From the NCBI GenBank assembly GCA_038056005.1, contig JBBUGS010000050.1, positions 1 through 36,089 of the forward strand: a stretch of DNA of 36,089 nucleotides. Direction: 5' to 3'. The notes below the pieces were generated by a model. The model was not told the DNA's origin. It did not search any database and saw nothing but the letters and a program-made list of their open reading frames with translations. A program made the translations under genes and the position numbers. Below, piece after piece: positions 1 to 36,089 of this stretch. The stretch comes from Patescibacteria group bacterium. GTDB taxonomy: Bacteria > Patescibacteriota > Patescibacteriia > UBA9934 > CAMTUG01. Positions within the stretch are counted from its first letter, which is position 1. The number at the start of each line of letters is the position of its first letter.

Positions 1-1
1 T

Positions 2-628
2 CAAGTCGATGAATCGCAGTTGTTGAAATATGACATTGGCGCTCCGATTGCTTTCCCTAACTACTCGTTGCTTCAGGCGCCAAGTGGAGCGGTGTATTTG
101 ATCGTCGACGACGAACGTCGCGGCATTGATTCCATCGAAACATTTAACGCCATCGGCTACAGCACCGATGAAATTGTCCCAGCCACCAATGAAGATTTGA
201 GCGCTTATCGCGAAGGAAAAAAAATTACCATCGACAGCATCTATCCTGATGGCCACTTGCTTCAAGACACCACCAGCGGTGGTGTGTACTTTGTGCAAGA
301 TGGGGTGAAACAACCGCTTGTTTCCAAGGCTGTGCTCGACATTAATTTCGAAGGCTGGCGCATTCACCCGACGTTACGCGAAGTACTCGACACGTACGAA
401 ACTGGCGATGAAGTCAAACTGCCTGACGGTACCTTGGTAAAAGCAGATGATCCAACGGTTTACGTCATTTCTGAAGGCGAGCGCTTGCCGATTCTTTCTG
501 GCGATGTGTTCGAACAGATGGGATTTAAGTGGGAAAATATTAAGGTCGTTGACGAGCGTACCTTGAAGCTGCATCGTTTGGGCGACGAGATCGAGGGTCC
601 AACGATCGAAGTAGAGGACGAAGACTAA
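2..628 (+). CDS. hypothetical protein, C-terminal part (ORF open to window start) with three ~47-aa internal repeats
   Basis: The frame is open from nt 2 (QVDESQLLKYD...) and stops at 626-628. Repeated blocks are GAVYLIVDDERRGI, GGVYFVQDGVKQPL and PTVYVISEGERLPI. I recognise no family. Confidence 0.6.
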   Translation, partial: QVDESQLLKYDIGAPIAFPNYSLLQAPSGAVYLIVDDERRGIDSIETFNAIGYSTDEIVPATNEDLSAYREGKKITIDSIYPDGHLLQDTTSGGVYFVQDGVKQPLVSKAVLDINFEGWRIHPTLREVLDTYETGDEVKLPDGTLVKADDPTVYVISEGERLPILSGDVFEQMGFKWENIKVVDERTLKLHRLGDEIEGPTIEVEDED

Positions 629-630
629 GT

Positions 631-1422
631 ATGATCGTCTTTGCTGCCCTTACGCCGCATAGTCCCCTGCTCTTGCCTTCAGTCAACAAAGATAAGCAAA
701 AGCCGATTGCAAAAACCAAGACGGCCATGGCCGCACTCGCTGACGAGCTGTATGCGGCCAAGCCGGATGTGATTCTCATTATTTCTTCTCACGGCAACTT
801 GTACGAAGATGCATTCACCATCAATCTTCATGATGCGTATCGTCCCGATCTGTCCGAGTTTGGGGATTTGACACTTCATCGGCCCTTCTCGCCTGACTTC
901 AAGTTGATCGATGATATTCAGCGGGCGCTGCGCCGCAAACAGTTCCCTATCGGACTTACCTCAGACGAGAAGTTAGATTACGGGGCTTCGGTGCCACTGT
1001 TGCTCCTCACCGAGCATTTACCCAGCATTCACATTGTCCCGTTGAGCTACTCCCATCTTGGTGGCAAAGAACATTTTCAGTTTGGTGATGCGTTGAAAGA
1101 TGTGCTCGTCAACAGCAACAAGCGCATTGCGGTGATTGCGAGCGGCGATCAGTCGCACGCGCTCCAGACAACCTCGCCAGCCGGCTTTCACAAACAAGGC
1201 AAGGCGTATGACAAGGCGATTCAAGACGCGATTGTTAATCGCAACACTGCCCAATTGTTGAAACTTACACCCGAGAGTCTGGAACATGCTCACCAATGCT
1301 CGTACCAACCAATCCTCATGCTTCTTGGAATCATGGAGCGCTTAAGCTATGACCCCGTTATTCATTCTTACGAGTTTCCCTTCGGCGTTGGTTACTTAGT
1401 GGTCCATTTTGAACTTGGTTAG
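631..1422 (+). CDS. class III extradiol dioxygenase / LigB-MEMO superfamily-like protein
   Basis: 263 aa. The N-terminus IVFAALTPHSPLLLP, then ILIISSHG and AVIASGDQSHAL, resemble the His-containing motifs of the LigB/MEMO fold. The assignment is at fold level only. Confidence 0.55.
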   Translation: MIVFAALTPHSPLLLPSVNKDKQKPIAKTKTAMAALADELYAAKPDVILIISSHGNLYEDAFTINLHDAYRPDLSEFGDLTLHRPFSPDFKLIDDIQRALRRKQFPIGLTSDEKLDYGASVPLLLLTEHLPSIHIVPLSYSHLGGKEHFQFGDALKDVLVNSNKRIAVIASGDQSHALQTTSPAGFHKQGKAYDKAIQDAIVNRNTAQLLKLTPESLEHAHQCSYQPILMLLGIMERLSYDPVIHSYEFPFGVGYLVVHFELG

Positions 1423-3121
1423 TGTGATTATTGCACGCGTTGCCCTTCTGCGGAGGATGCCTCGGCGGATCGACGTTCTGGACTATTCTGTGCCAGAAGG
1501 ACTGTCGGTTAGTCGGGGTGATTTAGTATTAGTGCCGTTTCGTTCACTGCTCACACGGGCAGTGGTCATTTCCGTGGGAGAAACAGAGCCGGTCGGAAAG
1601 CTGCGTCCGCTGACTTCCCTCCTCGCGCCAAAAGCAATGAGCGAAACAGATCTGCGTGTTTTTGAAACAACGGCCAAGCAGCTTGTGCAATCCACCTCGA
1701 CGGTGCTGCGCGAAGTGTTTACGAACCAAGCGCCTCGTCCGAGCGCGTCGGAAACACCGAGACCAAGCATCCGCCAGACAGAAGTTCCGTTTGTGAAGCA
1801 AGCGATCGAGACTGTCCGATCTACTGCGGAATGTTTTATCGAAGTGCTCGACTTTGTCCAAGCCGTTGCGCTCGTCGAGGCGATTCGAAAAACCATTCCT
1901 GGCCCGCATCGCGTCTTTGTCCCCCACCATCATGACGCAGCACTTATTGACGGGGCGATGACCCGTCTGGCGGGGCTGGAGCTCAACACCCCATCGGTGG
2001 TCGATATTGTGGTGCGCTCTGGCATTCCTGAGCACGCGTCGTATGATCGCAATCCTCGCTATGACGCCCGCGAGATTCTTGCGTTGCAGCATAAAGAGAC
2101 AAAGCGGAAATTAGTCTTTATTGATGTCGCTCCTCGTGTCGTTGACCTTGCAGCATTCGAGACGATTTTGCAGGCACCGACGGAACTCATAGAGCCCCCA
2201 CAGATTATTGATCTTGTTGATCAAAAGAAAGCAGGCTTTACTTCCCTGCTGACCGAGCCGATTCTCGCTGCAACCACCGAGGCTTTACAGAGCGGCAAGT
2301 CAGTGCTCCTTTCCTTGAACCGCAAAGGCGTTTCGACCGGCCTGCGCTGTAAAGATTGTGGCTTCTCGCCGCTCTGTAAATCGTGTGGGGGCTCGCCAAC
2401 GGTATACGAAGATCACATGGAGTGTCACCGTTGCGGCGTGAGCGCTCCGATCGCCACCAGTTGTGCAAAATGCGGCAGCGTGAAGCTCACCCAGCGCGGA
2501 GTGGGCAATCAGCAAGTGAAAAAGCGGCTTCAAGAATTGTTTCCGGGCGTTGAAGTTGTGGTCGTCGAAAAACCTGATAAGAAGTCTCCGGCGCCGTCTC
2601 GATCGCGAAAGCAGCAAGTTATTATTGCGACACGTTATTATCTCGACGCGGTGTTGAATCCTCTTGACCCTCCGTCGTTTGGTTTGGTAGCCGATGTGCT
2701 CGGTGACATTGGCTTATCTGATCCAGCCTACACGGCCGGAGAAAACGTCCTCCATCATCTGCTCGAGCTCCGCGGTGTAGCTTATCGGGCCAAGTGTCCG
2801 TTTCTCGTCCAGACCTGGGACAAGCAGCTTATGGACAAAATGCTTCTTGATCCACATGGATATTTAGAGGAAGAAAGGGCACTTAGAAAACTTGTCTCGC
2901 TCCCGCCCTACGGAATCCTGTATAAGCTCACCACACGCGGAGAAACGACCATCGAAGAGATCAAACAGCGCCTCCACAACGCTTTGGCGGGTCTTACCGT
3001 GCGCGAGCACACTGAGCGTAAACATCACGTGCTCGAGATCCTTATTCCGAATGGTAGGAGCGGCAATTTACCCTCGGTCTTGAAACAACTTCCAGATGAC
3101 GTTATTATCGAACGCGTATGA
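1409..3121 (+). CDS. priA: PriA-like primosomal protein N' homolog lacking recognisable ATPase motifs
   Basis: The N-terminus VLDYSVPEGLSVSRGDLVLVPF is like the PriA 3'-DNA-binding domain. The LNRKG-CKDCG...CKSCG...CHRCG...CAKCG segment gives four CxxC pairs like the PriA Cys-rich region. I found no GxGKT Walker A or DExH motif. The start is uncertain: TTG at 1409 or in-frame GTG at 1424, just after the upstream stop. Confidence 0.7.
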   Translation: MNLVSVIIARVALLRRMPRRIDVLDYSVPEGLSVSRGDLVLVPFRSLLTRAVVISVGETEPVGKLRPLTSLLAPKAMSETDLRVFETTAKQLVQSTSTVLREVFTNQAPRPSASETPRPSIRQTEVPFVKQAIETVRSTAECFIEVLDFVQAVALVEAIRKTIPGPHRVFVPHHHDAALIDGAMTRLAGLELNTPSVVDIVVRSGIPEHASYDRNPRYDAREILALQHKETKRKLVFIDVAPRVVDLAAFETILQAPTELIEPPQIIDLVDQKKAGFTSLLTEPILAATTEALQSGKSVLLSLNRKGVSTGLRCKDCGFSPLCKSCGGSPTVYEDHMECHRCGVSAPIATSCAKCGSVKLTQRGVGNQQVKKRLQELFPGVEVVVVEKPDKKSPAPSRSRKQQVIIATRYYLDAVLNPLDPPSFGLVADVLGDIGLSDPAYTAGENVLHHLLELRGVAYRAKCPFLVQTWDKQLMDKMLLDPHGYLEEERALRKLVSLPPYGILYKLTTRGETTIEEIKQRLHNALAGLTVREHTERKHHVLEILIPNGRSGNLPSVLKQLPDDVIIERV

Positions 3122-3624
3122 TCCTCGACCTACTGCCTACTTCTGACCCAAGATTACGACAGACTTCCGAAGATATCTCGATGGAAGAGCTTTTGCGTCC
3201 AGAAACCCAGAAGTTTATTGATGATATGATTGAGACCATGAAGGCGCAAAGGAATTCAGAATCAAATCCGGTTGGTCTTGCTGCAGTGCAGGTTGGGGTC
3301 AATAAGCGGATTATCGTAGTTGATCACAACGGCCGGAACCCTCGTGTTTTTATCAATGCGCGGATGTCTGGCCTCTCGCCTGGTATAGTTGATAGTCCGG
3401 AAGGTTGCTACTCCGTGATCGGCACCTGGGGGGTGTTGAAGCGCCATAAGAAAGGCAACGTCAAAGCGCTTGACCGTGAAGGCAATAAAGTCTCCTTCAA
3501 AGTTTCTGGCTTTGAGGCTATTGTTTTCCAGCATGAGATTGATCACACCGATGGCACCTTATTTATTGATCATGCTGACGTGGAAATCACTAAAACAGCG
3601 CTTCAGCATCCTGATCATTCATGA
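3118..3624 (+). CDS. def: peptide deformylase
   Basis: Contains the three PDF motifs GLAAVQVG, EGCYSV and HEIDHTDG. ATGA overlap with the upstream gene. Confidence 0.95.
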   Translation: MILDLLPTSDPRLRQTSEDISMEELLRPETQKFIDDMIETMKAQRNSESNPVGLAAVQVGVNKRIIVVDHNGRNPRVFINARMSGLSPGIVDSPEGCYSVIGTWGVLKRHKKGNVKALDREGNKVSFKVSGFEAIVFQHEIDHTDGTLFIDHADVEITKTALQHPDHS

Positions 3625-4454
3625 AAATTGTTTTCTTCGGCACACCAGAACTCGCTACCAACGTTTTACAAGCTCTTATTGATGCTGAGGGTTTTGACGT
3701 AGTGGCGACGGTCACCCGACCAGACAAAGCGGTGGGGCGCGATCCGGCGATCACACCATCCCCTGTCAAAGCTCTGGCGACGGGGCGCGGCATTCCTGTT
3801 CTTGACTTTGCTTCTCTCAAAACGGCCGTCGCCGTTGACGCTCTTCGAACGCTTAATGCTGACGTGTTCGTCGTGTTCAACTACGGCAAAATTATTCCTC
3901 CTGCTGTTCTCGAGATTCCGCCACTGGGCTGCGTAAACTTGCACCCATCGCTTCTCCCTAAGTATCGTGGACCAACGCCATACCTCTCTGCCCTCTTGAA
4001 CGGCGAAACAGAAACCGGAGTCAGCATTATGCTCCTTGATGCCGGAATGGACACGGGTCCCATTCTTGCGACGACCCGTGTTCCAATCATGCCGGACGAC
4101 ACCACTCCTGAACTCGCCGAGCGTCTGATTGCGGCTGGGACTCCTGTGCTGATTGCTACCCTCCGCGGCTACGCCGCGGGAACGATTCAACCCGTGGCTC
4201 AAAATGACGCTGAAGCAACCTATACTAAACTTCTCGACCGCGAAGATGGTTTGGTGACTGGCAAAGAAACGCCGGAAGAGTTGGATCGAAAAATCCGCGC
4301 CTACACCCCTTGGCCTGGGTGTTACACGATAATCAAGCGTAATGGAAAAGATCTACGGGTCAAACTTTTGCCGGGCGGGATGGTTCAGCCAGAAGGCAAG
4401 AAACCGATGGCGCTTTCAGAATTTGAACGCGGCTACGGGCAATTATTTTCGTGA
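3621..4454 (+). CDS. fmt: methionyl-tRNA formyltransferase
   Basis: MKIVFFGTPELA..., VATVTRPDKAVGR and NLHPSLLPKYRGPTP are typical Fmt motifs. Classic def-fmt pairing with an ATGA overlap. Confidence 0.93.
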   Translation: MKIVFFGTPELATNVLQALIDAEGFDVVATVTRPDKAVGRDPAITPSPVKALATGRGIPVLDFASLKTAVAVDALRTLNADVFVVFNYGKIIPPAVLEIPPLGCVNLHPSLLPKYRGPTPYLSALLNGETETGVSIMLLDAGMDTGPILATTRVPIMPDDTTPELAERLIAAGTPVLIATLRGYAAGTIQPVAQNDAEATYTKLLDREDGLVTGKETPEELDRKIRAYTPWPGCYTIIKRNGKDLRVKLLPGGMVQPEGKKPMALSEFERGYGQLFS

Positions 4455-4522
4455 ACTTTTTAAAAGAGATGGCCGGTCGGGTTGGCTGTAGAGTTTGAAG
4501 GGTCTGATATAGCAGGTGCTCG

Positions 4523-4592
4523 AAAATGAGACTACAGACCTTAATATTTTGGCTAGCTAAAGATAAAATACAGCATCCTGTAGTCTCATTTT
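4523..4592. terminator. long stem-loop between convergent genes, probable bidirectional terminator
   Basis: Perfect 15-bp inverted repeat: AAAATGAGACTACAG at 4523-4537 and CTGTAGTCTCATTTT at 4578-4592. An inner TATTTT/AAAATA pairing and a central GCTAGC palindrome are also present. The arms end in T/A runs on both strands. It lies between the fmt stop (4454) and the ligase-like gene stop (4658). Confidence 0.5.
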
Positions 4593-4657
4593 GGAGGGGG
4601 TGCCCCTTAAGACCGCCCAAACTACACTACAACTGCACTACAGCAAAGCCGCCCCAG

Positions 4658-6199
4658 CTACTCTTTAAAAGACACCATCGAACCACTCGCCACAGACGCG
4701 CTGGGTGCTTTGGCAGCGATGACTTCTTTAATATGCACCATGGCCCCTTTGGGGGCTTTTTTGCTTGATGGTGTGAGAAACGGGGTCAAGAAAATCAAAT
4801 AACCAAGGCCAATCGGATGGTTTAAGTAGGGTGAAAAGGTGTGAGTGGCGTAGAGAGCCACAAGGCCAGCAAAAAAGCCGATCGTGAGCCAGCCGTGCTC
4901 GCCCTTAAATCCCCGACCAAGACCTTTGGCCGTCATGATGCCGAGCCAAAGAATCGCAATGAGTCCGAGCATACCCATCTTCAGCCACGTGTCCAGCCAG
5001 CCCCACTCAAATGCGTAGGTGCGCCACATGCCATCGGGGAATCGCTCACGGACAAAGGGGTCATCTGATTCGAAAGCAACGACGGTCCCAAACCCTTTAC
5101 CAAGGATCGGACTTTCGCTGATCGACTGGGTCATAGCCGGCAACAGTTTCCAACGCGAGGTAATCGCGACGTCATCGCCTTGTAACGTGCGGTCAGAAAG
5201 TAAATCACCAAATCCAGAAACATTGCCCCCGGCAGGAAATGGAAAGGCCAACACGATCCACAAAAGTGCCACTGAGGTCGCGACCATCACTACCCCTGCT
5301 AACTTTTTGACAGCAATTTCTTTGAACGATGGTCGGCGGATAATCATCACACAGACAGCGAGAGCAACGCCTCCGGCAATAATCCCGATCCAAAAGCTGC
5401 GCGATAGAGAAATGATTAGCGTCGAGAGCGTCAAAATAATTCCCCCAGCAATGATGTTTTGATCGCGGCGATTCCGCCAGAACCAAAAGGCCGCGCTCGC
5501 GAGGATAAGCACGAACACGACATCAAAGAATTGCGCTTGTAAAAAGATGCGGAAAATATCGTCGACTACCCGAGTCAGTTCTGCCACCCGGGCATCACGA
5601 AAGAATTTATACAAGATGCGCTGGGTTGGTTCAGAGGTGTGAGTGAACAAATACAAAATGACGAGCGTCAACAAACTAATAAACGTACTTGCACTTGCAA
5701 AGACTTGGACAAGTGTTCGGCGTTTGAGAGCATCCCAAGCCACCGTAAGCACGGGGAAAATGTAGAGGACATAGAAATAGCCGTTGCCGTCATCAATAAC
5801 GTCATGATGAATATTGCTCTGCCAGCCGATCAGAAATCCAAGGACTACAGCAAGGAGCAAAAGATAATACGGCCGCAAAAGCGGCTGACCAAGGTTGAGC
5901 CGACGGCCGCGCAAAATGTGAACGCCCCAACCAAGCATCACTGCCCCAAAAATAGCCATTCTGATCGAAATAGGGCCTGCGTTTAGCAAGTGGCCATGCG
6001 AAGTGGCAATAAGCTCGGCAAAGGCGATAAAAAGGCCGTTTTCGAGCTTGTGGAGAGTGGCGGCAAGGGTTATGAGGGCTATGACGAGCAAAGCCACGGG
6101 CTCGACGCCGGTGTGTTGAACAAAATAGGTCAAAACATAGGTCGCGACCAGCGCGCCCATGGTCAGCCAAAAGGTTTTTCCAAAGAATTGCTCTTTCAT
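4658..6199 (-). CDS. O-antigen ligase / Wzy_C-like polytopic membrane protein
   Basis: Has multiple TM segments and a Wzy_C-like core (ISLSRSFWIGIIAGGVALAV). I chose the start at the MKEQFF ATG (6199), which forms an ATGA overlap with the upstream stop. The ORF track's longer start is 6217. Confidence 0.75.
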   Translation of the reverse strand: MKEQFFGKTFWLTMGALVATYVLTYFVQHTGVEPVALLVIALITLAATLHKLENGLFIAFAELIATSHGHLLNAGPISIRMAIFGAVMLGWGVHILRGRRLNLGQPLLRPYYLLLLAVVLGFLIGWQSNIHHDVIDDGNGYFYVLYIFPVLTVAWDALKRRTLVQVFASASTFISLLTLVILYLFTHTSEPTQRILYKFFRDARVAELTRVVDDIFRIFLQAQFFDVVFVLILASAAFWFWRNRRDQNIIAGGIILTLSTLIISLSRSFWIGIIAGGVALAVCVMIIRRPSFKEIAVKKLAGVVMVATSVALLWIVLAFPFPAGGNVSGFGDLLSDRTLQGDDVAITSRWKLLPAMTQSISESPILGKGFGTVVAFESDDPFVRERFPDGMWRTYAFEWGWLDTWLKMGMLGLIAILWLGIMTAKGLGRGFKGEHGWLTIGFFAGLVALYATHTFSPYLNHPIGLGYLIFLTPFLTPSSKKAPKGAMVHIKEVIAAKAPSASVASGSMVSFKE

Positions 6200-6867
6200 A
6201 CATCGATATATTCCCACTTGCCTAATTTCAAATCACCGAGTTTTATGTTGCCCATGCGCACGCGCTTCAACGATGCAACGCGAAACCCATAGGCTTGCAT
6301 CAGTCGGCGAATCTCACGCTTCTTGCCTTCTTGCAAAATAAAGGTGAGTGACTTTCCTTCTCCGTCAGCAAAACGCACTTTGATTGGTGCCAGCGCCTCC
6401 CCGTCGAGCGACGACGTTTGTTCAATGCGCTTTCTGATCGGCTCCGACATCGCCGGCTCGACGCGCACTTCGTATTCTTTCTCGTGTTCAAATCGTGGGT
6501 GGGTCATTTTGAGCGCCCAGTCGCCGTCGTTGGTCAAAATGAGCAACCCCTCACTTTCTTTATCCAGTCGGCCGACTGGATAAACACGCTCCTTTACCTG
6601 CACCAGTTGTAGCACACTGTCGCCTTCTTGGGTGCGATTTGAACACACATAGCCTCGCGGCTTGTTGAGTTTAATATACACCTTTTTTTCTGATGCGATC
6701 GGCTGGCCATCGACAACAATTTCATCAACGGCCGGATCAGCTTTGACTCCAAGCTCACGCACAATTTTGCCATTCACCGCCACTCGACCAGCAGCAATCA
6801 TTTCTTCCGCTCTCCGCCTGGAAGCAACCCCTGCTTCCGCCAGTACTTTTTGCAAGCGTTCTTTCAT
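6196..6867 (-). CDS. pseudouridine synthase, RsuA/RluB family, with an S4 domain
   Basis: MKERLQKVLAEAGVASRRRAEEMI is an S4 domain. KPRGYVCS and VGRLDKESEGLLILTNDG form the catalytic Asp motif. I chose the start at 6867 because of the ATGA overlap with the GT2 stop. Confidence 0.9.
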   Translation of the reverse strand: MKERLQKVLAEAGVASRRRAEEMIAAGRVAVNGKIVRELGVKADPAVDEIVVDGQPIASEKKVYIKLNKPRGYVCSNRTQEGDSVLQLVQVKERVYPVGRLDKESEGLLILTNDGDWALKMTHPRFEHEKEYEVRVEPAMSEPIRKRIEQTSSLDGEALAPIKVRFADGEGKSLTFILQEGKKREIRRLMQAYGFRVASLKRVRMGNIKLGDLKLGKWEYIDV

Positions 6868-7571
6868 AGATGGTGCTTGGACATAATAATCGCCTTGGCT
6901 GCTTCGTACTTTTTGATCGCTGTCGGCGCCCAACCAACCTTCTTCCAGGGAATGCGATAGACAAACGACGGCCGCCATTCAGAAATTCCTTTGCGTTCAC
7001 GATCATCTTCAATATGAAATAACTCTTCGTTAATGAAAACTCCTTGCTTCCCGTGCTCCAACATGGTGAGCCACACATCCCAATCCTGAAAGCGGCGGAG
7101 TGTTTCGTCAAAACCTGGAAAGTCTGCCCGGCGAATCAGTGTTGTGGTGTGAATAAAGTTCATTTTTTTAAGTCGCTCGGCACTGAACGGATAAGAAGGA
7201 AATGACTTCCAACCAAAACGAAACCCGCTGTAGCAATAACTAGTGTCGGGATGCGCTTCCAGTTGCTTAACCATCTTTCCAAGCATGTCGCGTTCCAACA
7301 CAGCGTCGGCATCACAGAAAATAATAAATTCACCTTGCGATAATTTGAAACCTGCGTTGCGAGCGGCATTGCCTCCGCTGTTTTGTTGATAGTGATAAAC
7401 AATCCGATCAAAATAAGGCCGTAGGATCTCCTCAGTCCCATCCGTTGAACCATCGTTTACAATAATGATTTCAAGCGGCTGATAGCTCTGGTTAAGCACG
7501 CTTTCCAAGCATGCCTTCACGGTGTTGGCATGCTGGTAGCTAGGGATGATCACCGAGATAAGCGGGGTCAT
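6864..7571 (-). CDS. glycosyltransferase family 2
   Basis: ISVIIPSYQHANTVKACLESVLNQSY...IIIVNDGSTDGT and a DAD motif (CDADAV). Confidence 0.9.
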   Translation of the reverse strand: MTPLISVIIPSYQHANTVKACLESVLNQSYQPLEIIIVNDGSTDGTEEILRPYFDRIVYHYQQNSGGNAARNAGFKLSQGEFIIFCDADAVLERDMLGKMVKQLEAHPDTSYCYSGFRFGWKSFPSYPFSAERLKKMNFIHTTTLIRRADFPGFDETLRRFQDWDVWLTMLEHGKQGVFINEELFHIEDDRERKGISEWRPSFVYRIPWKKVGWAPTAIKKYEAAKAIIMSKHHL

Positions 7572-8689
7572 ACGAGTTCGGCGAGCTTAGCAAATTGGAC
7601 GTCAGCCGTAAATTCCGACAAGGCGCGTGCTTTGCCAGCTTCGCCGAGCTTAATCCGTAGTGCTGGATCCCCTGCCAGGCGCTCAATGGCTTCGGCTAAA
7701 TCCGTAACCGACGCTGATGGCACCAAGAGCCCTGTCTCGTTGTCCAAAACCGCTTCATTCACTCCTGGCAAGTCCGAGGCGATCGAGGGAAGACCAAAAG
7801 CTGCCGCTTCTACATACACTGTCCCGAAGCCCTCGATATCTTTTCCTAAGTGTTCGGTGGGCATTATGAATAGATCCGCTCGCTCGTAATGTTTGATGAG
7901 TTCGACATCATTGGCATTTTGAACAAAGGTCACGTGTTCCTCAAGCTTCAACTTTTTCGTATGCGCTTCGAGTTCAGAAATTAACGGACCCGAACCGACA
8001 ATCGTGTAATGCAAAGAGCCGATGCGGTGCTCAGAAACAAGTAGCGCTAAGGCATCGAGCACATGGGCATGGCCTTTGCGGGGGACGAGCCGGGCAACGG
8101 TCAAAAGTTCTAGCGGCTTTTCTTTGGTGTGCGCAGCTACGGAAGTGTCGCGATGAAATCCTCGCGCCTTGGCAATCAACTCTGCCGAGAGACACGGATA
8201 AATCACATCGAGCTCTCTTGGCTTCACAAACCCGAGTACTTCGCGAGCCAAGGTTTCGCTATTGGCGACCACAACGTGGGCTTCACGGAGTACTTGTCGG
8301 GTAAGCTTTTGCTTCCACCCGTTACGTCGCGCGAGGGCAAAGTCCATTCCGTGCAAAAAAATAATATACGGTTTTTTGGTGAAGCGCTTATAAAATAGCG
8401 CTACAACTCCGAGCGGCAAAATATGACTCACCAGATTCACCTTGGTTTTATGGTGGTAACGTATGAGCGGGACGAAGGCCTTCACCCATTTTGGCCAACC
8501 AAATCGGGCCAGCAAATGTTGGCGGTGGAGCTCAAACTCTGCCGCAGAGTCTCCTTCCATGCTCTCCTTTTCCGGCGAGACCACGACAATAATCTTATCA
8601 TGATAATACGCAGCAAGTTCGTACAAGTAGCGCGCCACTCCCCCTCGTCGTGGTGGAAAATCCAATGTAAGCAAAAGAAACGTCTTCAT
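7568..8689 (-). CDS. glycosyltransferase family 4 (GT-B, Glycos_transf_1)
   Basis: The C-terminal motif EGFGTVYVEAAAFGLPSIASDLPGVNEAVLDNETGLLV is typical of GT4/GT1-type retaining transferases. Confidence 0.9.
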   Translation of the reverse strand: MKTFLLLTLDFPPRRGGVARYLYELAAYYHDKIIVVVSPEKESMEGDSAAEFELHRQHLLARFGWPKWVKAFVPLIRYHHKTKVNLVSHILPLGVVALFYKRFTKKPYIIFLHGMDFALARRNGWKQKLTRQVLREAHVVVANSETLAREVLGFVKPRELDVIYPCLSAELIAKARGFHRDTSVAAHTKEKPLELLTVARLVPRKGHAHVLDALALLVSEHRIGSLHYTIVGSGPLISELEAHTKKLKLEEHVTFVQNANDVELIKHYERADLFIMPTEHLGKDIEGFGTVYVEAAAFGLPSIASDLPGVNEAVLDNETGLLVPSASVTDLAEAIERLAGDPALRIKLGEAGKARALSEFTADVQFAKLAELV

Positions 8690-10155
8690 ACTTCTTCATC
8701 AATCGGCACAATCGGTGCAGCGGGTTTGCGACCAATAAGGCGCAGCACGTGCCGGCCATGCTCTCGGGTTAACGATCCGGTGAGAATGAGGCCGGTGACA
8801 TAGGTTACTGCTCCAACCCCGATCACCAGAAGAAAGTGCAGTTGGGACTTCAGGAGTAGAACAACCCCGCCCATCAAGGCGCCAGAAAATAAAATCGGAA
8901 GAGCGTGATTGAGAAGTTGCGTGAATCGATAGGGAATAATTTTTGGTACAAACCAGAGGCCAACCAGAAACAAAAAAGTAAAACTAATGAGCGCCGCAAT
9001 ACTAGCACCAGAAATACCATAACGCGGAATCAAAATCGCATTGGCAATAATATTAACCACCATCGTTGCCCCCATAATCGCTGTCTTGGTTGCTTGGCGA
9101 TGGGCAGCATTTAACAGTGAACCAATCGGGAAATCCACAAACAACGGCAAGAGGACAAAGATCAAAATAGTGAGTGGAACAATGGATTCGCTGTAGGTTG
9201 GGTACAGGATGGGCAATATCTTATCGGCGAGAGAGGCAATCCCAAAAACGATTGGTGCGGCAAGCAACAAGGTGTACCAAATAGCATTATCGAACACTTC
9301 TGCCGCCTCTTTGCGCTTGCCTTGTCCGAATAACGAAGAAAGTCCTGGGTAGAGCGCCCCCACAAAGGCCATAGGCAAGAACTGGAAGGCGTAGGTAACT
9401 TTGTATGCCACGGCGTAAGCCCCCACGGCCTCTTTACCGAGCAGTCGCGAAAGCATGATCGAATCTACGTACGAATACACTTTCACAAACAAGCTTGCCA
9501 GCGCGAATGCCAACGACCACTTAAGCATGATCCACGCCTGGACTTTGTCGATCATCGGGAGAATCGCCTTCTTTCCTAAGTGCTTAGCCACCCGGGTCGC
9601 TGAGTAAATAGCGTTCCAAAAGCTCCCAGCAAATAGGGCAATAATCAGTAGGGGCAATGCTGGTTGCAAAAATAAACTAATCGCTCCAATCGTGGCTGTA
9701 ATCAACTGTCCGATCATGATCCCGAGGGATTCGTAGCGGAGGTTTTGTAATCCGCGCAAGACCCCGAAGAATGTAAGCGAAATCGCATCCGCCGCCAAAA
9801 TGAGCGTCGCGAGGGCGACCAAGTAAACCACTTGCGATTCAAATCCTAAAATAACAGCCAGGCCCACCGATCCGAGCGCGCCAATCACAATCAGCGGAAT
9901 CTTTAAGCCAAGGGTTGTCCTCGTAAGGCGCACCGCGTCTTCTGGCTTTTTGGCAATCTCGCGAATCAGCACTGATGACAATCCCCAATCAGACACAACC
10001 GACAAAATCGTGGTGATTGACAAGGCCAGGAAGTAATCCCCTGTCGCCCCCTTGCCAATAGTGTTGGCAATGACGGTAAAGTAAACAAAAGAAATGCCTT
10101 TTTGGGCAATAGACGCAGCAGTCAAATAGAGTGTATTGCGGGCGATGGTCGACAT
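8686..10155 (-). CDS. oligosaccharide/polysaccharide flippase (Wzx-like, MOP superfamily)
   Basis: 489 aa with about 12-14 TM segments. The N-terminus is ARNTLYLTAASIAQKGISFVYFTVIA. It sits in an operon with the GTs. Confidence 0.85.
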   Translation of the reverse strand: MSTIARNTLYLTAASIAQKGISFVYFTVIANTIGKGATGDYFLALSITTILSVVSDWGLSSVLIREIAKKPEDAVRLTRTTLGLKIPLIVIGALGSVGLAVILGFESQVVYLVALATLILAADAISLTFFGVLRGLQNLRYESLGIMIGQLITATIGAISLFLQPALPLLIIALFAGSFWNAIYSATRVAKHLGKKAILPMIDKVQAWIMLKWSLAFALASLFVKVYSYVDSIMLSRLLGKEAVGAYAVAYKVTYAFQFLPMAFVGALYPGLSSLFGQGKRKEAAEVFDNAIWYTLLLAAPIVFGIASLADKILPILYPTYSESIVPLTILIFVLLPLFVDFPIGSLLNAAHRQATKTAIMGATMVVNIIANAILIPRYGISGASIAALISFTFLFLVGLWFVPKIIPYRFTQLLNHALPILFSGALMGGVVLLLKSQLHFLLVIGVGAVTYVTGLILTGSLTREHGRHVLRLIGRKPAAPIVPIDEEV

Positions 10156-10163
10156 GTTGACTA

Positions 10164-10255
10164 AGCAACAAACTGAGCGAATGCCTGCCAGGTCCCCTTT
10201 TTTGCTGTCACGAAGTGCAGAAAAAAGGGTGGCAGGCCTAAGCCAGTTTGTTGCT
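10164..10255. other. 92-nt three-helix imperfect palindrome (structured element) immediately upstream of the flippase start
   Basis: Outer 12-bp stem AGCAACAAACTG (10164-10175) / CAGTTTGTTGCT (10244-10255). Middle 8-bp stem GCCTGCCA (10183-10190) / TGGCAGGC (10230-10237). Inner 9-bp stem CCCTTTTTT (10195-10203) / AAAAAAGGG (10221-10229). Confidence 0.6.
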
Positions 10256-10278
10256 ATTAGGTTGATGCTATTCTAACA

Positions 10279-10308
10279 CAAAAGCAAAAGGCGGGGTTGC
10301 CCCCGCCC
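10279..10308 (-). terminator. rho-independent terminator after rpsI
   Basis: The minus strand reads GGGCGGGG-CAAC-CCCCGCC followed by TTTTGCTTTTGTGTT. This is a 7-bp GC stem (10290-10296 / 10301-10307). Confidence 0.75.
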
Positions 10309-10325
10309 ATTGTGCTCCACGGTGG

Positions 10326-10751
10326 TTAGCGCTTAGACCATTGTGGCGATCGGCGAGCCGAGCGTTTGCCGGGCTTCTTGCGTTCGCGGCGACGTGAGTC
10401 GCGGGTCATGAATCCCTCTTTTTTGAGCGATGATTTGAGATCTGCGTCTTCCATTACGAGGCCGCGTGAAATCCCCAGGCGAACTGCCTCGGCTTGGCCA
10501 GTGATTCCTCCGCCAACAACCTTCACCTGAATGTTGAATGATTCTTTGCGACCAGTGGTGTTCAAGGGAGCCATCACCTTTTCTTGAAGTTTCAAGAGAG
10601 GAAAGTAGACAGCGAGTTCCTTGTCGTTCACAAGCACTTTTCCCTTCCCTTGGCCCGGGAACATGCGCACACGAGCGATGGCGCGCTTACGGCGGCCAAC
10701 GGACTCGGTATACTTGCCTTCAAAGACGTTAGTTTTCGTTGCTGATTCCAT
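10326..10751 (-). CDS. rpsI: 30S ribosomal protein S9
   Basis: GRRKRAIARVRM, the GGGITGQAEAVRLGISRGL motif, and a basic C-terminus ending in KR. Confidence 0.97.
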   Translation of the reverse strand: MESATKTNVFEGKYTESVGRRKRAIARVRMFPGQGKGKVLVNDKELAVYFPLLKLQEKVMAPLNTTGRKESFNIQVKVVGGGITGQAEAVRLGISRGLVMEDADLKSSLKKEGFMTRDSRRRERKKPGKRSARRSPQWSKR

Positions 10752-10753
10752 AA

Positions 10754-11113
10754 TTACGAGATCTTCAAGCGTTTCATCCGATCGGTATGCAAACGATTTT
10801 TAGGCATCATGTTTTGCACGGCGCGACGCAAGACATCGGCTGGGTCTTTCTCCCAGATCTCGCGAAGAGTGCGTTCCTGCAAATGACCAGGATGCATGGT
10901 GTGATGATAGTAAATCTTGTCAGTCATCTTTTTGGCTGGAATCGAGAGTTTGGTGATGTTCTCGACCACAACAATATCGCCGCCATCAATGTGTGGGAGA
11001 TAGGTGGCTTTGTGCTTGCCCATCAAAGTCTTCGCAACCTGCGTTGCTAAGCGTCCGATCGCTTGGCCGGTCGCGTCAAAGGTGATGGTATTTTGCGTGG
11101 TCGTCGTTGTCAT
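10754..11113 (-). CDS. rplM: 50S ribosomal protein L13
   Basis: GRLATQVAKTLMGKHKATYLPHIDGGDIVVVEN. I chose the ATG at 11113, one nt after the rplQ stop. The ORF-track TTG start at 11128 would overlap rplQ. Confidence 0.95.
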   Translation of the reverse strand: MTTTTTQNTITFDATGQAIGRLATQVAKTLMGKHKATYLPHIDGGDIVVVENITKLSIPAKKMTDKIYYHHTMHPGHLQERTLREIWEKDPADVLRRAVQNMMPKNRLHTDRMKRLKIS

Positions 11114-11114
11114 A

Positions 11115-11468
11115 TTAAACAAATTCAATCTGAGCCATTTGCGCGCCGTCGCCTTTGCGCGGCCCCATCTTCACAATGCGGGTGTAACCGCCCTTGCGAG
11201 ATTTGTAGCGGGGCGCCAAGACTTCAAGCAGTTTCTTGACCGGCAATTCTTGCTGGCCAAAGAAACGGAGTAACTCGCGGCGGTTATGAAGCGTAGCTTC
11301 TTTGCCTCGGGTCACGAGCTTTTCAACCATTGGTTTGATCGCTTTGGCCTTTGCTTCGGTGGTTTGCACCTTTTCGTATAGGACCACATCCAATGCAAGC
11401 CCCTTCAAGAGCGCTGTGCGTGGCCCAATTTCGCGGTCAAAGACTTTTCCAGAATTGCGATGGCGCAT
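11115..11468 (-). CDS. rplQ: 50S ribosomal protein L17
   Basis: MRHRNSGKVFDR...LYEKVQTTEAKAKA...GGYTRIVKMGPRKGDGA. Confidence 0.95.
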   Translation of the reverse strand: MRHRNSGKVFDREIGPRTALLKGLALDVVLYEKVQTTEAKAKAIKPMVEKLVTRGKEATLHNRRELLRFFGQQELPVKKLLEVLAPRYKSRKGGYTRIVKMGPRKGDGAQMAQIEFV

Positions 11469-11474
11469 AAGGTT

Positions 11475-12179
11475 TTATTCAGCGGCCGGGGCCTCAAGCT
11501 TTTCAGCAATCAAGTTATAGTGGTCAAGCAAAATTGCTACCGATTGTTTGACCGCCTCTTGTGGAGTGATCGTGCCGTCGGTTTCAATTTTCATGATCAG
11601 CTTGTCGTAGTCAGTGATTTCGCCAACGCGGGTTGGTTCCACTTTGAAGCCAACGTTGCGCACGGGCGAGAACAACGAGTCGATGGCGATCTGTCCGATT
11701 TCGCCGCTAGGCTCTCGCTCTTCGGTTGGTGAGTAGCCGCGTCCACGTCCGACCGTGACTTCCAGTTCAAATTCACTCTTCTCGTCGGTGACGGTGGCGA
11801 TGTGCAAATCTGGATTCATGATTTCGACGTCGGCGTTGGCTTCAAAATCTGCGCCCGTCGCTGGACCTTGTCCGGATTTCTTGAGGGTGAGCTTCACCGG
11901 GTTCTCGCTGTGAAGCTTCAAGCGCAGGCCCTTCAAGTTCAAAATAATCTGCAAGGCGTCTTCAAGCACACCCGTGACTGCCGTGAACTCGTGCTGGACA
12001 CCCTTAATTTTGACCGAGGTCACAGCGGCGCCAGAAAGTGAGGACAAGAGCACGCGACGCAGGGCGTTGCCGACGGTGCGTCCATAACCGTAGAAAAACG
12101 GTTCGATCACTAAAGTCGCCTCGGCGGGAGTAGAGCCGGGCAGGAAGGTGATCGTTGATGGAAGCAAAATATTCTCCAT
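11475..12179 (-). CDS. rpoA: DNA-directed RNA polymerase subunit alpha, N-terminal (assembly) domain only
   Basis: GYGRTVGNALRRVLLSSLSGAAVTSVKIKGVQHEF is typical of the alpha NTD. The ORF is only 234 aa and stops 6 nt before rplQ, so there is no room for the linker and CTD. Confidence 0.92.
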   Translation of the reverse strand: MENILLPSTITFLPGSTPAEATLVIEPFFYGYGRTVGNALRRVLLSSLSGAAVTSVKIKGVQHEFTAVTGVLEDALQIILNLKGLRLKLHSENPVKLTLKKSGQGPATGADFEANADVEIMNPDLHIATVTDEKSEFELEVTVGRGRGYSPTEEREPSGEIGQIAIDSLFSPVRNVGFKVEPTRVGEITDYDKLIMKIETDGTITPQEAVKQSVAILLDHYNLIAEKLEAPAAE

Positions 12180-12188
12180 AGGGTTTGT

Positions 12189-12806
12189 TTACGTTCGGGA
12201 GTAGAACTCCACGATTAATTTCGGATCAAACACGGTTTTTAAATCTTCCCCTTCTGGCGAAGAAATAACTTTTCCAGAAAACGCCTTGCCTTCAACCGTC
12301 AACCAAGATGGCGGTTGCACATGCTGCATGCGTTCTGAAAAGTCGTTCAGCAAGCCTTTCTTTTGCTTGATTTCGCGGATCCCGACCACATCACCCACGC
12401 GGGCCTGGTACGAGGGAATGTCGAGCTTTTTGCCGTTGACTTCAATGAAGCCGTGGCTCACCATTTGACGCGCTTGGCGACGGGTCTTGGCGAATCCAAG
12501 CCGGTACACCACGTTATCCAAACGGGTTTCAAGCAATTGCAGCATGAAAATTCCCGTGTCACCCTTCATCTTAGTGGCGTGCACAAAGTAGTTGCGGAAT
12601 TGAGTTTCCATGATGTTGTACAAACGCTTGGCCTTTTGTTTTTCACGGAGCTGAATGCCATAGCCAGACAAGCGCGAGCGACCAGCGGTTGGACCATGAA
12701 CTCCCGGTGGGAATGGGCGGCGCTTGAACGCGCACTTTTCCTTACCACAAAGGGAAACACCTTCGCGGCGGCACATTTTACACGTTGCTTTGAGCGTCTT
12801 TCCCAT
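12189..12806 (-). CDS. rpsD: 30S ribosomal protein S4
   Basis: CKMCRREGVSLCGKEKCAF zinc-ribbon type N-terminus, YGIQLREKQKAKRLY, and an S4 domain. Confidence 0.97.
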   Translation of the reverse strand: MGKTLKATCKMCRREGVSLCGKEKCAFKRRPFPPGVHGPTAGRSRLSGYGIQLREKQKAKRLYNIMETQFRNYFVHATKMKGDTGIFMLQLLETRLDNVVYRLGFAKTRRQARQMVSHGFIEVNGKKLDIPSYQARVGDVVGIREIKQKKGLLNDFSERMQHVQPPSWLTVEGKAFSGKVISSPEGEDLKTVFDPKLIVEFYSRT

Positions 12807-12811
12807 AGGAA

Positions 12812-13288
12812 TTACATGCGGCGGCGGCCAGCCAAACGGCAGCCGTTATGCGGCACAGGGGTTTCATCTTTAATCGATAATACATTGAATCCGTTGGCGT
12901 TTAAGGCGCGCAGAGCTGAATCACGGCCAGCTCCGATCCCTTTCACATACACCGCCAATTCCTTGAGTCCCATTTCCGCCACTTTGTCAGCCACGGTTTT
13001 CACAATCGTGCTTGCGGCGTAAGGGGTTGCTTTTTTGGGACCTGAGAAACCACAGTGACCAGCGCTCGCCCAGGCCAAGGTGTTGCCGTTGGCGTCGGTC
13101 AAGGTCACGATGGTGTTGTTGAAGGTTGATTGGATGTAGGCTCGGCCTTGGCTTACTTTTCGGACAGCCTTTTTCTTGCCAGCGACTTTTTTGGTCGGCT
13201 TGCCTTTAGCTTTTGGGGCATCAGAAGCAGCCTCCGTAACTGGAGCTGCAGACGTTTCTTCAACAGATGTCTTTACTTCGTCTTCCAT
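12812..13288 (-). CDS. rpsK: 30S ribosomal protein S11 with a Lys/Ala-rich N-terminal extension
   Basis: GRAYIQSTFNNTIVTLTDANGNTLAWASAG...TPVPHNGCRLAGRRR. Confidence 0.95.
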   Translation of the reverse strand: MEDEVKTSVEETSAAPVTEAASDAPKAKGKPTKKVAGKKKAVRKVSQGRAYIQSTFNNTIVTLTDANGNTLAWASAGHCGFSGPKKATPYAASTIVKTVADKVAEMGLKELAVYVKGIGAGRDSALRALNANGFNVLSIKDETPVPHNGCRLAGRRRM

Positions 13289-13295
13289 AGCAATA

Positions 13296-13682
13296 TTATG
13301 TCTTGGTCAAAATACGGCGACCTGAGCGCATCGTCTTGCGGACATTTCCACGCACGGTGCGTGAATTGGTCTTCGAACGCTGACCGCGAGCTGGCAAACG
13401 CTTCATGTGGCGCGTGCCGCGGTAGCTGCCGATCTCTTTCAAGCGTTTAATGTGCGCCTGCACATCGCGGCGCAATTCACCTTCTACACGGAAACCTTTT
13501 TCTACCAAATCGCGGACTTTGTTGACCTGCTCTTCTGACAGGTCTTTCACACGGACGGTCTTTGCGACACCAGCCTTCTCACAGATTTGAGCAGCGCGGG
13601 TATCGCCAATACCGTAAATGTAGGTGAGGGCGATGCTCACTTGCTTATTGGTGGGAATAGTGACTCCAGCAATACGTGCCAT
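13296..13682 (-). CDS. rpsM: 30S ribosomal protein S13
   Basis: [26 protein letters not shown]...[20 protein letters not shown]. Confidence 0.97.
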
Positions 13683-13684
13683 AA

Positions 13685-13798
13685 TTATCCTTGTCGTTGC
13701 TTGTGCTTAGGAATCTTGCAAATAACATGAACCCGTCCGCGGCGGCGAATCACCCGGCAGTCTCGGCAGAACGGTTTTACAGACGTGCGGACTTTCAT
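13685..13798 (-). CDS. rpmJ: 50S ribosomal protein L36
   Basis: Not in the ORF track because it is under 60 aa. My translation of the minus strand is [37 protein letters not shown]. It sits in the canonical position between infA and rpsM. Confidence 0.93.
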
Positions 13799-13799
13799 A

Positions 13800-14027
13800 T
13801 TACATGCGATAGGTGACGCGGCCTTTGGTTAAATCGTAGGGACTCATTTCAACTTTGACGTGATCGCCTGGCAAGACCTTGATGCGGTTCATACGCATCT
13901 TGCCGGACATGTGGGCGATAATTTCCTGATCATTATCTAGGCGAACACGCAGCTTCGCTCCGGGAAGAAGTTCTTTGACTTCCCCCTCCATCTCGATGAA
14001 CTGTTTTGAGTCTGAATTCTCTTGCAT
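13800..14027 (-). CDS. infA: translation initiation factor IF-1
   Basis: [63 protein letters not shown] is an S1-like OB fold. Confidence 0.95.
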
Positions 14028-14059
14028 GGGAGCCGAAAAGCGATACGCTCGTGGCCGGT

Positions 14060-14088
14060 ATAGTAGCGAAACCGCGTAAAAGTGTCAA
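14060..14088 (-). promoter_or_regulatory. putative sigma70-type promoter for the infA-ribosomal operon
   Basis: Minus strand: TTGACA (14088-14083), a 17-nt spacer, then TACTAT (14065-14060). It lies upstream of the infA ATG at 14027. Confidence 0.5.
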
Positions 14089-14135
14089 ATGGTAGAACAA
14101 CCGAGGATGGCCAGCGGCCACTCGGAAGGTTAGAA

Positions 14136-16013
14136 TTACTCTAATATGGCTTTAATTCGCCTAATTCCAGCCGATGAGGCTTCTTCTTTGGCGATCGTGA
14201 AATGACCCATGGTTCCCGTTTGATCCACATGGGGCCCCCCGCAAATTTCCTTGCTGAAGTAGCCCTTCATGTCGTCACCCACAAAGTATACCTTAATTTG
14301 GTCTCCAAGTTGAGCGTACTTATCCTCAAACAAGCCGATCGCCCCACGGGCCTTGGCTTCTTCAACCGTGAGCATTTCAAAGTGGACAGGAAGATCTTTT
14401 TTGATTTGCTCGTTGACAATATCTTCTGTGGCTTTGATTTGCTCTGCTGTCATTTTTTCTCCGTGCGAGAAGTCGAAGCGGAGACGCTCTGGAGTGATGT
14501 TTGATCCTCGTTGCTCGACGTGATCGCCGAGGACTGTGCGAAGTGCCTGATGGAGCAAGTGGGTTGCGGTGTGATATTTGACCGATTGTTCTGAGGTGTC
14601 AGCAAGTCCGCCAGCGAATTTCTTTTCTGAACCAGCTCGGGAGAGGTCTTGGTGCTTCTTAAACTCTGCTTCAAAGGCGGTTTTATCGACCTCTTGTCCT
14701 TTCTCTCGCGCCAGTTCCTCGGTGAGCTCCCATGGGAAGCCGTAGGATTGATAGAGATTAAAGGCGTCGATGCCGCTCACGGACCCTTGAGCACTGAAAA
14801 GCTTTTCAAATTCCTTAAGGCCTTTGTCCAAAGACTGACGGAACTTCTGTTCCTCTTTGGTGAGTTCGGTCATGACCATATCCTTCTTTGTAAGGAGTTC
14901 TGGATAAGCTCCTTCATAGGTCTGCACATACGCTTCGGCCACACTGGCAGCAAAGTTCTCTTTGACTCCAAGTTTGTGGGCAAAGCGCACCGATCTACGG
15001 ATTAAGCGACGGACGAAATAGCCCTGATCTTTGTTGGATGGGACGATCCCATCGGCAATCAAGAACGTGGCTGCGCGCAGATGGTCGGCGATGACCCGCA
15101 TTGGTGCTGGTTCATCGCCGTAACGCTTGCCCGAGAGAGTCTCAAGGGTCTGAATGACGGGCGCAAAAAAACTAATCCGGAACATGTCCCCGCTTCCCTC
15201 TTCCGCAGCGGCGATGCGCTCCAGGCCTGAGCCGTGATCAATATTTGGTTTCTGAAGAGGAATAAACTTCCCTTCCGCTTCTTTACGATAGGTCATGAAT
15301 ACATTATTGCCGATCTCCATGAAGCGACCGCAATCACAATTAGGATGGCAATTCTTGCCGAAACGCTCGTCGTGGGGCGTTCCGAAATCGAAGAACATCT
15401 CCGAGTCTGGTCCGCAGGGATCTCCGACCGGGGTTGTGTCGGGTCCGCCATTACGGCTCCACCAGTTTTTCTTGCCGTCGTAGTAGAAAATGCGCTCGTC
15501 TGACTTCATCCCGCGATCGCTGCCGGCTTCCTGGGAACCAATGTCGGCAATTTCAGCTGTAATTTTCTTTTCTGCAAATAGCTTCTGCCAGATTTCCGCG
15601 GCTTCGGTATCTTTTGGAATATCGTATTCGGGAGCGCCGATGAAGCAAGTTACATACAGCTTCTCTGGATCCAAACCTACGACCTCGGTCAAAAACTCAA
15701 ACATCCATGGAATTTGTTCTTTCTTGAAGTAATCACCGAGCGACCAGTTGCCGAGCATTTCAAAAAAGGTCGTATGGCGATTGTCTCCGACTTCTTCAAT
15801 ATCCTTAGCACGGAAACACTTTTGGGAGTCAGCGAGCCGCGTCCCTTGGGGATGAGCTTCACCAAGCAAAAACGGCACCATCGGCTGCATCCCTGAGCCT
15901 GTAAACAAGGTGGTGGGATCGTTCTCGGGCACCAATTTTGCGGAAGGAAGGACCACGTGCCCTTTGGACTTGAAGAAATCTAAATACTTTTGACGGATTT
16001 CATGAGCAGTCAT
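14136..16013 (-). CDS. alaS: alanine--tRNA ligase, catalytic and editing domains, no C-Ala domain
   Basis: The N-terminus is IRQKYLDFFKSKGHVVLPSAKLVPENDPTTLFTGSGMQ. The editing domain carries HTATHLLHQALR and CGGPHV. The protein ends at 625 aa, right after the editing domain. Confidence 0.95.
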   Translation of the reverse strand: MTAHEIRQKYLDFFKSKGHVVLPSAKLVPENDPTTLFTGSGMQPMVPFLLGEAHPQGTRLADSQKCFRAKDIEEVGDNRHTTFFEMLGNWSLGDYFKKEQIPWMFEFLTEVVGLDPEKLYVTCFIGAPEYDIPKDTEAAEIWQKLFAEKKITAEIADIGSQEAGSDRGMKSDERIFYYDGKKNWWSRNGGPDTTPVGDPCGPDSEMFFDFGTPHDERFGKNCHPNCDCGRFMEIGNNVFMTYRKEAEGKFIPLQKPNIDHGSGLERIAAAEEGSGDMFRISFFAPVIQTLETLSGKRYGDEPAPMRVIADHLRAATFLIADGIVPSNKDQGYFVRRLIRRSVRFAHKLGVKENFAASVAEAYVQTYEGAYPELLTKKDMVMTELTKEEQKFRQSLDKGLKEFEKLFSAQGSVSGIDAFNLYQSYGFPWELTEELAREKGQEVDKTAFEAEFKKHQDLSRAGSEKKFAGGLADTSEQSVKYHTATHLLHQALRTVLGDHVEQRGSNITPERLRFDFSHGEKMTAEQIKATEDIVNEQIKKDLPVHFEMLTVEEAKARGAIGLFEDKYAQLGDQIKVYFVGDDMKGYFSKEICGGPHVDQTGTMGHFTIAKEEASSAGIRRIKAILE

Positions 16014-16022
16014 AGTGCGATT

Positions 16023-16051
16023 ACTCTACTGGATAGCGTTGGCTTTTTCAA
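16023..16051 (-). promoter_or_regulatory. putative near-leaderless promoter of alaS
   Basis: Minus strand: TTGAAA (16051-16046), a 17-nt spacer, then TAGAGT (16028-16023). Only 9 nt (aatcgcact) follow before the alaS ATG. Confidence 0.45.
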
Positions 16052-16058
16052 CACAGTG

Positions 16059-16087
16059 TTGACTCAAGGCCGCTCGGGTTCTAGGAT
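16059..16087 (+). promoter_or_regulatory. putative promoter of GC-rich cassette A, divergent from the alaS promoter
   Basis: TTGACT (16059-16064), a 17-nt spacer, then TAGGAT (16082-16087). GGAG at 16101-16104 and ATG at 16111 follow. Confidence 0.45.
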
Positions 16088-16110
16088 AAAATAAGATCGC
16101 GGAGTTCGTG

Positions 16111-16392
16111 ATGATGGCATTTCATTATCCTGTCGGCGTGACACTCATTTGGGATCTGTCGATGCCTGACGTCGAGCAGGCCCTCCCCTGGCTCCTCGGC
16201 CGCTTCGGAGAAGGGCCGTTCGTGGTCTTCGCTGCTCGCTACGTGTATCGCTGCGTCCTTTGCGCAGCCGAAGGCGAAGAGAGGCACAGTGCCGACTGCC
16301 GCGGAATCGCCGATGGTCGATGGGTGGAACAAGTCGCCGTCCTGGCGACGCCGATTTGGATCGATGCCGAGCGCCTGTGCCTGGCCGTCTAG
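16111..16392 (+). CDS. hypothetical small protein in GC-rich cassette A (93 aa, hydrophobic, 4 Cys, 5 Trp)
   Basis: About 72% GC in a hand-counted 60-nt line. An SD (GGAG) lies 6 nt before the ATG, a promoter lies upstream, and a hairpin plus T-run lies downstream. A codon-for-codon antisense ORF (16081..16425, minus strand, GTG start) is a mutually exclusive alternative. I prefer the plus strand because the minus frame would need Pro CCA x4-5 and Ile ATA x2, which are atypical for GC-rich coding sequence. No family is recognised. Confidence 0.45.
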   Translation: MMAFHYPVGVTLIWDLSMPDVEQALPWLLGRFGEGPFVVFAARYVYRCVLCAAEGEERHSADCRGIADGRWVEQVAVLATPIWIDAERLCLAV

Positions 16393-16412
16393 GCAACTCA
16401 GATCGCGACTGC

Positions 16413-16450
16413 GACCCCGGGGCACTCTCGCTCCGGGTGTCCTGCTTTTT
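16413..16450 (+). terminator. putative intrinsic terminator of cassette A
   Basis: Stem GACCCCGG (16413-16420) pairs with CCGGG(T)GTC (16433-16441) with one bulge. The loop is 12 nt and is followed by CTGCTTTTT. There is no T-run on the minus strand. Confidence 0.45.
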
Positions 16451-18062
16451 AAGCAACCGTTTGATCTTTAGAAATACTTTCTGAGGGCTCAAAGCGTTTA
16501 AATAGTCTCCGCTCCATGGAGGCTATAAAGGCGATCATTTCTGGACTCTTCAAGGCCCAGGCGATCATGCCGTAAACAATGAGGCCCGCTCCGCCGGCCA
16601 CCAAACCTTGGGCAAGAATTCCAAGGAAGGTTTCCAGATGGAAGATACTGGCTGCGACTGGCTTCAAGAGCTGCGTCACAATTCCTCCAGCCATCGCGGC
16701 GATAGAAATAATGAATAGTGATTTGAGAATCTCCCCTTCTTTTAAGGAACCCACACGAAGGCGCAGGGCCATCCAAAGGACGGAGACGTTGACAAGCGCC
16801 GAGAGTGAGAACGAGAGGCCAAGTCCAACCACACCGAATTCCTTGGCAAACAACAGAGCGGCAATCACGTTGAAGAAGGTTGTGAGCAAACCGACAACGA
16901 ATGGGGTGGCTGTATCGCGCCAGGCGTAGAAGCCGCGAGCGAGAAGGAACACTAGACTTTGCGCGAAAAGACTTAAGGTGAAGAATGCCAGCGTGTCAGC
17001 AGTGGTAATGGTTTCTTCCCACCCAAACTTCCCTGCCCCAACGACCACGCGGACGATCTGAGCGCGCAAAAGCAAGAACAGGACTGACGCAGGGATCACA
17101 AAAAATAAAATTTGCCGAGCCGTAGTTGAGAACGTATCGACGAAGCCGTCGACGTCTTTGCGTGCAGCTGCTTCTGATAGTGACGGGAACGCGGCGACGG
17201 CAAACGATACCGCCACGATGCCGATCACAAAAAACTGAATGTTGTAGGCGAACTGATACATGGTGACGCTGCCAGCGACGAGGGTGGTGGCGATCATGAT
17301 CATGGCCACGTTGTTCAACTGGTTGACGGCGACCCCCATGGTGCGCGGGACCATTAACTTGCCCATTTCACGGGTGTCAGCATCGTTTAACTTCCAGCGC
17401 CAGGAGTAACGGTAGCCGGCAGAGCTAATGGCGATGAGTTGAGAAAGCATGTGGAGTCCTGCGCCGAGGACTACACCCCAGGCAAGTCCAGCCGGCCCCA
17501 TCGCTGGGACCAACACTGTGGCCCCAATGATGATGCCAAGGTTGTAGAGAACAGGCGCAAGAGAGTAGACAAGGAAGCGCTTCATTCCTTGCAATGCTGA
17601 TCCAAACACGGCAGACAAGGCGAGAAGGAAATCAGACACAAACATGATCCGCGTGAAGGTGATCACCAAATCCAGCTTCGATTGAGAAAACTTTGGGGCG
17701 ATCAGTTCGGCAATCTGCGGAGTAAGGATGAACAAAACGACCGAAATGATGGCGATGCTTACCGCCGCGATGTTCAAAACGTTGTTGGTGAAATCCCAGG
17801 CTGACTTTTTATTGCCTTGGTAGTGCTTAATGAACAGCGGGATGAAACTTGCGGAGAGGGCACCGACCACCAGCAAGCTAAATAAGAAGTCAGGTACCAG
17901 GAACGCCGCGTAGTAGGCATCGAGCGTATCGCCTGCTCCAAAGCGCCCGGCCAAAATACGATCGCGAATGAAGCCAGCGATGCGCGACAAAAAGGCAAAA
18001 GCCGCAACAATCGTTGCAGCGCTTGCGATGTTTTTGGTTTCTTGATTCAAGAAGCGGATCAT
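16449..18062 (-). CDS. murJ: lipid II flippase MurJ (MviN)
   Basis: AATIVAAFAFLSRIAGFIRDRILAGRFGAGDTLDAYYAAFLVPDFLF is the hallmark MurJ N-terminus. 537 aa and polytopic. Confidence 0.93.
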   Translation of the reverse strand: MIRFLNQETKNIASAATIVAAFAFLSRIAGFIRDRILAGRFGAGDTLDAYYAAFLVPDFLFSLLVVGALSASFIPLFIKHYQGNKKSAWDFTNNVLNIAAVSIAIISVVLFILTPQIAELIAPKFSQSKLDLVITFTRIMFVSDFLLALSAVFGSALQGMKRFLVYSLAPVLYNLGIIIGATVLVPAMGPAGLAWGVVLGAGLHMLSQLIAISSAGYRYSWRWKLNDADTREMGKLMVPRTMGVAVNQLNNVAMIMIATTLVAGSVTMYQFAYNIQFFVIGIVAVSFAVAAFPSLSEAAARKDVDGFVDTFSTTARQILFFVIPASVLFLLLRAQIVRVVVGAGKFGWEETITTADTLAFFTLSLFAQSLVFLLARGFYAWRDTATPFVVGLLTTFFNVIAALLFAKEFGVVGLGLSFSLSALVNVSVLWMALRLRVGSLKEGEILKSLFIISIAAMAGGIVTQLLKPVAASIFHLETFLGILAQGLVAGGAGLIVYGMIAWALKSPEMIAFIASMERRLFKRFEPSESISKDQTVA

Positions 18063-19213
18063 ACCGATTCCTGGCGGCGCTTCATGCTTTTTGCAAGGAC
18101 AAGGAGCGAGATCACAAACAGCACGGCCAGGAATCCGATCAAGAATTTCACGTACGGATTTTCAACGTTGAAGAACGAGATCGATACCGTGGCTGAGTCG
18201 GAGGATTTCTGACCAACGCTGTCGGTGACGGTGAGAGTCACTTGGTAATCGCCAAAGGTGCGGTAGGCATGGTCAAGTTCGGGGCGGTTCGAGGTTACCC
18301 CGTCACCGAAGTCCCATTCGTAGCGATAGCCCTCGCCAACAAAGCCTTTGACGCCGAAGTGATAGGTGTTCCAGCTCTTTTGCTCAAAGGTGAAAATGGC
18401 TTTGGGTGAGATTTGTAAATCAGAAAGGGCTGCGCCATTGCTTGATGGCTCTGCTTCGGCCGCGCTGGTCGTCGTAGCAGTTGATGCGGCAGGCTCAGCG
18501 CTTTGTGTAGTCGTAGGCAAAGAGACTGGTGTGTCTGCTGCCGGGACGGGTTCAGCAACTGTAGCTGGCGGGGGCGGCGCGACACTCAGTGATGGGTCTG
18601 TCGGCGCATAATCACTGGCATCCCCCACACCATCGCCGTCCGTGTCGGTTACGAGAGGATTTAGTCCTGATTGCTCTTCGGTTGAATCGGAAAGGCCGTC
18701 ATTGTCGTCATCACTATCGCAGGCATCGCCCTGGCCATCATCATCGGTATCGGCTTGATTAGTATTGGAATCAGAGACGCAATTATCTGATTCATCAGCA
18801 ACACCGTCGCGATCAGCATCTTTAATCGGGGTAAACAGATTAGAAAGGGCCACGTTATTGCTTGTATCTTGATCGACGGGTTCGGTTCCAAGAATTTCGG
18901 CACGAATATTAAAGCTCGACTCGGGGACAACAAAATCAACGTAGACTTCTTCATCTACTCCGCCAGCACGCACCGAAATTACCTGACTATTCCCGATCGC
19001 TACCATTCCTTGCACAAACGAAACATAACCAGAAACGTCGACATCTCCATAGTTATGAATACGAGCATACAAACGAATGGTATCCCCGGCGACTAGGGTT
19101 TCGGTAGAAAAGGAAATCTCGCTGCCATTTTTAAACCCGAGATCCGCATTTGCGGCAGAAGTGGTAAACGGTACGAGCAGGAACACGGCAAAGGACAAAA
19201 GAGCGATGCGCAT
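18059..19213 (-). CDS. secreted, C-terminally anchored surface protein: CARDB-like domain, thrombospondin type-3-like Ca-binding repeats, Pro/Ala/Thr linker and PKD domain
   Basis: Signal peptide MRIALLSFAVFLLVPFTTSAANA. Repeats DADRDGVADESDNC and DTDDDGQGDACDSDDDNDGLSD. PKD motif YEWDFGDGVTS...YQVTLTVTDSVG. C-terminal TM segment FLIGFLAVLFVISLLVLA. Confidence 0.8.
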   Translation of the reverse strand: MRIALLSFAVFLLVPFTTSAANADLGFKNGSEISFSTETLVAGDTIRLYARIHNYGDVDVSGYVSFVQGMVAIGNSQVISVRAGGVDEEVYVDFVVPESSFNIRAEILGTEPVDQDTSNNVALSNLFTPIKDADRDGVADESDNCVSDSNTNQADTDDDGQGDACDSDDDNDGLSDSTEEQSGLNPLVTDTDGDGVGDASDYAPTDPSLSVAPPPPATVAEPVPAADTPVSLPTTTQSAEPAASTATTTSAAEAEPSSNGAALSDLQISPKAIFTFEQKSWNTYHFGVKGFVGEGYRYEWDFGDGVTSNRPELDHAYRTFGDYQVTLTVTDSVGQKSSDSATVSISFFNVENPYVKFLIGFLAVLFVISLLVLAKSMKRRQESV

Positions 19214-19215
19214 AA

Positions 19216-19923
19216 TTACTTTTTCTTACGATGGCCAAAGGTGTAATGAAAAATATCAGAACGAATGGGGCCGAGGGCGATCATGTGAGCTTCTGCCAAA
19301 GCGTATTTTACTGCGCTTTCAAACCGCCCATCGCGTTCGAAGCGACGAATCGAGACACTGATTGCTACTGAACGCAGAATGCCGAAGGTGCCGATACGCA
19401 TGCCGCGGTTCACGTAGTCCGTGTCTTCGCAGAAGACCACGGTCTCATCAAACCCGTTCAGCTCTTCATGTTTTGTGCGCCGAGCCAAGATGCAGTAACC
19501 GGGCGCGTGGGGGCGGAGTTTGGAGAGAACGCGGTTATACTTATTATAGAAGTTATGAAGAATTTTGTCGCTAAGCTTTTTCGATTGCGGCAAGGAATCA
19601 CAGGTAGCGAAGTCTAAGTTGCGCTTTTCAAATTCATCTTCGGCCAATTTCAGAAAGTTCAGATCACTGAGCTCGACGTCGGCATCGAGAAACAAAAGGA
19701 GATTTCCTGTGGCCACTTTAGCCCCGAGGTTGCGTCCGACGCCAGGCATTCCACCATCAATCACTTTGCACCCAAAGGCTTGGGCAATTTCCCTGGTGCG
19801 GTCGGTCGAATGCGCGTCGGCGACGATCACTTCATGCGGCGCGATACTTTGCCGTTTGATCGACGTCAATAAAATGGGCAAATACTCCTCCTCGTTTTTG
19901 GTTGGAATGACGATTGAGAGCAT
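19216..19923 (-). CDS. glycosyltransferase family 2
   Basis: MLSIVIPTKNEEEYLPILLTSI...VIVADAHSTDRT and LFLDADV (DxD motif). Confidence 0.88.
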   Translation of the reverse strand: MLSIVIPTKNEEEYLPILLTSIKRQSIAPHEVIVADAHSTDRTREIAQAFGCKVIDGGMPGVGRNLGAKVATGNLLLFLDADVELSDLNFLKLAEDEFEKRNLDFATCDSLPQSKKLSDKILHNFYNKYNRVLSKLRPHAPGYCILARRTKHEELNGFDETVVFCEDTDYVNRGMRIGTFGILRSVAISVSIRRFERDGRFESAVKYALAEAHMIALGPIRSDIFHYTFGHRKKK

Positions 19924-19957
19924 AATTCCTGCCTTATGATATCATGCGGGGAAGACT

Positions 19958-21292
19958 ATGTCGAAGCTTTATCGACCGGAAGAAGGGACGGTTTCCGCGC
20001 TGAATGGCGCAGGTGATGGGGTGGTTGAACGCGAAGGAAAGCGACCGGTTTTTGTACCCGACACCTTGCCAGGCGAGCGGATTCAATTTGTTCCTCGGCG
20101 GCGAGTCAAAGCAGCGCTTGAAGCTGATCTTCTTGAGCTGCTCGAGGCTTCGCCAGATCGCGTGAAGCCAATTTGTCCTTATGCTTCTGTTTGTGGCGGC
20201 TGCTCCTGGCAACATGTTGATGGTGCACTTCAGGTGAAGACTAAAGAATTGCTCGTGAACGAAGCGTTTGCTGGCGCCGGGCTTGATCTCACTGTCTCAG
20301 AGTTCATCCCCTGCCCCGAACCATTTTATTATCGCAACCGGATGGACTACGCGTTCGGACGCGATGGTGAGCTGGGGCTTAAAATGTCTGGACGATGGTG
20401 GGAGACACTTGATTTAGAAACGTGTTTTTTACTGTCGAAAGAGGCGCCGGAGATTCTCCGTCGTGTGCGCGAATGGAGCCAGGCAACGGAACTTCCTTTT
20501 TGGGATACGCGCGACCACCAAGGTTTTTTTCGTTACTTAGTCATTCGTGAAGGTAAAAATACTGGCGAGAGGCTGATCATGCTGGTCACTTCGGACCAAG
20601 TCTCTCCCGATGTACTTAAGGAACACAAGAAGTCGCTCGTTGTGCTACTCGACGACCTTGCGACTTCGATTCTTTGGAGCGTCAACGACAAAGTTACCGA
20701 CCTCTCCACCCCAAGCTCGATGGAGGTACTTAAAGGCACCCCCTTCCTGCACGAGTCTGTGAACGAGATCACCTACCGCATTCAGCCCGCCAGCTTTTTT
20801 CAAACGAACACCATCATGGCTGCCAAGCTCCAAGATGTCGTGTTGAATGCTTGCGAAGGAAACAAAGGGCTTGTCATGGACTTATACTGCGGCGCGGGAT
20901 TCTTCTCCCTTCAGCTCGCCAAGCGTGGCGTTGATGTGCTCGGGGTTGAGCTTGATGCCGCAGCGATCGAAGGGGCCAAGGAGAATGCTCGACTGAATAC
21001 CATTAATAATGCCGAGTTCATTGCTTCAAAAGCTGAAGAGTTTGATTGGCTAGATCGTATGCCCGAAATAGTGATTGTCGATCCCCCACGCGCAGGACTT
21101 CATCCCGATGTGATCGCAGCCTTGACCAAAGCCCTTCCGACGCGTATCATCTACGTCTCGTGCAAGTATCAACGCTTAATCGAGGAGCTCCCACACTTTT
21201 TGAAGCACTATTCTGTTAAAAAAGTTTCGGCGCTGGATCTGTTTCCTCAAACTCCGCATGTCGAAGTCGTGGTCGAAATGACCAAATTATGA
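19958..21292 (+). CDS. RumA/TrmA-family SAM-dependent RNA (uracil-5) methyltransferase with TRAM domain and Fe-S Cys cluster
   Basis: CPYASVCGGCSWQH, FFQTN, DLYCGAGFFSL (SAM-binding motif), VIVDPPRAGL and YVSC (catalytic Cys). Confidence 0.88.
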   Translation: MSKLYRPEEGTVSALNGAGDGVVEREGKRPVFVPDTLPGERIQFVPRRRVKAALEADLLELLEASPDRVKPICPYASVCGGCSWQHVDGALQVKTKELLVNEAFAGAGLDLTVSEFIPCPEPFYYRNRMDYAFGRDGELGLKMSGRWWETLDLETCFLLSKEAPEILRRVREWSQATELPFWDTRDHQGFFRYLVIREGKNTGERLIMLVTSDQVSPDVLKEHKKSLVVLLDDLATSILWSVNDKVTDLSTPSSMEVLKGTPFLHESVNEITYRIQPASFFQTNTIMAAKLQDVVLNACEGNKGLVMDLYCGAGFFSLQLAKRGVDVLGVELDAAAIEGAKENARLNTINNAEFIASKAEEFDWLDRMPEIVIVDPPRAGLHPDVIAALTKALPTRIIYVSCKYQRLIEELPHFLKHYSVKKVSALDLFPQTPHVEVVVEMTKL

Positions 21293-22134
21293 AATCTGGA
21301 TTCGTTGCCCTTATTGGCCGCTCAAACGTTGGGAAGTCTACGCTTCTCAATGCTTTAGTTGGTTCAAAAGTGGCTATCACCACTCCAAAAGCGCAAACGA
21401 CACGCCAGCCGGTTCAAGGAATTATTACTGATGACCGTGGTCAAATTGTGTTTGTGGATACACCGGGCGTGATGCAAAAGGCGCGTGATCCACTCACTAA
21501 GCGTCTGAGCCAATTTGTGAAGGAGTCGCTTCGTGGAGTAAACGTGGTGCTCTACGTTGTTGATCCGACTCGTTCGATCGGTAATGAAGAACACGAAGCC
21601 ATGGCCCTTGTGGAGCATTTAAATATTCCGAAATATCTGATCATTAACAAAATTGACGAAGAAATTAAACCGTTTATCGATTCCTACCGCGATTTTGAAA
21701 AACGTTTTACAGGCATGCTCGAAATCTCCGCCTTGCGAGGTCACAACTTGAAAGCGCTCAAAGATTTGTTGTTTGAAATCATGCCTGAAGGCGAGCCGTA
21801 CTATCCTGAATATCAACTTTCGAACATGCCACACGAACTGTGGCTGGCCGAACTTATCCGCGAAAAGTTATTCTTGCGACTGCGCGAAGAAGTTCCCTAC
21901 GCCGTCCACGTTGAAGTCGACGCGGTTGAGGAACGACCGAACGACATGACCTTCATCTCCGCACGGATTCTCACCAATCAACCTCGCTACAAGCGAATGA
22001 TTATTGGCGACAAAGGCCATGGAGTGAAGGAAATTGGTCAATCGGTGCGCAAAGAACTCGAAGGGGTGATGGGCCGAAAAGTGTATCTTGAACTTACGGT
22101 TGAAGAAGATCCGAACTGGGTTGGTCGACTTTAG
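21289..22134 (+). CDS. era: GTPase Era
   Basis: G1 GRSNVGKST, G3 DTPG, G4 NKID, and a C-terminal KH domain (RILTNQPRYKRMIIGDKGHGVKEIG). Confidence 0.95.
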   Translation: MKSGFVALIGRSNVGKSTLLNALVGSKVAITTPKAQTTRQPVQGIITDDRGQIVFVDTPGVMQKARDPLTKRLSQFVKESLRGVNVVLYVVDPTRSIGNEEHEAMALVEHLNIPKYLIINKIDEEIKPFIDSYRDFEKRFTGMLEISALRGHNLKALKDLLFEIMPEGEPYYPEYQLSNMPHELWLAELIREKLFLRLREEVPYAVHVEVDAVEERPNDMTFISARILTNQPRYKRMIIGDKGHGVKEIGQSVRKELEGVMGRKVYLELTVEEDPNWVGRL

Positions 22135-22741
22135 CTTGAAACCAGGCGTAAAAATTTTCGGCAGCACTACCGGCTGGAGTGAATGTGGTGTCCGTGACTT
22201 CGTACGGCGGGACAGTAGAAATGTCGATCGGATTCATGATGACTTGCCCAGACTCATCGGCGATATTCACCCCAACGGGTCCTGAAAGTGGAATCACGGA
22301 AACCCGTTGTTGAAAATCGTAGTGGACTAATGAGAACGTCCCGCCAAAGGTGATTGTTTGGATAGGTCCGGCACTCACCACCAGTGGACGGTCTTTTTGT
22401 GTTCCAGATGAAACAGCAACACGGCCCTTTTGCACCACAATCTCAATTTCCCCCGAAAGCGTTTTGAATTCAACAGTCGTGTCTTCGTACAAAGCGACAA
22501 GTGCATCATCAATCTGGAAGAGCATGCGCGCGTCTTTCCCTGTTGTTACCACCGAGCCTCTCCGCGCTGCTCCATCTGGCGTCGCTACTACATCACCCTG
22601 TTCTTCGAGGGTGGTGATAGCAAAGGTGGGCATGTATCCGTTGCCACCAGCCCAAGTAAATCCAAAATGAGCGCCGAGGACCAAGGTGATCACCAAGACC
22701 GCGAACAGACCGACGCCAAGATGTTTGAGTGTGAAGCGCAT
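22094..22741 (-). CDS. membrane-anchored FecR-domain-like hypothetical protein
   Basis: N-terminal TM segment GVGLFAVLVITLVLGA. VVTTGKDARMLFQIDDALVALYEDTTVEFK resembles the FecR beta-rich domain. The 3' end overlaps the era 3' end by 41 nt (convergent). Confidence 0.6.
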   Translation of the reverse strand: MRFTLKHLGVGLFAVLVITLVLGAHFGFTWAGGNGYMPTFAITTLEEQGDVVATPDGAARRGSVVTTGKDARMLFQIDDALVALYEDTTVEFKTLSGEIEIVVQKGRVAVSSGTQKDRPLVVSAGPIQTITFGGTFSLVHYDFQQRVSVIPLSGPVGVNIADESGQVIMNPIDISTVPPYEVTDTTFTPAGSAAENFYAWFQAKVDQPSSDLLQP

Positions 22742-22753
22742 ATCTGCTAAAAT
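22725..22753 (+). promoter_or_regulatory. putative promoter of the thioredoxin-like gene
   Basis: TTGAGT (22725-22730), a 17-nt spacer, then TAAAAT (22748-22753) preceded by TGc (extended -10). Confidence 0.4.
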
Positions 22754-22779
22754 CCTATCAAGAAAATTTACATTGATCT

Positions 22780-23055
22780 ATGGCATTGCTCGAGTTCTAC
22801 GGCACGGAGTGTCCACACTGCATGCGGATGGCACCGCTGGTTGAGAAGTTAAAAGGCGAAGGGGTGAAGATTGAACAGTTTGAAGTCTGGCATGACGAGA
22901 AAAATGCGGCTCAGATGGAAAAGTATGATCGCGGCTACTGCGGCGGTGTGCCGTTTTTTATCAATACTACATCGAAACGTTTTATTTGCGGTGGAGTAGA
23001 TGAAAAAGAGCTGCGGGCGTGGGCAGAAGGCACTGGCGGTGAGCCAACAACCTAA
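22780..23055 (+). CDS. thioredoxin-fold / glutaredoxin-like small protein
   Basis: 91 aa with a CPHC redox motif near the N-terminus (FYGTECPHCMRMAP) and GGVPFF later in the sequence. Confidence 0.8.
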   Translation: MALLEFYGTECPHCMRMAPLVEKLKGEGVKIEQFEVWHDEKNAAQMEKYDRGYCGGVPFFINTTSKRFICGGVDEKELRAWAEGTGGEPTT

Positions 23056-24404
23056 AGATCAAATGCTTGATGGTATTCAGGAATAATGATCTCTGACGTG
23101 ATCTGCTTTTTTAGGTGTTCGGCAAAAATCTGCTTGTCCTCTTGATCGCCGTGCACGAGGAATACTTTTTGAGGATCTTTCCCATCCGTTGGTTTTAACC
23201 AGCGGGTGAGTTTGTTTTGATCGCCGTGAGCAGAGAAAGCGCCAATGCCGACCATTTTGGCGTTGACTTCGATACGTCGACCAAAGATAGTTACCTCCTT
23301 TGCTCCCTCATAAAGCGTCCTCCCGAGAGTACCGTGAGCAAGGTAGCCGATGATCAGCAGGGTGGTGTTGGGATCGGGCAGATATTGAATCAAGTGGTGC
23401 AAAATGCGCCCGCCAGTCATCATTCCGCTTCCCGCGATAATTACTTTTGGCTTCTTAGCACGGGCGATTGCTTTAGATTCCTCGGCATTTAACGTCTCGC
23501 GTAAATTTGGAAAAGAGAAAAAGTCGCGATCAGCTTCGGCGAGAATCGGCGTATCAAAGTGCAAATAATTTTTGAAATGGCGATACAGCTCGGTAGCGCG
23601 AATGGCGAGTGGGCTATCGAGATAAATAGGTACGCGCTGACTCTCTGGCAAGGTCGGTAGCAAGTTGTTGAGAGCGTAAAGCAGCTCTTGCGTGCGTTCG
23701 ATCGAAAAGGCTGGAATGAGCAATACACCACCTGCTTCAATAGATTGTTTGATGACCACCTTCAACTTTGACTCGCGTTCAGACGTTGGCTCATGAATCC
23801 GCGCGCCATAGGTTGATTCACAAATCACCACGTCAGCATGCGAAATCGGTTCTGTTTCTGACATGATCGGGACATTATCATTGCCAATGTCGCCGGAAAA
23901 CACTAGGCGCTTCCCTTCCACTTCAATCGAGACGTACGCTGACCCCAGCACGTGACCGGCGTCGTGGAACATAAGCGACAGATCGCCAACCATGAAGGCG
24001 TTGTGATAGTTGATCGGCTTGGATTGCTCAAACACACGGGCCAAATCTTCGGCAGTGTAGAGCGTTTCGTCACCACAGCGCTCAGCATTGTCGGTCATGA
24101 CATGAGCAGCATCTTCCAAAACAATGCGAGTAAGCGCTGCAGCCGGCTCAGTGAAATAAATCGGGCCAGTAAAGCCCAGTTGCACCAGTCGTGGCAAACG
24201 ACCGACGTGATCCAAATGTGGGTGAGTCACAACAACAGCGGTGATCGTTGCGGGGTCAAAACCAAATTCATCAAAATTCTTGCGCCCACACATACGTTCG
24301 CCTTGAAACATGCCGCAATCGATGAGTAGCTTGGTCGAACCGCTCTCTAGCAACATGCACGAGCCAGTAACTTCTCGTGCCGCACCGTGAAAGGACAAAC
24401 GCAT
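23052..24404 (-). CDS. MBL-fold beta-CASP family ribonuclease-like hydrolase
   Basis: MRLSFHGAAREVTGSC...LIDCGMFQG...VVVTHPHLDHVGRLP and C-terminal SAHGD...VHGD motifs. I chose the start at the MRLSF ATG (24404), 2 nt after the upstream stop. The ORF track's start is 24434. Confidence 0.88.
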   Translation of the reverse strand: MRLSFHGAAREVTGSCMLLESGSTKLLIDCGMFQGERMCGRKNFDEFGFDPATITAVVVTHPHLDHVGRLPRLVQLGFTGPIYFTEPAAALTRIVLEDAAHVMTDNAERCGDETLYTAEDLARVFEQSKPINYHNAFMVGDLSLMFHDAGHVLGSAYVSIEVEGKRLVFSGDIGNDNVPIMSETEPISHADVVICESTYGARIHEPTSERESKLKVVIKQSIEAGGVLLIPAFSIERTQELLYALNNLLPTLPESQRVPIYLDSPLAIRATELYRHFKNYLHFDTPILAEADRDFFSFPNLRETLNAEESKAIARAKKPKVIIAGSGMMTGGRILHHLIQYLPDPNTTLLIIGYLAHGTLGRTLYEGAKEVTIFGRRIEVNAKMVGIGAFSAHGDQNKLTRWLKPTDGKDPQKVFLVHGDQEDKQIFAEHLKKQITSEIIIPEYHQAFDL

Positions 24405-24406
24405 AG

Positions 24407-24922
24407 TTAGTTTTTGGTGAAACGGAAGACCCACAGCCGCGGGTCATCAGAAATAAGCTGGGTCCGTTTGGGATTGAGTCCCCATCCCGCATCAGTATAC
24501 GTGCCCGCGATAGCCAGTGTCGAGCTAGTGGCCTCGAGCTCATCTTCAAGGACGACCTCCAGTTCGCTCCCAGTTGGCGCTAATCGATACAGACTTGAAA
24601 GTGTTGCTTTAACTAGATCTGGATGTGTTCCTTTAGTAAAACGGGGCGCAGACAAAATAATGCAGCGCTCTTCATGCGCTTCTGCTTCACGCACAGCAAA
24701 TGAAAACGAGCCCGTGGGCCTGCCAAACGAACTCATCTTGAGTCCGAGCAGCGTCCAGGGATGTCGCTCGCCAATTTTTCTTGGGTTCAGTTCTAAATCT
24801 GCCGTCGACAAATCCTTAAGCGACACCCACGCGTCGCAGAACGCGTGCGCTTTGGTATCTGATTGCTGGCCGGCGAGCCAGTTATCAATCGCCATTTTCC
24901 AAGGATTAATCGGTTGCGGCAT
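24407..24922 (-). CDS. hypothetical protein, last gene of the riboflavin operon
   Basis: 171 aa, co-directional with and 3 nt after ribH. A same-size mirror ORF exists on the plus strand. The minus strand is preferred from operon context. No family is recognised. A segment IILSAPRFTKGTHPDLVKATLSSLYRLA loosely resembles a degenerate GNAT motif A, which is speculative. Confidence 0.55.
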   Translation of the reverse strand: MPQPINPWKMAIDNWLAGQQSDTKAHAFCDAWVSLKDLSTADLELNPRKIGERHPWTLLGLKMSSFGRPTGSFSFAVREAEAHEERCIILSAPRFTKGTHPDLVKATLSSLYRLAPTGSELEVVLEDELEATSSTLAIAGTYTDAGWGLNPKRTQLISDDPRLWVFRFTKN

Positions 24923-24925
24923 AAG

Positions 24926-25324
24926 CTAAAGCATTTTTGCGACGGCATGAGCCGCTTTTCTTCCAAACGGAAGAAGGCGCGATGGAATCTGATCGGGCAG
25001 AACCTCAGGGCCAATGATCCCAATCCCAATTGGCTTCATGGTGTCGAGTTGAAGTTGAATGATTGCGCTAAACACCGCATGTCCCATGGCCAGTCCGTTC
25101 TTTGTTTCTCCGCGCTCGATAATTCCGAGCACAATAGCCCCATCAATCTCCGGACGACGCAAGAGACGTTTAAGCGCCAGTGGTTTTTCAAACGATCCCG
25201 GCACCCAGACAACTTCAACCACATCCAACCCCTCTTTGCGAGCAATTTTCTGTGCCTCAGTGAGCATTTGTTCCGTCTGTTCTCGATGAAATTCTCCTAC
25301 TACGATTGCGATGGTTTTGCCCAT
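24926..25324 (-). CDS. ribH: 6,7-dimethyl-8-ribityllumazine synthase
   Basis: IAIVVGEFHREQTEQML...VVWVPGSFEKPLALKRL...GAIVLGIIERGETKNG fits the lumazine synthase pattern. It is adjacent to ribE. Confidence 0.85.
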   Translation of the reverse strand: MGKTIAIVVGEFHREQTEQMLTEAQKIARKEGLDVVEVVWVPGSFEKPLALKRLLRRPEIDGAIVLGIIERGETKNGLAMGHAVFSAIIQLQLDTMKPIGIGIIGPEVLPDQIPSRLLPFGRKAAHAVAKML

Positions 25325-25893
25325 AGATATTTGATCATCATGTCGGCTTCAAAATTAACGCGATCTCCGACGCCCCGATCTTTCCACACGGTGCGTTCGA
25401 TTGTTTCTGGGGTGAGTGAAACAGCAAACACTTCATCTTGAACGTCCGCAATGGTCAGACTGACTCCGTCGAGCGCGATCGATCCTTGCGGCACAATGTA
25501 ACGCATCAATTCTTGCGGGGCTCGCAGCAAAACAATCAGCGCGTTGCCCTTCTCTTCCATTTCTACAATCTCAGCCACGCCGTCGACGTGCCCGTAGACA
25601 AAATGCCCACCGAGCTCATCGCCAAGCCGCATTGATGGTTCCACATTCACGATCTGCCCCACTTTCCATGAACCAGCAGTGGTGAGCTCAAGTGTCTGTG
25701 GCATGACATCGCTCCAAAAACCATTCAGATTGCAATCAAGAGCGGTTAAACAAACGCCATCAACATTCACCGAGCTGCCGTCGACAACCTGATGCATGAT
25801 CGTAGGTACGTCAAAATGGATCCGCTTGCCACCGCCAGCGGCATCGAGGACTTCGCCAACCGTTCCGTGATGATGAATAATTCCTGAGTACAT
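25300..25893 (-). CDS. ribE: riboflavin synthase alpha chain
   Basis: MYSGIIHHHGTV...GSSVNVDGVCLT...NVEPSMRLGDELGGHFVYGHVDG...GSIALDGVSLTI shows the two lumazine-binding repeats. Confidence 0.92.
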   Translation of the reverse strand: MYSGIIHHHGTVGEVLDAAGGGKRIHFDVPTIMHQVVDGSSVNVDGVCLTALDCNLNGFWSDVMPQTLELTTAGSWKVGQIVNVEPSMRLGDELGGHFVYGHVDGVAEIVEMEEKGNALIVLLRAPQELMRYIVPQGSIALDGVSLTIADVQDEVFAVSLTPETIERTVWKDRGVGDRVNFEADMMIKYLWAKPSQS

Positions 25894-25937
25894 ACTTATT
25901 TGAGTATCTTCCGCGCCTTCTCGAGGACAGAAAGAAT

Positions 25938-26228
25938 TTAGGCCTTCATTTGCCTCTCGCTTTCAAACGGTACAAAGTCGCTCACGCGGTCACCTACTTC
26001 AACCTGTAACTCTTGTTCGTAGAGATCACCGCTCCAGTCAAGAACATGCACTTCGAATGTTTGATTCCAGGAAATGATGCAAGGCGCGGCCGCTTGCTCG
26101 GCGTTCTGTACTGACCCGACGTAGATGCCTGGTTGAAGACCCTCTGGCTGAACAGCTAAATTAGCCGTGGGAACGCCGTAAAGCTTGCCTTTTCCCTCAC
26201 CGTGAATGACCTTTCCTGTGATGCGCAT
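25938..26228 (-). CDS. monofunctional riboflavin kinase (RibF C-terminal-domain type), short
   Basis: ITGKVIHGEGKGKLYGVPTANL...GIYVG...EVHVLDWSGDLYEQELQVEV matches the riboflavin kinase signature. No FAD-synthetase domain is attached. Confidence 0.78.
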   Translation of the reverse strand: MRITGKVIHGEGKGKLYGVPTANLAVQPEGLQPGIYVGSVQNAEQAAAPCIISWNQTFEVHVLDWSGDLYEQELQVEVGDRVSDFVPFESERQMKA

Positions 26229-26237
26229 AGTAGGGTT

Positions 26238-26266
26238 ATGTTAGGGCTGAAAGGGCCACCTGTCAA
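26238..26266 (-). promoter_or_regulatory. putative near-leaderless promoter of the riboflavin operon
   Basis: Minus strand: TTGACA (26266-26261), a 17-nt spacer, then TAACAT (26243-26238). Then 9 nt (aaccctact) precede the ATG at 26228. Confidence 0.5.
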
Positions 26267-26272
26267 CGCGCC

Positions 26273-26301
26273 TTGCAAAGAGGGGGTTGTGGTGGTAAAT
26301 T
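26273..26301 (+). promoter_or_regulatory. putative promoter of the carrier-protein gene, divergent from the rib promoter
   Basis: TTGCAA (26273-26278), a 17-nt spacer, then TAAATT (26296-26301). SD AGGTG at 26309-26313 and ATG at 26319. Confidence 0.5.
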
Positions 26302-26318
26302 CTCGCTCGAGGTGAATA

Positions 26319-26582
26319 ATGGTTAACCGCAAGGCTATCAAGCAAGACCTTCTCCGATTTCTTTCCGACGCGTCGCGTGGGGCAATAGCGATCACGGAGG
26401 AGAACAAGTACACACCCTTTTGTGATCTCGGGGCTGACAGCATCATGCTCTACGACATGTGCTTCAGCATCGAGCGGCGGTATGAAATCCAGTTCGAGCC
26501 CAACGAATTTCACAGCATACGAGAGGGTTCATTCAGTGCCCTTCAGCTACTCGTGGAACTTAAAGTCGATGCACACCCGTGA
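26319..26582 (+). CDS. acyl/peptidyl carrier protein-like (phosphopantetheine attachment motif)
   Basis: 87 aa. DLGADSIMLYDM matches the (D)LGxDS(L/I) Ser attachment motif at the usual position in a four-helix carrier protein. Confidence 0.7.
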   Translation: MVNRKAIKQDLLRFLSDASRGAIAITEENKYTPFCDLGADSIMLYDMCFSIERRYEIQFEPNEFHSIREGSFSALQLLVELKVDAHP

Positions 26583-26613
26583 CTTCTCCAAGCCCGTGAC
26601 TTCTCCAAGCCCG
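26576..26613. repeat. 17-bp perfect tandem duplication (2.2 copies) spanning the carrier-protein stop codon
   Basis: CCCGTGACTTCTCCAAG occurs at 26576-26592 and again at 26593-26609, followed by a partial CCCG. Confidence 0.9.
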
Positions 26614-26650
26614 CGCCCACACAGTGGCGCGGTGCTGTCGTTTACATCGC

Positions 26651-26679
26651 TTGTGCCAGCAGGTTCTACAAGCTAGAAT
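26651..26679 (+). promoter_or_regulatory. putative near-leaderless promoter of the alpha/beta hydrolase gene
   Basis: TTGTGC (26651-26656), a 17-nt spacer, then TAGAAT (26674-26679). Then 9 nt (gtcctcact) precede the ATG at 26689. Confidence 0.45.
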
Positions 26680-26688
26680 GTCCTCACT

Positions 26689-27576
26689 ATGCTTAATGGT
26701 TCACTGGTAAAAACAACCACATCGGATGGTTTAGAGCTAGCAGGATTTTGGATGGACCAAAAATCCGATCTGGCAGTGTTTCATTCTCACGGTACAGCTG
26801 GAGATTTTTATACGCACCAATTTATTGAAGATGAAGGCAAGCGGCTCGCTGAAATGGGTATCTCATTTTTGACAGCCAACAATCGCGGCCACGATGTTTA
26901 CGCTGATATTCGAAAATTCGAGAACGGATCCGTCAGCTGGGCGCATGTCGGCGGCGGTTTTGAGCGTTTTGAAGATTGCATTTTTGATATCAGTGCGTGG
27001 CTGGATTTCCTGAGCGCTCAAGGCGTGAAGCGTGTCGTTCTTCAAGCACATAGCCTAACCCAAAAGATTTTGTACTATCAACATCTCAAGCATGATCCTC
27101 GGGTGGTCGGCCAAATCCATCTGTCGCCGTGCAACGATGCCGGCTTTATGCTCCATCTTCTCGGCGAGCAGAAGTACGGGGAGACAAACAAAATGGTAGC
27201 GAAGCTTGTGGCCGAAGGAAAAACTTCTGAGCTGTTACCGAAGGAGCTCGCCGTTGTCTGCCCGATGGGTCCTTTGCCTTACTTGGGTTATTTAACAGAA
27301 GAGGGTATGGGCAATCTTTTCCCTTATCACAAAGCAGACTCAACGAAGTGGTCTATGCTAGCCGGGACAACGGATCCCCTTCTCGCTATTTTTGGCGGCG
27401 CTGATGGATTTATTAAGCCATCAATCGATGAAGCGGCCAAGCTCTTTCGTGACCACGCAACATCTTCAGCAACTACATCGGTAGAAGTTATTCCCAATGC
27501 CCCACATAGTTATGTCGGTTATGAAAATAATCTTACATCAATAATTTCAACATGGCTCTCTCTCCTTCAAAACTAA
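26689..27576 (+). CDS. alpha/beta-fold hydrolase (DUF1749-like)
   Basis: 295 aa. VFHSHGTAGDF and LQAHSLTQ (a nucleophile-elbow-like xHSxx) with a late His (PNAPHSY). The assignment is at fold level. Confidence 0.7.
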   Translation: MLNGSLVKTTTSDGLELAGFWMDQKSDLAVFHSHGTAGDFYTHQFIEDEGKRLAEMGISFLTANNRGHDVYADIRKFENGSVSWAHVGGGFERFEDCIFDISAWLDFLSAQGVKRVVLQAHSLTQKILYYQHLKHDPRVVGQIHLSPCNDAGFMLHLLGEQKYGETNKMVAKLVAEGKTSELLPKELAVVCPMGPLPYLGYLTEEGMGNLFPYHKADSTKWSMLAGTTDPLLAIFGGADGFIKPSIDEAAKLFRDHATSSATTSVEVIPNAPHSYVGYENNLTSIISTWLSLLQN

Positions 27577-28958
27577 CGAAACCATTCCCTGAGCCGATCC
27601 CGCTCAAAAAGTTGATTGGACCAAGTTTTATTATTTTGGCTCTAGGACTCGGATCTGGCGAAGTTATTTTGTGGCCGTACCTTGCCTCTAACTACGGCTT
27701 GGGAATTGCTTGGGGCGCGTTGCTTGGCATTTCGTTTCAATATTTCATCAACATGGAGATCGAGCGCTACGCTTTGGTGAAAGGCGAAAGCGTATTTGTG
27801 GGGATTGCTAAGATTTTTCGCGTGGCGCCTTATTGGTTTATCGCTTCCACGTTTATTGGCTTCGGACTGCCGGGAATTATTGCTGCCTCGGCGGTGGTGG
27901 TTGCCTCCGTGATTGGTGTTGAGTACGTCAGTCTTGTCGGCATTGCGCTGTTGCTTGTGATCGGATGCATTTTGAGTTCTGGGAAAACTGTCTACGGACT
28001 CATGGAAAAGCTCACTAAGACGATTCTGCTCGTCGGCGTTCCGTGTATATTTATCTTAGCGCTCACTGTGGCTACCTCGATGGATTGGAGTGCTCTCGCA
28101 AGCGGAGTCATCGGCCACGGTGAAGGTTATCGATTCTTGCCCGAGGGAATTGTTTTGGCAGCCTTTTTGGCTGCGTTTGCCTATTCCGGTGCCGGAGGAA
28201 ACTTGAACCTCACTCAATCTATTTATGTAAAGGAAAAAGGGTATGGGATGGGCAAGTATGCTGAGCGGGTCTCAGGCCTCTTTCGTGAAGGGGGTGTGGC
28301 TGAAGCCGTGCATCTTGAAGGTGTGGAGTTTGTCGACAACCCCGAAAACCGTCGACGTTTTAAGATTTGGTGGCGACGCATTTCCACAGAACATGCCCTT
28401 GTCTTTTGGTTTATTGGCGCCTTGTCGATCCTCTTGCTCATGCTACTTTCTTATGCGACGACGTACGGAGTAACCGACAACGCCGAAGGAATTAGTTTTG
28501 TTTTGCATGAAGGAGCTGCCATTGGGGCGCACATCACCCCTGTCCTCGGTTCACTTTTCTTGGTGATTGTGGGCATCATGCTTTTTCAAACACAACTCGG
28601 TGTGATGGACTCAACGTCGCGGATTATGGCCGAGAATGCAGCGATTGCTTACATGAAAAAGAAGGCGGTGCGCACGGTGCCACTTTCAAAAATCTACTTT
28701 GGGTTTTTGTGGGCGCAAATTGCCTTCGGGATTTTGCTTTTTGCGATTGGGGTAACTGAACCGAAGTCGCTGCTTATTCTCGGTGCGTGCATTAACGCCT
28801 TTGCGATGTTTGTCCACGTCGGCCTGGTGGCCATTCTCAATTGGAAAGCGCTGCCGAAGTTTTATCAACCACCGCTCTGGCGGCGTATCCTCCTCGGTTT
28901 AATATTCGTCTTTTTTGGATTCTTTAGTGTCGTGGTTATTTATAGCCAGTTGTTCTAA
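27552..28958 (+). CDS. Nramp-superfamily-like polytopic transporter lacking the canonical DPGN/MPH metal-site motifs
   Basis: 468 aa with about 11 TM segments. The N-terminal GPSFIILALGLGSGEVILWPYLASNYG parallels Nramp TM1 but has GSGE in place of DPGN. The start overlaps the hydrolase 3' end by 25 nt. Confidence 0.6.
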   Translation: MALSPSKLTKPFPEPIPLKKLIGPSFIILALGLGSGEVILWPYLASNYGLGIAWGALLGISFQYFINMEIERYALVKGESVFVGIAKIFRVAPYWFIASTFIGFGLPGIIAASAVVVASVIGVEYVSLVGIALLLVIGCILSSGKTVYGLMEKLTKTILLVGVPCIFILALTVATSMDWSALASGVIGHGEGYRFLPEGIVLAAFLAAFAYSGAGGNLNLTQSIYVKEKGYGMGKYAERVSGLFREGGVAEAVHLEGVEFVDNPENRRRFKIWWRRISTEHALVFWFIGALSILLLMLLSYATTYGVTDNAEGISFVLHEGAAIGAHITPVLGSLFLVIVGIMLFQTQLGVMDSTSRIMAENAAIAYMKKKAVRTVPLSKIYFGFLWAQIAFGILLFAIGVTEPKSLLILGACINAFAMFVHVGLVAILNWKALPKFYQPPLWRRILLGLIFVFFGFFSVVVIYSQLF

Positions 28959-28979
28959 GCAAGTTGCTTTCCCTGCAAA

Positions 28980-29011
28980 GAAAAAAGATCATCGCAAAGA
29001 TGATCTTTTTT
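28980..29011. terminator. bidirectional rho-independent terminator
   Basis: AAAAAAA-GATCATC-GCAAA-GATGATC-TTTTTT. It serves the plus-strand transporter gene and the minus-strand tRNA-Gln. Confidence 0.8.
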
Positions 29012-29012
29012 C

Positions 29013-29086
29013 TGGCTCCGGGACGTGGATTCGAACCACGGTTAACGGATTCAGAGTCCGTTGTCCTGCCGCTAGACGATCCCGGA
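29013..29086 (-). tRNA. tRNA-Gln (anticodon CUG), CCA encoded
   Basis: Hand-folded cloverleaf. Acceptor stem TCCGGGA/TCCCGGA. D stem GTCT/GGAC. Anticodon stem ACGGA/TCCGT with loop CTCTGAA. T stem CGTGG/CCACG with loop TTCGAAT. Discriminator G followed by CCA. Total 74 nt. Confidence 0.95.
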
Positions 29087-29103
29087 ATGACTTTGTGTCA
29101 GCG

Positions 29104-29132
29104 AGACTATCATTATTTATGCCGTCGGTCAA
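29104..29132 (-). promoter_or_regulatory. putative promoter of tRNA-Gln
   Basis: Minus strand: TTGACC (29132-29127), a 17-nt spacer, then TAGTCT (29109-29104). It lies 17 nt upstream of the tRNA 5' end. Confidence 0.5.
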
Positions 29133-29215
29133 CGCGGCTATTGGTGGTTAAAATGTCGTCGACCCCGTCGCAAGAGTCGACGAGGTCGTGTGAGAGCGGC
29201 GCGGAGAAGCGTCGC

Positions 29216-29614
29216 CTAGCTGGTATTGCCGCAACGGAGCTTGACGAGCTTGGGGGTTGGGACGATGACGGTGGTTCCGGCCTCGTAAGCGATGAGCCCC
29301 TCGGCCAAAAGCTCCGCGACCTCGCCATCAAACACGCGACGAAGTTCATCGAAGTCGACCCCTTCGGTCCGCTCACCGTGGGCCACGATGACGTCCTGCT
29401 CGAGATCCCCGTAGAGGGCATCCACTTCCACCCCAAACCAGTGGCCATGGCTCTCCGCCCTTTCCTGGGAGAAGCGGAGGAGACGGTTGGCGGTGCCGTC
29501 CCGGGTCGTCTCAGTGCTCCGGACCGGGATGGGCCCGAGCTCGTTCGGACGAAGCTTTTCGACCCACAGACGACCACAGATGAAGAGCTCAGGAACGGTG
29601 TCGGTCACGGGCAT
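29216..29614 (-). CDS. hypothetical acidic protein in GC-rich cassette B (132 aa)
   Basis: ATG preceded by AGGAG with a 5-nt spacer. A hand count of 29281-29340 gives 63% GC, with a per-codon-position pattern of 80/35/75%. Codon choice looks like genuine high-GC coding: Ile ATC 5 of 5, Thr ACC 9 of 11, Lys AAG 3 of 3, Glu GAG 13 vs GAA 5, and no ATA/TTA/CTA. The mirror plus-strand ORF (ATG 29153..29671) would be dominated by Gly GGT and contain GTA, so it is less likely. No family is recognised. Confidence 0.55.
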   Translation of the reverse strand: MPVTDTVPELFICGRLWVEKLRPNELGPIPVRSTETTRDGTANRLLRFSQERAESHGHWFGVEVDALYGDLEQDVIVAHGERTEGVDFDELRRVFDGEVAELLAEGLIAYEAGTTVIVPTPKLVKLRCGNTS

Positions 29615-29638
29615 GGAGGCTCCTGGGGGTTCGCCCTG

Positions 29639-29668
29639 AAACTAACATGGTTCGACTTGGGCGGTCAA
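29639..29668 (-). promoter_or_regulatory. putative promoter of cassette B
   Basis: Minus strand: TTGACC (29668-29663), an 18-nt spacer ending in TGT (extended -10), then TAGTTT (29644-29639). Confidence 0.4.
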
Positions 29669-29705
29669 TAGAAAAACGACCGCGCGAGGCGGCCGCTTTT
29701 CTATT
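29667..29705 (-). terminator. rho-independent terminator of the 29721..30500 gene
   Basis: AATAGAAAA (29667-29675) pairs with TTTTCTATT (29697-29705). They enclose a GC-rich inner stem (CGACCGC...GCGGCCG). The minus strand shows the stem followed by TTTTTCTATT. Confidence 0.7.
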
Positions 29706-29720
29706 CGTTTGATTTCTCTT

Positions 29721-30500
29721 TTACTCAACGTTCTCATCCGCATCAACGATCAAGTGAACTTCGGTGACATCGGTGAACGAGACTCCGTTATCGTCGACCA
29801 CAACGGTGCCCTTAAAGTGCACTTTGGATCCAACGCTCAAATCTGATTCACTGGCTTGACCGTCTTTTCCAAAGTAGAAGACGGTATTGTCGCTGTAATT
29901 CACTGTTGCTGAAGCAGCTTCGTGATCCTTGAAAGGCTTGAGCTCAACCGTAAAGGTATTTGCTTCGGTATCAACGGCTGAAACTTCAGCTCCGGCGCGA
30001 TGATGCTTTCCCTTGCTCAAATCCGTATTGATCAACTTAGCAGTGACTGTTCCATCAGCTGACAAACTGCCGAAGATACGAACGCGCAAGCCAGTCGTCA
30101 AATCTGCCGTCGTCCCCTCTTCACCATCCACCATGACTTTGGTGGAAGCGTTAACCGCCACCGTGATGCTCGATCCAACTTCAGGAAGGACTGGAGGAGT
30201 CAATTTACCCTTAAATTCTCCACCAGGAACACGCCCCTTGAGTTCATCGTATGAGACACCTATTGGAACGACTCTATCTTCATGCTTTTGGTCGCGTGGC
30301 GGAACGTCAACAACCGTTAATGTGAGACTACCTACCCCTTCATTGTCTAGCGAGACAGAAGTGATGTCAGCGATAATCCCTGGACCACGGCGAACATGCT
30401 CATCGTGCTGACCGTCGTTCCCCTGGGCAGAGGCAATCGGGGCAAGGGTGCTGAAACCGAGAGCAAGAGCTCCAACCGCAGCGAGGTACTTGATATTCAT
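29721..30500 (-). CDS. secreted repeat protein (DUF5666-like beta-rich domains)
   Basis: Signal peptide MNIKYLAAVGALALGFSTLAPIASAQG. Repeated G(S/T)xV(x)V...G segments such as VRIFGSLSADGTVTA and VHFKGTVVVDDNGVSF. The family call is tentative. Confidence 0.65.
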   Translation of the reverse strand: MNIKYLAAVGALALGFSTLAPIASAQGNDGQHDEHVRRGPGIIADITSVSLDNEGVGSLTLTVVDVPPRDQKHEDRVVPIGVSYDELKGRVPGGEFKGKLTPPVLPEVGSSITVAVNASTKVMVDGEEGTTADLTTGLRVRIFGSLSADGTVTAKLINTDLSKGKHHRAGAEVSAVDTEANTFTVELKPFKDHEAASATVNYSDNTVFYFGKDGQASESDLSVGSKVHFKGTVVVDDNGVSFTDVTEVHLIVDADENVE

Positions 30501-30632
30501 AGCGTTAATTATTTACGAATTATTTTCTGGACGCATACCCATACACCCGCCGCTCCCATTTCGTCACAAGCCGATTGGTTACGAGGCTACACCAAAATCG
30601 GCCTCAGGTTACCAGGAGAGGTTTCGCCAATC

Positions 30633-30665
30633 AAAAACCGCCCGTCGTTTTATAACGATGAGCGG
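30633..30665 (-). terminator. putative terminator of the 30675..31178 gene
   Basis: Minus strand: CCGCTCATCGTT-ATAA-AACGACGGGCGG, an imperfect 12-bp stem with 2 mismatches, followed by TTTTTG. Confidence 0.55.
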
Positions 30666-30674
30666 CTTCTGAAA

Positions 30675-31178
30675 TTACTTAACCGCGACGACGTTGATAT
30701 ATCCGAGTGTTTGACCTTGGTCGTAGAGGCTAATCTCGTACGCACCCAGCGTGTCGGCATCAAATTCATAGGTTCCTTGGACGCCGGCTTTGAGCGCAAG
30801 ATTTTGGGTGTGGCCTTGAAGCTCTAACGTGTCAGACTTCGATGACGTCACCCGCATCACCACATGTTTGCCTTGTGGCACTTCGTAGGTTTCAGGATTG
30901 AAGGCAGCGCCTTGAGTGTAATTAATAGTGATGTAAAAGGCTGGCTCGTCTTCGTCTGTTGCTGTTGAGGTGACGCTGTTGGTTGAGGTCTCCGGCTTGG
31001 ATGTGGTATTCGTCTTCGTTGATGAGTTCGCTGAGTTCGGCAGTGTGGAGTTTGCGTAGTTTACTGTGTCAGATACCCCATCACGTTCTGGCGTTGGCGT
31101 GCGATGCTCAGCCCAGATGCCAAGTAGTACGGCGAGGACAAAAAGGACCACGACTGGCCCCAGAGATCGTTTATCCAT
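30675..31178 (-). CDS. N-terminally anchored, Ser/Thr-rich-linker protein with a cupredoxin-like C-terminal domain and no Cys ligand
   Basis: TM segment GPVVVLFVLAVLLGIW and an STN-rich linker. YEVPQGKHVVMRVTSSKSDTLELQGH...GTYEFDADTLGAYEI resembles the cupredoxin/EfeO-type fold. No Cys is present, so a type-1 Cu site is unlikely. Confidence 0.55.
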   Translation of the reverse strand: MDKRSLGPVVVLFVLAVLLGIWAEHRTPTPERDGVSDTVNYANSTLPNSANSSTKTNTTSKPETSTNSVTSTATDEDEPAFYITINYTQGAAFNPETYEVPQGKHVVMRVTSSKSDTLELQGHTQNLALKAGVQGTYEFDADTLGAYEISLYDQGQTLGYINVVAVK

Positions 31179-31211
31179 AGAAATGCGTTAGGACTTATTC
31201 CTTAAACACGG

Positions 31212-31240
31212 TTGACAGTCACCTCTGAACACTTTACAAC
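31212..31240 (+). promoter_or_regulatory. putative promoter of the GC-rich DnaN-like cassette
   Basis: TTGACA (31212-31217), a 17-nt spacer, then TACAAC (31235-31240, a weak -10). SD GAGG at 31248-31251 and ATG at 31259. Confidence 0.4.
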
Positions 31241-31258
31241 AGGTGCAGAGGAAAAACC

Positions 31259-32401
31259 ATGACGTCCTCGCCGACTTCTCTGACTTCTTTCCCTTTCGAC
31301 GTCGCAGCCCGCATGGCCGAGCGCATCACCCTCCAAGGACGCAACGCTCACCACCCCGTGGGGTTCATTCATGAGGCTGGCAAGCTGATCCTCCGGGTAA
31401 GGGTGGGATGCCCGTGGGACCACCTCGCGCTCCGCACCGATGTGCCGTTGGAGGATCAGGCGGCCGTCCACGTCGACACCCGAGCCCTTGCACAGGCAGT
31501 GCGTGCCTATGGTCGGAAGCTCGAGGTCACCCAGACCCTGGGGGGAGAGATCTCACTCTGCGGAAAGCATGGAAGTGTCCTGCTCCGTCGCTGCCGTGAG
31601 CAACCGGGCCTGTTTCCGTTCGCCGATTCGCTGGAAGGGCCCGCGTTCACCATTACGAAGGCCGATGCGGTTGCCGCTCTCGCCGCCAGTGATGCCGTAT
31701 TGCTCAAACGAGATCACAACGTCGGGATGTGGTTCGACCGGGGGCCTGGAGCCGATCAGTTCTACACGCTAAGCACGGACGGATGGCGCCTGCAGCGGCA
31801 CGCCGTGCCCTACGAAGGGCAGTACTGGATCCCTGCCAGGGTCACGTTCTCGGCCCAGACTGTTCGCTGGCTTCTGTGGATTTTGCGTCAGACCCCCGCG
31901 ACAGAGATCAGTTTCACTCGGGTGGACGAATGGCGTTGCCGAATCGACGCTGGACCACTCACCGCGATGATCTGTCTCGTACAGCAGGCCACCCCTGATC
32001 ACCGCGAAGTCATCCGTGAAGCACTCACAGCGGACCGACGCGGCATGCTCGTAGACCGCGTGGAGCTGCGCCACACACTGAGCCGCGTGAAGAGGTTGCT
32101 TCCTCCGCCGCATCACGACATCAAGCTGCGGTTCGAAGAGAACAGACTCGCCATTCTCTTCACGAATGGTCGGTGTGACCTCGAAGGCGCGATCGAGATC
32201 AAAGGATCGGGGTGGAACGGCGAACCCCAAATCGTCGGCTACAACACCCGCGCCCTCCTTGACGCTTGCCGTACCGGCCCCAAGGAGACCGAGATCTACC
32301 TCTCGCCCGGCAAGGCCCTGAAGGACGCAGGTGTCGCCTACGGACCCAAGGCCGGCCCCGACCGTTTCCTTGCCCTTTTCATGCCACTCAACATCCCCTA
32401 A
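31259..32401 (+). CDS. divergent DNA polymerase III beta sliding-clamp (DnaN-fold)-like protein, GC-rich, orphan
   Basis: 380 aa, which is clamp-sized. Blocks are collinear with E. coli DnaN as I recall it: TDGWRLQRHAVP vs TDGHRLAVCSMP; PDHREVI vs PDYRRVLP; IKLRFEENRLAILFTN vs VRLYVSENQLKITANN; VGYNTRALLDACR vs IGFNVSYVLDVLN; C-terminal FLALFMPLNIP vs AYVVMPMRL. Two hand-counted 60-nt lines gave 67-68% GC. Confidence 0.8.
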   Translation: MTSSPTSLTSFPFDVAARMAERITLQGRNAHHPVGFIHEAGKLILRVRVGCPWDHLALRTDVPLEDQAAVHVDTRALAQAVRAYGRKLEVTQTLGGEISLCGKHGSVLLRRCREQPGLFPFADSLEGPAFTITKADAVAALAASDAVLLKRDHNVGMWFDRGPGADQFYTLSTDGWRLQRHAVPYEGQYWIPARVTFSAQTVRWLLWILRQTPATEISFTRVDEWRCRIDAGPLTAMICLVQQATPDHREVIREALTADRRGMLVDRVELRHTLSRVKRLLPPPHHDIKLRFEENRLAILFTNGRCDLEGAIEIKGSGWNGEPQIVGYNTRALLDACRTGPKETEIYLSPGKALKDAGVAYGPKAGPDRFLALFMPLNIP

Positions 32402-32415
32402 GCGCTTTTCCACTC

Positions 32416-32450
32416 GGCCTCCTTTCTCGGAGGCCTTCGACGTTTTATTG
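32416..32450 (+). terminator. rho-independent terminator of the DnaN-like cassette
   Basis: GGCCTCC (32416-32422), loop TTTCTC, GGAGGCC (32429-32435), followed by TTCGACGTTTTATTGTTT. Confidence 0.65.
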
Positions 32451-33416
32451 TTTGAAAACTTGTCTGATAACTTCGTCGATAGCGATTTCTTCAATCAACA
32501 AATCAGCCACCGCGAATTTCTCGAGCAATTGTTTGGCTACAACGGGCACATCTTTTCGTGACACGTGAAGTGTCGTTTGGAGTGAGGAGTGCCGATCAAC
32601 GCGACCAAACGCCTTAAGATCATCGCGCCTTACAGGTTCGGTAAAGGTCACCGTAATTTCTTTGTGATCAGCAACGGACTGCACCAATTTCTCCAGAGGA
32701 CCATCATATTTAAGTGTGCCATCACCAATCACCATCACGCGTTCGCAAAGGGCTTCAACGTCGGCCATGGCGTGCGAAGTAAGAATAATCGTCGCCCCGT
32801 GTTCTTTATTCCACTTTTTCAAAAAATCGCGAATCGCTTTTTGTGAAACAACATCCAGACCAATCGTTGGCTCGTCTAGGAACAAGACCTTAGGTTCATG
32901 CAGTAAAGCATTAATGAGCTCGCATTTCATGCGCTCGCCGAGCGATAGACGATTCACTGGGACTGTAAACAAATGCCCAATGTTCAGAAGTTCGCCAAAT
33001 TGCTTTAAGCGCTTCTTAAATTCCTTCTCAGGAATCTCGTAAATCTCTTTGTTAAGTAAAAACGAATCGTGGGCAGGCAAATCCCACCAGAGCTGGTTTT
33101 TCTGTCCAAGCACAATAGCAAAATTGCGTTGAAAACGAGCCTCGCGCTTCCATGGCACATGGCCCATCACGGTCGCTTCACCAGACGTTGGCCAAAGAAT
33201 CCCCGAAAGCATTTTAAGTGTCGTTGTCTTGCCTGCACCGTTTGGACCAATGAAGCCGACAAACTCGCCTTCTTCAATTTGAAACGAGATGTCGTTGACC
33301 GCTGAGACAATCTTTTTCTCGCGGCGACCAATTGATTTCAACGTCCCTAAAAACCCTGGCTCCTTTTTGTAAGAGACGTACGTCTTGGTGAGATGTTGAA
33401 CGTTAATGATAGCCAT
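32445..33416 (-). CDS. ABC transporter ATP-binding protein (COG4586-like)
   Basis: Walker A GPNGAGKTT, signature LSLGERM, Walker B LFLDEPTIGLD, H-loop TSHAM. Confidence 0.93.
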   Translation of the reverse strand: MAIINVQHLTKTYVSYKKEPGFLGTLKSIGRREKKIVSAVNDISFQIEEGEFVGFIGPNGAGKTTTLKMLSGILWPTSGEATVMGHVPWKREARFQRNFAIVLGQKNQLWWDLPAHDSFLLNKEIYEIPEKEFKKRLKQFGELLNIGHLFTVPVNRLSLGERMKCELINALLHEPKVLFLDEPTIGLDVVSQKAIRDFLKKWNKEHGATIILTSHAMADVEALCERVMVIGDGTLKYDGPLEKLVQSVADHKEITVTFTEPVRRDDLKAFGRVDRHSSLQTTLHVSRKDVPVVAKQLLEKFAVADLLIEEIAIDEVIRQVFKQ

Positions 33417-33419
33417 AGA

Positions 33420-34214
33420 TTATCCACTGGCAGAAGTATAGTGCCTGAGCCCTGCTCGCCACAAGGTGAGACCTAAAGCTAACCAAGCAAAGGCGATGAT
33501 CGCGCCCCACAACAACACGTGTGGTGAGGCAAGACCCATCAACGTTTTGGCGGGAAAAGAAACAATAGCAAGTACTGGAATCACAAAGGTGAAGAATGCT
33601 CGAAACCCGTTTGGAAAGATTTCAATGGGAAAACGCGCCACATAGACCGAATCGCGATACAAAGCCCAGGCGCTCTCGTTTTCTGTTGTCCAAAAGGCCA
33701 CCGATGCCATACATAAGTTAATTGAAAAAGCGATAACAATTGAAAAAAGAAAAAGAACGGCAGCGCTGATAGCCATCAGTAAGGTTGGTTGTGTCGGCAG
33801 CATTGTCCAAGCGACAATAATATAAGCAATTCCAACTGGAAGGGTGATGAAATCAAACAGATCAAGTTGCATCGCCGCAGTCTTGAACAACGGTGATACC
33901 GGTTGAACTAAAAACATGTCGAATTTACCACGACGAATCCAATCCTTAATGTTATACATTCCCCGATACCACAGCGCCTGGGTCAACATATCGATCATGT
34001 TCATCATCGCGAAGAGCATCAGAACCTGCCCTTCAGAATAACCCACGATCGTGTTGGTGTGATTAAAAAGCGAGACTGCAAGGATCACAAAAAATCCAAG
34101 TCGCAGCAGTTTGCCAAAAATAAACGTCACTAAATCTGCTCGCGATGCTGCGTACAGGGCAAAGCGATTCACTGCTGCTTGTCTAAACAAACGAATGTAA
34201 CGCTTAACTCCCAT
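33420..34214 (-). CDS. ABC-2 family transporter permease
   Basis: 264 aa with 6 predicted TM segments. It sits in an operon with the ATPase and overlaps the upstream permease by 11 nt. Confidence 0.8.
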   Translation of the reverse strand: MGVKRYIRLFRQAAVNRFALYAASRADLVTFIFGKLLRLGFFVILAVSLFNHTNTIVGYSEGQVLMLFAMMNMIDMLTQALWYRGMYNIKDWIRRGKFDMFLVQPVSPLFKTAAMQLDLFDFITLPVGIAYIIVAWTMLPTQPTLLMAISAAVLFLFSIVIAFSINLCMASVAFWTTENESAWALYRDSVYVARFPIEIFPNGFRAFFTFVIPVLAIVSFPAKTLMGLASPHVLLWGAIIAFAWLALGLTLWRAGLRHYTSASG

Positions 34215-34998
34215 AGGCCACGTACGATTTAGTTCCTTTGCGCCACAGCACCGTCAGAACAATTAGAGAAACGGCTATCCAAGACCATTGAGTCAGCAGT
34301 GTTAAAAGAAAAGTTGATGGACTCAAATGTCCTAAGTAGGATTCAACGGGAGAGGCAATGAGCGACGGAAACGGTGTGGCATAAAAAATCGTCTGAGCCC
34401 AATGGGGCATTAAAGCGATCGGTAATGCTGCACCGGACAGGAACCGCGTACAGATCATGAAAAGCCACCGCGGGCCAAACCCACGCTCAGTCCAGAACGA
34501 AAGTGCGGCAGCGATAAAATCAAAACAAGTGATCATGGCGAGAGAACCAAGGCAGAGCACTGCCGTCTGGAGCAAAACCATGGGGTTCGTCTGTAATAAA
34601 ACATCATCTGAGACCGTTAAAGAAAGCAGCACGATCTCCCCAAAGGCAATTACTAATAACACCGAACGGACTGCCGCTCCACGGGCAATCCAATAGTAAA
34701 AGTAGTTGATGGGGCGAAGGAGGTAGTTGACCAGGTCGCCTTCGACGATTTCGTCAGCCATCTGATCCATCACGTTGGTGAACAAGGTCGCGGCCAAGAG
34801 CGAAGTGCCAAGGATGTAAGTGACTAACTCAGCGGTCGAATAGCCGCCGATCGCGCCACCAAGTGACCGATAGAGTAAGATCAACGTCCCAAACCAGATC
34901 AGCACGTTGATGGCACCTAATAGCAAGTTGGTGCGATAAACCAACGCCTTAGACAAGGCTAGTCGATACGCCATCAAGTATTTACGAAGTCGGTGCAT
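34204..34998 (-). CDS. ABC-2 family transporter permease
   Basis: 264 aa and polytopic. It is a paralogous partner of the adjacent permease. Confidence 0.8.
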   Translation of the reverse strand: MHRLRKYLMAYRLALSKALVYRTNLLLGAINVLIWFGTLILLYRSLGGAIGGYSTAELVTYILGTSLLAATLFTNVMDQMADEIVEGDLVNYLLRPINYFYYWIARGAAVRSVLLVIAFGEIVLLSLTVSDDVLLQTNPMVLLQTAVLCLGSLAMITCFDFIAAALSFWTERGFGPRWLFMICTRFLSGAALPIALMPHWAQTIFYATPFPSLIASPVESYLGHLSPSTFLLTLLTQWSWIAVSLIVLTVLWRKGTKSYVAYGS

Positions 34999-35015
34999 GC
35001 GGATTGTGTAGAGGT

Positions 35016-36089
35016 CTAAGAGACCGTGCCTCCAAACTCACCTATCAAATCAGCAATGAGCTCATCTTGTTCTTGATGTACAACTTCAGCCATGATCGCC
35101 ACGTTTTCTCCAACAAGTTTGCTCAAAATATCAGCAATGATTCCGCGGTTCTTGGGCTCATTCAACTTGTCGGCAATGAAGCCGATCTTGGTGCCTATGC
35201 GGAGAGTTGCGCCGTCCATTTCTAACAACTGCACACCTTGAAGAATAACAGGCAATGTCCCACTCACTTCCATGAGGGCATTGCAGCATTCGGACCACTT
35301 GGATTTGATGGTGTCGAGGGGAACGGTGGCTGCAGAAGCATTTGCTCTAGGTTTTTCCGAGGGCGCTTGAGGAGCTGGGCTCAATGCCTCAGGCTCTGAG
35401 TCCTTCTTTGGCACGACGACAGGAGTGGGTATTGGCGCAACACTTACGGGTGCGGCTGAGGCGCTTATGTTTCCTTCGGCGGCCAGCAACTCAAGCGGTA
35501 GCTGAGGAATGCGATCATTGCGAAAGACCACTCGATATTCTAAGAGGCGCTGAATGAGTTGCTGAAGTTGAGACACACCGGAGGTCTCGGCGATCTTTAC
35601 CAAGCGAAGCGTTGCTTCTTTATCGTAGGAACTAAGCGGTGCGCTGCCGAGCGACGCAAGCAAGCTGTAACGCAAAGCTTCAAGAATTTCATCTTCGAGC
35701 GGACCAATCCGCGTGCCATCACTGGCCGCTTTGGACACAACCGTAATCGCTTCTGCAGCTTGATGTCGCGAAAGCGCCTCAAGGTAATCGAGCACCAAAC
35801 TAATGTTAGTGCGTGGAATGACCAACGATGCTTCCTCCATGGTAATTTTTTTGTCGCCACCGATCGCCAAAATTTGTCCAAACAAACTTTCGGCATCACG
35901 CAGACATCCTTCAGAAAGACGCGCGATGGCATCGAGGACTTCATCTTCAATTTTTACCGACTCGCCTTTGGCAATCATCTTAAGACGCTCAACAATATCA
36001 ACCACATTCAATCGATGAAAATCAAAGCGCTGACAGCGCGATAAAATCGTTTCCGGAACTTTGTGAAGTTCGGTGGTGGCCAAAATAAA
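35016..36089 (-). CDS. dnaX: DNA polymerase III subunit gamma/tau, C-terminal part (5' end outside the window)
   Basis: The frame is open to the window end. FILATTELHKVPETILSRCQRFDFHRL is the clamp-loader sensor-1/SRC region and is followed by domain III. A Pro/Ala-rich linker is also present. Confidence 0.9.
   Translation of the reverse strand, partial: FILATTELHKVPETILSRCQRFDFHRLNVVDIVERLKMIAKGESVKIEDEVLDAIARLSEGCLRDAESLFGQILAIGGDKKITMEEASLVIPRTNISLVLDYLEALSRHQAAEAITVVSKAASDGTRIGPLEDEILEALRYSLLASLGSAPLSSYDKEATLRLVKIAETSGVSQLQQLIQRLLEYRVVFRNDRIPQLPLELLAAEGNISASAAPVSVAPIPTPVVVPKKDSEPEALSPAPQAPSEKPRANASAATVPLDTIKSKWSECCNALMEVSGTLPVILQGVQLLEMDGATLRIGTKIGFIADKLNEPKNRGIIADILSKLVGENVAIMAEVVHQEQDELIADLIGEFGGTVS

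Follow-up and report, generated by a model that had tools for sequence, protein, structure and literature searches.

Three GC-rich open reading frames in a groundwater Patescibacterium

We analyzed a 36,089-nt stretch of DNA (the window) from a Patescibacteria MAG of the Hainich aquifer (groundwater). It contains three open reading frames (ORFs), here genes 1, 2 and 3 (Table 1), with a GC content of 62.4%, 63.2% and 62.6%, respectively, about 12 points above their surroundings. The window as a whole has 51.1% GC; for its 40 other genes the mean is 50.5% (sd 2.2, range 45.7-53.9). The GC at third codon positions (GC3) was 0.71, 0.77 and 0.73, compared with a background of 0.54 in the other genes (sd 0.043, range 0.45-0.64, maximum 0.643). 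Measured against this baseline, a 36-kb window of the genome with 40 other genes, the three ORFs have z-scores of 5.4-5.8 for GC and 4.0-5.4 for GC3. All size-matched windows elsewhere fell below them (maxima of 59.9%, 58.4% and 55.2%).

An earlier sequence-only reading had placed the three ORFs correctly and recognized them as GC-rich, with codon position 2 low and positions 1 and 3 high, as we also observed (GC1 0.67-0.70, GC2 0.43-0.48, GC3 0.71-0.77). Its hand counts of 72% for gene 1 and 67-68% for gene 3 were too high; 70-75% GC is reached only by single stretches of 40-60 nt inside the ORFs. It had also stated that the GC excess is confined to the ORFs, consistent with the sharp edges that we found: the background level is regained within 20-40 nt of the ORF ends, and the promoter regions have background-like GC.

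Table 1. Window coordinates of the three GC-rich ORFs, their candidate signals and nearby landmarks
Feature	Position	Strand	Description or basis
alaS promoter	16051-16023	-	TTGAAA-17-TAGAGT; back-to-back with the gene 1 site
Gene 1 promoter-like site	16059..16087	+	TTGACT-17-TAGGAT; passes consensus scan
Gene 1 Shine-Dalgarno	16101..16104	+	GGAG, 6 nt upstream of ATG; sequence reading
Gene 1	16111..16392	+	93-aa ORFan MEK7105631.1 (hypothetical protein); ORF list, homology searches
Gene 1 intrinsic-terminator-like hairpin and T run	16418..16454	+	Scan-positive at 16418-16444
Variable region	26229..32444		Riboflavin-kinase-like gene to ABC transporter; synteny with L003, L004
tRNA-Gln(CTG)	29013..29132	-	Native landmark, also in L003, L004; own promoter TTGACC-17-TAGTCT (29132-29104)
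Two G+C hairpins 3' of gene 2	29148..29217	-	GGCGACGC...GCGCCGC, CGTCGAC...GTCGACG, then ACATTTT
Gene 2	29216..29614	-	132-aa acidic ORFan MEK7105646.1; ORF list, homology searches
Gene 2 Shine-Dalgarno	29620-29624	-	AGGAG
Gene 2 promoter-like site	29639..29668	-	TTGACC-18-TAGTTT
Gene 3 promoter-like site	31212..31251	+	TTGACA-17-TACAAC; under consensus-scan threshold
Gene 3 Shine-Dalgarno	31248-31251	+	GAGG
Gene 3	31259..32401	+	380-aa DnaN-type beta sliding clamp, complete; phmmer, AlphaFold2, Foldseek, motifs
Gene 3 hairpin	32416..32449	+	GGCCTCC-TTTCTC-GGAGGCC then TTCGACGTTTTATT; sequence reading, missed by scan

The deviation extends beyond GC3, further supporting the foreign composition proposed earlier. 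The ratio K/(K+R) is 0-0.25 in the three genes, compared with 0.52 +/- 0.10 in native genes. The three genes prefer GAG, CAG and AAG, whereas the native highly expressed (ribosomal) genes prefer GAA and CAA. The replacement of Lys by Arg and the use of GAG, CAG and AAG point to a GC-rich evolutionary background rather than to native codon selection.

The three ORFs are not an assembly artefact. Misjoins can create sharp GC steps, but all six junctions were reproduced at 99.6-100% in ten contigs assembled independently, from different samples and with different assemblers (three ENA assemblies, two Logan assemblies and a second NCBI MAG), and relatives carry the same kind of islet. The probability of a chimeric assembly or of binning contamination is thus negligible. 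The earlier statement that no integrase, transposase or att-like repeat lies nearby also held: we did not find an integrase or transposase in any ORF of the window, and the repeat searches revealed no tRNA-derived repeat, no flanking repeat and no target duplication.

Predicted products

Judged by its sequence and its structural model, gene 3 encodes a complete but extremely divergent DnaN beta clamp with intact partner-binding pocket motifs. A phmmer search retrieved only canonical DnaNs (E 1e-6 to 1e-3), the best matches being unnamed metagenome proteins and one Anaeromyxobacteraceae DnaN, all at ~28% identity, and the closest identity among 1.84 billion representative proteins was at most 30%. 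PDB clamps were matched at E 1e-5. An AlphaFold2 model built with an alignment (pLDDT 76, pTM 0.78) matched PDB clamps in Foldseek at E 1e-24 with TM 0.78-0.82. The protein fails two of the three Pfam clamp domain models and keeps the motifs TDGWRL, PDH, GYN..LLD and a C-terminal MPL. Such a clamp would be loaded onto DNA, where it would interact with clamp-binding proteins and serve as an accessory or a competing clamp. We did not find any polymerase or resistance context around the gene, which is a non-syntenic, second-type clamp gene.

Genes 1 and 2 probably encode small soluble proteins. The gene 1 product has no lysine and four cysteines, including a CxxC, and had no match in Pfam, PHROGs, PADLOC, NCBIfam, PDB, phages or IMG/VR.

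Organization of the transcription units

Each ORF would form an autonomous transcription unit, with a sigma-70-type promoter, an 18-24 nt leader containing a Shine-Dalgarno sequence, the ORF and a hairpin. The sequence-only reading had assigned such promoters to all three. The gene 1 site passes a consensus scan and the gene 2 site matches the organism's own TAGNNT -10 type, but the gene 3 candidate is weak and its -10 (TACAAC) lacks the final T. The native type itself is enriched: TTGA-N18-20-TAGNNT was observed 8 times versus 2.2 expected, and none of 100 shuffles reached 8. We confirmed native promoters with this architecture for alaS, tRNA-Gln and infA, though not for rib, for which one had also been claimed. 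All six GC-rich units that we examined have TTGAC(A/C/T), a spacer of 17-18 nt, TA(G/C)nn(T/C) and a Shine-Dalgarno sequence in the leader.

Hairpins follow all three ORFs, as reported, although only the gene 1 terminator is scan-positive; those of genes 2 and 3 have G+C stems and poorer T tracts, and the gene 2 terminator is weak and was missed by the scan. The gene 1 terminator faces the murJ stop (16449) in convergent orientation, and the gene 3 hairpin lies between gene 3 and a convergent ABC ATPase gene (stop at 32445). A search over the sequence identified no Rfam family match and no excess RNA structure. The earlier description of the units as monocistronic agrees with the gene arrangement. 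Genes 1 and 3 are very likely monocistronic because each has one divergent and one convergent neighbour. Gene 2 runs in the same direction as its neighbours; here the terminator hairpin of the upstream DUF5666 gene (29667-29705) directly precedes the gene 2 promoter-like site.

Distribution among relatives

The islets appear to occupy two gene-turnover hot spots between conserved core genes: the spacer between murJ and alaS, and the tRNA-Gln region, which extends from riboflavin genes to an ABC transporter. Our comparisons involve distant relatives, whose core genes are 60-78% identical at the amino-acid level. The order PKD-murJ-alaS-infA is conserved among these relatives, and we did not find a homologue of gene 1 in any of the syntenic relatives compared. 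L087 and L158 have an empty murJ|alaS spacer of only 35-70 nt, as does L084 (<200 nt). In the relative R1 (L083, L164, L163), the spacer contains instead the gene of a secreted M15 dipeptidase with a GC of 0.66, and in L085 a different GC-rich ORF, absent from L087, its 81-87%-identical relative. DNA homology with L163 stops at ~16053, just short of the gene 1 promoter-like site. Gene 3 is likewise missing from the syntenic relatives; because of this absence, the sequence comparison supports genes 1 and 3 as accessory.

Both flanks of the tRNA-Gln region are syntenic in L003 and L004, and the content of the variable region is wholly different there, except for the tRNA-Gln and a homologue of gene 2. 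This sole homologue of gene 2 is an ORF of 118 aa in L003, at the same position upstream of tRNA-Gln (BLASTP 32% identity over 84 aa with a pairwise E of 8e-7; the Smith-Waterman score of 68 exceeds the best of 5000 shuffles, 53). Gene 2 is therefore probably older than genes 1 and 3, because a homologue of only 32% identity lies at the same place in L003, which counters a recent date for the individual domestication proposed earlier. The homologue is also still GC-rich (GC 0.577, GC3 0.73, in a 0.497 backbone), arguing against a simple recent gain. In L004, a CYTH gene of its own adjoins tRNA-Gln (GC 0.64, GC3 0.87).

The persistence of high GC could mean that these are resident, long-held genes, whose GC is actively maintained, either through selection acting on the mRNA or the protein, or through a bias specific to the locus, for example GC-biased gene conversion at recombination hot spots. 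Consistent with this, the gene 2 family has a high GC in two lineages, the M15 gene exceeds three different backbones (0.38, 0.48 and 0.52) by 15-17 GC points next to a conserved, linked PaaX-like gene of backbone GC, and a preference for C-ending codons is shared by the native highly expressed genes (codon-shift correlation 0.40). Nevertheless, we consider maintained GC distinctly unlikely: the choice of purine-ending codons is opposite to that of native highly expressed genes, the amino-acid composition of the islet genes is itself shifted, relatives lack counterparts of genes 1 and 3, and conversion tracts would ignore ORF limits, at which the GC falls to background. A single old transfer followed by neutral amelioration would not predict an M15 gene that is GC-rich in three backbones beside a PaaX-like neighbour at backbone GC, and this pattern counts against the transfer reading favoured below.

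The sequence-only reading had raised the possibility that the three products act together, as a clamp-like protein and its two small partners. They share an odd composition and unit layout, and dnaX, the clamp-loader gene, lies 2.6 kb from gene 3. However, the three genes are at separate sites with a promoter each (genes 1 and 2 are 13 kb apart), L003 has the gene 2 homologue with neither a clamp nor a gene 1 homologue in the locus, and the same sites in relatives are filled by unrelated cargo (the M15 peptidase, the CYTH protein). Furthermore, dnaX is native and syntenic in relatives lacking the clamp, and no PADLOC defence model matched. A functional triad thus appears highly improbable, and the three products presumably do not form a functional unit.

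Origin of the islets

We favour, with some confidence, the reading of the three ORFs as horizontally acquired, compositionally foreign, moron-like accessory islets of a single gene each, gained separately from a GC-richer, unsampled pool. They are best read as fairly ordinary horizontal transfer rather than as a new three-part system. Searches of 5.8 billion clusters and 1.84 billion representatives revealed no homologue of genes 1, 2 or 3 above ~30% identity, and phage, plasmid-free viral and PDB searches revealed none closer (~15 billion proteins overall). Because no closer homologue was found, we infer transfer from composition and distribution only. They most likely entered with no dedicated integrase involved; illegitimate or flank-guided recombination is the probable route.

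Direct transfer from a high-GC host, such as an actinobacterium carrying an episymbiotic Patescibacterium, would explain the high GC and GC3 and the Arg-rich, Lys-poor proteins, which resemble actinobacterial genes. DNA uptake from hosts is plausible for episymbionts of this type. It nonetheless seems very unlikely here. Recent transfer from a well-sampled phylum is doubtful because close homologues should remain, and we found none above ~30% identity in collections heavily sampled for Actinobacteria; the best clamp matches are the metagenome proteins and the Anaeromyxobacteraceae DnaN at ~28% identity, and the promoters follow the TAGNNT build of the recipient.

The source pool, with about 63% GC or more, most likely moves among Patescibacteria or the mobile elements that they carry, because further GC-rich units of a single gene, with the same promoter build, lie at the same spots in relatives, because high-GC members of the group live in the same aquifer, and because published single-gene transfers into Patescibacteria are mostly intra-phylum. 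High-GC relatives with the same short AlaRS include L156 (58-60% GC) and L138 (64%), of which one lives in the same aquifer. Hundreds of individually transferred genes, including replication genes, have been reported in groundwater Patescibacteria, with exchange mostly within the phylum (Gios et al. 2025, mSystems, PMC12455944). That study concerns the same phylum and type of habitat and also includes repair genes, but it identified transfers through similarity between co-assembled MAGs; for the islets we found no partner sequence, and the signal is composition together with empty or replaced sites in relatives.

By analogy, the layout of each unit is that of a phage moron. Morons are independent transcription units spread by horizontal transfer, single genes with their own promoter and terminator between unrelated genes, and with deviant base composition (PMC3594210). 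The islets could accordingly be remnants of phages or plasmids, cargo left after decay of the element or brought by transduction. Many phage genomes encode beta clamps and the gene 3 model fits phage clamps at TM 0.75-0.81, ORFan status is typical for phage genes, and one hot spot is next to a tRNA gene. Against this, morons are defined within phage or prophage genomes, while the islets lie between alaS, murJ, tRNA-Gln and an ABC transporter with nothing phage-like near. The window has no phage or plasmid genes, the flanks are core genes syntenic in relatives, searches of 50,697 phage records, IMG/VR and PHROGs gave no match, and no att repeats were present. Mobile elements are also usually AT-richer than their hosts, opposite to the islets. 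We therefore regard such remnants as unlikely.

The islets also resemble other known units in part. Integron cassettes are similarly single-gene mobile units of varied, often unknown function and varied composition; however, the islets have no intI, no shared attC-like 3' element and no tandem array, and each carries a promoter of its own, which integron cassettes usually lack. Accessory or paralogous DnaN clamps, such as phage clamps and griR, an extra dnaN copy giving self-resistance in griselimycin producers, share with gene 3 the full three-domain fold and retained pocket motifs, but they are clearly related to host or phage-group clamps, unlike gene 3. Finally, tRNA-linked genomic islands have atypical GC, accessory content and tRNA adjacency, as seen for gene 2 and the CYTH gene of L004; they differ from the islets in having an integrase and tRNA-derived direct repeats, and in their size, 10-200 kb compared with 0.4-1.2 kb.

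Base composition and codon use of the three genes

Three ORFs had been singled out in the sequence-only reading as foreign, high-GC single-gene cassettes, and all three exist as it described them; we refer to them as genes 1, 2 and 3, and to each with its own promoter-like and hairpin signals as a cassette (see table). The hand-counted GC content of 63% held for the second ORF, and the counts for the first (72%) and third (67-68%) proved too high: measured values were 62.4%, 63.2% and 62.6% for genes 1, 2 and 3, in a window of 51.1% GC. GC1/GC2/GC3 were 0.70/0.46/0.71 in gene 1, 0.69/0.43/0.77 in gene 2 and 0.67/0.48/0.73 in gene 3. Since the remaining 40 genes of the window have a mean GC of 50.5% (sd 2.2, range 45.7-53.9) and a mean GC3 of 0.54 (sd 0.043, maximum 0.643), the three genes are outliers by 5.4-5.8 sd in GC and by 4.0-5.4 sd in GC3. 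No same-size window elsewhere in the contig was as GC-rich. GC content is back to background 20-40 nt from the ends of the ORFs, and the promoter regions are not GC-rich.

Compared with the window genes, then, both composition and codon use of genes 1-3 are unlike those of the host. High GC3 might reflect native translational selection, and C-ending codons are indeed favoured also by the native highly expressed genes (ribosomal proteins, rpoA, infA). These native genes, however, prefer GAA and CAA and use AAA about as often as AAG, whereas the cassettes prefer GAG (0.60), CAG (0.76) and AAG (0.87). Arginine also replaces lysine in the cassette proteins, with K/(K+R) of 0, 0.21 and 0.25 versus 0.52 +/- 0.10 in native proteins. 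Purine-ending codons and amino-acid make-up thus rule out translational selection; they mark proteins that were shaped by GC-biased mutation and not by local selection on codons. A foreign history of the cassettes is largely supported by this composition.

Coordinates of the three genes, of other features of the window and of features in loci of related genomes (L numbers)
Feature	Locus	Position	Strand	Promoter-like site or -10 box	Remark
Gene 1 (93 aa)	window	16111-16392	+	TTGACT-17-TAGGAT	promoter and terminator both scan-positive
Gene 2 (132 aa)	window	29216-29614	-	TTGACC-18-TAGTTT	weak T tract in 3' hairpin
Gene 3 (380 aa)	window	31259-32401	+	TTGACA-17-TACAAC	conserved final T absent; weak T tract in 3' hairpin
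8-bp direct repeat	window	16094-16101 and 16400-16407			exact
alaS promoter	window	16023-16051	-	TAGAGT	
Promoter of hydrolase gene at 26689	window	26651-26679	+	TAGAAT	
Content differing in L003 and L004	window	26229-32444			
Candidate recombination breakpoint	window	27600-27656			
dnaX, 3' part	window	35016-36083	-		runs off window end
M15 gene region	L083	1-860			homologue contigs L177, L178, L179
M15 gene region	L164	1-1549			
M15 gene region	L163	10001-12000			
CYTH-domain gene	L004	11724-12248	-	TTGACA-17-TAGGTT	
255-aa ORF near alaS	L091	678-1445	-		
Four small membrane-protein ORFs	L089/L090	8006-9651	-		

Assembly, RNA and mobility checks

The window is a MAG contig of Patescibacteria from well H41 of the Hainich aquifer (NCBI proteins MEK7105630-49). 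Ten further contigs, from three ENA assemblies (replicate samples), two Logan assemblies and a second NCBI MAG, cover its every junction at 99.6-100% identity. The only Rfam match in the window was the tRNA-Gln, and the transcripts of genes 1 and 2 fold no better than shuffles (z-scores -0.96 and +0.46), which rules out the GC-rich islands as structured RNA genes.

ORF and repeat searches of the window bore out the earlier observation that no integrase, transposase or att-type repeat lies nearby, and we found none of the usual mobility signatures (integrase, transposase, flanking repeats) at the cassettes. A search for a tRNA-derived att repeat also found none, and no common sequence that could represent shared ends or an attC-like element was found among the cassettes of the window or those of relatives. 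The sole candidate for a mobility signature is the repeat AGATCGCG, which brackets the Shine-Dalgarno site and ORF of gene 1 and may reflect either insertion microhomology or chance.

Transcription signals

At the level of consensus matches, gene 1 has everything expected of an independent transcription unit (promoter, ORF and terminator of its own), and genes 2 and 3 have the same with weaker -10 boxes or T tracts. A common build was found in all six GC-rich units examined, namely the three window cassettes and the units of L004, L091 and R1 (the nearest relative at the murJ-alaS spacer): TTGAC(A/C/T) and TA(G/C)nn(T/C) separated by 17-18 nt, followed by a leader of 18-24 nt that contains a Shine-Dalgarno site, and then ATG. 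The native promoters of alaS, tRNA-Gln and infA are built like the cassette promoters, as the sequence-only reading had proposed; for the rib genes, which it also listed, no promoter of this kind was found.

The pattern TTGA-N18-20-TAGNNT occurs eight times in the window against 2.2 expected, a count reached in 0 of 100 shuffles; its TATNNT version is not enriched (three against 2.2 expected). The -10 hexamer of this organism thus appears to be TAGNNT rather than TATAAT. The alaS promoters of relatives are likewise of the TAG type (TAGAAT in L083, TAGTAT in L163). In alaS and the hydrolase gene the -10 box ends 9 nt before the ATG and there is no Shine-Dalgarno site, unlike in the GC-rich cassettes; judged from this spacing, their mRNAs look leaderless.

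Gene 3 encodes a probable divergent clamp

When 5.8 billion clusters were searched by word index, gene 3 found only itself or variants of 99-100% identity. Exhaustive phmmer against 1.84 billion representatives added 19 more proteins (E 2e-9 to 9e-4, ~23-40% identity), one of them a 2886-aa multi-domain protein; the names of the best matches carried no taxonomic signal. Ten of the phmmer matches, scanned with Pfam, were canonical three-domain DnaNs co-linear with gene 3 over ~residues 45-380, and its similarity to the DnaN family (PF00712, PF02767, PF02768) is full-length. Gene 3 itself falls below the curated Pfam thresholds: PF02768 alone matches, with 19.5 bits where the cut-off is 27, Pfam detects neither the N-terminal nor the central clamp domain, and no NCBIfam DnaN model matches. 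The PDB clamps 5wce and 6izo match at E 1.3e-5. As far as sequence searches can tell, gene 3 is among the most divergent complete DnaN homologues that can be found.

AlphaFold2 on the single sequence was uninformative (pLDDT 34); with a 17-sequence alignment, itself built from DnaNs, it gave a model of pLDDT 76 and pTM 0.78. Foldseek matched this model to solved beta clamps at E 1e-24 and TM 0.78-0.82 over ~390 columns, and to phage clamps at TM 0.75-0.81, so the predicted fold is that of a three-domain clamp. The protein also carries TDGWRL, TPDH and a C-terminal FMPLNIP, with T173, R177, P246, M375 and P376 in invariant alignment columns. We take the corresponding motifs of the E. coli beta clamp to be TDGHRL, FPDY and C-terminal MPMRL, and assume that they belong to its partner-binding pocket; by this comparison the pocket motifs appear to be retained in gene 3. 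Similarity, predicted fold and retained motifs together suggest a complete and probably functional clamp of unplaced provenance. It is accessory, since the syntenic relatives are without it, and it may act as a competitor of the cell's own clamp or as a supplement to it.

The clamp-loader gene dnaX (tau/gamma) lies 2.6 kb from gene 3, and since it is kept at the same place in relatives without the clamp, this proximity looks coincidental. NCBI annotates gene 3 with 362 aa (MEK7105649.1) and other gene callers with 380 aa; 31259 is the better start because of its GAGG Shine-Dalgarno site and the alignment with the first DnaN beta strand.

Genes 1 and 2 have almost no detectable homologues

Neither gene 1 nor gene 2 matched anything in Pfam, PHROGs, PADLOC or NCBIfam, or in the PDB by single sequence or two-sequence profile. 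A phage collection and IMG/VR yielded nothing for the cassette genes, a 17-residue IMG/VR match to gene 1 being set aside as chance. Gene 1 is the sole member of its 90% cluster, and among 5.8 billion clusters gene 2 found only itself or variants of 99-100% identity.

Gene 2 does have one homologue. In L003, a locus syntenic with the window, tRNA-Gln is immediately preceded by a 118-aa ORF of the same orientation, the arrangement that gene 2 has in the window. The two align with 32% identity across 84 residues (pairwise E 8e-7). Their Smith-Waterman score is 68, where 5000 shuffles averaged 25.9 (sd 4.3) and peaked at 53, and this ORF is by far the best match to gene 2 in that region. Its GC is 0.577 and its GC3 0.73, versus 0.497 for the genome. 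Given this homologue at the same place, gene 2 is not a private recent insertion. A winged-helix C-terminus of gene 2, suspected from LLxEGLI...G..IV.PT, was supported by no test.

The murJ-alaS spacer in related genomes

The window is ordinary core genome, with the order priA-like gene, def, fmt, cell-envelope glycosyltransferases, ribosomal proteins and rpoA, infA, alaS, murJ, followed by a PKD protein, a trmA-like gene, era, a beta-CASP RNase, riboflavin genes, an ABC transporter and dnaX. The order PKD-murJ-alaS-infA is kept in L084, L086, L087, L093, L152, L158 and L163. The spacer between murJ and alaS measures ~35-70 nt in L087 and L158, <200 nt in L084 and 435 nt in the window, where it holds gene 1.

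In the nearest relative, R1, whose alaS is 76% identical to that of the window, the same spacer carries a gene for a 327-aa secreted M15 D-Ala-D-Ala dipeptidase, divergent from alaS, with its own promoter (TTGACT-18-TAGTTT) and with GC 0.66 and GC3 0.88 in a backbone of 0.52. DNA homology between the window and R1 ends at ~16053, just before the cassette promoter, and restarts at ~16461 within murJ. We found no similarity that would make gene 1 a remnant of the M15 gene. In L085 a different GC-rich ORF abuts alaS, and in its relative L087 (81-87% identical) the site is empty.

L083, L164 and L163 together represent R1 (GCA_038078795.1); at 98% nucleotide identity they are one species, which rules out L163 and L083 as two lineages with an old shared cassette. 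L163 (coverage ~3x) differs from the other two by 33-61 indels at this identity, and the resulting frameshifts make its M15 protein appear just 54% identical, a caution for protein-level comparison with low-coverage assemblies.

Two further observations concern Patescibacteria-like contigs. The 255-aa ORF near alaS in L091 has GC3 0.89 in a genome of 44.7% GC, and in L089/L090 four small membrane-protein ORFs with GC3 0.75-0.95 follow in a run directly after alaS.

The tRNA-Gln region in related genomes

On either side of the region that holds genes 2 and 3, synteny with L003 and L004 extends over dnaX and the ABC transporter genes and over the riboflavin genes and the beta-CASP RNase. The content between these flanks is different in both, except for tRNA-Gln and the gene 2 homologue of L003. 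In L004 a single CYTH-domain gene (GC 0.64, GC3 0.87) lies immediately 3' of tRNA-Gln, with a promoter-like site and AGGAGG of its own. L004 belongs to a 51% GC Parcubacteria MAG, and a NUDIX-like gene comes next after the CYTH gene. L003 (CAZPQJ010000003.1) is syntenic with the window over ~20 kb at 50-78% protein identity; its record title, "uncultured Gammaproteobacteria bacterium", is probably a mislabelling.

A second strain, L174 (GCA_964357265.1), matches the window exactly across gene 2 and the adjacent genes. A cluster of 14 differences, most of them synonymous, follows at 27611-27656, and left of 27600 the divergence is complete, which looks like a recombination breakpoint within the 5' end of a 468-aa gene.

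Origin and classification of the cassettes

The distribution of the genes is patchy: genes 1 and 3 are absent from all syntenic relatives and empty murJ-alaS sites exist, gene 2 with its L003 homologue being the exception. Composition and absence from relatives thus largely sustain the foreign origin first proposed from the sequence. The cluster and representative protein searches gave no homologues of genes 1-3 close enough for a gene tree, and no donor was identified. A recent transfer from Actinobacteria, the suggested donor, or from another well-sampled group should have left clear homologues; none were found, and such a donor is not supported. Nor did we find support for the suggestion that the three products form one system.

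Within the same broad group there are GC-rich members that share the short AlaRS: L156 (58-60% GC, alaS GC3 0.77), from the same aquifer, and L138 (64% GC). Single-gene transfers into groundwater Patescibacteria come mostly from other Patescibacteria and include replication and repair genes (Gios et al. 2025, PMC12455944). From these relatives, these transfers and the shared promoter build, we infer that the most economical source is an intra-phylum or a mobile-element-borne pool.

The cassettes fit best among horizontally acquired single-gene islets, which have been described for the phylum before; they are not a new kind of system, single-gene transfer into Patescibacteria being documented. 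Like phage morons (PMC3594210) they are independent transcription units of odd composition, but they lie outside any prophage, flanked by conserved cellular genes without phage matches. Unlike integron cassettes, they have no attC, intI, shared 3' element or imperfect inverted repeat, and are scattered singly with their own promoters instead of forming a tandem array. They differ from classical genomic islands in their size of 0.4-1.2 kb and in having neither integrase nor repeats.

Patescibacteria have tiny genomes and are under pressure toward gene loss. The foreign genes that they keep, and the sites of these genes, reveal something of how they live with their hosts. Here accessory genes, each a self-contained transcription unit, occupy a small number of tolerated gaps between core genes, and relatives reuse the gaps with other cargo. 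The GC-richness of some cassettes across lineages is an oddity; together with the reuse of hot spots, its persistence is most worth following.

Persistence of high GC across lineages

GC in the gene 2 family exceeds that of two different backbones by 8-12 points, the family being GC-rich in two lineages at 32% identity. For the M15 family the excess is about 15-17 points over backbones of 38%, 48% and 52% GC, with homologues 57-58% identical to the M15 of R1. A single old transfer with neutral amelioration does not predict families that stay GC-rich across lineages; repeated exchange from a GC-rich pool, or gene-specific maintenance of GC, would predict it.

A bolder reading, which we consider improbable, is that the clade keeps a circulating pool of promoter-equipped, GC-rich single-gene cassettes that enter the murJ-alaS and tRNA-Gln hot spots without an integrase and stay GC-rich in any genome. 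If true, it would imply either very fast exchange with a GC-rich partner that has escaped sampling and may be the host (the cassettes could then help to identify it), or a composition-maintaining process of a new sort. The cargo would then consist of factors of symbiosis or conflict: the clamp, its pocket intact, would serve as a decoy for the replisome, alongside a secreted dipeptidase of the cell wall and a CYTH enzyme.

Two genomes, R1 and L179, carry a PaaX_M-like gene (29% identity, E 1e-13) linked to the M15 gene, and its GC is that of the backbone.

Follow-up and report, generated by a model that had tools for sequence, protein, structure and literature searches.

A single 380-codon gene in a patescibacterial genome encodes what profile alignment and structure prediction identify as a highly divergent homologue of the bacterial beta sliding clamp, DnaN. 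We consider it probable (roughly 60%) that the gene arrived by horizontal transfer and encodes a stand-alone accessory clamp – most likely as cargo left by an unsampled phage or other mobile element from a GC-richer organism – and that it is not the housekeeping dnaN of the lineage. The host genome, a MAG recovered from Hainich groundwater, belongs to the Patescibacteria (CPR), and "the window" refers to the whole 36,089-nucleotide stretch of DNA that was analyzed. The clamp gene and the signals around it are as follows.

31259-32401, plus strand: divergent beta-sliding-clamp (DnaN superfamily) homologue; 380 aa, pI 9.0, GC 0.626, GC3 0.73
31212-31240, plus strand: promoter-like TTGACA (31212-31217), 17-nt spacer and TACAAC (31235-31240), read by eye
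31247-31252, plus strand: Shine-Dalgarno-like AGAGGA, 6 nt 5' of the ATG at 31259, read by eye
32416-32435, plus strand: GC-rich hairpin with a perfect 7-bp stem (GGCCTCC-TTTCTC-GGAGGCC) and a T-rich stretch after it, read by eye

The region 31259-32401 holds one ORF on the plus strand with an intact reading frame, and the wider range that had been reported for it from the sequence alone (31212-32450) comprises this ORF together with the promoter-like site and the downstream hairpin. The promoter-like site is a weak candidate: its second hexamer ends in C and the site is absent from the output of the consensus scan. The hairpin falls within the 43 nt that separate the clamp gene from the convergent ABC ATPase gene and is a candidate terminator, with an interrupted T run and no counterpart in the terminator scan. 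The NCBI product (MEK7105649.1, 362 aa), which is labelled "hypothetical protein", starts at Met19. The AGAGGA at 31247-31252 favors the 380-aa start over this one, and the AlphaFold2 (AF2) model, in which the first strand and helix are predicted to fall within residues 6-26, also fits the longer product. Two further assemblies, L001 and L002, carry both junctions of the clamp gene with its neighbors, matching at 100% identity.

Homology to DnaN and extent of divergence

The sequence-only reading had recognized a clamp from four motif blocks, and all four are in place: TDGWRL at residues 173-178, PDHR at 246-249, VGYNTRALLD at 326-335 and FMPL at 374-377. Phmmer matched the protein to clamps in the PDB (E 1.3e-5), and hhalign against 17 canonical DnaN proteins returned a probability of 99.5% (E 2.9e-22), placing residues 45-380 opposite E. 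coli residues 42-366. An exhaustive phmmer search likewise gave canonical three-domain DnaN proteins as the best sequence matches, aligned colinearly, and the top match is located in a dnaA-dnaN-recF-gyrB context. The AF2 model (pLDDT 76, pTM 0.78, with just 55-72 for the pLDDT of domain I) reproduces the repeated strand-helix pattern of the three clamp domains. Foldseek comparison of this model with the PDB, a check that the sequence-only reading had proposed, returned DnaN clamps only as top matches (E 1.9e-24, TM 0.76-0.82) – a fold match that is partly circular, as the input alignment for AF2 consisted of canonical DnaN. Alignment and model together indicate that the product is a true homologue of the beta sliding clamp.

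The description of the protein as very divergent was correct. Its sole Pfam match is PF02768, at E 9e-4 and 19.5 bits against a gathering cut-off of 27; the same scan reported no match to PF00712 or PF02767, and no NCBIfam dnaN model, TIGR00663 included, matched at E values up to 10. Identity to DnaN is 18-23% over the full length and 23-30% within matched stretches. The exhaustive phmmer search, which covered 1.84 billion representative proteins, found nothing better than E 1e-6 and ~30% identity, a word-indexed homologue search retrieved the clamp itself alone, and scans of genome, viral and metagenome contigs gave pattern matches with zero clamp relatives confirmed by tblastn. The protein is a singleton among ~15 billion proteins. 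Two other phmmer matches, a 2,886-aa repeat protein (P0002) and a TPR protein (P0011), are not clamps.

Composition and genomic setting

The clamp gene differs in composition from the rest of the window. Its GC3 of 0.73 compares with 0.54 +/- 0.05 for the 37 other window genes tabulated (z = +4.1), and the shift has a sharp boundary and does not extend beyond the ORF. The earlier remark that the protein is rich in tryptophan and arginine holds relative to the window: W and R make up 2.1% and 9.5% of residues, as against mostly ~1% or less and ~5% in the other genes. Related features of the surrounding DNA are:

26230-32444, no strand: variable interval from the conserved flavokinase-ribE block to the ABC-2 transporter operon, with a different content in each of the related genomes examined
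29013-29086, minus strand: tRNA-Gln(CTG), a tRNA that three relatives (L003, L004 and L008) also carry in this interval
29216-29614, minus strand: second foreign-composition ORFan, 132 aa, GC 0.632, GC3 0.77

Four related contigs extend past the ABC ATPase gene (L003, L004, L007 and L008; 71-79% ABC-ATPase identity), and none carries a clamp gene there. In two of them, L003 and L004, the whole frame is preserved, running dnaX - ABC permease x2 - ABC ATPase - [variable] - flavokinase - ribE - beta-CASP; parts of it remain in L007 and L008, the L007 contig stopping before flavokinase. More broadly, identity to relatives is 71-83% for the neighboring ABC ATPase and 46-53% for dnaX. GC-rich genes also lie beside the interval tRNA-Gln in L003, L004 and L008. 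The clamp gene marks the interval between the ABC transporter and flavokinase genes, with its tRNA-Gln, as a hotspot of gene acquisition in this lineage. Of the proposal that this is a second, horizontally acquired clamp, the acquisition is well supported: the composition is foreign, the gene lies in the hypervariable tRNA-Gln interval, it is absent in four relatives and it has no orthologue. The word "second" presumes a canonical dnaN elsewhere in the genome, which we infer.

The strand arrangement is as had been described, with both flanking genes – a cupredoxin-like gene at 30675-31178 and the ABC ATPase gene at 32445-33416 – on the minus strand, opposite the clamp. The gene is also away from the usual replication context, as none of dnaA, recF and gyrB was found in the 36 kb window. 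The 3' part of dnaX does lie at 35016-36083, 2.6 kb from the clamp gene; this proximity is coincidental, because the linkage of dnaX to the ABC transporter is conserved in relatives that lack the clamp. The nearest neighbors encode the cupredoxin-like protein, which has a hydrophobic anchor, a DUF5666 protein with a signal peptide, and the transporter (anchor and signal peptide were read by eye from the N-termini). A small ACP-like ORF and a hydrolase gene lie 4.7 kb from the clamp gene, and the window contains no NRPS or PKS genes. Among the other replication proteins of the window, a PriA-like ORF matches the 3'BD domain only, and the lid and domain III matches of dnaX are weak.

A remnant of a mobile replicon, another origin that had been suggested, is possible and gained no direct support. 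No integrase, transposase, polymerase, replication or phage gene was found near the clamp gene, and searches for island boundaries and tRNA-derived direct repeats gave short, chance-like matches only. Neither the clamp nor five other genes of the variable interval matched PHROGs, tblastn of the clamp found no match in 50,697 phage or 72,556 plasmid records, and IMG/VR contained no relative.

The 132-aa ORFan lies 1.6 kb from the clamp gene and may have been acquired from a similar donor. It has no Pfam or PDB match and no homologues, and its single-sequence AF2 model (pLDDT 34) is unusable. The GC-rich patch at 29.1-29.7 kb was considered as a clamp fragment and ruled out, as tblastn with the 17 clamps gave no match there; the same search found no second dnaN or clamp fragment anywhere in the window. 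Structured RNAs were also rejected as the nature of the GC-rich patches: Rfam scans of the whole window, and permissive scans of 28.9-32.6 kb, returned the tRNA-Gln alone.

A composition that has not yet ameliorated points to a recent donor, and it is odd that such a donor should have left no relatives among ~15 billion proteins. This mismatch counts against acquisition.

Partner pocket, loop II, pore and charge

The conservation of the hydrophobic pocket between domains II and III had been raised as a check, and the outcome is mixed. The positions compared, in E. coli numbering, were T172, G174, H175, R176, L177, L155, P242, V247, N320, Y323, M362 and P363. The skeleton is kept in the clamp as T173, G175, R177, L178, P246, V251, N329, M375 and P376. 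Three positions are changed: H175 is replaced by W176 and Y323 by A332, and L155 is kept in neither the MAFFT nor the hhalign alignment.

Loop II and K198 are implicated in DNA contact and loading, and in E. coli they couple DNA sensing to loading. Loop II (E. coli H148-Y154) is three residues shorter in the clamp and rewritten, and the E. coli PRK at 196-198 is SAQ at 198-200, with Q in place of K198. In the MAFFT register N154 stands opposite R152, which is therefore lost; in the hhalign register R151 stands opposite R152 and D150 is deleted. Loop II is thus rewritten, with the loss of either R152 or D150 depending on the alignment. In E. coli beta these two positions gave the only 2 of 22 point mutants unable to support viability (PMC5042465).

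The pore and the overall charge also stand out. Six predicted helices at pore-lining positions carry a net charge of about +9, by a manual count from AF2 secondary structure and sequence. At the aligned interface positions, E. coli I272/L273 correspond to R279/L280 and F106/L108 to V107/L109. The pI is 9.0, compared with 4.8-7.8 in the 17 canonical clamps.

If the accessory clamp is active, it would be expected to work by the ancestral mechanism. Three-domain protomers would pair head-to-tail into a ring, with the basic helices lining a pore around duplex DNA and the hydrophobic pocket tethering a partner protein. The changes in loop II and K198, in the pocket tyrosine and in overall charge lead us to expect either a partner distinct from the host replisome or a different mode of loading.

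An apparent variant of the protein (P0161, with K364T, D368A and M375L) was considered as population variation reaching into the invariant MP motif and was rejected. Its differences are all A>C, T>G or G>T changes in two short contigs, one labelled cov_2, and none lies more than ~85 nt from a contig end. They are probable sequencing errors.

Alternative explanations and known clamps

The gene might instead be a decaying remnant that arrived with foreign DNA and is functionless and not yet disrupted, its divergence reflecting relaxed constraint; we regard this as unlikely. Such decay would fit a singleton without relatives, in an interval of fast turnover, with no functional partner genes nearby and with changes at otherwise invariant or highly conserved positions (loop II, PRK to SAQ, Y323 to A). 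Neutral decay that erases Pfam matches normally brings stops or frameshifts, however, and here all 380 codons read through without a break. The product is colinear with DnaN from about residue 45 through to its final residues, the C-terminal MP motif included. The hydrophobic core and the pocket-skeleton motifs are kept, a compact three-domain fold is predicted by AF2, and neither the start context nor the hairpin that follows the stop codon is disrupted. We think it less likely again that this is a neofunctionalized protein that uses its pocket away from the replisome, for example as a decoy or sponge for clamp-targeting toxins or phage proteins, or as a DNA-tracking component of a conflict system not yet described. 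The retention of the pocket skeleton (T173, G175, R177, L178, P246, N329 and M375-P376) alongside altered loader and DNA-sensor elements (loop II, K198) speaks for this, as do the shift to a basic pI and the location in a variable hotspot, the kind of site where genes involved in conflict often build up. Clamp-targeting toxin-antitoxin systems also exist (for example PMC12795458). On the other hand, the pocket has changes of its own (H175 to W, Y323 to A, L155 lost), and a single occurrence offers no guilt-by-association signal. The defense or decoy role put forward in the sequence-only reading found no support in the neighborhood either: PADLOC-DB v2, searched at E values up to 0.01, matched neither the clamp nor the five other variable-interval genes, and the adjoining genes encode secreted or surface proteins (cupredoxin-like, DUF5666) and a transporter, with no nuclease, ATPase or toxin gene adjoining. 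A more specific form of this explanation, to which we give slightly less credence still, holds that the ring fold, basic pore and pocket skeleton were kept while the ties of loop II and K198 to DnaX-dependent loading were lost, yielding, for instance, a non-replicative decoy that takes up toxins directed at the clamp, or phage or host proteins, or a conflict-module DNA-tracking subunit in an episymbiotic patescibacterial cell; were it true, this protein would found a new family derived from clamps.

It is very improbable that the gene encodes the only, housekeeping, replicative clamp of the cell, whether as a fast-evolving native gene or as a xenologue that displaced the original dnaN. The gene is intact with putative expression signals, the PriA-like ORF and dnaX of the same window also give weak family matches, and the canonical dnaN elsewhere in the MAG is a supposition; these points would suit a sole clamp. 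The clustering with sister lineages that a housekeeping clamp might show is contradicted by the sister genomes, whose neighboring proteins are 71-79% identical and which have no orthologue at this position or in the protein collection. The foreign GC3 is incompatible with a long-resident native gene, and positions that are lethal when mutated in E. coli are altered (PMC5042465). In addition, Patescibacteria are reported to have a recognizable dnaN beside dnaA, and DnaN and DnaA are annotated near virB4 in most patescibacterial classes (PMC12102498).

An acquired accessory clamp, which we prefer, is not new in kind, since extra beta clamps are already known from phages, plasmids and antibiotic producers. 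What is unusual here is the extreme divergence, below every curated family threshold, and the selectivity of what is conserved – the pocket skeleton and basic pore persist, the elements for DNA sensing and loading are rewritten and the charge has turned basic. The reduced-genome host is unusual as well, as each gene retained by such Patescibacteria is expected to pay its way. If active, the protein would reveal how much drift the clamp scaffold tolerates before it stops working, or else that the scaffold has been recruited to a non-replicative task; if it is a decaying remnant, its main value would be as a warning for annotation and marker-gene pipelines.

Compared with housekeeping DnaN (PF00712 + PF02767 + PF02768; TIGR00663), the clamp shares a length of ~370-380 aa, a colinear three-domain fold (TM ~0.8), the TDGxRL, PD(Y/H), G(F/Y)N..LLD and C-terminal MP motifs, and basic pore-lining helices. 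It differs in falling below the Pfam gathering scores and outside TIGR00663, in its shortened loop II and a pI of 9.0 where DnaN is acidic, in its location away from dnaA/recF/gyrB, in its foreign codon composition and in its lack of sister-genome orthologues. Phage beta clamps (those of Caulobacter phage Sansa, Nodularia phage vB_NspS-kac65v161 and Arthrobacter phage Sicarius2, and many from uncultured Caudovirales in BFVD) resemble it as stand-alone, divergent proteins of the DnaN fold and are a plausible type of source. Their structures match the clamp model at TM 0.7-0.8 with 7-18% identity, no closer than cellular clamps, and unlike them the window clamp has no PHROGs family, no INPHARED or IMG/VR relative and no surrounding phage genes.

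In producers of the clamp-targeting antibiotics griselimycin and mycoplanecin, extra DnaN copies of the GriR type confer self-resistance; these are close paralogues of the host DnaN and lie inside the biosynthetic gene cluster. The window gene resembles them as a clamp gene outside the origin region, and PDB complexes of clamps with griselimycin and mycoplanecin are among the Foldseek matches of the clamp model. It differs from them in having neither a biosynthetic cluster nor a close relative, the small ACP-like ORF and the hydrolase being the only hints of such a setting.

We also observed a weak DnaN homologue away from dnaA on JGI contig Ga0074251_100629 (P0009, 377 aa) – indicating that such orphan clamps occur elsewhere. 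Only domains II and III of this protein pass the Pfam cut-offs, domain I being barely detected, and its neighbors are small hypothetical genes, an SprT-like Zn ribbon and an SNase. It is ~25% identical to the window clamp, so the two do not belong to the same family, and it is acidic, with a pI of 5.4.

A divergent sliding clamp homologue

The sequence-only reading had pointed to a divergent beta sliding clamp (DnaN) gene, an observation that our analysis confirms as a whole. A single long ORF lies within the stretch that it had marked (31212-32450), and the gene and its borders have the following features.

31259-32401, plus strand: clamp ORF, 380 aa
31212-31240, plus strand: promoter-like TTGACA-17-TACAAC, a candidate found by eye that fails a strict consensus scan
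6 nt 5' of the clamp ATG, plus strand: candidate AGAGGA ribosome-binding site, found by eye
32416-32435, plus strand: perfect 7-bp GC hairpin, a candidate found by eye that fails a strict consensus scan

The hairpin falls inside the 43 nt separating the clamp gene from the convergent ABC ATPase gene. NCBI lists the product (MEK7105649.1) as a hypothetical protein and places its start at Met19. We prefer Met1 because of the position of the ribosome-binding site and because residues 6-26 already contain a strand and a helix in the AF2 model.

The protein is homologous to DnaN at the superfamily level; at the level of curated families it fails the thresholds and lacks some functional residues. 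Its sole Pfam match is the C-terminal clamp domain (E 9e-4, under the gathering score), and no NCBIfam dnaN model matches it. Against the PDB, phmmer matched residues 164-343 to DnaN clamps (E 1.3e-5). When 1.84 billion representative proteins were scanned exhaustively with phmmer, the protein itself was the only hit below 1e-10; 17 DnaN-length proteins followed at E 1e-6 to 1e-3 (16 of them 360-394 aa long), aligning colinearly at 23-30% identity over the matched stretches. Pfam DnaN domains were found in all eight of these that were scanned, and the gene of the best DnaN match sits in a textbook dnaA-dnaN-recF-gyrB locus. The remaining two matches, P0002 and P0011, are not clamps. Aligned by hhalign to a profile of 17 canonical clamps that included E. 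coli beta, the protein gave a probability of 99.5% and E 2.9e-22, with residues 45-380 spanning E. coli 42-366.

All of the clamp motifs proposed from the sequence were found in the protein. Its AlphaFold model (pLDDT 76, pTM 0.78; domain I weakest at 55-72) has the repeated strand-helix pattern of the three clamp domains and superposes on solved DnaN structures at TM 0.76-0.82 (E about 1e-24, 14-19% identity) – a fold match qualified by the use of canonical clamps as the input alignment. The hhalign result is independent of the model. The protein is clamp-like, as proposed.

Composition and setting of the clamp gene

The window DNA is chromosomal. It encodes rpsM-rpsK-rpsD-rpoA-rplQ-rplM-rpsI, alaS, murJ, era, ribE/ribH and def-fmt, along with a PriA-like gene, an ABC-2 transporter operon and the 3' part of dnaX, and Hainich groundwater assemblies (well H41) contain it too. 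The ABC ATPase adjoining the clamp gene has relatives at 71-83% identity; more distant ones (56-60%) come from named Uhr-, Magasanik- and Kerfeldbacteria. We compared five relatives' contigs, one of which (L006) stops at the ABC ATPase gene and is uninformative on downstream content. Contigs L003 and L004 share the frame dnaX - ABC permease - ABC permease - ABC ATPase - variable interval - flavokinase - ribE - x - beta-CASP RNase, and L007 and L008 hold parts of it, L007 stopping before flavokinase. None of these four contigs has a clamp gene in the variable interval, the content of which differs from one to the next:

L003: 1,890-aa fn3 protein; tRNA-Gln(CTG) at 17253-17326
L004: small ORFs, CYTH, NUDIX; tRNA-Gln(CTG) at 11499-11572
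L007: 468-aa membrane protein, P-type ATPase
L008: Nramp, ApbE and NQR-like genes; tRNA-Gln(CTG) at 12409-12482

Since the dnaX-ABC arrangement is kept in relatives that lack the clamp, the location of dnaX 2.6 kb away, remarked on in the sequence-only reading, is not evidence of linkage.

The clamp gene has a GC of 0.626 and a GC3 of 0.73, or z = +4.1 relative to the 37 other genes tabulated (mean GC3 0.54, sd 0.046), and the shift starts and stops at the ORF borders. One other gene, a 132-aa ORFan, carries a similar signature, and it too lies in the variable interval of the window, which includes:

27552-28958, plus strand: 468-aa membrane protein, no Pfam family, 68% identical to L007 7543-8949
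29013-29086, minus strand: tRNA-Gln(CTG)
29216-29614, minus strand: 132-aa ORFan between the DUF5666 gene and tRNA-Gln; GC 0.632, GC3 0.77, z = +5.1

The ORFan, which has no homologue, Pfam match or PDB match and an AF2 model of pLDDT 34, could have come in alongside the clamp. Between the two lie genes of native composition for a DUF5666 protein and a cupredoxin-like protein, whose N-termini, read by eye, have a signal peptide and a hydrophobic anchor, respectively. A DUF5666-like gene is also found directly upstream of tRNA-Gln in L008.

Counting only related contigs that extend past the ABC ATPase gene, tRNA-Gln occupies the variable interval in three of four, as it does in the window. Genes beside it exceed their own genomes in GC: the L004 CYTH gene (0.62-0.67 versus 0.52), two L008 ORFs (882 and 570 aa) and one of 118 aa in L003. 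The interval has also been rearranged, because the 468-aa membrane-protein gene, which in L007 immediately follows the ABC ATPase gene in the same orientation, is inverted in the window, where tRNA-Gln, the ORFan, the DUF5666 and cupredoxin-like genes and the clamp separate it from the ABC operon. Taken together, composition, ORFan, tRNA-Gln and inversion mark a hotspot of recombination and integration, and the tRNA-Gln interval looks like a lineage-wide site of acquisition. Searches for an integrase, a transposase, phage or plasmid genes and bounding repeats around the clamp were negative, and scans of phage, plasmid, IMG/VR, GTDB-genome and JGI-metagenome DNA gave no relative of it.

In two short contigs recovered from a different H41 filter fraction (L009 and L010, over window 30865-32401; one labelled cov_2), differences from the window are confined to the terminal 85 nt or so. 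Every one is A>C, T>G or G>T; among them are clamp K364T, D368A and M375L, the last in the otherwise invariant MP motif. Sequencing error is a more probable source of these differences than polymorphism.

Functional residues and possible roles

We mapped clamp residues to E. coli beta by two independent alignments (MAFFT and hhalign). The skeleton of the partner-binding pocket appears to be kept (T173, G175, R177, L178, P246, V251, N329, M375, P376), as are the basic residues R73 and R80, and six predicted helices at pore-lining positions carry about +9 net charge, counted by hand. The whole protein has a pI of 9.0 and a net charge of +6, versus pI 4.8 to 7.8 for 17 canonical clamps. Relative to E. 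coli beta, H175 is replaced by W, Y323 by A, PRK(196-198) by SAQ and the C-terminal MPMRL by MPLNIP. Loop II is 3 residues shorter: N154 falls at E. coli R152 in the MAFFT register, R151 does so in the hhalign register with H148-D150 deleted, and L155 is kept in neither. Among 22 point mutants of E. coli beta, D150A and R152A alone were unable to support viability, and K198 is 87% identical over 90 species (PMC5042465). The domain I-II connector reads EQPGLFPF, in which QPGLF (residues 115-119, 31601-31615) fits the loose clamp-binding motif QxxLF; it overlaps the position of the conserved DFP motif in canonical clamps, and the fit may be coincidental.

These residues suggest a ring that could still encircle DNA and keep a partner bound, probably with altered partner specificity and a changed coupling to the usual loading and sensing machinery. 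We favour, at a probability of about 0.6, an accessory clamp that was acquired and stands alone, probably the cargo of an unsampled mobile element; if active, it would serve a non-host or specialised partner. The sequence-only interpretation is supported in part: acquisition, one of the options it offered, is strongly supported by composition and the variable interval; that this is a second clamp in its genome we infer. A housekeeping orthologue should share roughly 40-55% identity, an estimate from dnaX (46-53% identical between the window and related genomes), and would be easily found; there is no housekeeping-type orthologue of the clamp among the 1.84 billion representative proteins. A comparative study of Patescibacteria reported annotated DnaN and DnaA near virB4 in most classes (PMC12102498), so recognisable clamps do occur in this lineage at their customary location. 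That the gene encodes the sole replicative clamp is very improbable. A remnant, not yet disrupted, is an unlikely but more credible reading, and a clamp fold repurposed as a decoy or for a conflict system is doubtful, falling between the two.

Accessory or xenologous beta clamps are already known in kind, and this is an extremely divergent new variant. Phage beta clamps are as divergent and structurally alike (TM 0.7-0.8, 7-18% identity), though no closer to it than cellular clamps are. GriR-type self-resistance copies do not fit because there is neither a biosynthetic cluster nor close paralogy. A second divergent orphan DnaN homologue, P0009 (JGI 3300005442, contig Ga0074251_100629, 6001-7134; domain I barely detected), lies away from dnaA among many small hypothetical genes, a SprT-like Zn ribbon and an SNase gene. 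Orphan clamps in accessory-looking regions are therefore not unique, although the two proteins are unrelated at the family level. The divergence, basic charge and rewritten loop II make the window clamp a specialist curiosity, its value limited by a single occurrence with no partner genes nearby.

Other genes of the window

The rpoA gene (11475-12179, minus strand) encodes only 234 aa, comprising the N-terminal and insert domains. No alpha C-terminal domain was detected, and rplQ (11115-11468) comes just 6 nt later; the alpha subunit of RNA polymerase thus seemingly lacks its CTD. In the PriA-like ORF (1409-3121, plus strand, 570 aa) the sole match is to the 3'-DNA-binding domain (E 4e-9), with no helicase-domain match at E <= 0.001; this primosome protein is either very divergent or reduced. 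A small ACP-like ORF (26319-26582; PP-binding match, E 4.5e-6) ends within a perfect tandem 17-mer duplication (CCCGTGACTTCTCCAAG x2, 26576-26609) that extends into the spacer before a DUF1749 hydrolase gene. At only 625 aa, against roughly 870 aa for a typical bacterial AlaRS, alanyl-tRNA synthetase (14136-16013, minus strand) is short; it ends directly after tRNA_SAD, its second additional domain.
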